Part shown: in pieces, positions 1-64,000 of the stretch
Position numbering within the stretch: the first letter of the stretch is position 1
Layout: each line of letters opens with the position of its first letter
From: Blastocystis sp. Blastoise
Taxonomy: Eukaryota; Protista; Bigyra: Opalinata
NCBI GenBank assembly: GCA_039096225.1
Contig: JBBPEB010000034.1
Span: 124,001-188,000, forward strand
Reading direction: 5' to 3'
DNA length: 64,000 nt
Notes under the pieces: model-generated
The model's input: only the letters and a program-made list of their open reading frames with translations
What the model was told of the DNA's origin: nothing
Databases searched by the model: none
Translations under genes and position numbers: made by a program

Positions 1-1259
1 ACATCATTCGATAACACCATACCATTCGCTAAAGTTAAGTTAATTAACCGCGGGAATCCTTCACGAGTAGCATCATGCTTACATTTTAAAGGACCGCCTC
101 CAATCTTATTATATACACATTGTCCTATATAATAACGTTCGCGTGGAGCGGTGTCAAGTTGACGCATCAAATCCTTCATCTTCAAGCACGTGTCATCATC
201 CGTTAACATATAATAAGGTGTCGTTGCTTTTGCCGTTATAAATAGATCTTCAGCCATTAGTACTTTCATTGTTACATTCTGATAAGAATCTAATATATTA
301 GGAATAATCAAATCATTATACTCAGCTTGTTCTTTTAATAATGCCATTTTCAACTTCTCTGTATCTTTCATAGATAAAGCTACTACAAAATAAAACTTAT
401 AATTTCGATCAGATGTCGTCCATTGTCGCTGAGATGCAAACGTTTCACGAATTGCTTTTCGTACCCAAACTCCTAATGGCGGGCTTTTAACCATACCTAC
501 CATAAAATAAGGATTAAATAAATTTTCAATTTTATCAATATGGGGAAGAGAGAAGAAAGAGAAATGTTTATTACGAGGAAAAGAGTAATAACCAAGGCTA
601 TGACGACAATATTGTTGCTTCGATTGTATACTTACGTTATATGACATATATTCATATCTCTGATCACTCTTATCAGGTAAAGAATCAAAATATTCTTTTG
701 GTTCATCTATATTAATTTCTTCTAAAAAGTGATTATTTGTAGTATTCAACTTATAATACATCAATGAACCAAATGTATAATCTTTATATCGTTCTGGAAT
801 TTGGCTTGAAAGAGTTTCTTTGCTAGATTCGATAGTATCAATGTCTTTAGCAGTATCTTCCTGAATAGAATCATTCTCTTTTTGATCAGGAACAGTGTTT
901 TGATCTGTAATGGATTGAAGAACTTCTTCTTCGTTTTCTTTTTCAATATTATCATTAGTTTTTCCTATTCTCAGAGACTTCAGAGTCGATTTCTTCACAG
1001 CATTATATGCAGACATAACTTTCTTATTCGCAAAATCTAGAGAATAAAGTGGAATAGCTCCTGGCACTATAATATACAGAATAATTATATATACAACTAT
1101 ATCTTATATACTAATGACAGGTATAGAATGGTGAACTGAGTCAACAGTAACATGAAAACGAGTAACCAAGAGAGATTTCGAGATTATTACATGAGTTGTA
1201 TACATAAAAGTGATGACTGTCAATATAAATAAAAACAGAATTGTACTTCTACTTGCCAT
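1..1259 (-). CDS. GT31-family beta-1,3-galactosyltransferase-like type II membrane protein (multi-exon; 3' end runs off the window start)
   Basis: N-terminal signal anchor MASRSTILFLFILTVITFMY. Spliced exons give VRKAIRETF, DSYQNVTMK and YYMLTDDDTCL (DxD), matching the GT31 R-x-AIR-x-TW, DSY-x-NLT-x-K and KTDDD motifs. Confidence 0.8.
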
Positions 1260-2302
1260 TATTCCTAGATCCATCGAAATATAGAATAAATATTATTATT
1301 GAAAAACTCCATCGAAATTCTTTAAACTAAAGTCTGAAAATTACTGAAAACGCATTAAAAACCATTCATTCCCCTAAATTTTCATTTCATCTTTATTTTT
1401 CTGTATTTTGAGTCACTTCTATGATTATGTATAGGTAAAGTTTATATAAATGATATTTATTAGTAGTGAACGAATTGTTATGTTTGAATTCGTATTCATC
1501 TGGGGAATCGATGAAGTTTTGTATTCAATATAATTTTAATCACATATTAGGAATCATTGACTCTGTTTTTCCTATGCATAGTAGTATTTATTATACTTAT
1601 TTAATAGCCAATAATGATTTTAAAATTAATTATTGCTAATTTTTTTTGACATTTTGTTGTTTATAATCATTGAAATTCATAGTTATTGCTATTATCCTAT
1701 ATTGATGAAAATGAATAATTTGATATACATGTATATAGCTCATGTAGACTAGCTTATTCAAGCAAAATTCAACATAATTTATTTGTACTATTTAGTTAAT
1801 CTATCAAATTATTACATATTGATAATATGTTATTATATCGTTATTCTTATAAGAGTAGATAAAGTTATTATATTTATATTCAAAATAGAAACGAGAAGTT
1901 TAATCAAAAAATGATATATAAGATACGTATATATATCTTTGAAAAATGGATAAAAAAATCTTCTAATATAAGATTAGATTATGATATTTTATAAATAATT
2001 AGTAAACAAACAATATAGTTATAGAAAACATTACTTAAATACATATACAAAAGATATATAGAATAATGAGGAATAAAAAAGAGAAGAAAAAAATCACTTA
2101 AAGAATATCTATACAAAATAATAAAATATTTTTTTTAAATAGGAATAAGAAAATAAAAATGTATTCAAAAACATGAAACGATGTTCATATATAATTATAT
2201 ATAATTATATATAAATAAACGTATACAACTTGATGAAAAGACACAACAAGAAAAGAATAGATATATATATTTAAAAAGAATAATAAATAATTATTAATTT
2301 AT

Positions 2303-4316
2303 TTATAATTCAAATAAATCATCGAAAGCGGATTTTTTAGTTTTATTTACTTTCGTTTTGACAGGTTCAGCCTTGTTGACAGGAGCTGAATTGGTAGGAG
2401 CGGAAGTGAAATCTAAAGTAGATAAATCTGTTTCATCCATAAGGTCCATAGGTTCAGAAGTAGTAGCAGCAGAAGAAGAAGTATTACCAAAGAAATCAAG
2501 ACCTAATAAGTCATCTTCAACCTTCTTAGGCTTCTATAGATATAATGATATTATTATTATTATATATATATATATATAATGATAAATTGATATAGTGATA
2601 TTATTATTATATATATATAGAAAATGATAAATTGATATAATGATATTATTATATATATATAGAAAATGATAAATTGATATAATGATATTATTATTATATA
2701 TATATAGAAAATGATAAATGATACAGTTATATAGATAGATAAACTGATATAGATAAAAATAATAAGATAGATATAAAAAAGAGAGATACTATAAACAATA
2801 TATAATATATATATAAAATTATCTCTATTGAATACAATATGAAATAAAAAATAATAAACATATAAACATAATTAAAAAACGAATCTATTATATATAGATT
2901 AAAATGTATATATACAGTAGTAGTAGGTTTCTTGGAGGGTTTGACTTCAGGTTTAAATTCATCATCATTATTATCATCATCATCATCAAATAAACTGTTA
3001 GCAGCTTTCTTATTCATACGACTGGTAGTATTGGATTTCTTCTTATTGTCGGCTTTACGTGTAGTCCATTCATCATCGTCATCATCCCAAGAAGCGTTCT
3101 TATTGGCTTTTGGTTGGCGGGATTGGCGAACGTCTTCTTCATCATCACTATCAAATAAACTATTATTTGATTTCTTTACAGGTTTCTTTGTAGAAACAGC
3201 TATATCATCATCACTATCAAATAAACTGTCAGCGGCTTTAGAATTCTTAGAAGTGGAAGCTGTTTCATTCTTTAAACGGCGTCCAGTAGAACGAATACTA
3301 GGTCCCTCGTTACTAGAGATAGCGTCATTCTTACGAGAAATAGCCTTCTTAGCAGGCTTTTTCATTGGTTTATCATCATCTGACCAGTCGTCGTCATCTT
3401 TATCGGACCAATCATCGGATACTTTCTTTGTTTTACTATTCTTATAACTCTTATATAAAGAAGTGATTTGTTGAATCATATCATTCAAAGTTAATAAACG
3501 ACTTAAATAATTTTCATTACCGCCAGAAGTAGTTTCTCTTTCAATTAATCGTTGTAAACGTTTTGTATTTCCAATAGTCTCTTCTACAAAGGTCTATATA
3601 GATAGTATATAGATAGTATATATAATAATAATAATAAATATAATAAACATAATAAATATAATATCATATATAATAAAAAAATAATAATAATTATGATTAT
3701 AAACATAATATCTATATACCTTAATCTTTTCATTTTCGAATACATCATTTCCTTCATCCTCCTGCTTGGCTAATACTTTCTTTAATAATCTATAGGTCTC
3801 CTTAGGGTCAAAGGGACTACTAGGTTCAGCATAAGAAGAAGAAGAAGAAGAAGAACCTATTTATATAAAAGTAGAAGAAGATATATATATAAATATACTT
3901 CATTATTATCAATTAATTTAAACAAATAATATAATATTAATAACAATAATATTTTCAATTAAAATAAAATATAATATAATAATAATAACCATTGAAATAG
4001 AACACTACTATACTACTATATTATATATATAAATACTTGATTTATAAGAAGGAGAAGAAGCATAGTTGTTACTATAACTAGATTCGATACGTCTAGGAGG
4101 GTTTACGGGGGGTTCCCACTTCTCTTCCGACGAAGGAGCAGGTGCAAATCGAATGCCATCACGTTGCATATCTTGATATCCTTCAACGATAGTACGACCA
4201 CGACCCGATGACGCATAGGGCATAAAGGCATCCCCCCAACGACGTATCATGGCTTTGCAATCATTGGCTATATGCATATTATCAGCACCACCTGTCTGAC
4301 TACGATCCTATATATA

Positions 4317-4347
<31 letters not shown>

Positions 4348-4987
4348 TATTCTAATATGATTCTTTATAATTTATTATCATTGATATTCATATTAATTTA
4401 TTTCTTATACTTAAAATATTATAATCTTTTTACACATAAAATGATTCAAAAAATATATAAATACAAATAATATATATATATCCATACAACAATCATTTCT
4501 TTGCATCTTCTCATAAATAAAGGAGTACAACTGTTATGAAATTTAGCTCCTGTATTCTTCATAAGAGTATCACAGATTCTAAAAATAAAATATATAGAAT
4601 ATATAAAATAAATTAACTAAAATATTTAAAAAGAAACAAAAAAAAAAGTCTTTTAAAAACCAAGATAATTATCAAATCATACTGCATAGTAGTTCTAACA
4701 CATGAATTAACACTATTACCAATACCTTTAGCTAAGACAAACCATACTTCTTCAAGAATCTCAGGATCATTTGTACTATTGACCATATCAGCAAACTAAT
4801 AAAAGAAAATAGATAGAAACATCAGAGAACACTTAGAAAATACCTTCAAATATTTATCAGAAGAAACAGTTCCATAAGAAGCATTGATAGCATCATTGAT
4901 AGCATTACCAAGTGAAGAAACAGGCTCACGAATGAATGAAGTAATTTTATCAGTTAAACCAGAAAGACCAGAAAATAAAGAAGCCAT
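2303..4987 (-). CDS. TOM1-like VHS-GAT endosomal adaptor with a long acidic tail (multi-exon)
   Basis: VHS-like segments ICDTLMKNTGAKFH and KAMIRRWGDAF...YQDMQRDGIRF. GAT-like LQRLIERETT...YLSRLLTLNDMIQQITSLY. The tail has a clathrin-box-like DLLGLD and ends AFDDLFEL*. Confidence 0.75.
2539..2725. repeat. Intronic tandem repeat, about 45-50 bp unit, about 4 copies
   Basis: Recurring unit gatataatgatattattattatatatatatagaaaatgataaatt inside the last TOM1-like intron. Confidence 0.8.
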
Positions 4988-5814
4988 TTTACTAATTATC
5001 CTTGTATTAATAACAATAATTGTAATATGATCACTTTCTTCAAAAAAAGGAAAAATGATATATATAAATCCATTTCTCAGGAAAAACCACAGTTTCCTCA
5101 GATTTCTTTAGAATATTCACGATTATTATCTTTCGCCTCAATAATACTTTTTTCATGATTTTTTTCTTTTTTTCTTCTTTTTTTCTGGCAACAGGTTTCT
5201 AGAAATTTGTTTTGAATAACATTATTCCTTTCATTTCTTCCATTTCAAACCAAATAACATTTAAATGTCCTTCGATACATTGTATCAAGTTCTCAAGCAT
5301 ATACTACATCTTTTAGAAAGAGTAAATAACATCAATTAAAAATAATTCTAAATTCATCAACATAATCTACTGTTGTTATCTGTTTATTTTATACTATTTT
5401 GTACATACATCATAAATATGCATTACATATTCAATAATTCTTCATAATCTCATTTTTTTACATGTAATTGTATCCATAATTGAGTTAATTCAAATCATAG
5501 CTTTATCAATTTATCTTTTAAAATATTCTATATTCATCTCATGCATTAATACAAATAATTCTATCCTATATAAAACAAAACGCAATAGTATTTAAATTTT
5601 CTTTCAATTAAGAACAGCTAAAAAGTTTCAAAAATAAAAATCCCAAAAAGTATTTAAAAAAAAATAAAATAATTATATGAAACAACAGAGAGAATTATCA
5701 TATTTAAAGTATCTAATAAATAATAAAATAAAAAAAAGAAACTTATAAAAAAGAAATCTTTCTTTAATAAGATAATGTATAAAATGAATTCAGTATATAT
5801 ATAAATAATTTGTT

Positions 5815-7530
5815 TTAATTAGTGGCAGCACTAACAACAGGAGTAGCTTCAGGAGCAGCAACTGGAGCTTCAACAGTAGTTTCTTTCTTTTCTTCAACAG
5901 CAGGACTTTCTTTATTTTCAACGGGAGTTGCTTTAGTAGTAGGAGTTTCAGTAGGAATTTGAGGACGATAGAAACCAATGAAATCGACTTTACATTTCTT
6001 TTGAACAATAAGATAATCAAAGATCCAAGAAACAATGACAATAGAGAGAAGAGAGCAGACCATAGCAAGAGTTCTGAAAGGCATCCAAGAAGGATAAGGA
6101 ATAAAAGCATTAAGACCCATGAAAGCTTCACCACCACCAAGTCTAAGAATAAGAGCAACCCAGAAACCAACGAAAGCACCATAAGTATTACACTTATTAT
6201 AATAAAGAACTAATAATAATTGAGGGAAAAGAATACAATAAATGTAATCTGAAGTCATAACCCAAAGATCATAAACAGATTTAACACTAAGAGCTAAGGC
6301 AACAGCAGCAGCAGCAATAACGAAAACAGCAATTCTAGCAACAATCATAGTTTCTACATCACCAGCTTTCTTATGAATAAGAGGTTTATAGATATTAACA
6401 GAGAAGACAGTAGCAGAAGCAAGCATACTAGAATCAACAGTAGACATAGTAGCAGCAGTTAAACCACCTAAAGCAATATAAGAAACAACTTTAGGGCAAA
6501 GATATTTGATTTCAAATGAAAGAGTATTAGAATAATCAGTTAATTCACCAATAGGAGTTTTAGACCAATCAACAGCAACAGCAATACAACCTAAGATAAC
6601 AGGAGCAATAGAAACAAGAGCAACACCAACAGCAGAAGCATAAGATAAAACCTTAGCATCTTTTACAGTCTTACAAGCTAAAACTCTTTGGAAATATACT
6701 TGCCAAGGAATACCACCAAAGCACATAAGGAAAGCATAGTCTAACCAAATACCCCAATCACCAGGAGCAACACTACCAACCCATTTATAAGCAACATCAC
6801 CAACATTACCAACAGCATCAGAAGACCAAATGAAAGGAATAGCTACCCAAATACAAACAACCATGATAGTTAATTGAATAAGATCGATATAAACAACAGC
6901 ATATAAACCACCAATGAAAGTATAAAGAGCAGCGAAAACAGCAGACACAACTACAGCAATCCAAGTTTCAATATTAAGAAGGAAACCAAGAGCAGAACCT
7001 AAAGTAGCTAAAGTCATACCAAGCCAGAAAAGATCTCCAAGTACAGTAGGAATATATAAGAAAGCAGTCATAATAGGACCATATTTTTCTTGGAAAGGAT
7101 CAAGCATAGTAACATAATTTCTTTCACGCATCTTCTTAACAAAGAGAAGACCACCAAAGAAGAAACAAATAGAATAGCACCAAGTAGCTTGAGTCCAAGC
7201 AAGACCAGAACTAGGATCAGCAATACCTTGAACAGTACCGTACATGTAACCAGCACAAATCCAACAAGCAATCATAGTAACAACACCAACAGCACCAGAA
7301 ATATTACGTCCAGCTAAAACCATTTCTTCAGTAGAACCATCCTTTCTCTTTCTAGCAGCCCAAATGGAAACACCAAGAATAATAATATAGAAAATGATAA
7401 TTGTACCAAGACCCCACCAATCAAGTTCATTAGTAAGAGGAGAAGGAGTAGGAGCAGTAGTAGGAGCAGTAGTTTGACCAAATACTAAAGAGAAAAGGCA
7501 GAATAAAGCCATTAAAGAAGAAGCCTTCAT
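5815..7530 (-). CDS. Sodium:solute symporter, high-affinity choline transporter (SLC5A7/CHT1-like), intronless
   Basis: 571-aa polytopic ORF from the ATG at 7530. Motifs LAGRNI, YVTMLDPFQEKYG, LYTFIGGLYAVVYIDLIQ, FGGIPWQVYFQRVL, AATMSTVDSSML and LFPQL are characteristic of CHT1-type SSS transporters. Confidence 0.92.
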   Translation of the reverse strand: MKASSLMALFCLFSLVFGQTTAPTTAPTPSPLTNELDWWGLGTIIIFYIIILGVSIWAARKRKDGSTEEMVLAGRNISGAVGVVTMIACWICAGYMYGTVQGIADPSSGLAWTQATWCYSICFFFGGLLFVKKMRERNYVTMLDPFQEKYGPIMTAFLYIPTVLGDLFWLGMTLATLGSALGFLLNIETWIAVVVSAVFAALYTFIGGLYAVVYIDLIQLTIMVVCIWVAIPFIWSSDAVGNVGDVAYKWVGSVAPGDWGIWLDYAFLMCFGGIPWQVYFQRVLACKTVKDAKVLSYASAVGVALVSIAPVILGCIAVAVDWSKTPIGELTDYSNTLSFEIKYLCPKVVSYIALGGLTAATMSTVDSSMLASATVFSVNIYKPLIHKKAGDVETMIVARIAVFVIAAAAVALALSVKSVYDLWVMTSDYIYCILFPQLLLVLYYNKCNTYGAFVGFWVALILRLGGGEAFMGLNAFIPYPSWMPFRTLAMVCSLLSIVIVSWIFDYLIVQKKCKVDFIGFYRPQIPTETPTTKATPVENKESPAVEEKKETTVEAPVAAPEATPVVSAATN

Positions 7531-7749
7531 TTTCAATTTCTTTTTAAAAATTCAAAAACAGAAATAAAGGATTCCAATATAATAAAAAATGAATCTATTT
7601 AAAGAAATAAAAAACATAATGCCAAAAAATGATTAGCTTTGATGTCATTGATTTATTGGCTAATTTATTTGATCTAAGTCTGTCAGAACTGGTTCATCCA
7701 CTAATTCACTACCACTTCATTTCATCAATTACAAACAATTCTATAACAA

Positions 7750-7791
7750 TGACGTGGTTTTTTGAAAATCAGCCAATCATTCTCTGCCACA
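7750..7791 (+). promoter_or_regulatory. Candidate bZIP plus NF-Y cis-element cluster (TGACGTGG; CCAAT-N9-CCACA) upstream of the choline transporter
   Basis: TGACGTGG at 7750-7757, CCAAT at 7773-7777 and CCACA at 7787-7791. A second CCAAT lies on the minus strand at 7655-7659. Confidence 0.3.
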
Positions 7792-8013
7792 TTTATCGAA
7801 TTTTTATTCTTTTTTAAGAAACAGGGGTAAATGAGGAAATGAAGATCTTTTTGAATTCCTTTTGATGGATTCAATGTAATGGATTACATTGTAAAACTTG
7901 TGTCATTGTATTGTATTTTATCGAGAAAAGACTTTTAAATAAACAACAAAGCAATTATGAAGTCAAAATAATACTTTTTATTATTTGATAATTCACTAGT
8001 TTTATAGGATTTA

Positions 8014-8574
8014 TTATATATCAGATCCTTTCAGTAACTCATTATACTCACCCGCAGCTTTAGCAAGCTTTTCTTTCTGAATTTGAATCTGTTCTGGAGT
8101 TAAATCGTGTATTTTTCTTTTCTGGGACTTTTTCACTTTCTAAATATATTAATATGTTTAACTAATTTATATAAATACATTAGAATCATTTTCATTTTCA
8201 GATAACTATAGAAATAGAAACCTATATTGATATAGCATAAAATACATCATCAAGAATAGTTGTAAGTGAACCATAATTGTTTTTATCTAATGCTTGTTTG
8301 ATCTCTTCTAATGATAAACTCTTTTTATTTTGATTGTCACATAAATCTTGTGCGTCTTGACTGATATTCTCAATAAACCGTACTGCAAACAATCTTAACT
8401 ATATATAGAAATATGTATATGCGATTTATTTTATATTATTCAAAATACATATTGAAGGATTTCTTTTGATATCGTTGTTTTTGGAGGTAATACCGATTTA
8501 CAAAGGTTCTTAATGCACGCCAATGATATTTCGTCAGAAACTGACGATGTTGTTGCTTCATTCGTGTCACTCAT
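8014..8574 (-). CDS. DR1: Histone-fold protein, NC2beta/Dr1-like (multi-exon)
   Basis: Spliced: SLARIKNLCKSVLPPKTTISKESFN|LRLFAVRFIENISQDAQDLCDNQNKKSLSLEEIKQALDKNNYG. The C-terminal LTPEQIQIQKEKLAKA resembles the Dr1 EELLRQQQELFAKA helix rather than NF-YB. Confidence 0.7.
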
Positions 8575-8913
8575 TTGTTTTTATTTTATAAAACAAAATA
8601 TAAATGATTTAATGAGAATAGTGTAAGTGCTATGTGCAATAGGAGTATTTTCAAATATATATTAACTATTATTAATATAAAACAAAACACGTGAATAATT
8701 ATTTTTATATTATTGTACAAAATATGTAGTTTGAAAATAGAAAATTTTTGATAAAAAGATGAAAAGTACCTTGAGAAATGGTATATGACAGTATCATTCT
8801 TTAAATGATATAAAAGAATAGATAATAAGAAAAATATTATTTTTTTAATGGAAACGTATATATATATATATATTACTTGATTGAGTTTATATATGTTTCA
8901 CTAGTAAATATAT

Positions 8914-10992
8914 TTATGAATGAAGAATAGAATCAACAATATATTGAATATTGAATTCTCTTTGAGTCAATAATTGTTCTCCTACTCTCTATATATAATA
9001 TATAATATATATATAGAATAGTAAATAAAAATGTAATAATATATATATACATGAACAATTTTTCTATAGATTGCTGGTTCTAATAATTTTGGATCATTTT
9101 TAATTGCCAATGCCTATAATATATATATATATGTTAATTTATATATATATATATAGAGAGAGAGAGAATAGTATGATATATCTATTAATATTATATATAT
9201 AATAAAAATAGAATTTAATTAAAAATATACTTGTTTAAGTATGCTATCTAAGTTATTAAATATATATTGAATGCCTCCCAGTTTCATAGTTTCATTACTA
9301 TAAGGATTAAGAAAAGGGTGCATCAATAAACCATTAGGACCGTCGATAGGGCTTCTCTCTTTCGGATTCTTATTCAAACAACTCTTTAACGTGTCTACTA
9401 AACATATATTCAAACTATATATATGTATAGAATATATTGAAAGAATGTTATTTATATGTATGTATATTTATTTAATATGTTTTTATAAATTATTATATAT
9501 ATATATGATAAAAGAATTTTTATTGTTTAATTAGCAATAAAATAATTTATTCAATAATTTATATAATAATGTATTTAATAATTTATTCAATAATTTACTA
9601 ATAATATATAATAATAATATAAAGAGAATAATAATAAAGCATACATTCCATAAGGTAGAGAAGGAATAACTACTTTAAGATCTCTGTTTCGAATAGCTCT
9701 GACGCGTTCAAACATAGGATATCGCTGATAAGGAGTATACCCAAATACCATTTGAAATAAAATACAACCTAAAGACCATACATCCGAAGCTGTACTTACC
9801 TTTATAGATATACATATATATATACATATACATAAACATATATATATACAAACATAAATAAACATTAAATAACAAATAAAAACAATAATCTAATAGAATA
9901 GTATACTAACATAATATACTTAGCAACATTATAAATAAAACATAAAATAATAATAACAATAGATATAGCATTATCAACATGATTATATATTAAAATACCT
10001 TAATATGTTTTGATCCATCTTCCTTACTAATATCAATCAAAGCTTCTGGAGATATATAATTCACTGTTCCTACCTTATTTTCTCGTATAACACTTGTCTG
10101 ATCTTCATTATAACTTCGAGCTATACCAAAATCAATTAATTTTAATTCACCCTTGACAAATAAGAAATTCGCTGGTTTTAAATCGCTATGAACAATTCGA
10201 TTTCTATGAACAGCGTTCACTGCCGTTAACATCTGTTGCCAAGCTAATCGAATGAAGTTAAAGTCTAAAGAAGAAGTATCTATAGTAGTATGTTCATCAT
10301 CAGTAGATATCTCTTCTTTTGTCTTACGAGACTGCAAATAATGATCCAAATCGATCTCTCCATGCTCCATTACCTATATATATATATAGATATATATTAT
10401 TATATGCTTATATATAGATATATTATTATATGTTTATATATAGATATTATTATATGCTTATATATAGATATTATTATGTTTTTATATATAAAGAGTTAGC
10501 GAAATAGAATTCTATATGATTATATATATATAAATAAAGATAGAGAAAGTACGAATAATAATCATCATCATAATCATAATCATAATCATAATAAATATAA
10601 TCATAATAATATATATACAATTTTAATAAGATTATGATTTTCATCAATTTCAGAGTCATACATAGTAATTATCCCTTTTTCTCCCTGTAACTTCCGCAAT
10701 AACTCCACTTCACTAATAAACTCAGTTTTCTGTATTTCAGAAACATGCGAAATATCTACTGATTTCAAGGCCAATATCTATTCATATATATAATAAAGAT
10801 ATATATATATATATTATTGATTCTATTTTCTTTAAAAACAATTTTTATAGTGTTCTAATTGTAAATATATAAATCATATAATAATTATATATATATATAT
10901 ATATACTTCATTTTTAATATCAATAACAGTATATACATTACTACTTCCCCCTTTCCCAATGTGTTTAAGAACACGATACGGATATTGATTAA

Positions 10993-11073
<81 letters not shown>

Positions 11074-13385
11074 TAAAAGAAAAAAAACTAAATAAACATA
11101 TCAATCGATTATTATTTTATATATATTATATATTATATATACATATATAATATCCATTGTTGGAAAAGAAAAAGCAGACAATGACGTAGTAGATGACGTA
11201 GATGGGATACGAACTGTCTTCGTGATCTCATTGGTCTCCGGTGATGATACACTGGGTGTCACCATAGACGGAGCAGGTGTTATTACAGCATTGGAAATGA
11301 CAGGAGAAGAAGAAGAAGAAGAAGAAGATTGTTTATTTCTATTTCCCTCCATAAGTTGTGGTGGGGGGACTTGATATGACGACGATATACGACGATCTCG
11401 TGATGATATGACAGAGGGTGCGTCACTTGGGACAGTAGAGTGAATGTTATTTGATGAAGAAAGAATAGGAACATTATTATTATTATTATTAAGGTTATCA
11501 TTAAGATTATTACTATTACTATTAACCAAATTATTATTATTACTATTAACCAAATTATTACTATTATTCATCAAATTATTATTATTAACCAAATTATTAT
11601 TATTATTATTCACCAAATTATTATTACTATTAACCAAATTATTATTATTACTATTAACCAAATTATTATTATTATTAACATTATTAACATTAGAATCACT
11701 CAATGATCTCAACCCACTTGAAGTATTCTTAAGAATATTCGATAACTGCAGGTCTTCAACATCCTGTTCTTTCGAATATTCGCCAGTAACATCCGTGCTA
11801 TTTCTCTTAAATTCATTGGGTATATTGATATTTGGATCCGATACGAATTCTGATTGGATGAACGAGATATTATCATCATAATCCAGGTCTATATCAAGAG
11901 ATCCTTCTACAGGTTGTTTTATTGATTGAGGAATAGAAGAAGAAGGAAGAGATTGAACAGAGAAAGCAGGTGTATTATTTATATTTGATATTGAAGAAAT
12001 AGTATTGTTATATATACTCATATTATTAACAGAATCATTCACTGTAGAATTTGAAGAACCATGAATATCTTTAAAGTTGCTTATAGAGATTAATGACGAT
12101 AAAGGAGGTGTCTGAAATGGACTGGAATCAGCTGAATCTGAAGGCTTATCACTTGATCTATTTATATGTATCATAGAATCAATTTGTAAAGTTTGTTTTT
12201 TCTTCTTTTCTTCTTCAATTATTCTTTTCTTCTCTTCTTCTTTCTCTCTCTCTTTCTCTTCTTCTTTATTACTATATATACTATTCTCTTTTATGTCCTG
12301 CTGATTATCTATATTCTTTAATATATCTTGAGATGGTAAAGAAGATGAATAAGGCATATCATGTGATTGAATAGTAGTATTAATAATAGAATTTGAAGTA
12401 TTAGAAACTAAATTAGAGATATTCATGGCTTTATAAGGAGATATACCATCTATACTTTTCTTCTTCATTAAATACGGTGATATTTTTGGAATAAACGAGG
12501 ATTCCAGAGAAGTATGTATGTCTTTCTTATAGTCCTTAATTTGTGACTGATTTTGAAACTGATTTTGTGACTGATTTTGTGACTGATTTTGTGATTGATT
12601 TTGTGATTGATTTTGAAATTGATTTTGTGATTGATTTTGTGATTGATTTTGTGACTGATTTTGAGAAATGTCTTCTATTATAGAAAAATTATTTGAATTA
12701 ATTTGTAAAGAAGATGGTTTGATAGTAGAGATATTTAAATTTATTTCTTGATTTCTTTCCATATAAGGTCCAGGTGTTTTCACATGTTTCATTCGTTTTG
12801 GAAAAGAGGGTGTAAATGTCAATGGAGGAGGAATACTACGTTTCGTATTTATCTCTTTAGGAAACGATTTATTCAATTTATTTTCTTTATTTTCATCTTC
12901 ATTCTTGCTCTTTTCTTCAATTTCTTGAATAGTATCAAGTTCTGGAGTATGAGTCAATGTAGATAATCCATAACTAAGTCGAGGTGACGAAAGCAATCCT
13001 CTTTTATGTGATATTGATGTACGTGTACTCAGATTTGGAGTTTTGAATTCCTTTCGTATAGGTAAAATGATAGGTTGAGGAGGAATTTGGCCATTTGCAT
13101 CAGTTACTCGTCTTGCTCCACCTCCTGAATGTATTTAGTATATAAATAGAAACAACAATAAATCAAATAAATACCTAATAATATTCTTCCAAAGGATCGA
13201 CCTGGAGTTGGCGTTTCTGATTGAGAATCCATTGACTTTAATAGATCTTGAATGGTCTACAGTTACTAAAATATTCGTTTATATATATGGAAATTAATCA
13301 AGAATACAAATACATGTAAAATGAATATAAATATAAAAAAAAGAAATTCTCACAATTCTATTGTTTTTCATACCGAGAAACACAT
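8914..13385 (-). CDS. MPS1: Mps1/TTK spindle-checkpoint kinase with a long N/Q/S-rich N-terminus (multi-exon; start uncertain)
   Basis: IGKGGSSNVY, MEHGEIDL, WQQMLTAVNAVH, HSDLKPANFLFVKGELKLIDFGIA, VGTVNYISPEAL and SDVWSLGCILFQMVFG are TTK-family signatures. N-terminal LGGGARRV. Confidence 0.92.
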
Positions 13386-14049
13386 TTTTCTCCAAGATTC
13401 ATAATTTGATAGCTTTTACTATTTTTTTAAATTGATTCGCGTATATACAAAGAGATCAGGATGAATACATAAATAAATTTGTCTATAGTAATTGTTTTCA
13501 AACTTTTAATTGTTAATACTGCAGAGAAAAGTGATGATTGTTTTTTGTTTTCTTTTATTTTTAAGAAAAAAAATCAAAACAAGAATAAGAAGAATATAAG
13601 GAGTGTTATAGAATTTTGTGATATATATAGGATATAAAAAATATGAAAAACAAAAGATAAATTAAGATTGTGAAAGAATCATTTTTTTATTATTAATATA
13701 CATAAAAAGAAAATCAGTTGAAAATGAGGCTAATCAAATGTTACATTTTGTGTAGAGTAGATCCATAAATAGATAGCATTTTCAAGAGAGATTAAAGAAA
13801 CATAATAAAAAACAACAAAAAAAAAAGAAAAAAGCAAACAAAAAAGTATAGACTACATAAAAAAAAGAGAAATAATTACAATGATATGAAATGAAATCAA
13901 TAAAGAATAGAAAAAGAATATGAATAGTATTATTTGGAATGAATCATTCGTTAGAATTATAATAAATAAAAACTAAAAATAATACACAACAAAAAGATAC
14001 ATAAAGAATATCAGTAAATGTATAATGATATATATAGATATAGAAATAT

Positions 14050-15125
14050 TTAGTGAATGCCATAATACATACTGTTACTATCATTACTAGTGTCCTAGAG
14101 GAGAAGATAGAATAAGAAATATATAGGATAGTATATAGGGAAATAGAATAAGAAATGAGAAAAATAGTATAGAAGTATAGATATATAGATAGATATATAG
14201 ATATAAAGTATAAGTATATAAATAAGAATAAGAATGATAAGTTTAGAAGATATAAATGATAATAATAAGTATACTATATATATATATATACATATTCATC
14301 ATCTTCATCATCATCCACAGATCCGCTACTTTGAAATGCCATCGACGCGTAACTCTCAATACCTATATATACACAGGAAATAACCACGGAAATATATAAT
14401 TAAGGAAAAGAAATATTATATATATGTATATATATACCGAAATCGAAAATACTTAAATTTTTAGGAGGACTTCCACCTAACTATATATATATATATTTAG
14501 ATATATAATATGTATCTATATTCGATTTATAATGTATATATATATACACTCTTTTCTTCTATAGTAGCATGAGGATCGATATAATTCGAAAGGAATTCAG
14601 TCCATTTCTCTTTTAAAGAGTCTACGATTCCCGCGATTATTCCATGAGGTTCAGTGTCAATAGCTTTCTTTATATACTGTATCATATTAAATATAAACCC
14701 GAACTGATTATATTTTACACTACCATCAGCATTCTTATCATCACGTGCTTGAATACCCATGTCAATCAATTTTCCAATCAGATTATAGCGTTCAAATAGA
14801 TCCCTCACGAGTCCCTCATTTTGAGATTCAATAACAGCCTCGAAATAATTATAAACAATGAGATGGAGTGTGTCATTGTGAGCATAACGGAAAAACATAT
14901 CAAAGACAATATCATTCACGTGATTCTCGATGACGCATGTCATGACGCGCTCTTGTTTGAGGGTCAGGAGAGTTGATAAGAAAGTGATAATACCCGCACG
15001 AAGGATCCCCACACGTTCTACGGATCCCCCACGAGCTAACGGCAACTGGGACGAAAGAGGGAAACTATTTTCATTACTTGGAAGTACCTATATATATATT
15101 GTTATATATATATTTATATAATAGT

Positions 15126-15158
<33 letters not shown>

Positions 15159-17543
15159 TATATATAGATATATTATAGTTATATATAAATAGATATATAC
15201 AGGAGGAAGAGAGAGGTTCATCATAAGTACATTTATATTATCTAAATATACACTTAAAATACTCTGTACCTCGTCATATTCACTATTATTCTTTTGACTA
15301 AGTTGGTCTTTTATATATGTAGAACACAATTTAAGGCACGTGCTTAACTGTTGAGGAGACATGCGAATGCTAATTGTATTTAATTGATCGAAATCAATAC
15401 TATTATCTATATATATGGTATATATGGTATATATATAGGTATATATAGTTATATATACCTTCAGCAATAGTACCAAAACGATCATATATGTCTAATTCCA
15501 TCATATCCTCTATATATATAGATATATATATAACAATAATAACATATTTCTACTAATAATATTATATATATATATATATATATATACCTTGTTTATCTTT
15601 AGATTCAGTAGGAGATAAATGTGTATCAACTTCTAAAATATCCGCGGGAATATTACTGGTCTTTACATCATTAGCATTACTATATATAATATATATATAG
15701 TTATATATATAGTTATATATATATATATATATAGTTATATATACCTATTAGATTGAGCATATAATTGTGAAAGAATCATAATAATCTTTTGAGAAACAGT
15801 TTTATAACCGCGGGGAATAGATTCGTCAGTAATATCTAAATCAATACTTCTATATAATATAATATAATATAATATAATATAATATAATATAATATAATAT
15901 AATATAATATAATATAATATAATATAATATAATATAATATAATATAATATAATATAATATAATATAATATAATATAATATAATATAATATAATATAATAT
16001 AATATAATATAATATAATATAATATAATATAATATAATATAATATAATATTATATTATATTATATTATATTATATTATATTATATTATATTATATTATAT
16101 TATATTATATTATATTATATATATATAAATATATAAATACCTCGTTCTGCATCGAACATCACCATCTATGGGAATGGCATCTATAACGGGCTTCTAAAGA
16201 ATATATATATAAATATACATATATATATATATACAGGTCCTTCTTCTTCTATTTCTTCATCTGTACCTATATATATAATATATATAATATATATAATATA
16301 TATAATATATAACACATATACTAGCAATAAGATTGTTATTGACACAGAGGAATGTGAATGATTCGTACTGGTTAACGGCAGATTTAATGGCTGTGGAGAG
16401 TGTGACGGAGACTGCGTTGTCAGACATATCGAGGAAACGAAGACTGCGAATGGATTCCGAATTATCTTTAAAGGGTAGGTATATAGATTATTAATATATA
16501 TATTATTATTATTCTCCAAAAACATTTTAATTCTTATATACATAATAATAATAATTATTATTATTATTATATATATAAATACTAAAGAAATATAATAATT
16601 TGGTAGCTGCTTCATCGGTAAAGTTATTGGAACGTATATATAAGTTTTCTAATTTATGATATTCGTTAAGAAGATTAATAATAATATCAAATCCATTATC
16701 GCCAATATTATTACTATCTATATATAAGTCTTTTAATCGAATATCCGTAGAATGACAAATAGAAGAACAAATCTCATCAATACCCTCTGAATCTATTCTA
16801 TATATATTATTATTATGTTTATTATATAATATATATAAAGTATTATTTATGAACATATAATATATAAACTATAATTTATGAACATATAATAATAACATAA
16901 TATATATCATCAGTCAAGAAATATCCTTAATAATATATAATAAAATATAATAATAGTTCAAAAATGAAAAATATATATATCTATAATAACTTTTCAAAAT
17001 ATAAAATAAATTACACTATATATTATATACGAGGTACTATTAAGATTAAGAAGTGTAAGACCACTTCCTTGGGATAAAAGTTGAGCTATATGCATAGCAC
17101 CATTTGTACCAATAGAATTCTTACTAGACAGATAAGATAAAAATAGACAAAAAAGATTAAATTCAATATTGATTGTAAATACGCTAAAATCAATGATTTG
17201 ACTGACTTATTATCTTTTAACGTTTGACAAATAAAATTACATCCCTTTTCAGTAATCTATATAAATAGCATATAGCAAATAGAATCAAAACAAAACTTTT
17301 AAAGAAATTCAAACTAGAATATAAAAGAAAATACATTATTTCTCGATAGATCAATGCTTTTCACGTGTGTGGTATTCTTGAAACTATTACAAAATTGACT
17401 AATATCTGTATCGTTCAATTGATATCCATTCAACTGAACTTCTTTGAGTTCAGGATCATCTGACTCCATCTGTTCAAGAATGCTTTTAAAATAATGCTAC
17501 AAGAATTATGTATTTGATATTTTATAATCCTTACCTTATCCAT
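14050..17543 (-). CDS. RNI-like LRR protein fused to the C-terminal half of a SAPS/PPP6R domain (about 16 exons)
   Basis: 5' exons carry LRRs: LKEVQLNGYQLNDTDI, VKSIDLSRN, LKDLYIDSNNIGDNG, LENLYIRSNNFTDEAA, LRFLDMSDN. 3' exons are SAPS-like: VGILRAGIITFLSTLL, FDMFFRYAHNDTLHLIV, FGFIFNMIQYI, WTEFLSNYI, LGGSPP. All linking introns are GT-AG and phase-compatible. Confidence 0.7.
15853..16120. repeat. (AATAT)n followed by its reverse complement (ATATT)n, intronic
   Basis: Direct reading. The orientation switches at about 16050. Confidence 0.9.
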
Positions 17544-19117
17544 TTGTTTCTTTACTTATATTATAAATAATATATATCTCAGAATAACGATTAATTCGAA
17601 TAATCCAAGATGAAATTCCTAATAAAATTCTTATGTAGTTATGTTTTTATAATTCCCGTGAGAATTTCTTTGAAAATACTTGTTGCCGAAAAGAGATCCC
17701 TACAGTTTTTTTCAAAGGATCACCGAAAAAACACGATTTTCAAAAATATAATCCATTCTCCATTTGCTTGCAGAACTTACTTTAAAAGATGTCAAATGTG
17801 TTGTGCTATATATTAACCCTCTCTAGTCAGTGAGTAGTAATAAGGGACTCTCTTATTTATTTAGAATTTAAGTGATTTATGTTTTTGTCGATTAGGTTTG
17901 TTATTTCAAAGATTATTTTAATAATTTTTCATATTTCTATGATTCTGTCTCTATAATGAGAATCGTATTTATAATAAATTCTTAGTCTTCTCTTGAAATG
18001 AGCACGTTTCATTGTTTTTTTCATAGGAATGTCTTCAATGTGTAGAATATCAAATTATCAGTCCCTTTATTATAATCCTATTATATATATATTACATATT
18101 TGTATAGTATATTGATCATGTTTCTATTATATATTCTTTTCTATTATTTCTGGCAAACAATAATCATAATCATACATATACATATTCATCATTAAGAATA
18201 ATTATTATTTATAATAGCAACATATATTTTATTCAATATATTATATATATTATATAAATACTCTATATATAATCATTCTACTTTAGTATATATACCCATA
18301 TTTTTTATTTTGATATATATATCACTTTATTCATATAAACACCTTGTATATACGTATTTCATTTTTTTTTCAATAAACACTGCATTATCATATATAAAGT
18401 ATATTAAGACATTGATAGATATACACTCTCTACCAAACATAGTATTAAAATGTACTCTCAATATATATACTCTAGTGAGCCACTATACTACTATTCTATA
18501 TAACTAATACCAAGTATCACTCAACACATTTTATTCAATTATATTATCTATAAAAACTATATATATAACTCTTAATACCTCTAATGATTACAACTATAAT
18601 TATACTTATTTTGCTTATTGTATATCTCAAATTTTTTTGAGCATAATATAATTTAATGAATTCATTTATAATAATCCAAACACAATAGTATGTCAAATAT
18701 ATTCAAAGTAATCCAATTATCATGTTTATAAAACCTCTTCTTTTATATAATACAAATGTTACACACAATATAAACCTTTGGTTATGTCAATATACATTAA
18801 ATAAAAATAAGAGTAATCTCCTTGTCATTAAAAAAATTAATAATCATTTATGAAAATTTATAATTATAATTGAGTAAAATAAAAAAATGTAAAAATAAAT
18901 GAATATACTATGATAAATGAAAAAGACTGAGTAATGCCATATAATAATGCTCAAAAAAAGGAAAATAAAAAAAAGTTGTATCATAATGGTAGCCCTAGCA
19001 CTCCAACTGAATAAATGTGAACACAACAATAGATAGAAGAAATTATATTATGCAACAAGTGCAAAATCATCCCATATTGATTGTATTTGTCTTCTTAAAG
19101 AACCAATATAATATCGC

Positions 19118-19282
19118 TTAATGATATTTAATGAAACCAATCTTAGGGGCGTTTTCACGGAAACAACGTCTGCAAAGATAGAGATCATATTTTCTAATAA
19201 GACCACGTCTGTTACCACAACAACGGCAAGTACGAGCACCACGGCTGCAAGTCTTAGGGTGAGAGTGCATAAGAGAAGGCAT
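19118..19282 (-). CDS. RPS29: 40S ribosomal protein S29 (uS14); probable 5'-UTR intron just upstream
   Basis: [54 protein letters not shown]. It is missing from the ORF track because it is under 60 aa. Confidence 0.95.
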
Positions 19283-19715
19283 TTTCTAGAAGAGGATAAA
19301 AGATGATAAATAAAATGGACATACACTTTCGATATGTAAAGCGAAGGGATGGATTAATTTCTACAATGTCTATAAAAGCAAAGTCCAAAATTTTACCTTA
19401 CAAATAGAAAACGTACAGTTGTCATCCAAATTCAATTGTTGTATGATAATCATATTTTTCTATAGGATCACTACCTTCATGTTCGTAGGAACCACAAATT
19501 TGCTCTATTAATTTTTCATAATTATCACAAAAAAATAAGCGACAACGAACATAAAAAATTCTATTCTCAAAAAAAGGAAATATTTCTGGGAATCTGGAGT
19601 CAAAGAGAAGTAATTCGATAGGAGATACAGAATGATCTAGAACTCAATTCGAGAAACTATGGAACTTTTTTTTGGAAATGAATTAACATTATATTAATTT
19701 TTTTCTATATAATAA

Positions 19716-21780
<2,065 letters not shown>

Positions 21781-22201
21781 TAAAAAAATAAATAAATTTA
21801 AAAGTATAATTTAATATATATACTTTTTATTGAATTACGATTCGTATATTCTCTATCTTTTTCTACTTTTTATATTTTATTTTTAGCTTCTATTTCTTTT
21901 TTTATATAAAGAAATAACATCTATTTTATTATTTTGCTCTTATATTTTAATAACTATCATTTATTGCATTCATATATTTATTTATATATCTTTATTTTCT
22001 ACTGTTTGGGGAGTGTGTTTTTCTTTATATAAAATTAGTTTGTCATTTGTAGCTATACCATATCTATTCATATAAATAATTTATTTTTCTGTGTAAACTT
22101 TTCCCTCTATTTAGTTTTTGTTTTGTTTTTATAATATTTATATATATATTTTTTTTTAAACAAACACAATCCTAATTAAAAACATCTTGAAAAATAGACA
22201 A

Positions 22202-22453
22202 TTAGACACAACAACAAGACATCCATCGACAATGTAACGTAGAATTTGCTTTTATATTCAACTCCTTCATTGTCTTAAATATATCTTCAACAAATTCTCC
22301 ATTAATAAACCAACCTAACTGATCTGATGGAATACCAATTAAGAATTTCTTTTCTTTCAACATTGGAATAATTTCACAAAGCTGTGTAGACTCATCTACA
22401 GATAATTCTACCTTATCACCAAGAAATGTTTCAACTATGATTGGTAATGACAT
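22202..22453 (-). CDS. Small ubiquitin-fold protein with a C-terminal Cys-rich CaaX end (MUB/UBL3-like)
   Basis: 83 aa with a beta-grasp pattern (IIVETFLGDKVELSV, GIPSDQL, KTMKELNIKANSTLH). It ends WMSCCCV with no di-Gly. Confidence 0.75.
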   Translation of the reverse strand: MSLPIIVETFLGDKVELSVDESTQLCEIIPMLKEKKFLIGIPSDQLGWFINGEFVEDIFKTMKELNIKANSTLHCRWMSCCCV

Positions 22454-23266
22454 TTTAATCTAAAGATAATTATTGCCAAAAATGATCATAAACGAGATAA
22501 TATATATAACTATACTTTTTATAATAATATTAATAAACTTTTAGAATTAAAAATAAGAAAATGAAATCCAAAACAAAATTTCTATTTATTAAACACTTTT
22601 TTTCTCAATATTTTTATTTTTTATATATGTACCCTTTTGCTGAATAGATTTAACGCCTTATTCACAAATTTACATCTACACGATCAATGTAATAATATAA
22701 TAAATTATATAGCATATATTTCTTGATTGAATTTTCTTTTTTTTAAAATTAATATTAGTTTTTTTTTAAACATACGGTATTGACAAAAACAATTAATGTA
22801 TTAAAATATAATATATCTATTTCTATATTATATTACCAATTATTTTGAGCATCTTTTTTTTCAAGTTTCCTTGTTTAATACAGTTTTTAAAATTTTCTAT
22901 TATTATTTGTAGAAATAGAAAATCAATTCAAATCAGTGATTTGAAATCATATTAGAGGTGATTCAATAATAAATTTTATGTATTGATTTGTTTTATGGAT
23001 ACAGAACAAATAAAATACATTTAAATGATGATTCAAGCTTATAAACCTAATGGTAATCTTTATATCGGCTAAAAATAGAAATATATACAACAAAGAAATG
23101 TTTGTGTTTTTTGGAATGAACTCCATTATCCATAACGACTCTTTTCGATTCTTGGGAAGACTTTTTGTTTTGAGAAATATTCGTGGTTTTATGGTTTTTC
23201 GATCAATTAATTTCTTGATTTTCTATATAAAACAATCATTATATTTATATTCATTGTTTAAGTGAA

Positions 23267-24169
23267 ATGTCTGAAGAAGTATACTTCTTTAATATAAAAT
23301 TATTATACGAAATTATTCTAGATGAATCCTTTAGCAGCTCTTAACTTCAAGATTGTTGGACGTTGGAATAGAGCTAGAGCTTCAATTATGACTTTACCTC
23401 ATGGACCAGTATTTACTCCAGTTTTTATGCCAGTAGGAACCAAAGGTACAATCAAAGGAGTAACTACAGAACAAATGAAAAATGAACCTATTGATTGTCA
23501 ACTTTTCCTTGGCAATACATATCATTTAAGTGCTCACCCTGGATCTGATGAAGTTGCTTCTTTTGGTGGATTACATAAATATATGGATTGGGATCGTAAT
23601 TTATTAACAGACAGTGGTGGTTTCCAAATGGTCAGTTTATTAGATTTAGCTAATATTACTGGTATATATATATATGAGTTATCATTCACATTTTTTATAA
23701 AAATTATTTTTTGTTTAATGAATAGATTGTTTCGTAGAATTATGTGTGCTTTTATTTTATATAATTATTTGCTTTGTATTTATTAATTTTTATTTATCAT
23801 ATTTATATATTTTATAAGTTTTTATAAATTCTCTTGTAATATAATTTTATTTTATATGATTCTCTCTCTTTGTGATATATATATATTTATATATATATAT
23901 ATATAGAGGAAGGTGTAGAATTTCGTGACCCTGTGGACGGTCATCAATTGCTCCTCACACCTGAAGAAAGCATAAGATGCCAAGTATATATATATATATA
24001 TATATGTAATTCTGAATATTATATATATATATGTAATTCTGAATATAATACATATATATTTATATGTAATTCTGAATATAATATATATATATATATATAG
24101 ATGAATATAGGTGCTGATATTATGATGGCTCTTGATGATGTTGTTCACTCCTGTAGAGCAGATTATGAT

Positions 24170-24252
<83 letters not shown>

Positions 24253-24811
24253 TATAAAGAGGCTACATTTCGAACTGTCCGATGGCTCGATCGATGTTTA
24301 GATACTCATAAGAAAGGTCAACATAACCGCGGGAAATACTGCAATTCATATAATCTCCATCAGAACTCACTTGCTGACCAAGAAACTAATCAATCTGAAG
24401 ATCCAAATATTCACGGGGAATTATCAAAATTGAAGGAAGGTGAAGTAGTTCCCCAGAATTTATTTCCCATTGTTCAGGGATGGTTAGATACCGAAAAAGG
24501 AGGTCTTCGTGATATATGTATTCAAGAGTTTTTAAAGCGTGATGATCAGATTCCCGGGTACGCCATTGGCGGGCTCGCAGGGGGTGAAGATAAAGAGAGT
24601 TTCTGTAGAGTCGTATATATATAATATATATTATATTGCTATAATTATATATATATAACAATATATATAACTATATAACTATATAACTAGGTTGAGTTTT
24701 GTACTGCCCGCCTTCCTGAAGGTAAACCGCGCTACGTCATGGGGGTAGGCTATCCTCTCGATATCCTCGTCTGCAGCGCCTTAGGGGCCGATATGTATGT
24801 GATTACCGCGG

Positions 24812-24851
<40 letters not shown>

Positions 24852-25469
24852 TTTTATTACTTCATAATTCTATATATATATATAGGTACGATTGTGTTTA
24901 TCCTACTAGAACAGGTCGTTTCGGTAATGCCTTCATTCCCGCGGGAATGATGCGTCTGAAGTTGAATATATATAAAGATGACGAGCGTCCTATCGATGAG
25001 AATTGCCAATGTGATACATGCAAGCATTATTCACGAAGTATGTTGAATCACTTGTTGAAGGACGAGGCGTTAGGATCGATCCTCGTGACGCGTCATAATT
25101 TGTACTATATGATACACTTTACAAGAACTATGAGAGTATATATATATATATATATAATGTTTTAATTATTCTCCATATTTCTTCTTTTAGTCTAACCATA
25201 TATAAATATATAATATAAATATATAATATATAATAATATATATAATAATATATATAATATAAATATATAATATATAATAATATATATAATATAAATAGAT
25301 AATATATAATAATATATATAATCTATATATATAGCAAAGTATTATTGACGGAACATTCGATTCTTTCTGTCAGCAATTCATGATCAATTATTTCCCGGAT
25401 TATAACTATCCAGAATGGGCTGAAAAGTACCTGAAAATTGCTGGAATTGAATTAATTCATAAACATTAA
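23267..25469 (+). CDS. QTRT1: Queuine tRNA-ribosyltransferase catalytic subunit (eukaryotic TGT; multi-exon)
   Basis: [68 protein letters not shown] and the Zn site CQCDTC...HNL. Confidence 0.95.
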
Positions 25470-25832
25470 TTTTCTTTATTTGTCTGTATATATTTATATA
25501 ACGTTTTTGACTGTTTTCTCAGAAATTTCTTTTTGGTTTCTTTTCTGTGTTGTTTTATGGAAAAATTATAAACATAAGTAATCTATTCATATAGTAAATA
25601 CAACTAGTTAATGAATTTTGTCTGTTTATATTCATTTATTATCAATATTTGAACATATAATAATATATATTAATATGAATAGAATACTGTTTTTCTCTTT
25701 ATTTTAACAATAATATATACAGTCTTGATTAGTTGCTATTGATATATGAATTATATAAGCAAACATATTAATAGTTTTATTCATAGTATAATAGATATAT
25801 AGTCTATTCATAAAGTTATATATAAGAATAGT

Positions 25833-29636
<3,804 letters not shown>

Positions 29637-30168
29637 GAATCAAGAAAGAATAAGTGCTTTTTGATGGTAAATAGTAAAAAATGTTATAAAAAACAGAAGA
29701 AATACAAATTAAAAACGATAAACATTTGGGAATTTTGCTTATTCTAAAATAAGAGTCATGATGTCGTGATCCTTTATATCGTTTATAGTTCAATTGAATA
29801 TGAATATGATAAAATGAATATTCATTCGAGTAATTATCAGTGATTTGTGTTAATTATTGAGTAAAATACAAAAGAATAGTATATATAATTAGATTATGCA
29901 ATATATAAGAGACAGTAAAAAAGATTCAATCAGAAATCAGAAATAAAAAGAATCAATAATGCAAATATATATTTATAGATATAATAAAAGAGAAAGAAGG
30001 AATAATTAGATAAAAAGATTAAATCAACAAAAAAAAACATAAACATATAATTGAAAATGTAATTTATTTACATATATAACTATATAATAAAGACATAATA
30101 TAGACTAGAAACTGATAATATACAAATAAATAATTTTATAATTAATAGTATATATATATGTATATAGA

Positions 30169-32090
<1,922 letters not shown>

Positions 32091-33747
32091 GATGTATTTC
32101 TCGTTTTATCTACTCAAACAAAGGATTAATAAACAAAAACAAATTATCTACTTTATGAAACAGAGGATACTTTTCAACAAATGTAAAAATTCAGTTTATA
32201 AACTAAAATAACCATGGAAATTCGTATCAAAATAAAGTCAGCCGGAAACAACCATCGACGTTTTCAGATGGAAAAAAAAAAAACACTTTTTAAAATAAGA
32301 ATATTCTTCTTGTTCTTTCATTTATACGGCGTGTTTGTTTGTTAAATACAAAAACAGACTCTTTATCTTATAAAATCCTATTTGAATAAATTCGGCAGGA
32401 ACAAGCATTCATTAAAACTGAATATTGTTGTGTAGATCACTCATTAAGGTACTTATTTTTCTGATATTATGGTTTGCCGTATCACTCTGTGCCCTTTGAA
32501 CAAGAACAAGAGATGAGAATGATATCAAGAAGCTATTATTGCCATGCAATTAGGACTACTTTTAATTCATGTCTCTTTGGCATTTGATTTATAAATTATC
32601 TAAGAATGCAGATATAATCTAAAGAAGATATATAATACCAGACAGGAATATATGAGTCTTTAAATACCAACATTCTAAGTAATTCGTCCTTGCAAGGTGT
32701 ATCTACAAAAGAAAATTATTTCTCTAAAAGACAAGAAGATGTATAAGATAATAAGATATATTTCATTTCATGAAAATTATTATTTTCGTACTATTGAAAA
32801 CTAGTAATGTCACATTCATAGTATATCTTTTTATACTAGTTGTAAAGTTGTGAGTATTATTAAGTTTTTCTTATTTAGTTTTTTTATAAAGATAATATAA
32901 CATAAATAGCTGTTTAGCAACTATTATGACACTTTTTATGATTTTTCTTTTTGTGGTTCTTAAAACTATAATAAATATAAACATATTATCTATAAATATT
33001 GAATTCATGTATGCATACTGAACAATAAAAACTTAACCACAAGATATGAACAAAGAAATGTTTTGTTTTAAGAAGTTTATTCCATTATGTTGTGTTCAAG
33101 GATAGTTATTATTTAAATTATTTAAAAGAACTTATTCACATAGGATTATTATATCAGTCGTCTATTCAGTTTTATTTCAAAAGAGTCGTCCAGGAAATAT
33201 AGTAATAAAAACTAGTTTTCAATTTTTTCTTTGCTATTAAGAAAAAACAGAGTCATTTTATGACATCAAATAGAGCATTGAATGACTCTAGATTAATGCA
33301 AATAACCCTAAATGTGAAGAACAGTTGACTTCTCAATACAACTTGAGAGTATGCATATCAGGAAGGTACTGGATTGCTTGTATTAGATCAGTTTATAAAA
33401 CAATAAAGCCATAAGTTACATGAATATATATATATATATATAAAACTCATATAAAAAAAGAGAAGAAAAAAACTAGAAAACGAAATAGTTTGAAAATAAC
33501 TCGAACTGACTCACTGACTTCCGTGAATATACTGAAATCTTTTAGAAGAATGAATCACTTGTTTTTATTTTATTTTATAAGTGATACATTGATTGATTAC
33601 TTATATAGAACTTAATAGATATTGATCCAAGTATGTGCTATACATATGATATACTTTCTTTTATTCTTTGCTGCCTCACAAATTGTTACAGTTTTTTTAA
33701 ATGTCCTCATAATCTATAATTTACATATATATAGAATAAAAAATAAA

Positions 33748-36700
33748 ATGGATAATAATCAAGAAAATAATCAAGATAAATGGACTGCAATTAATTCTAA
33801 TGGAGATTCCATTTCTAGTGATGGCTCCGAAAATCCTTCTCAAGCGAATACAGGTATATACATATATATAAGGAGAGAGAAAACTGTTTATTTGTGTATA
33901 AAATTTTTTTCCTTTTTAATTCATTATATTTATTTTAAAATTAAGAAATATGTACATTTATGGTGTTCTATATTCATTCTGATATTCAAATTTACTTTAT
34001 AGGGATCGATCAATCACAAGATGCCATAACAGATGATGTAAATCCACATCTTTTTCATCCAGTAGCTCCAATTCCATCAAACCCTGCTGCCGAGACTAGT
34101 GTCACAAGCATGTCCAATATATTTCCAAGTGTTTCAGGCGTTTTTAATCCACTTACAGAAAGTAAAATAAGTGTTTTAGAAACTATTATTGAAAATAAAA
34201 ATAACGTTCCTTCTACGAATGATATGAATAATAATATTCCTCCTCCTCCTATGAATGATATTAAAGATGATATTCCTCCTCCTCCTATGAATGATATGAA
34301 TGATAATATAGCTATTCCTCTTCCTCCTATGAATAATATGAATGATAATATTCCTCCTCCTATTAATGATATTAAAGATGATATTCCTCCTCCTCCTATG
34401 AATGGTATGAATAATAATATTCCTCCTCCTCCTATGAATAATATGAATGATGATATTCCTCCTCCTCCTATGAATAATATGAATGATAATATTCCTCCTC
34501 CTCCTATGAATAATATGAATAATAATATAGATATTCCTCCTCCTCCTATGAATAATATGAATAATAATATTCCTCCTCCTCCTATGAATGATATTAAAGA
34601 TGATATTCCTCCTCCTCCTATGAATAATATGAATGATACTGCTGGTATTCCGTCTGTAGATAGTATTGATACTTCAGGTCTTCCTTCTTTAAGTCCTATT
34701 GAGAACGATGATATACCAACAGTTGATGAAGTAATGAATGAACCAGATACTCCTGTTGCTCATAATATTGAAGATATAACTATTCCTCCTATAGGTAATA
34801 ATCTGCATATCTCTATGAATAATAATGAAAACGATTTTTATACTCCTGTTATTATTCCATCTATCACCAGCATACGCACTTCAAATAATTATAGCAACTC
34901 TTTAACAGAAAGTAAAACTAATATTTTACAAGATTATTTAGGTACCTTGACATCGCCTATCCCTTCAGAGTGCAATAATAGTATTACTATTCCTTCTCTA
35001 CCTAGTGAAAACTCTATTAATAGTATCACTTCTACTAGCGGAACTGAAAATATATCAGCTAATACTGATTCTATAGATAATAATAATACTAATTCTATAG
35101 ATAATAATAATAATACTGATTCTATAGATAATAATAACACTAATTCTATAGATAATAATAATAATACTATTCCAATAGATAATAATAATAATACTAATTC
35201 TATAGATAATAATAATGCTATTCCAATAGATAATAATACTATTATTCCTACTACTACTCCTACTACAAGTGTATTTCAAGTTGATAATATATTTCCTTTG
35301 AACTCTGTTATATTCTCTAAATTTAAAGATGAAGATATTAAGAATATAAAGCCTTTTATTGAAAACTCTAATCCTATGAATATCAATACTATGGAACCTC
35401 CTATAAATAACGATACTATTCCTCCTCTTCCTATGACTATTAATAATAATAATGATAATATTAATAGTAATAATAATACTATTCCTCCTCTTCCTATGAC
35501 TATTAATAATAATGATAATACTACTAATAATAATAATACTATTCCTCCTCTTCCTATTCCTTCTATGAATAATGCTAATAATAATAATGATAATAATAAT
35601 AATAATACTATTCCTAATCCTAATAATAATACTATTCTTCCTCCTCTTCATCCAATGGATAATCCATTCGCTCCTTTTCCTTCTTTTTCTTCTTTAGCAA
35701 ATATTAAAAGTTCTAACAATGATACTAATAATATACATCAAAATAACACGAATGAAAGTTCTCCTATGACATCTTCTTCTGGTAATACTTCATTAAATAT
35801 GCCTTCAAGTATACCTTCAAGTATACCTTCAAGTATACCTTCAAGTATACCCTCTATGCTATGTCTTGATAGTATTCAAGATCTTAGTGCTCAAGGTATA
35901 AATAAACAACTTAAGAATAACGTTGATATAAAAGAAATACCTACTAATATAAATGAATCAATTCCTTCTATTCCTAATGGACCTCTACTCTCTAATTCAC
36001 TTGCAAATAATAATAATAATAATGATAATGATAATTTAGTTAATGATATACCTGCCTTTAATTTATTATCTCCCATGGGAATGATGGCAGATCAGTTTAC
36101 TAACACTCATACTCTACCTATTCCTTCACCTATACCTAATCCTTCATATAATATACCTACTAATGTACCTACTAATATACCTACTAATGTACCTACTAAT
36201 ATACCTACTAATATACCTACTAATGTACCTACTAATATACCTACTAATATACCTACTAATATACCTACTAATATACCTACTAATATACCTACTAATATAC
36301 CTACTAATATACCTACTAATATACCTACTAATATACCTACTAATATACCTACTAATATACCTACTAATATACCTACTAATATACCTACTAATGTACCTAC
36401 TAATATACCTACTAATATACCTACTAATGTACCTACTAATATACCTACTAATATACCTACTAATATACCTACTAATATACCTACTAATGTACCTACTAAT
36501 ATACCTACTAATATACCTACTAATATACCTACTAATATACCTACTAATATACCTACTAACATACCTACTAATATACCTACTAATATACCTACTAATATAC
36601 CTACTAATATACCTACTAACATACCTACTAATATACCTACTGATGTACTTCATCCTTCTGGTAATATATATACATCTAATAATACTTCTACAACAATACC

Positions 36701-39349
36701 TCCTCCAATTTTTTCCAATCCATTTTCTAATTCTGCTATTGCTTCTTCATCATCTTCATCATCAATATCATCACCAATAAATGATCAATCTCTGAGTCAT
36801 TCTATACTTAATGAACAAGATGATATACAAAATCATTCACAATTTCCTCCACAAGTTAAATTGAATACATTACCAATTATACATAATGATAATCAAAATA
36901 AGAAGAAATTTATTCCACCTCCACCTATTCTTGATACAAAATTAGTATCTCTTCCTTATGATGATAATAATAATCAAACTAAGAACTCAAATATAAATAA
37001 TACAAAGCAAGCTGGAATTCCTTCTATTGGTCAAAGTATTCAACAAATAGAACCATCTCAAAATGATAATACTCAACAGATTCCTTCTTTTAGACAATAT
37101 ATAGATACTGAATCTAAGGAAATCTCTTTAAATACTCAAGGAACCAAATATATATATACTTCTCTATCTTCTCATGAAGAAGATAAGCATCAATATAATA
37201 ATAATAATGAATTACAACTTACAGAAAGTACTATATATCACCCAGATTGTGATTCTACACTTCATATGATTGGTCAATCATCACCGATAACCAATGATAT
37301 TCAACTGTTTCCTCCTAAACCAGATGACAATACACAACCAACTTTATCCGGATATAATGATGCTCATAATCCTATAAATATAAATGATGAACATATAAAG
37401 AATGATAATAAAAACAAACATATTGAGAGTACTATTAATCTTTATGACGATTCAAAAGAAGAAGGAAATAAAGAACAAAGTGATATAGTTAATGTTTCAA
37501 ATCCTAATGATCCTATTAATCAGTCTGAGTATAACTCAGATTCTAATGATATAAATAATAAAATATTTTCTATTGAAAGTAGTGTTATTGATAAGAATCC
37601 TCCTCGTTCTGTGAATATACCTAGTTCACCAATGCAAGAAATATCTGCTAGATCTCCGAATGATGAAAACAATCAAACTCAATATACTAGTGATGGTATA
37701 CCTACAAATGATGGTATACCTATAAATAGTATTATACCTACAAATAATATTATACCTACAAATGATGGTATACCTACAAATAATATTATACCTACAAATA
37801 ATATTATACCTACAAATAATATTATACCTACAAATGATCCTATACCTACAAATAATATTATACCTACAAATGATAGTAATACACCTCCTCAACCCTATTC
37901 TATACCTAATATGAACACAACACTAAAATTAATAGGCACTCTAAGTAATCCATGTGAAGAACCTGAGGGCCTTCAAACAACTACATTAGATGATTTTTAT
38001 GCTAGTCTTGAAAGAGATCAGCAAGAAAACAATTATTATCAACCTACATTATCGACACATTCTTATGATATTAATATAGGTGCTTCCCAAGGATCAATAA
38101 ATACTTCTTCTTATGACAATCAAGGTATATATGATCAAATCAATATACAACAACAACAAGTAAATAATGACTTTTATGGAGTAAGAAATCCTATGTATAC
38201 TAATGCTCTCTTCCAAGGACAAAATATAGATCAAACAATACAATATCCTAATAATCAAATCTATATGAATCCTGCTATTAATGAATCTATTCCTCCTCCT
38301 CCTCCATCTATTCTTAATATGAATGATATGAATAATATGAATAATATGAATAATATAAATAATAATATGAATAATAATATGAATAATATGAATAATATGA
38401 ATAATATGAATAATAATATAAATTATATGAATAATAATATGAATAATATGAATAATAATATAAATTATATGAATAATAATATGAATAATATGAATAATAT
38501 AAATAATATAAATCATGTAGATGTTTCATTTGATATGAATACTATTCCAGTACCTCCAGAACATCTCATTAATAGTCATTCTGCACCTCCTTCTCCTCCT
38601 GTTTCTCCTGCTCCTTCTTTTGTATATGAATCTCCTGCTCCTCTTTTCTCAGAAGAAAACATAATTAATCACAGAAACTTTAATAATGAAAATAACATAT
38701 CTAATATTCAAGAAGGAATGAATATGAATAATAATATGAATAATAATATGAATATTATTGACACTCAGGCGGCTACAAATCTACCTTATAATAATCAACA
38801 ACAACAATATAATCAACAATATAATCCTCAACAATATAATCCTCAACAATATAATCAACCTCAACCTCAACAACAACAATATAATCCTCAACAGTATAAT
38901 CAACCTCAACCTCAACAACAACAATATAATCCTCAACAATATAATCAACCTCAACCTCAACCTCAACCTCAACAACAACAATATAATCCTCAACAATATA
39001 GTCAACCTCAACAACAATATAGTCAACCTCAACAACAATATAGTCAACCTCAACAACAATATAGTCAACCTCAACAACAACAAATGCTATATGGTAATCA
39101 AACTTCCATGATGAATCCGTTAGCCATGCCAACTACAGGTACAGGGGTGAATCCAAATTATAATAATAATAATAATAATATGAATTCTTCATATATGTAT
39201 CCTTCTCCTAATCAACAACAATATAATTCTCCATATCCTTCACAACAGTATATATATATTAATAATAATATATAGGGTATAATATCTATATTTATTTTAT
39301 ATATTCTATTCTTTATATCTATAGGAGTAATTATTATGGATACTCATAA
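33748..39349 (+). CDS. About 1800-aa P/N/I/T-rich low-complexity protein (3 exons)
   Basis: 5.2-kb open middle exon (34003-39247) bounded by GT-AG introns. Repeats DIPPPPMNNM, IPTN, NIIPTN, YNPQQ and YSQPQQQ. No folded domain recognised. Confidence 0.8.
36150..36642 (+). repeat. Coding 12-bp minisatellite (ATACCTACTAAT)n encoding (I/V)PTN, about 40 copies
   Basis: Near-perfect tandem array with ATA/GTA and AAT/AAC variants. Confidence 0.95.
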
Positions 39350-39876
39350 TTTATGAACAATATTCTTTAAAACATTTCTTGTCAGATATATATAAACTCT
39401 TTTATTTTCATTTGTTAAAATAATTAATAATATTTTTTTTATGTTGTATATAGTTATTCATAGTTTATTTAAAGATATTAATAAAGTAATAACAGTTATC
39501 TTGAATTTGTTTTGTTATATATGTATATATAAACTTGTTACATTCATTATTTAATGAAATATATATATGCTAGTTTTATGAATTAAGTATTCTTTTAGTA
39601 AAAACATGAGAATAAAAACAAAACAATAAACAGGATTATTATAAGGGATAACTATAGGTTAAGAAATAGATCTAATATTTAGTATGATATTAAATTTATA
39701 TACTTTTTATAAAGAGAAATTAAAAAAAAGAAATAATGTGTAATATTTATATAAATTATATATATAAAAAAAAATTCTAATATATATATATATATTATAT
39801 ATATCGAATTCTATTTAAAGACTCATCTAGAAATAAAAATAAGATATATATATATATATATATATATATAATTCTT

Positions 39877-40785
39877 TTAATACACTTTACCGACATTATA
39901 TATTTTCTCTACCCAAGTTGTTGGTGTTTGAACTTCAGTAACAAGTGTATAAGCAAAAAAGATTCCAAGAATAATAGTAATAAATACAAGTACTGCTACT
40001 AAAACATCAGGTGTTAAATACTTACCTGTTTTTGTTGCTGTAGAAGATAGAGTAGATGTTTCAGATGAAGAAGTATATATAAAGTATAATATATAATCTC
40101 CATTATTCTTTTCATTCAATTCAGTATTTAATTTATTGATTTCTATATATTATATATTTATTAGATTAAAATAATAATAATAATAATTATTATTATTATA
40201 TATATATATATACCATCAACAGTATTAACAAAAGTTGTATTAACATTCTTTGTCTATAAAGAATAATATATATATATATTATACTATTATTATAAACTAT
40301 ATATATATATATACACTGAATATAGAGGAAAGTGATCCATCGAATTTTGTAAATATAAAACGACCTCCAGAAGATTGAACAATGGCCTAAGATAATTAAA
40401 TATTAAGAAAAATCAAATCATTAATAATTAGTACATACTTTATAGGCTTGAATGTCATATTGTTTCGTCTATAAGATAATATAAGTGATAAATAAAAAAA
40501 ATACATCATTCATTTTTGAAAGATCGGCAATAGCAATTGTTTTAGGAAATGTACTATTCTATTTAAAATAGAATTATTAAAAAAGAGACAAGATAATCTT
40601 AAAAATGAAAATAAAAGACAACATACTGAAAAAGAGTTTTGTAAATCAAAATAGTTTCTAACTAAAGTAGTTTCATATTGTTCACCAGTTAAGTACATAT
40701 TACTAGTTAAACCAAAAAGAATAGTTTTGGAGCTAGCAACAAGACAGAATGAGAGGATCAAAGAGAGTATAATTATAGACTTCAT
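39877..40785 (-). CDS. V-ATPase accessory subunit Ac45/VOA1-like type I membrane protein (6 exons)
   Basis: Signal peptide MKSIIILSLILSFCLVASS. C-terminal YLTPDVLVAVLV...AYTLVTEVQTPTTW...GKVY fits the Ac45/VOA1 TM-tail pattern (TP-x-I...I-x-TP-x-x-F). Confidence 0.65.
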
Positions 40786-41834
40786 TATGTTTTCTATACC
40801 ACGATAATGTTAGATTCTTATTTAATAAACAAAAAGCAAACAAAACTCAGAAAACGGATTTTTTTTCATTTCCATGATTCTTTAATTTTTATAGGTATAA
40901 AAAGAAAATAATCAGAAATAATTCAGTTACTGAATAAATTCATTTTCTTAATGTTTATGGTTTTATATATATGGATATTCAAAGAAGGCTATTTTAAAAG
41001 TATAATAAATATTTGATATTTATCAATGGTCTATGTTAAGAATAACTAGATATAAATTTCATAACAAAATTCTCTTTTTGATTTACAATTAAGGATTTAT
41101 CTCATATTTTTATTAATTGAAATCATGTGAATAAGCTGATGAGAGTCTTGACAATTGCTTTAAATTGCTTTTTTGTTGATTATTCATTTTCAGTTTATAG
41201 AATTCTTCTGGATCTTTTATGTTACTGGTTCTATAAGAAATTAAAAATCAATCATACTCATTGAAATGCTAAGATTCATATTATGGTAGTTAATTAGTCG
41301 AGATAAATCAATATGTATATCTATAAAAATTAATTAATATCCAAATTCTATTGCTATATTCTTTTGATGCATTAAAATCAAAATTATTGGATATGAAACA
41401 ACTCTAGAAGGTTATTCATAATCATTTATGTATATATATATTTAGTATATGTTAATTTGATTATAAAAGATACTTGCTATCAAATTAAATGAAGATATTA
41501 TGCATGCTAAATTATAATATTATAATGATTCTAAGGTAAAACTATATAATTTTTTTTGTGTCACGTGTCTTTGGACTTGTTCTTCACGAAATAAGTTCTA
41601 AATCTAGATATATTTAAAGAAACGAAGTCTTTAATTCAATATAACTATATTAGTTCTATTAGTTCTATACAAGTATGTTTAATGTTATTTTATAGAAAAA
41701 AAAATAGATTTCTGCTTTTCAATAGTGCTTCATTGTCTTTAAATTGTTATTTATATAATAATATCTATGTGTTACTAAACTTATATATTATTAGGTGCTT
41801 ATCGATCAAAAATAAACAGTAATTCCCATTTAAA

Positions 41835-42626
41835 ATGAATAAAACTAAAGAAACCGATTCTTCTATTGATGAATGTGTTCATCTGATTAAAAGTATTGAT
41901 TACATATATGGTATTGACTCAGTAAACTCACAGAATATCAAAGAAACATTATACAAGCTACTTGAATTTAACATGAATAATAAAGACCGTAATTTTGTTC
42001 GTGATTTAGATAGAAATGAGAAGTATTGTTCGATAACAGCAGATCTTCAATATATCAAGCAGAAACTTGATGATATTTTAGTTGAATATGATCATTCATT
42101 AACATATGAAAATGAAAAAATGATTCAAGAGGGTTTCTGGAGACCATTTAATACGATCTCATTTCTTCAGAAGAATGCTAATAATCTCAGAAATGACAGA
42201 AAAGTGGATGATACTAGTAAACCAAGAAATGAAGAATCAGTTGACTATCGGAAGAATAGTTCAAAAGAGGTTCAGAAAGAATCGGAATCAGAGAAACGAT
42301 CAAGAAGACCGTTACGTCCAGAATCAAAACGGATTTTGTATAGATGGTTATACGAACATGTTGATTATCCATATCCTACATTAAATGATCAGTTGTTATT
42401 GAGTGAACAAACAAATTTAAGTTTTACACAAGTTAATAATTGGTTTATTAATACAAGAAAACGATATTTGAATAGAAAAGGATATAAAAAGGAGTTTTCT
42501 GATTTTTTATCGAATGAACCTTTTATTGAAGATTATGACCATATAGATAATTCAAATAATGATGATGAACATATAAGTATAAATAATAATAATGAAAATG
42601 ATTATGATGCTTATGGTTTAAATTGA
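41835..42626 (+). CDS. TALE-class homeodomain transcription factor, intronless
   Basis: RRPLRPESKRILYRWLYEHVDYPYPT...TNLSFTQVNNWFINTRKR, with the PYP loop and WFIN. Confidence 0.92.
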   Translation: MNKTKETDSSIDECVHLIKSIDYIYGIDSVNSQNIKETLYKLLEFNMNNKDRNFVRDLDRNEKYCSITADLQYIKQKLDDILVEYDHSLTYENEKMIQEGFWRPFNTISFLQKNANNLRNDRKVDDTSKPRNEESVDYRKNSSKEVQKESESEKRSRRPLRPESKRILYRWLYEHVDYPYPTLNDQLLLSEQTNLSFTQVNNWFINTRKRYLNRKGYKKEFSDFLSNEPFIEDYDHIDNSNNDDEHISINNNNENDYDAYGLN

Positions 42627-42633
42627 TAAATAA

Positions 42634-42673
<40 letters not shown>

Positions 42674-42921
42674 AATGATAGAAATGTTGTTTCGTTTTGT
42701 AATAGGCACTCTATTTTTTGTTTTAATTATAATCTTTATAACTAAAAGCAAAAAAGTAAATAATTATTAAAAAAAACACTAATAAGAATAGATTTATATA
42801 TATAGATTACGTGTATATAATAAATAAAGAATTTGACAAAACAATTTATTTAATAGCATCGAAAAATAAATACTAAAATAGTGAGAAAAAAGAACAAAAA
42901 AGAAACTGAAAAGGCATAATT

Positions 42922-42966
<45 letters not shown>

Positions 42967-43151
42967 GCGATGACAATAGTAGGAATATAATAATTTATTT
43001 GAAAATGTTTAGATATATATATTATATATACATATATATAGACTTTATAAAAAAGAATAAGAAGAATATAAAAAAAAAATAGTAAATATAAACAAAGAAT
43101 CATAAAAAAATAATTGAATAATATATATATGTATATATATATGTATATAAA

Positions 43152-46288
<3,137 letters not shown>

Positions 46289-46888
46289 CTTATATGAATC
46301 TTTATTTTAATAAAAGAAAACCACTAAGGAATCAAGTAATTCTTTTAAAAAACTCAGTTTTACTTTTTTTACAAAAATGAAAATTATATAAATTCTGACT
46401 TTATTTCATTAAAATACCACGGTTATTTCAGAGGACGAAATAACTAACATTGTCTAAAAAATGCATTAGAGTTTTTTAGTAATTTATTTTTTAATTTCTA
46501 TTTTCAAATTTTCAAATATTTTATTATAAATATTAATTGAAATAGATGTGAGTTAATAGGAGAGAATGGATAACAAAATAAAGGAAAAGAAGAACAAGAA
46601 ATTATTGAAACCCATTAAACATATAGTAATAAAAAATGTAAATGATAATATTGGAAAGAATACTCATGATCATGTAAAAAAAAATACATATTAATTTAAT
46701 ATATTCCTTTCCTATCTGATATATATATATATCAGACACAAAAAAAAACAATATAAAAAAGAAGAATAAAAAAAAAAGAATAATGAAACAAAAAAAAAAA
46801 GCAAGAATTTATTTATAAAATAAGTAGAAAGCAAGATTAATAATAACAGAATGGAGAAGAATACAGTAGTTACTCTATGTATATATAA

Positions 46889-47555
46889 TTATAATTCATT
46901 TCCAACAGTAACCCAGTTATTTCTCAAATTATTTCGACGCCCAAAAATCTCCATAAAATAACCTATATATAATATAATAATAATAAGTTTAATAAATAAT
47001 AATAATAATACTATATATATATATATAGTATTATAATAATATATATATATACCATTTGGAATAACTTGTTCAATAATTTTATAGAGTTCCATTGGTTTTT
47101 GACTCTGTCCTGTTCTCTCTGCCCATATAATGTCACTTAATAAATTCAATTTTGCAGCAGGAACTGAACCCTGTAGAATAAGATATATGTATAATCATAA
47201 ATAAAATAGTAAATATTATAATAAATTCTTCATAATTTTTATACAAATTTTTATACTAAATTTTTATTTATAAATAGAATAAAAAATAGAATAATAAAAT
47301 GTATTATATATAAATATTTATATATACTCTTTTTGCAATAAGACATGTTTCTTTACTATGTTGAAGATAATAACCGTGGGACTTGGCTAGTCTTCTACTT
47401 TTTGTACATTTCACCCAACTAATCTCATCAATATATCTATATATAAAAAGATATTTAATAAATAGTATATTCAAGATATTTAATAATATATACATTATAA
47501 TAACAGCAAATATAAAATATATTAAACATTAATGCTAATGATAAATATAATATAG

Positions 47556-47594
<39 letters not shown>

Positions 47595-47753
47595 TATTCA
47601 AATCCCCATTTATTCATCATATCAAAGGCTTGTCGGTATTTGGCGTTAATTACCCATATAAATAGAAGACCATTGGGAACCAAAATATTCACGGGAATCT
47701 CTTGAATTAAAGAATCATCTAATTGTTGATAAGCAATAGCTACCTATAGTTAT

Positions 47754-47809
<56 letters not shown>

Positions 47810-49487
47810 CATAATAATAATATATCTATATACTCCTCTAGTAGGGTTAGCACAGGAGAGTTGCCACGGGGGATCCATCATTAAACAATCGAAATACTGA
47901 TTCGTATATTGATGCTGTACTTCGCAGAGATGCTAAAACATAGAATATATAGAGTCATAATTATATAGATAATAAGTATAATAATACTAATAAATATAAT
48001 AATACTAATAATAAACATCAAACTAATAATAAAAAAAAACTAACAAATACCAATATAATCAACATATATAAATATAATTATTATAAAATACTATATATAT
48101 ACTTTAAAGTTAAATGTACGTATATCTGCATTAATAGGAATACTATATTGAGGAGGTTTCTCGATACTAAATAAATGACTTGTCTCTCTCATATCTATAT
48201 ATATAGAATTATAAAACATATATATAGAATCATACATATATATAGATATATAAAATATATATATATAGAATCATACAACATATTTATATAATCATAAAAT
48301 ATCTATATAAAATTATAAAACATATATATATGAATATTTAAAAAAAAAATAATACTAAATGATAATAAAAAATACATGGTTCTAATTCTGTAGCTGTAGA
48401 AGTATCGACAATCTTCTTCTTATTAGTCATAGCTTCTGTTAATATATTTATATTAATAGCTTTATCTAATAATTGATTATCTTTTAAAATCTTTCGCATC
48501 GAAGAGAAGACAGGATAAGGAGTCAAACCGATCTCCATACGATGATCATCATCATCTCGTTGCTATATAAAAATACATATAAACATGAATCTATTATGTT
48601 TTATTTTAAAAAAACGAACATTAGGCAATTAACATAAAAAACAATAATATTTATGTATATACTGGAGACACAACACCACGTTGTTCTTCATCATGAATTG
48701 AAGGAGAATTGTCTTCAAAAAGCAACTCCTGTTCTAATTTAAATATCTGATTCTGAATCTTCTTTGCTTGAAACTCTTTTGAAGATAATCCTTCATATTC
48801 ATATTCATCATTATCTATAAAAAATGATTTCAAAAACATGAACAACTTAGTTTAAGTCGAAAATACAAAAATATATATATTTAAAAAGCGAGGGAAATAA
48901 GACATAAATAGGGAGAAGACAAAAAAAAATAAAACTGGTTGATTGTCAAATATATATATAGATACCTTTATCATAATCAGAATGTCTGTTATATCGTCTG
49001 GGTGAATGGGAAGAACGAGCGGACTCGGGAGTAAAATCTTCTTCATCAGAATTATCACCGTCGTCATCAAAACCTATATAAATATATCAGTCATATATAA
49101 TTTGAAAATTTAATTAGAATGCATAGAATTACCTAAGAGATCTTCATTAATAAATTGACAATTGTCACAAATATATGTATCCATGAGTGCTGCTTGCTCT
49201 TCTGTAATTCCAACACTATATTGAATAATAAACATATAATTTGAAACGAATCTCTCTTACCATTCACAGTGATACCATGTGTCACAGTAATCACAACAGA
49301 TCATAGTTCCAGAGGGTGGACCCTTACAATAACAATACTGGCTCATCTTTCCACTGTCAAAATTCTATGTATACTAACCTCCTTGTATCAAAGAACTTGC
49401 AACTACTTTAATTTATTTTTCCACACAAAAAATTATAAATTCACACAATAACTACGATTATTTACTCATCTACCTACATATATCCAT
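46889..49487 (-). CDS. AMT1: MT-A70 family DNA N6-adenine methyltransferase of the AMT1/MTA1 clade with an N-terminal PHD finger (multi-exon; alternative start 49346)
   Basis: Spliced catalytic domain: SIPINADIRTFNF, FDCLMMDPPWQLSCANPTRGVAIAYQQLDD, FIWVINAKY, IDEISWVK, LAKSHGYYLQHSKETCLI, SDIIWAERTGQSQKP, EIFGRRNNLRNNWVTVGNEL*. N-terminal PHD: YCYCKGPPSGTMICCDYCDTWYHCECVGITEEQAALMDTYICDNC. Confidence 0.9.
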
Positions 49488-49965
49488 TATAATCGTGATT
49501 CTTAATTGTGACGCGGCTTTCAACCCACTTAAAAAAAGGCGGTCGTTTCTATATAACTAAAAACTATTTTTTATCATTCTCTGTAAATCAAATAAATTTA
49601 ATGTTTTTTAATGTAGAAAATGTAAGCGTATCACATTTACTCTTCTATTTCTTTCTTTCTATACGTTCTGAGATCTTTTGAGATTCTTTAAACAAGTTGT
49701 AGGAATACTTAAAAATTGATTTTCTTGTCTAAACTTGCTATTTATTCCAAATTTCCTATATAAACCATTCAAACATCATACTCTTTAAATTATAAAACCT
49801 TCACAATTCCAGAAACATTCAGTCATTTTCAATTCTTATTCTCATTTTTTATGAGTTTCTAGAATTCTCGTTTTCTTTTGGGTACAAATGAGAAAAAACC
49901 GCGATTCTCGCTAAACTGAACGTTTTTCTTTTCTTTTATAGTAAATTTCTTTTTAATATACTCAA

Positions 49966-50322
49966 ATGGCTAAGCATCATCCCGATTTAATTATGTGTCG
50001 TAGACTTCCTGGTCTCGGTATATTTCTTTATTTATATATCTCTATCTCATTTCTATAGCAATTGGACGTTTATGTGAAAAATGTATGTAATATTCTTGCT
50101 TTTATTTATCGAATCCTATATAGGCGATGGAAAATGCGTGATTTGCGATACATATGTCAAGCCTTGTACGTTAGTTAGAATTTGTGACGAATGTAATTAT
50201 GGTAGTCGAGATGGACGTTGTGTTATTTGTGGAGGTCCTGGTATCTCTGATGCTTACTACTGCAAAGAATGTACAATTATGGAACGTGATGTAAGTGTTG
50301 ATTTTTTTTTATATTTAGTTCT

Positions 50323-50366
<44 letters not shown>

Positions 50367-50614
50367 TTACGTGAAATTACTTTATTCAATTCATTAATTA
50401 TATGTATATATAGCGTGATGGTATGTGTAATAACCTATTATATTAAAACCACATTTCTTCATTTTGGTGATATATATATATTGTTTATATTTAAAATCTA
50501 TTCATATTCATTATATTTTTTCAATATATAGGTTGCCCAAAAATTGTTAATATAGGGTCTGCTAAAACAGATATGTTCTATGAACGAAAAAAATATGGAT
50601 TTAATAAACATTAA
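49966..50614 (+). CDS. PHF5A: SF3b splicing factor PHF5A/Rds3 (5 exons)
   Basis: [34 protein letters not shown]...[20 protein letters not shown]...[26 protein letters not shown]. Confidence 0.97.
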
Positions 50615-51151
50615 TTACTAATGAATTGTCTTCTTTTCTATTTTTATACATTTATTTTAAATATACATATTATCTGTACCATTGAATCCTTATTTATTTA
50701 GTTGCTACTAAAATATATGTGATAGTAGCATCGCTTTTATTTGTAGTTCATTTATGTTGTTGTTGTATTTTTATTTTCTTTTGTTTGTTCAGATATTCTA
50801 TTGTTATTTTCTATTTGACAAGATACAGAATTCAATATTAGCTATAAAACGAACTATTACTGTAGTCTCAAGAGTAATTAATGGAATCACATTATCCCTA
50901 AAATACTAAATCTAAATTTAAATATCTCATCATATACTTGGTGATGTTGCCCAAACCATTAAAGTAGATCAGGAAATTTCTTTCTTATGTTCTTATAAAT
51001 AAGAAAAGCCAATATACTAAAATGATTTTTTCAAGTGTATTACATCAATTTACCGTGATTCTCTTAGAAAACAGCTTTTTTGCCTTTTTTAAAGTTGGTT
51101 TAAAAACCCTTTTCTATTTTAAATATATAGTAGTTACTCATAGATTCATAA

Positions 51152-51944
51152 ATGAAATGTATTTTAATACATACTTTAATGATTAAATTTATTTTTCTTC
51201 AGATTACATTCCTAAGGTTGGTGATTGTATAATTGGTACAGTGATTAATCGTTTTGCAGAAGATTATATACTTGATATCAATGCATCTTACAGTGGAAGA
51301 TTGGCTGAAACAGCATTTGAAGGAGCTACAAAGAGAAACAAACCTTTTATTGAGGTATTTTTTTATAAACAATTCTTTATTAACCTTAATTTATGTCAAT
51401 TATTATTTTTATAGGTGGGTAGTTTGATTTATTGTCGTGTTCAAAGAGCTTTACCAGGAATGCAACCAGAATTAACTTGTATTGCAGCTTCTGGATTAAG
51501 AAAAGATTGGGCATCTGGTGAAACTTTATTTGGAGAACTCAAACAAGGATATTGCTTTAAAACAGATTCTGAAACGATTCATCAGTAATTTTTTTTTTCA
51601 TTTTTTATATTATAATTACTATTTGTTTCCTTATTATCTATTTTATTCAAGAGAAAACGTTCTTATTGATCAGTTAACATAATTCTATAAATTATGATAT
51701 TATCTATAGATTAACTAAAGGTACAAGTGAACTTCTTAAAATATTAGGTTCAACAATTCCTTTTGAAATTGCTATTGGAATGAATAATTATATATGGGTA
51801 AATAGTACAACCACAAAGAATATAATAACAATAACAAACTCTATTATTAATGGTAAAATCACAATAACACAAACAAATGATGACGAAGAAGAAAAAGAAG
51901 AATCAAATACAGAAGAACCACAAGAAACCAAAGAAGAAGAATGA
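51152..51944 (+). CDS. RRP40: Exosome cap subunit Rrp40/EXOSC3 (S1 plus KH; 4 exons)
   Basis: YIPKVGDCIIGTV, AFEGATKRNKP, VGSLIYCRV, PELTC, FGELKQG and PFEIAIGMNNYIWV. Confidence 0.92.
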
Positions 51945-52665
51945 ATAAATAGTCTTGTTTGAAATATCTACTTTTTCTGTGATTTTATGTGTTAATCTCT
52001 ATTTGTATATGCTTTTTTCTATATTCTTAAATGTGACTCAATGGTAATATTTGATATTCTTGACTTTTTGTTTTGTGTTTTTCTTTCAAATCATAATTTT
52101 GTTTAAATTTCATGATCATTTCAATTTTTTAAAAGCAAGTCTATGAATAAACAGTATATCACTTTAAAATATATTAAGGCTAAATGTTGTTTTTGAATAT
52201 AAATTGGCATCTTTTTTCTTTATTATTTGAAATTGACAGTGACTAACAAAAAAAAACATTATACTTGATTTTTGCGAAATTTCTGCGATACATCTTTTTT
52301 AAATTATAAGCGAATAACAGTTTGAAATGAATACTGTAACAGATCTGCAATTAGTCACTCATAAAATATACATCACAGTATTCATTATAATGTATTCTTC
52401 AATTTAAACTGCATATATATATCTAAAAAAGCATAAAATGGTCTTAATTTGAATCAAATAAGTTTTTCAAGAAAGAATTTCTATTTTCCGCTATTGATAC
52501 AAAAATAAATAAGGGAAAACAGTTTCATGATACAATTTTTGTTGTCCATTATTACTTTGTAGTTGATTGCTTATATTTGAGATAAGTCATAAACAAGTAT
52601 ACTTCAATTAAAAACTTCATGATAATGCATCCTATATTTTTATTATATTACCATCATTTTTATAG

Positions 52666-53387
52666 ATGTCAACAAAAATGGAATTAAAAAGCTCCTATAC
52701 AAAGGACGAATATATTCAAGGGATGAAAAACGTTCAAAGGAAATACGAGAAACAAATATTTGTATATTCCTTATGAATCATTGGTCTTCTTTTTGTAATA
52801 CATGTCTTCTATAGCAACTTCAAAAATCTGTTGCCTCATTGGAGAATCAGAATTCATTATTGTCAGCCGATCAAAAGAGTATTCGTGAATTTTTTTGTGA
52901 TGAATTAACTGTTCCTTATACTGAAGGAGTATTTTAATATATTTTTATATTAATTTTTATTTTAGTTTTTATTATTTTAATTATTTTTGTATCGTTTTAG
53001 ACGTCTTTAGAGGAATTACAAGTACGATTCAAAGGTCAACAACGTAAACGTGAAGAAGAATTACAAGGTCTAATCGCTGAGCATAATAGAAATTGGAGTG
53101 AAACTTTTCAAAGTATATATAAGTTTTTATAAATATAGTTATATTGTAATCAATCTTGAACTATTTTATCTATTTTTTTTATATACTTCTTAGAACTGAA
53201 ATTAACCTTAAAAACAAATCAACTTGATATAACAAGATGTATGAAAGAACTTGATAATTTAACGTATTTATTATGTTTTTAAATATTATATATATATATA
53301 TAGTAAACAAAATAAATCAAAAGAACTTAATTTACCTGTATATATTATTATTATTATCTGAGATATTATTATTATTATTATCTGAGA

Positions 53388-53467
<80 letters not shown>

Positions 53468-55540
53468 GGATGTAGATAAGTTATATGAGGATATAGAGTC
53501 AACAGAAGAGAGCTATGGAAATAGTTATGTCACTTTTCAACAAACAGCTATTCTACAAGTATATTGTTCTATTATTATAGTTAGTTTTATATTATTATGT
53601 TATTTTGTTTTATTCATATTCTCTTTTTATTATATAGATATATATATGTATATATATATATATAGTTACAAAGTGAATTGAATTCGAGTAAATCGAAAAT
53701 TGCTCAACAGGAGGAACGTATTAAATCTTTAGAAGTATATATATATATATTAACTCTTTTATAATGACTATATATATTATATAATGTATATAATAATATG
53801 TTATTTCAATATAATTATAAAAAAAGCAAAGATTGATTTCATTCTGATTTCTTCATTACACGTGCACTTTTTCTATAGAATGTTCTTACAAACGTCGAAT
53901 TCTTTAAACAAAATGAAACTGTTCAACTGGATGATGTATATATATTATATTTATTTATTTATTTATTTATATATTTTATTATATTTATTTATTTATTTAT
54001 TAGATATATGTACATGTTATTTCTCTCTCTCTATATATATATATATATATAGAGTGTTTATCGTAATTTACATGTTGATTATTTCAAGTTATGTGAGATG
54101 CTTAAAGAGAAATGTTTATATATATCCACATTAGAGAAGAATGTAACTACACTCAAAGTAAACATTATATCTATTCTATTTATTATATGTATTCTATATA
54201 TTATATCTATTTTATTTATTATATTATATATATTATATCTATTATATTATATATATCCATATACAGAATAAATTAGCAGATATAACCGTGAATAAACGTC
54301 AACAAAAAGAAGTTATTCTTTCTCTTCAGCATCAACTCTCTCAGCATACCGCCACTATTGCTCTCATGCCCGCCACACCGAATGGAACACGTATATATAT
54401 ATATATTATTATTATATTTATTCTCTTTATCATCTTCTTCTTATTATATGTATACCTATACTTATTATTACTTACTATTATTATTTAATACTATTCTTTA
54501 TTATTATTATATGCATACATTCTCATCTTCTTTTACATGTTTCTTATTCCCGCGGTTATTTCTAGTTACTACAGAGTTCTCTATGTCACCTGACGTGAAT
54601 AGCGAGATTGTGTCTCTCTCAGAAGCCAATCAAATCGACAGAAATGGAACTTCTACACCTACTACCCCCTCTGTCACTATCCCTGCTACAGAAGACAATA
54701 ACCGCGGTAATTTCGCTGAATATGAACAATTACTTGTATATACTGTTTATTATTATTAATATATATATTATTATTATTATTATTATTATTATATAGGAAG
54801 AAAATAGAAGATTAAAATCTGAAATGAAACAATTAACTAGTGATCATATTAAGGTTAAGAATCAGTATTTAAGTTCAATAAAAGATATAGAAACAACTGA
54901 GAAACAGAATGAAGAATTAGAGAAGGATATCGAAACATATAAAGAGGAAAACAATGAACTGAATAAAGAAATGGATGATTATATGACAGCATTAACAAAT
55001 CATCAACAAACTATTAATGGAATTAGATCCTTGATTCAATCTCCTGATAATAAATTCACTACTAAAAAGAGTGACAAGACACCTCTTTTTATCGATGAAG
55101 ATACGAAGAATCAAATTAATAAGTCTATTGCTACTGCCAATGATATAAATCAATTTTTATATAATAAACTTCAATTCTATAAGGCAAAATATAATAGTAT
55201 ATGTCTTAATAAGCAGGATATTTCCACGGGAATTGAAGAAGATGATATGGAAGATAGACCCCATAATCTTGAATATATGAAATCTGTTCTTCTTAAATAT
55301 TTTTCATTCCCTGAAAAGAGTATTGACAGAACTCGTCTTCTCCCCGTGATTAAAGTACTCTATAATATGAATGATACAGAAATACAAGTATATATATATA
55401 TAATAATAATAGAAATAGTTATTATTATTATGGTTAATTATTATTATTCCGTTTAAATATTTATTCCCGTGATTATTTCTACAGACCCTTAATGGCGGGA
55501 ATCCACTTCCAAAACAATTCAACGTAGCTTTAGCTAGGTA

Positions 55541-55588
<48 letters not shown>

Positions 55589-55672
55589 CAATAATTATTC
55601 TATAGTTTTGATCCAGATACAGCTGTTGATTTTAATCATTTACAAAATATATTTAGAGATAAAGTTCGATAA
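52666..55672 (+). CDS. Coiled-coil GRIP-domain golgin (multi-exon; start uncertain)
   Basis: Heptad-rich exons. C-terminal NLEYMKSVLLKYF...RTRLLPVIKVLYNMNDTEIQ fits the GRIP consensus (NxEYLKNVxxxF...LxPVIxxxLxF). Confidence 0.8.
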
Positions 55673-56456
55673 ATATATATATATACTTTATTATTCAATT
55701 TATATATATTTTTTTATATTATTATATTAACCCATATTATATATGTGTTTATTTATTCATTCATTATGTATCTCTGGATATATCTATATTTATTGTTATA
55801 TTAACATTATGAAATTTTTATTTGTTGATAATTAACCATACAAATGTATGTTATTATTGAATAATTTTTTTTTTGTATTTTAATTATCTGAATTCTTATC
55901 CAAGTATTGATTATATTATCCATATAGTTCCAATATTTTAAATTTATCTTTTTTTAAATTTTGTTTTTAACATGATTCCGTTATTCATTTTTGCTCATTG
56001 TTTTGCACCACTCAATTATGACGCTCACTCTCTATTATTGTGACCATAATCCTAACACTTCTTAATCACTTTCATAATTCAATTATTAGTCCTGTTTATT
56101 CCTATGCTTGTCAGATTCTTACATCGATCATTTTTTATTGCTGTGATATACAATCATTAAAATAGCCTTTGCTTATAACATTTTCTAATTCGACAAAAAG
56201 AATCACATTAGAATATAAACTACGTTTTAAAATATGACTACATTGACTGTCTTATATCTTTAGCATATATACTACGTTCAAGAGTCCTAGATATGGTAGA
56301 AACTACTTGATCTAGTTTCTAAAAAAATAATATTTTTCCCATCATTATCCTGATAAATTAACCGAGACACAATAAATAATCCTTAGAAATTATTCTTTTT
56401 ATTTAAAAAAGTTTAAATTTATAATTTGATTATTTTTTTTTTCGTTACAACTAATC

Positions 56457-61288
<4,832 letters not shown>

Positions 61289-62838
61289 ACATGTGATTTT
61301 AAAGAAAAAATTTCTTATATATAATACTTTCTATAGAGAATATTCGAATTTCCACGCAAAATCTGATTTATATATTAATATTATGTGAATGTTTTTTAAT
61401 TTATATTCATATTATTTATATATATCTATCCCAACATGTATTCATTTTCTTATATTACTATTCTTTTTATTGATTTCACTTCTGTATATATATTCATATA
61501 TATATGTATTTTTTGTAATGTTTAGCAACTATTCTGATTGTAGAAACACAAGTCACATAGTATTGCTTTTCTTTAAATATAATTATGTATTTAAATTCTA
61601 CTATTTTATTTCCTATTTTCTTTTTTTCTCTATATAAATTATATACTATTATATTTCTCTGTCTTTTTCTCTCAAGTACTTCTAGTAAGTTTTTATTATA
61701 TATTTTAGTTCTCTCTCTTGTATATTTATGGTTTATGATATATGTTTATATACAATATATATATTTAGTATATATATAATATAATATATAATATATGTAT
61801 TATATATAATATATATATACTTTTCTTTTGGTGTTATTATCCCCCTATCATTCATTTATGGTTTTCTTTTTTATCTTTTTATTTATCTTCTTTTCTTACT
61901 TAGTATTTTGTGTGATTTTTAATATATATATATATATAAATATCAGACGAATTATTCCTTTTTTTTCAATAATATATATATATTCTTTATCATAGAGTTA
62001 TATTCTTTATTTTTGTTCTTGCTATATATATATTTGATCTTCAATTTAATTGAATCAATCTATTTTTTGAATAATTATATATATATATGTATATATTGAA
62101 AAGTATTTCTCAGTTTTATTTTCTAATTTATTCTCAAATCTATTCAATCAATATTTATTTGTTTTTTATATAGCTTTATATAAATATTGGATTCTTAGTA
62201 TATATATTATTTTATATTAGGTTTTTATTTATTTTTATTTCGTTTTCTTTATGATATCATGTATTTTTTTTTTTTTTTTAATATTATAATTCTTTTTTGT
62301 TACTTATTCCTAACGTATTTTTTATTGTAATTTTTTTAAATTATTTTTTACAATAATATCATGCGTTGTACGCTTTGCTACTAATTCTAATTGTCATATT
62401 TCTTCATGATAATACAATAGTTTTCTTTTATGATTTAAATAATTGTTTTGTTTTCTTCCTATCAATGTTTGGAACTCGTTGTTGAAAGTTTTCATCAAAA
62501 TACGAAATACAAAAACATCGACTCTCGTCAATTCATGAGATAGTTTCATATTTTTATAAAGACATTACTTCTTAATGTATCATATTGACAACTAAATCAA
62601 TATAGTATGCTAGAAATCCGACAGTGAAGAATAATTAAGAATTTATCAAAATCCCAATAAAAAAGACTTCTCTTCATTTCATTTAAATCCCTTTGATGTG
62701 ATGTAATGTATCGAATCACCATGATTCCTCGTTACTTATCATTTAGTATTACTGAAATACATAAATTCTTTTTGTTGAAAGTGTTAATTCATCTGTCAAC
62801 TTGATATTTTTACTATTGATTACTATCATTAATCTTTT

Positions 62839-64000
62839 ATGAGTGAAGACATTAATAGAAATTCATTACAAGAAGTTAAATCAATAAATGAAGAACTTAT
62901 TCCTCAAAACAAAGAAAAAAATGGTCTTTCACTTGCTTCTTTAAATTCAGCTAAGAAGAAGGCTGTTGATTTTCTTGTGTCTAAATTTAAATCGAATGAG
63001 AATCAAAATCATGATAAAAACAAGGCTATATCAACAAATGATCTTGCTATTCATCCATCACTTCTTAGTAATTATCATCCACTACGATATAGTGATGGTG
63101 GTATATCATCATATTATAATCCATTATTAACTATATTTGATCGTGAAAAACAATCTGAGTGTCTCTCCACTGACGACACTCAGTCCATTCCTTCTCCTTG
63201 TACTAATCAACTAAAAAGTATTTATATGTATTATATGGTATTATATGTATAATATATTATTAATTTATTTTCATAGGATCTTTCTCTTCTTCTTCTTCTT
63301 CTTCATCTTCTTCTTCATCTTCATCTTCATCTTCATCATCTTTTTCATCTTCTTCTTCTTCATCTTCATCATCTTCATCTCCTTCTTCTCTACTGGAGTC
63401 AGAAAATAGTAATCATTATTTTTATTCTATCATTTTCTCTCTTCTATATATACATATATATAGATGACATAACTGATATTACTACAAAAGGAACTATGAA
63501 TACTCAAAATACTACATCAAACACACTTACTAAAACTATTAATATTCCTTCCTCCGTCGATGCTATTACTTCAACATTGAACACAATTAATTCAAATAAA
63601 TTACCACAAAATATTCATATTTATACTCAACAGAATATATATAATCACGGGAATCTATATACCACCACTATACAGCCTTCAGATTCCCGTGGGAAGGGCT
63701 CATTCCTAACTCCAGAGAAAAGTACAGATTCCCCAACAGAAAAATCAGATATCTATAATTCTATCGTTAATAAAGACAAAATAATCGCGGGAGATATTGA
63801 TGATATTGAGAAAGGAGTTAAAGAGATAGATATAAATACAAAAATGGAGCCCAAGTCATTATGTGAAAAGTTTTTTAATTATTTAAGTGACCAAAAGAAG
63901 TTATTTATAATTGTTCCTTTCATTTTATTACTTCTTATTCAGGTATATATCAATTATTATGATTTATAATTCTTTATGATTATTATTATTTTCCATACTA
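62839..64000 (+). CDS. 5' part of an unknown gene (Ser/Thr-rich N-terminus, first hydrophobic segment near 63900); runs off the window end
   Basis: Exons at 62839-, 63278- (poly-Ser) and 63464-, ending LFIIVPFILLLLIQ at a GT donor. Confidence 0.55.

Follow-up and report, generated by a model that had tools for sequence, protein, structure and literature searches.

Motifs iterated in coding DNA at a cost to the encoded proteins are known in bacteria, for instance HIP1 and the uptake sequences, and yeast coding DNA usually holds few sites of general regulatory factors. HIP1, an octamer of fixed sequence with two cognate methylases, is conserved site by site and has no link to promoters (PMC5861425, PMC4390886). 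The EBF/Collier (COE) consensus is ATTCCCNNGGGAAT (PMC4512700), yeast Rap1 and other general regulatory factors limit non-coding initiation (PMC6310685, PMC9481977), and in other protists AMT1 6mA covers the first nucleosomes, with gene-body 5mC, if present, beginning at the end of the 6mA (PMC12695648). In our literature searches, no eukaryote turned up with one dimer-type site repeated on the scale described here.

Blastocystis is the commonest gut eukaryote, and its promoters are barely described. Here, we analyzed a window of 64,000 nucleotides (the whole stretch of DNA under study) from the tortoise gut protist Blastocystis sp. Blastoise, whose genome comprises 33.34 Mb in 34 contigs. The Hsp70 encoded in the window matches a protein of this organism with 100% identity. 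The genome paper on the Russian-tortoise isolate Rus-B reports a diploid genome of 33.3 Mb with 23% GC, long introns and 12% low-complexity DNA, assembled from Nanopore reads and polished with Illumina data, and mentions neither palindromes nor methylation (PMC10690189). A description of the motif reported here was not found in literature searches either; it is a real, large and apparently undescribed feature, and provides a test case both for how firing within gene bodies is prevented in an AT-extreme genome whose introns are filled with microsatellites and for the extent to which non-coding demands bend protein sequence. Genes were predicted with our own HMM models trained on the window and 200 kb of contig 3, and all positional statistics refer to these models and to this 264 kb (0.8% of the genome). 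For searches, spliced models were taken one exon at a time, and joined models were used in the local statistics only. Rfam gave no match in the 140 kb examined.

A graded 14-bp dyad and its abundance

The motif is a 14-bp dyad, ATWMYC-RY-GRKWAT, with ATTCCCGCGGGAAT as the best site. Each half-site reads YGRKWAT, and the 2-bp R-Y centre is AC/GT, GC or AT, flanked by a C and a G that are nearly invariant. The common halves, in outward reading, are CGGGAAT, CGGTTAT, TGGGAAT, TGATTAT, CGATTAT and TGAATAT, and each type combines with all the others, weak with weak included, with the control near zero. Sites centred on CATG account for 13 of the 116 in the sample, and TGA-type halves pair with one another. 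The score distribution is bimodal: below 12 bits the observed counts equal the control, and above 12 bits they lie far above it. The second arm is constrained, unlike that of a monomer site. The sequence information stops at the 14 bp, and since the flanks are unrelated and informationless, the motif is not a repeat element; a dispersed repeat or transposon relic was rejected for want of any shared flanking sequence. The snRNA upstream element of Blastocystis, AACCCRTAA, is a different motif (PMC8287931). Orientation relative to transcription is random (50 sites sense, 56 antisense), which supports the proposal of the first-pass annotation that this is a DNA-level signal, blind to frame and strand and present in exons as well as introns. 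The free mixing of half-sites, the equal use of strands and the sharp score cut-off fit a homodimeric protein with an affinity threshold; we infer that the motif is very probably the site of a dimeric DNA-binding protein, a candidate binder that the first-pass annotation had also put forward.

All 32 exact sites previously listed for the window are present (34 strand matches), the perfect 18-bp palindrome at 24933-24950 was verified, and 12 of the 13 listed variants score as sites, the one at 46415 being weak. CCGCGG is the top non-microsatellite 6-mer of the window, with 26 strand matches vs 0.42 expected. The enrichment, whose confinement to the window had been named as grounds for rejecting it, extends genome-wide: YCRYGGGAAT occurs 3,994 times vs 106 in the control, ATWMYCNNGGGAAT 1,908 times vs 18, and ATAAYCRCGGGAAT 744 times vs none in the reversed control. 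The genome holds roughly 8,000 sites in all; scaling from the 264 kb gives about 8,600, a rough figure. The window is nonetheless a hot spot, at about 4 times the average (31 10-mer matches in its 64 kb, compared with 120 per Mb for the genome). Codon-aware nulls, likewise proposed as a possible ground for rejection, leave the excess in place, with 80 sites in coding DNA vs 11 +/- 3 under a synonymous shuffle and 2.7 under a codon shuffle; the local third-order Markov null predicts 13 vs 98 observed. An assembly artefact is an unlikely source, given that conserved enzymes carry sites in frame and that other organisms have a matching site. The sites of the window are as follows (window coordinates; the sites themselves carry no strand):

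44-57: exonic site in a galactosyltransferase-like gene
5113-5126: promoter-class site, ~130 bp upstream of a minus-strand start (own gene model)
14380-15817: four body sites in an LRR/SAPS-domain gene, one intronic near a 3' splice site and three exonic
17652-17665: promoter-class site, ~190 bp upstream of the LRR/SAPS-domain gene
24323-24420: two exonic sites in a Blastocystis-specific loop of tRNA-guanine transglycosylase (TGT), absent in the orthologue L042
24802-24815: intronic site just within a 5' splice site of TGT, in a (TA)n intron, absent in the orthologue
24933-24950: perfect 18-bp palindrome in TGT, encoding FIPAGM (FVPSGL in the orthologue)
25995-28222: densest cluster, ten sites in and beside a peptidase M49-like gene (5' end of the gene uncertain)
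30366-30420: two exonic sites near the 3' end of a MAP-kinase-like gene
32208-32221: promoter-class site, ~125 bp upstream of the kinase gene
36069-36082: single CATG-centred site in the 5-kb exon
43278-45650: five body sites (one intronic) in a minus-strand gene
47370-47698: two exonic sites in the part of the PHD-AMT1 (MT-A70) gene that encodes the catalytic domain
49489-49908: two promoter-class sites in the divergent AMT1/PHF5A-like promoter (-149, -64)
54282-55502: seven body sites (two intronic) in a GRIP-domain gene
57368-60983: eight body sites (two intronic) in a large plus-strand gene
63641-63794: three exonic sites, 800-950 bp past the start codon

The PHD-AMT1 encoded in the window is intact, with DPPW.

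Promoter and gene-body sites

Of the 116 sites in the 264 kb, our own gene models place 88 in exons, 13 in introns and 15 between genes. A promoter class, absent from the first-pass annotation, comprises sites 60-200 bp upstream of start codons, found at Rab7-like, Ded1-like, RPA1, AMT1 and kinase genes; the -250 to -80 interval (12.7 kb) holds 9 sites, compared with 6 across another 64 kb of intergenic sequence (7.6-fold enrichment, p=2e-4). The previously listed site at 17652 is present and in our own gene models sits upstream of a start codon. Over the first 600 bp, exons contain 1.5-1.9 sites per 10 kb, compared with 9-18 further in (p=7e-7), so that the depletion of genic copies closer than about 0.6 kb to the start is confirmed as a 7-fold, not an absolute, effect. 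The reported absence of sites from the most codon-biased genes is supported (the seven most codon-biased genes have zero or almost zero sites). In Mps1 and the 5-kb exon, also listed earlier as free of sites, a broader motif model detects one weak site at 12055 and one at 36069, respectively. Codon bias shows no monotonic relation to site density (rho 0.13). The multicopy, repeat-rich block of contig 3 also has zero or almost zero sites.

Neighbouring sites lie <500 bp apart in 30% of cases vs 10% expected, with no spacing period at 60-255 bp, i.e. none at nucleosome scale. Exonic sites avoid exon edges. Intronic sites lie at most 24 nt from an exon, most of them within the pyrimidine tract and with their pyrimidine-rich arm in the sense strand, and 9 of 11 are 11-24 nt from the 3' splice site in a single orientation; this position and orientation are where the fewest mutations yield a site. 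Genes with denser (TA)n/(TAA)n tracts also have a higher site density (rho 0.50), a link confounded with gene class, length, expression and annotation error; the 14 tract-poor genes have one site in total, and within genes 1 site vs 12.8 expected falls within 30 bp of a tract and 34 vs 21 at 60-120 bp.

The sites override the strong AT codon bias and alter residues in conserved enzymes: rare codons make up 60% of codons inside sites vs 9.5% outside, and in RPA1 two of the three body sites coincide with T-to-V and E-to-H differences from the closest relative. This relative belongs to a GC-rich Blastocystis lineage (Hsp70 90% and the RPA1 exon 82% identical to Blastoise). It has a strong site at about -125 in the RPA1 promoter, where Blastoise has one at -179, and none of the three RPA1 body sites. 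None of the four TGT sites is kept in the orthologue either, which brings the overall count to 0 of 7 body sites kept, in relatives that are ~80% identical in protein and GC-rich. The same Rab gene has a promoter site 54-84 bp upstream in three of four more distant mammal-type subtypes, and the poly(A) polymerase promoter has weaker sites in two of the four (L052 duplicates ST4 and was left out as an independent subtype). A homologue search with the Ded1 exon yielded no match under an overly strict cut-off. Elsewhere in the mammal-type subtypes strong sites occur at ~0.25 per 10 kb vs 4.4 in Blastoise, and one subtype has a weak exonic cluster. Since the GC-rich subtypes show no overall enrichment (7 sites vs 4 expected), promoter conservation rests on position in few genes; in these few genes the sites are promoter-proximal, housekeeping-associated and conserved, as is typical of general regulatory factors. 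Blastocystis thereby gains a candidate for a conserved promoter element. The simplest history, given the few genes compared, is an old promoter element followed by lineage-specific spread to gene bodies; it is also possible that body sites were lost in the relatives, which differ greatly in GC.

Candidate binders and possible roles of the sites

Searches of the genome gave no match for CG-1 (CAMTA), RFX, KilA-N, COE (PF16422) or CSL (LAG1 domain, PF09271) domains; in three of them, including those for COE and CSL, the control was silent, and genes split into exons could escape such searches. The E2F/DP family has about six genes in the genome, two of them DP-like. The E2F/DP site has an obligatory central CG within an SSCGSS core, and the CpG-free, CATG-centred sites argue against E2F as the binder. 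CSL finds no support in the CpG-free sites or in the domain search with its silent control, and the constrained second arm seen here is unlike the monomeric CSL site, CGTGGGAA. The suggestion of the first-pass annotation that either factor could be the binder is not supported.

The best reading, to which we give roughly even chances, is that selection has multiplied a promoter factor's site within AT-rich gene bodies, where it would organize chromatin; for chromatin organization of the gene body as the specific function, we would put the chances somewhat below even. According to this reading, a predicted homodimeric protein would bind the motif, and throughout Blastocystis its older role would lie close to the promoters of housekeeping genes, at 50-200 bp upstream. 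The copies added in the tortoise lineage, with its AT-rich DNA and expanded introns, would have arisen one at a time by point mutation and been retained by selection, rather than spread by drive, in long housekeeping genes past the first ~600 bp, where body sites may position nucleosomes and block false transcription starts beside the intron-filling (TA)n/(TAA)n tracts. We speculate, tentatively and with considerable doubt, that the promoter factor was co-opted as a sequence-encoded gene-body mark downstream of the 5' 6mA/H3K4me3 domain, which would stop ApT-rich (TA)n introns from acting as promoters; the predicted setting is a genome with AMT1-type 6mA and without a gene-body cytosine methylase. 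If this is true, the sites act at a visible cost to the proteome.

Neutral accumulation, in which bound sites are shielded from GC-to-AT decay or favoured in gene conversion and those in gene bodies have no function, is unlikely. It would agree with the turnover of body sites, with one RPA1 body site that keeps GC-rich codons partly common to the GC-rich relative, and with intronic sites lying in the C-rich 3' tract, oriented so that the fewest changes are needed; however, it requires a protection of ~7-fold or more, leaves the 5' exclusion unexplained and has to accommodate the amino-acid changes that accompany several sites. Also unlikely is a role of the same protein as an activator, with body sites serving as intragenic enhancers that raise housekeeping output by their number: the avoidance of the promoter-nearest 600 bp and of the most codon-biased genes speaks against it, whereas the conserved promoter use suggests an activator, sites cluster by gene, and exonic factor sites are described in plants (PMC6790085). 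The sites could also anchor chromosomes, for condensin/cohesin loading or stopping, replication licensing or recombination, in the manner of parS, matS and Noc. Dyad geometry and thousands of dispersed, frame-blind copies would suit such an anchor, and we take the motif to resemble the bacterial Noc site; but the distribution tracks gene anatomy (the promoter window and the 5' exclusion) and leaves the repeat-rich block of contig 3 almost empty, which makes this role improbable.

As an alternative to a bound factor, the first-pass annotation had offered methylation-directed repair drive of the kind proposed for HIP1, with the CACG/CGTG variants as what CpG deamination would give. A ratchet of this kind, powered by a sequence-specific DNA methylase together with methyl-directed repair, would account for the CCGCGG core and for the observation that half of all CGCG in the sample falls within sites. 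The C5 methylase search (PF00145) found DNMT2 only and the N6/N4 search (PF01555) found none with a positive control, although intron-split genes could escape both. Symmetric methylation of CGCG would make TGCG/CGCA as frequent as CACG/CGTG, and the first 100 genome matches contain 3 and 53 such cores, respectively, which argues against deamination; the common CpG-free CATG centres and the nearly invariant outer C and G do not support it either. Given also the graded flanks and the covariation of T-C-A and C-C-G within the motif (p=0.001), methylase drive is highly improbable. A splicing or stability element or short hairpin in RNA, to which the position and single orientation of the intronic sites would point, is hardly credible for a motif that lacks strand bias in exons, avoids exon edges and is present upstream of genes too.

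Comparison with known systems

Gene-body cytosine methylation, including the Dnmt5 linker methylation of prasinophytes, likewise marks long, moderately used gene bodies downstream of the 5' 6mA zone, but Blastoise has a fixed sequence instead of a mark and no nucleosome-scale period, and no DNMT besides DNMT2 was found. The likeness of the downstream zone occupied by the motif to that of gene-body 5mC after AMT1 6mA is an analogy and suggestive only. Rap1, Reb1 and Abf1 of yeast share the promoter-proximal position at housekeeping genes and can restrict non-coding initiation; in Blastoise, however, ~85% of the sites are intragenic and the binder is only predicted. Duons, i.e. exonic transcription-factor sites, similarly constrain codons, whereas in Blastoise a single motif does so in thousands of copies.

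The best Blastoise site equals the EBF/Collier consensus letter for letter, and both have a 6-2-6 dimer geometry. COE factors are, however, metazoan, the domain search with its silent control gave no match here, and in Blastoise the centre is R-Y and many arms are ATAAYC; the match is probably a convergence. With HIP1 the motif shares over-representation of a palindrome in all frames and in non-coding DNA and avoidance of highly expressed genes (PMC5861425). The differences are that HIP1 is a short fixed palindrome (GCGATCGC or an equivalent octamer) with periodic spacing, whereas Blastoise is a eukaryote with a graded 14-bp dyad of variable centre and arms, no such period at 60-255 bp, promoter-linked sites, none of seven body sites kept in the GC-rich, ~80% identical relatives compared, and no cognate methylase found in the C5 and N6/N4 searches. 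The Blastoise motif acts on coding DNA like HIP1 or an uptake sequence and belongs to neither class; it looks like a transcription-factor site.

Composition of gene bodies and motif distribution

Within the genes of the window, TATATA has a density of 8 per kb over the initial 300 bp, climbing to about 28 per kb past 600 bp, an increase that parallels the 14-bp dyad motif. Low-complexity sequence and motif-like or multicopy clusters were found at the following loci:

Window 33960-39275: exon of 5.3 kb containing PT-rich tandem repeats (PF04886) as well as further low-complexity arrays
Contig 3 (C3), about 430-480 kb (L014-L018): block of multicopy lineage-specific genes
L053 (a mammal-type Blastocystis subtype) 17630-17910: RRM gene with 5 or 6 motif-like sites clustered in a proline-rich exon

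The C3 block, which contains a PIF1/Helitron-like fragment, is nearly devoid of motif sites, and its exons exhibit a CpG o/e of 0.3-0.5 (vs 0.6-0.85 elsewhere), despite DNMT2 being the sole DNMT found in Blastoise.

Comparison with other Blastocystis lineages

A lineage with 52-57% GC and short introns (L033, L043-L050) shares the RPS29-Hsp70-ubiquitin-like gene order with the 23%-GC tortoise isolate (Hsp70 90%, RPA1 82%). By these measures it is far nearer to this isolate than the common subtypes are, and GC content and introns have changed greatly between close lineages. The tRNA-guanine transglycosylase carries an insertion that recurs, with a different sequence, in another Blastocystis:

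Window 24315-24450: loop insertion of about 43 residues relative to human QTRT1

Promoters and putative regulators

No canonical E2F sites were seen in the promoters sampled; about six E2F/DP-family genes are present (L022-L028), two of which look DP-like and one E2F7/8-like by eye. A heat-shock-element-like GAATGTTCYAGAA is conserved 5' of the mitochondrial-type Hsp70 in three subtypes (L030, L034, L037).

A PHD-finger/MT-A70 gene

The window also encodes a putative methyltransferase, with two motif sites in the body of its gene and one in the promoter:

Window 46889-49346, minus strand: PHD-finger and MT-A70 gene, intact, with DPPW

Since this intact, DPPW-containing gene is MTA1/AMT1-like, with the ciliate MTA1/AMT1 as its nearest relatives, ApT 6mA is probably present in the Blastoise genome.

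What the first reader, a model, noticed from the sequence alone, without database searches (positions are those of the whole stretch)
46889..49487. PHD-finger and AMT1/MTA1 fusion: a one-chain H3K4me3 reader and DNA 6mA writer
Seen: phase-consistent splicing links an N-terminal C4HC3 PHD finger (YCYC...MICCDYCDTWYHCECVG...YICDNC) through an acidic/helical linker to an MT-A70 domain with an intact DPPW (47864-47875). Known: DPPWQL-x4-P-x-RGVAIAY, INAKY, HG-x-YLQH-x-KE, QSQKP and RRNNL-x-x-NWV-x-x-GNEL are hallmarks of ciliate AMT1/MTA1 DNA ApT 6mA methyltransferases, not of RNA METTL3. AMT1-type 6mA marks linker DNA downstream of TSSs, next to H3K4me3 nucleosomes. The Tyr/Met/Trp positions match the aromatic cage of Spp1/CFP1/ING-type H3K4me3 readers. 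Inference: this organism has genomic symmetric 6mA, and the enzyme is recruited directly by H3K4me3. As far as I recall, the characterised ciliate enzymes lack a fused PHD.
Basis: partly seen in the sequence, partly recalled or inferred. Interest (0 to 1): 0.92.

Follow-up and report, generated by a model that had tools for sequence, protein, structure and literature searches.

The report
Histone-reader-fused DNA adenine methyltransferase
A gut protist (Blastocystis) carries its DNA adenine methyltransferase fused to a domain that normally reads the 'active gene' histone mark H3K4me3, which gives a direct way to test whether that mark steers DNA adenine methylation.

Summary
Confirmed, with one flaw. 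An 11-exon minus-strand gene (49346-46889, 417 aa) joins an N-terminal PHD finger to an MT-A70 domain of the AMT1/MTA1 family: 18 of 21 DNA-binding and catalytic residues of Tetrahymena MTA1 are identical, and METTL3 scores far worse. The fusion is genus-wide in Blastocystis (ST1, ST4, ST7). Intronless assemblies of two orthologues, one polyadenylated, carry both domains in one ORF. The PHD keeps the Tyr/Met/Trp cage and the H3R2-binding Asp. The genome also has three p1 genes (noted earlier in this scan, confirmed here), an MLL-type SET domain and canonical H3. Three environmental PHD-AMT1 fusions do not group with Blastocystis (AU p=0.0003). I found no paper describing the fusion, although Pfam annotations show it and a PHD on p1 is published for ichthyosporeans. 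Genomic 6mA and H3K4me3 binding are inferred, not shown. The cage is lost in ST7, and H3K4me3 is dispensable for bulk 6mA elsewhere, so the PHD more likely focuses the enzyme than licenses it.

The parts
49261..49346 (-). Exon 1: ATG and first half of the PHD finger; cage Tyr4 (49337-49335), Met15 (49304-49302), Trp24 (49277-49275) and H3R2-site Asp19 (49292-49290)
   Evidence: Pfam PHD E 3.4e-4; best PDB hits DIDO1, PPS, Spp1; cage table
49133..49215 (-). Exon 2: second half of the PHD finger (last Cys at 49160-49158)
   Evidence: 56% identical to the P0290 ORF; intron 1 is at the same codon and phase in ST4
48966..49073 (-). Exon 3: acidic, low-complexity linker
   Evidence: Frame; weak match to P0290
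48663..48814 (-). Exon 4: predicted helix (about 48764-48711) conserved across Blastocystis; probably the MTA1 N-terminal helix that packs on p1 and p2 (inference)
   Evidence: 48-53% identity to orthologues; MTA1 N-terminal helix described in PMC12485025
48376..48562 (-). Exon 5: Blastocystis-specific helical linker
   Evidence: 45% to P0290, E 8e-14
48103..48194 (-). Exon 6: start of the methyltransferase domain
47834..47932 (-). Exon 7: catalytic DPPW (47875-47864) and gate loop 1 with the R221 equivalent
   Evidence: Only MTA1 chains hit in PDB at E up to 10
47598..47743 (-). Exon 8: MT-A70 core (V223, I225, Y227, I254 equivalents)
   Evidence: MTA1 E 1e-10 versus METTL3 0.08
47437..47597 (-). 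Intron 8, 161 nt, AT...AG ends beside an (ATT)n run; unresolved: non-canonical donor, assembly error or variant
   Evidence: the sister ORF P0290 supports this junction
47328..47436 (-). Exon 9: substrate-binding loop with the duplex-wedging His (H291 equivalent, 47378-47376)
   Evidence: MTA1 E 6e-10 versus METTL3 0.007 (searched as 47331-47435)
47053..47170 (-). Exon 10: gate loop 2 (R328, Q331, S332, K334 equivalents)
   Evidence: MTA1 E 2.5e-7 versus METTL3 0.76
46889..46962 (-). Exon 11: C-terminal conserved motif and TAA stop
   Evidence: 96% to P0290, 74% to ST4; profile match
49474..49487 (-). Optional 14-nt first exon (would add 7 aa through an acceptor at 49353); unproven
   Evidence: In frame only with that acceptor

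Best explanation
This is the only AMT1/MTA1 gene detected in a tortoise-clade Blastocystis: the catalytic subunit of the ApT DNA N6-adenine methyltransferase complex, with a PHD finger on a flexible N-terminal tether. Shown by sequence: one ORF, AMT1 family, intact catalytic and DNA-contact residues, intact PHD cage, three p1 genes, an H3K4 methyltransferase and a canonical H3 tail. Inferred mechanism: AMT1 works with p1 (and probably AMT6/7 and p2) to flip out and methylate adenine at ApT in linker DNA, preferring hemimethylated sites. The PHD holds K4me3 in its Tyr/Met/Trp cage and H3R2 on its Asp, anchoring the complex to nucleosomes just downstream of transcription starts. This concentrates the enzyme on those linkers and limits off-target methylation, rather than being an on/off switch. 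Step odds: one chain 0.97; DNA 6mA writer 0.92; PHD prefers H3K4me2/3 0.75; that binding shapes 6mA placement 0.6.
For: Single frame and per-exon collinearity with intronless orthologues. The ST4 contig L010 is polyadenylated and equals the genomic gene minus 8 GT-AG introns with 0 mismatches. Nine of 10 window introns have a same-phase counterpart at or within 1-2 alignment columns in ST4 or ST7-like genes. Each catalytic exon hits MTA1 far above METTL3; the ST4 orthologue gives E 1e-71 versus 4e-34; the fold of its domain matches MTA1 first. 18 of 21 MTA1 residues named in PMC12485025 are identical and 2 are conservative. PHD nearest PDB relatives are H3K4me3 readers: DIDO1, Spp1, CFP1, BPTF, PHF2. 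p1 E 1e-21, three copies; MLL-type SET E 8e-28; canonical H3 tail. The PHD exons stay 48-64% identical to ST4 against 40-42% genome-wide (PMC10690189).
Against: No 6mA or H3K4me3 data for Blastocystis were found. The cage is lost in ST7 and in P0061 and partial in three others; ST1 and ST4 have Asn at the Asp site. H3K4me3 loss does not lower bulk 6mA in three other AMT1 species. AMT6/7 and p2 were not found, though the search was too insensitive to exclude them. Intron 8 lacks a GT donor.
Confidence: 0.6

Rival explanations
1. The enzyme is a working AMT1 6mA writer, but the PHD is accessory. It binds the H3 tail without methyl preference, binds another protein, or is redundant with other cues (H2A.Z, hemimethylated ApT, PCNA), so 6mA placement does not depend on it.
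For: Cage lost in ST7 while the zinc ligands are kept. Most AMT1 proteins have no PHD, yet 6mA still sits beside H3K4me3 (PMC12695648). H3K4me3 is not required for bulk 6mA elsewhere.
Against: Here all four reader residues are intact with ING/DIDO-like spacing, and the Trp is kept in 7 of 9 fusion proteins.
Confidence: 0.27
2. The gene is broken in this strain: the AT at the intron 8 donor is a real mutation, the intron is retained and the product stops before the substrate-binding loop.
For: No in-frame GT donor; the orthologous intron is GT-AG in ST1 and ST4; no read-level check was possible.
Against: Exons 9-11 show no decay (61-96% to P0290). It is the only AMT1 found in a genome with three p1 genes. 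Other readers of this scan report frequent non-canonical donors in this genome, including AT-AG (untested by me). One base change gives the gene's commonest donor.
Confidence: 0.06
3. The enzyme methylates RNA (a METTL3-like role, as the database label 'mRNA m(6)A methyltransferase' says) and the PHD links it to active chromatin co-transcriptionally.
For: Database labels; Blastocystis ST7 has no METTL3 or METTL14.
Against: AMT1-specific duplex-DNA residues are conserved; every exon tested prefers MTA1; DNA-clamping p1 partners are present; there are no CCCH fingers.
Confidence: 0.04
4. The PHD exons and the methyltransferase exons are two adjacent genes joined by the gene model.
For: No reads from this strain could be laid.
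Against: No stop after the PHD once spliced; largest gap 181 nt; two orthologous intronless ORFs hold both domains; shared intron positions.
Confidence: 0.02

Closest known systems
Ciliate AMT1/MTA1 (Tetrahymena; PDB 7F4R, 7YI8, 8XYL; PMC7145601, PMC12485025)
   Same: MT-A70 domain with DPPW, gate loops and substrate-binding loop; 18 of 21 named residues identical; p1 partner present
   Different: N-terminal PHD finger, where the ciliate N-terminal region is largely disordered apart from one helix; three p1 paralogues; AMT6/7 and p2 not yet found here
PHD-containing p1 subunit of ichthyosporeans (PMC12695648)
   Same: A PHD finger built into the AMT1 complex, proposed to read H3K4me3
   Different: There it is on the p1 accessory subunit; here it is on the catalytic chain, and no PHD was seen within 1.5 kb after the start of the three p1 genes
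Blastocystis ST7 CBK23014, ST4 KAK8794419/KNB45468, ST1 OAO18233
   Same: Orthologues with the same architecture and intron positions; Pfam PHD + MT-A70 precomputed for ST7 and ST4; CBK23014 is a taxon in the published MT-A70 tree
   Different: Labelled hypothetical or 'mRNA m(6)A methyltransferase'; the PHD is not discussed in any paper I found; the ST1 model reads the PHD in the wrong frame; ST7 has lost the cage
H3K4me3-reading PHD fingers (DIDO1, Spp1/CFP1, BPTF, PHF2/8)
   Same: C4HC3 ligands, Tyr/Met/Trp cage, Asp at the H3R2 site
   Different: Fourth cage position is Pro; host protein is a DNA methyltransferase; binding untested
Other eukaryotic N6A methyltransferases fused to histone readers (fungal clade 4; chlorophyte Dam with PWWP/ZfCW; PMC4738411)
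   Same: Reader-writer fusion logic for adenine methylation
   Different: Different methyltransferase clades, not MT-A70/AMT1

Membership tests
AMT1/MTA1 | MT-A70 domain with intact DPPW | tested here: met
AMT1/MTA1 | Closer to MTA1 than to METTL3, METTL14, METTL4 or MTA9 | tested here: met
   Exon-wise PDB searches; orthologue and profile; nests among AMT1-like proteins in a tree without outgroup
AMT1/MTA1 | Base-flipping and DNA-contact residues of MTA1 (R221, K280, K286, K289, H291, F293, Q296, R328, Q331, S332, K334 and others) | tested here: met
   18 of 21 identical; K286R and F293Y conservative; N284S changed
AMT1/MTA1 | p1 partner encoded in the genome | tested here: met
   Three genes on contigs C13, C18, C19; PDB p1 E 1.4e-21 for the C13 copy
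AMT1/MTA1 | AMT6/7 (MTA9) and p2 partners encoded | tested here: inconclusive
   Not found, but the AMT1 profile barely sees most whole MTA9 chains and no referenced query was available; ST7 has one AMT6/7
AMT1/MTA1 | Symmetric ApT 6mA in genomic DNA, in linkers downstream of transcription starts | not testable with these tools
   No modification data; no paper on Blastocystis 6mA
AMT2/5 | C-terminal ZZ zinc fingers | tested here: not met
   The protein ends at the methyltransferase C-terminal motif
METTL3 | N-terminal CCCH fingers and best similarity to METTL3 | tested here: not met
PHD finger | C4HC3 zinc ligands | tested here: met
H3K4me3-reading PHD | Aromatic/Met cage and acidic H3R2 site | tested here: met
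   Tyr4, Met15, Trp24, Asp19 align with DIDO1; criteria from PMC8246079 and PMC8166343
H3K4me3-reading PHD | Measured preference for K4me3 | not testable with these tools
   Needs a binding assay

The most novel reading that the evidence does not exclude
AMT1 has picked up a PHD finger on its catalytic chain several times independently (Blastocystis and up to three unnamed lineages; a fifth solution is the PHD on p1 in ichthyosporeans). In Blastocystis strains with an intact cage, 6mA placement is set directly by H3K4me3, a mirror image of the way unmethylated H3K4 licenses DNMT3 cytosine methylation. ST7 would then be a natural cage-less control.
Probability: 0.3. Interest if true: 0.8.

Novelty: new variant of a known kind. 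Interest (0 to 1): 0.62.

Why it matters
Whether H3K4me3 directs eukaryotic DNA 6mA or merely sits beside it is stated as open in the 2025 survey (PMC12695648) and in 2025-2026 work on Tetrahymena and Rhizopus. A reader and the writer in one chain reduce that question to a point mutation and a peptide-binding assay. It also predicts an unreported active-chromatin 6mA system in Blastocystis, the commonest eukaryote of the human gut, for which long-read data already exist (PMC10690189). Subtypes with intact and lost cages give a natural comparison.

Tried and rejected
They had gone out earlier within and, for base 47328, of the same turn. The spliced model was searched exon by exon; the joined-protein search was left out, and the joined model was used only in local scripts for frame, alignment and tree. 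Run X1 holds 0.39 of the words; all exons predict 0.33 plus UTRs and one half alone about 0.17-0.20. This fits expression of both halves but is weak, says nothing on linkage, and X1 is only guessed to be RNA. A U12-type origin for intron 8 was rejected as unlikely: no U12 donor consensus, and GT-AG in orthologues. A GA-AG donor gives no frame that keeps the conserved motif. No phage match. Single-sequence folding of the full ST4 protein failed (pLDDT 34). The Atlas search gave only MT-A70 clusters under 0.9. Among 80 metagenome loci (26 distinct cores) only Blastocystis had a PHD. Weak p1-like hits were CDC5L and Myb proteins, not p2. One ST4 intron offset was mistyped (true: phase 0); the text uses the corrected value.

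Full report
Observation. The feature is a minus-strand gene of 11 exons between 49346 and 46889. Joined in a local script they give one 1254-nt frame, 417 aa plus stop. Exons are 28-44% GC and introns 6-23% GC and 45-181 nt long. Exon 1 hits Pfam PHD; exons 8-10 hit MT-A70. DPPW is at 47875-47864. Nine introns are GT-AG.

Organism. The closest full-length relatives are Blastocystis proteins. The assembly (33.34 Mb, 34 contigs; about 24% GC in the window) fits the tortoise isolate Rus-B (33.3 Mb, 33 contigs, 23.1% GC; PMC10690189). This is an inference.

One chain or two genes. Orthologues answer the question instead. The ST4 contig L010 carries a poly(A) tail and equals the ST4 genomic gene minus eight GT-AG introns with no mismatch; it encodes PHD and MT-A70 in one ORF. 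A closer, unnamed relative (P0290, intronless contigs from two runs) aligns to all 11 exons in order, 60% overall, and has the same residues across the intron 8 junction. Five ST4 introns fall at the identical alignment column and phase, three more at the same phase within 1-2 columns in the loosely aligned linker, and an ST7-like gene shares intron 5. ST7 (CBK23014), ST1 and a second ST4 paralogue also carry the PHD. The fusion therefore predates the split of tortoise and human subtypes. The joined model was not sent to any search tool; searches were exon by exon.

Intron 8. The same intron is GT-AG in ST1 and ST4. A single G would give the donor used by five other introns of this gene, and the site abuts an (ATT)n run, so an assembly error or variant is plausible. 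Other readers in this scan report many non-canonical donors in this genome, AT-AG among them; I did not test that. Downstream exons show no decay, so a dead allele is unlikely (about 6%).

Family. Each catalytic exon searched matches Tetrahymena MTA1 far better than METTL3: E 2e-6 versus no hit, 1e-10 versus 0.08, 6e-10 versus 0.007, and 2.5e-7 versus 0.76. The ST4 orthologue gives 1e-71 versus 4e-34, and its modelled domain matches MTA1 structures first. Of 21 MTA1 residues that bind the flipped adenine or the duplex (PMC12485025), 18 are identical, including D209, R221, H291 and K280; two are conservative and one differs. There are no ZZ or CCCH fingers. It is the only AMT1-type gene detected. 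AMT6/7 and p2 were not found, but the searches could not have seen them reliably; ST7 is listed with two AMT1, one AMT6/7 and no METTL3/14/4.

PHD. All eight zinc ligands are present. The nearest solved relatives are H3K4me3 readers. Tyr4, Met15 and Trp24 align with the DIDO1 cage and Asp19 with the H3R2 site. The genome has a canonical H3 tail and an MLL/Set1-type SET domain. Across nine fusion proteins the cage is complete in four (this one, ST1, ST4a, P0292), partial in three and lost in two, including ST7 (the regular expression mis-set the ST4a first position, which is Phe).

Spread. Most AMT1 proteins lack a PHD. Three intronless environmental ORFs have one: P0197 (two samples), P0061 (two samples) and P0292 (one). 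In a tree of the methyltransferase domain the five Blastocystis-type fusions group together (90/92), the other three fall elsewhere, and one clade of all eight is rejected (p-AU 0.0003). This suggests repeated gain; an ancestral PHD with many losses is not excluded because the tree is unrooted, and assembly chimeras are not fully excluded.

Mechanism. Shown: architecture, family, intact active site, intact cage, partners. From established work: AMT1 complexes methylate ApT in linker DNA beside H3K4me3/H2A.Z nucleosomes (PMC7145601, PMC11761967). Inferred: the PHD on its acidic tether anchors the complex to those nucleosomes. In Tetrahymena and Rhizopus, loss of H3K4me3 leaves bulk 6mA but raises off-target 6mA, and in Acanthamoeba inhibitors change little. 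A focusing role is therefore more likely than a strict switch, though none of those species is reported to have the fused PHD.

Novelty. The families are known, a PHD on p1 is published for ichthyosporeans, and reader fusions are known for other adenine methyltransferase clades. Automated Pfam hits already show PHD + MT-A70 on ST4 and ST7 records. I found no paper describing a PHD-AMT1 fusion or 6mA in Blastocystis; the library lacks most subscription journals and figures are not held. Verdict: a real, new variant of a known system that makes an open question directly testable. Interest 0.62.

Noticed in passing
window 47597-47437 (-): Intron 8 has AT...AG ends where orthologues have GT-AG; other readers of this genome report many non-canonical donors.
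   Followed up: partly
L069, L070, L071 around 1300-1530 (G000 C13:488246, C18:380879, C19:871204): Three p1 paralogues for a single AMT1; possibly alternative complexes.
   Followed up: partly
window 49957-50440 (+): A PHF5A/Rds3-like gene (recognised by eye, not searched) starts about 610 nt from the AMT1 start codon, head to head; a shared promoter region is likely.
   Followed up: no
G000 C2:87347-89308, C8:2207159-2209072, C15:1043963-1045876, C17:860426-862387, C26:414603-416564: A multi-PHD, MLL3/4-like open frame occurs in five near-identical copies; on C26 an MLL-type SET domain lies about 6 kb downstream.
   Followed up: partly
L008:1501-3032: The public ST1 model OAO18233 reads the PHD in the wrong frame and misplaces the intron after the WGY motif, hiding the fusion.
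   Followed up: yes
L039:2001-3519 (P0291): ST4 has a second, fast-evolving PHD-AMT1 paralogue with changes in the substrate-binding loop (the H291 position is Asn); no counterpart was found in this genome.
   Followed up: partly
P0163 residues 1-60: An environmental AMT1 whose N-terminus looks Tudor-like by eye; Pfam finds nothing there.
   Followed up: partly
L003, L008, L009 downstream of the gene: In human subtypes a TALE homeobox gene lies tail to tail with PHD-AMT1; the downstream neighbour here (window 46288-43771) gave no homeobox hit, so local gene order seems not to be kept.
   Followed up: partly
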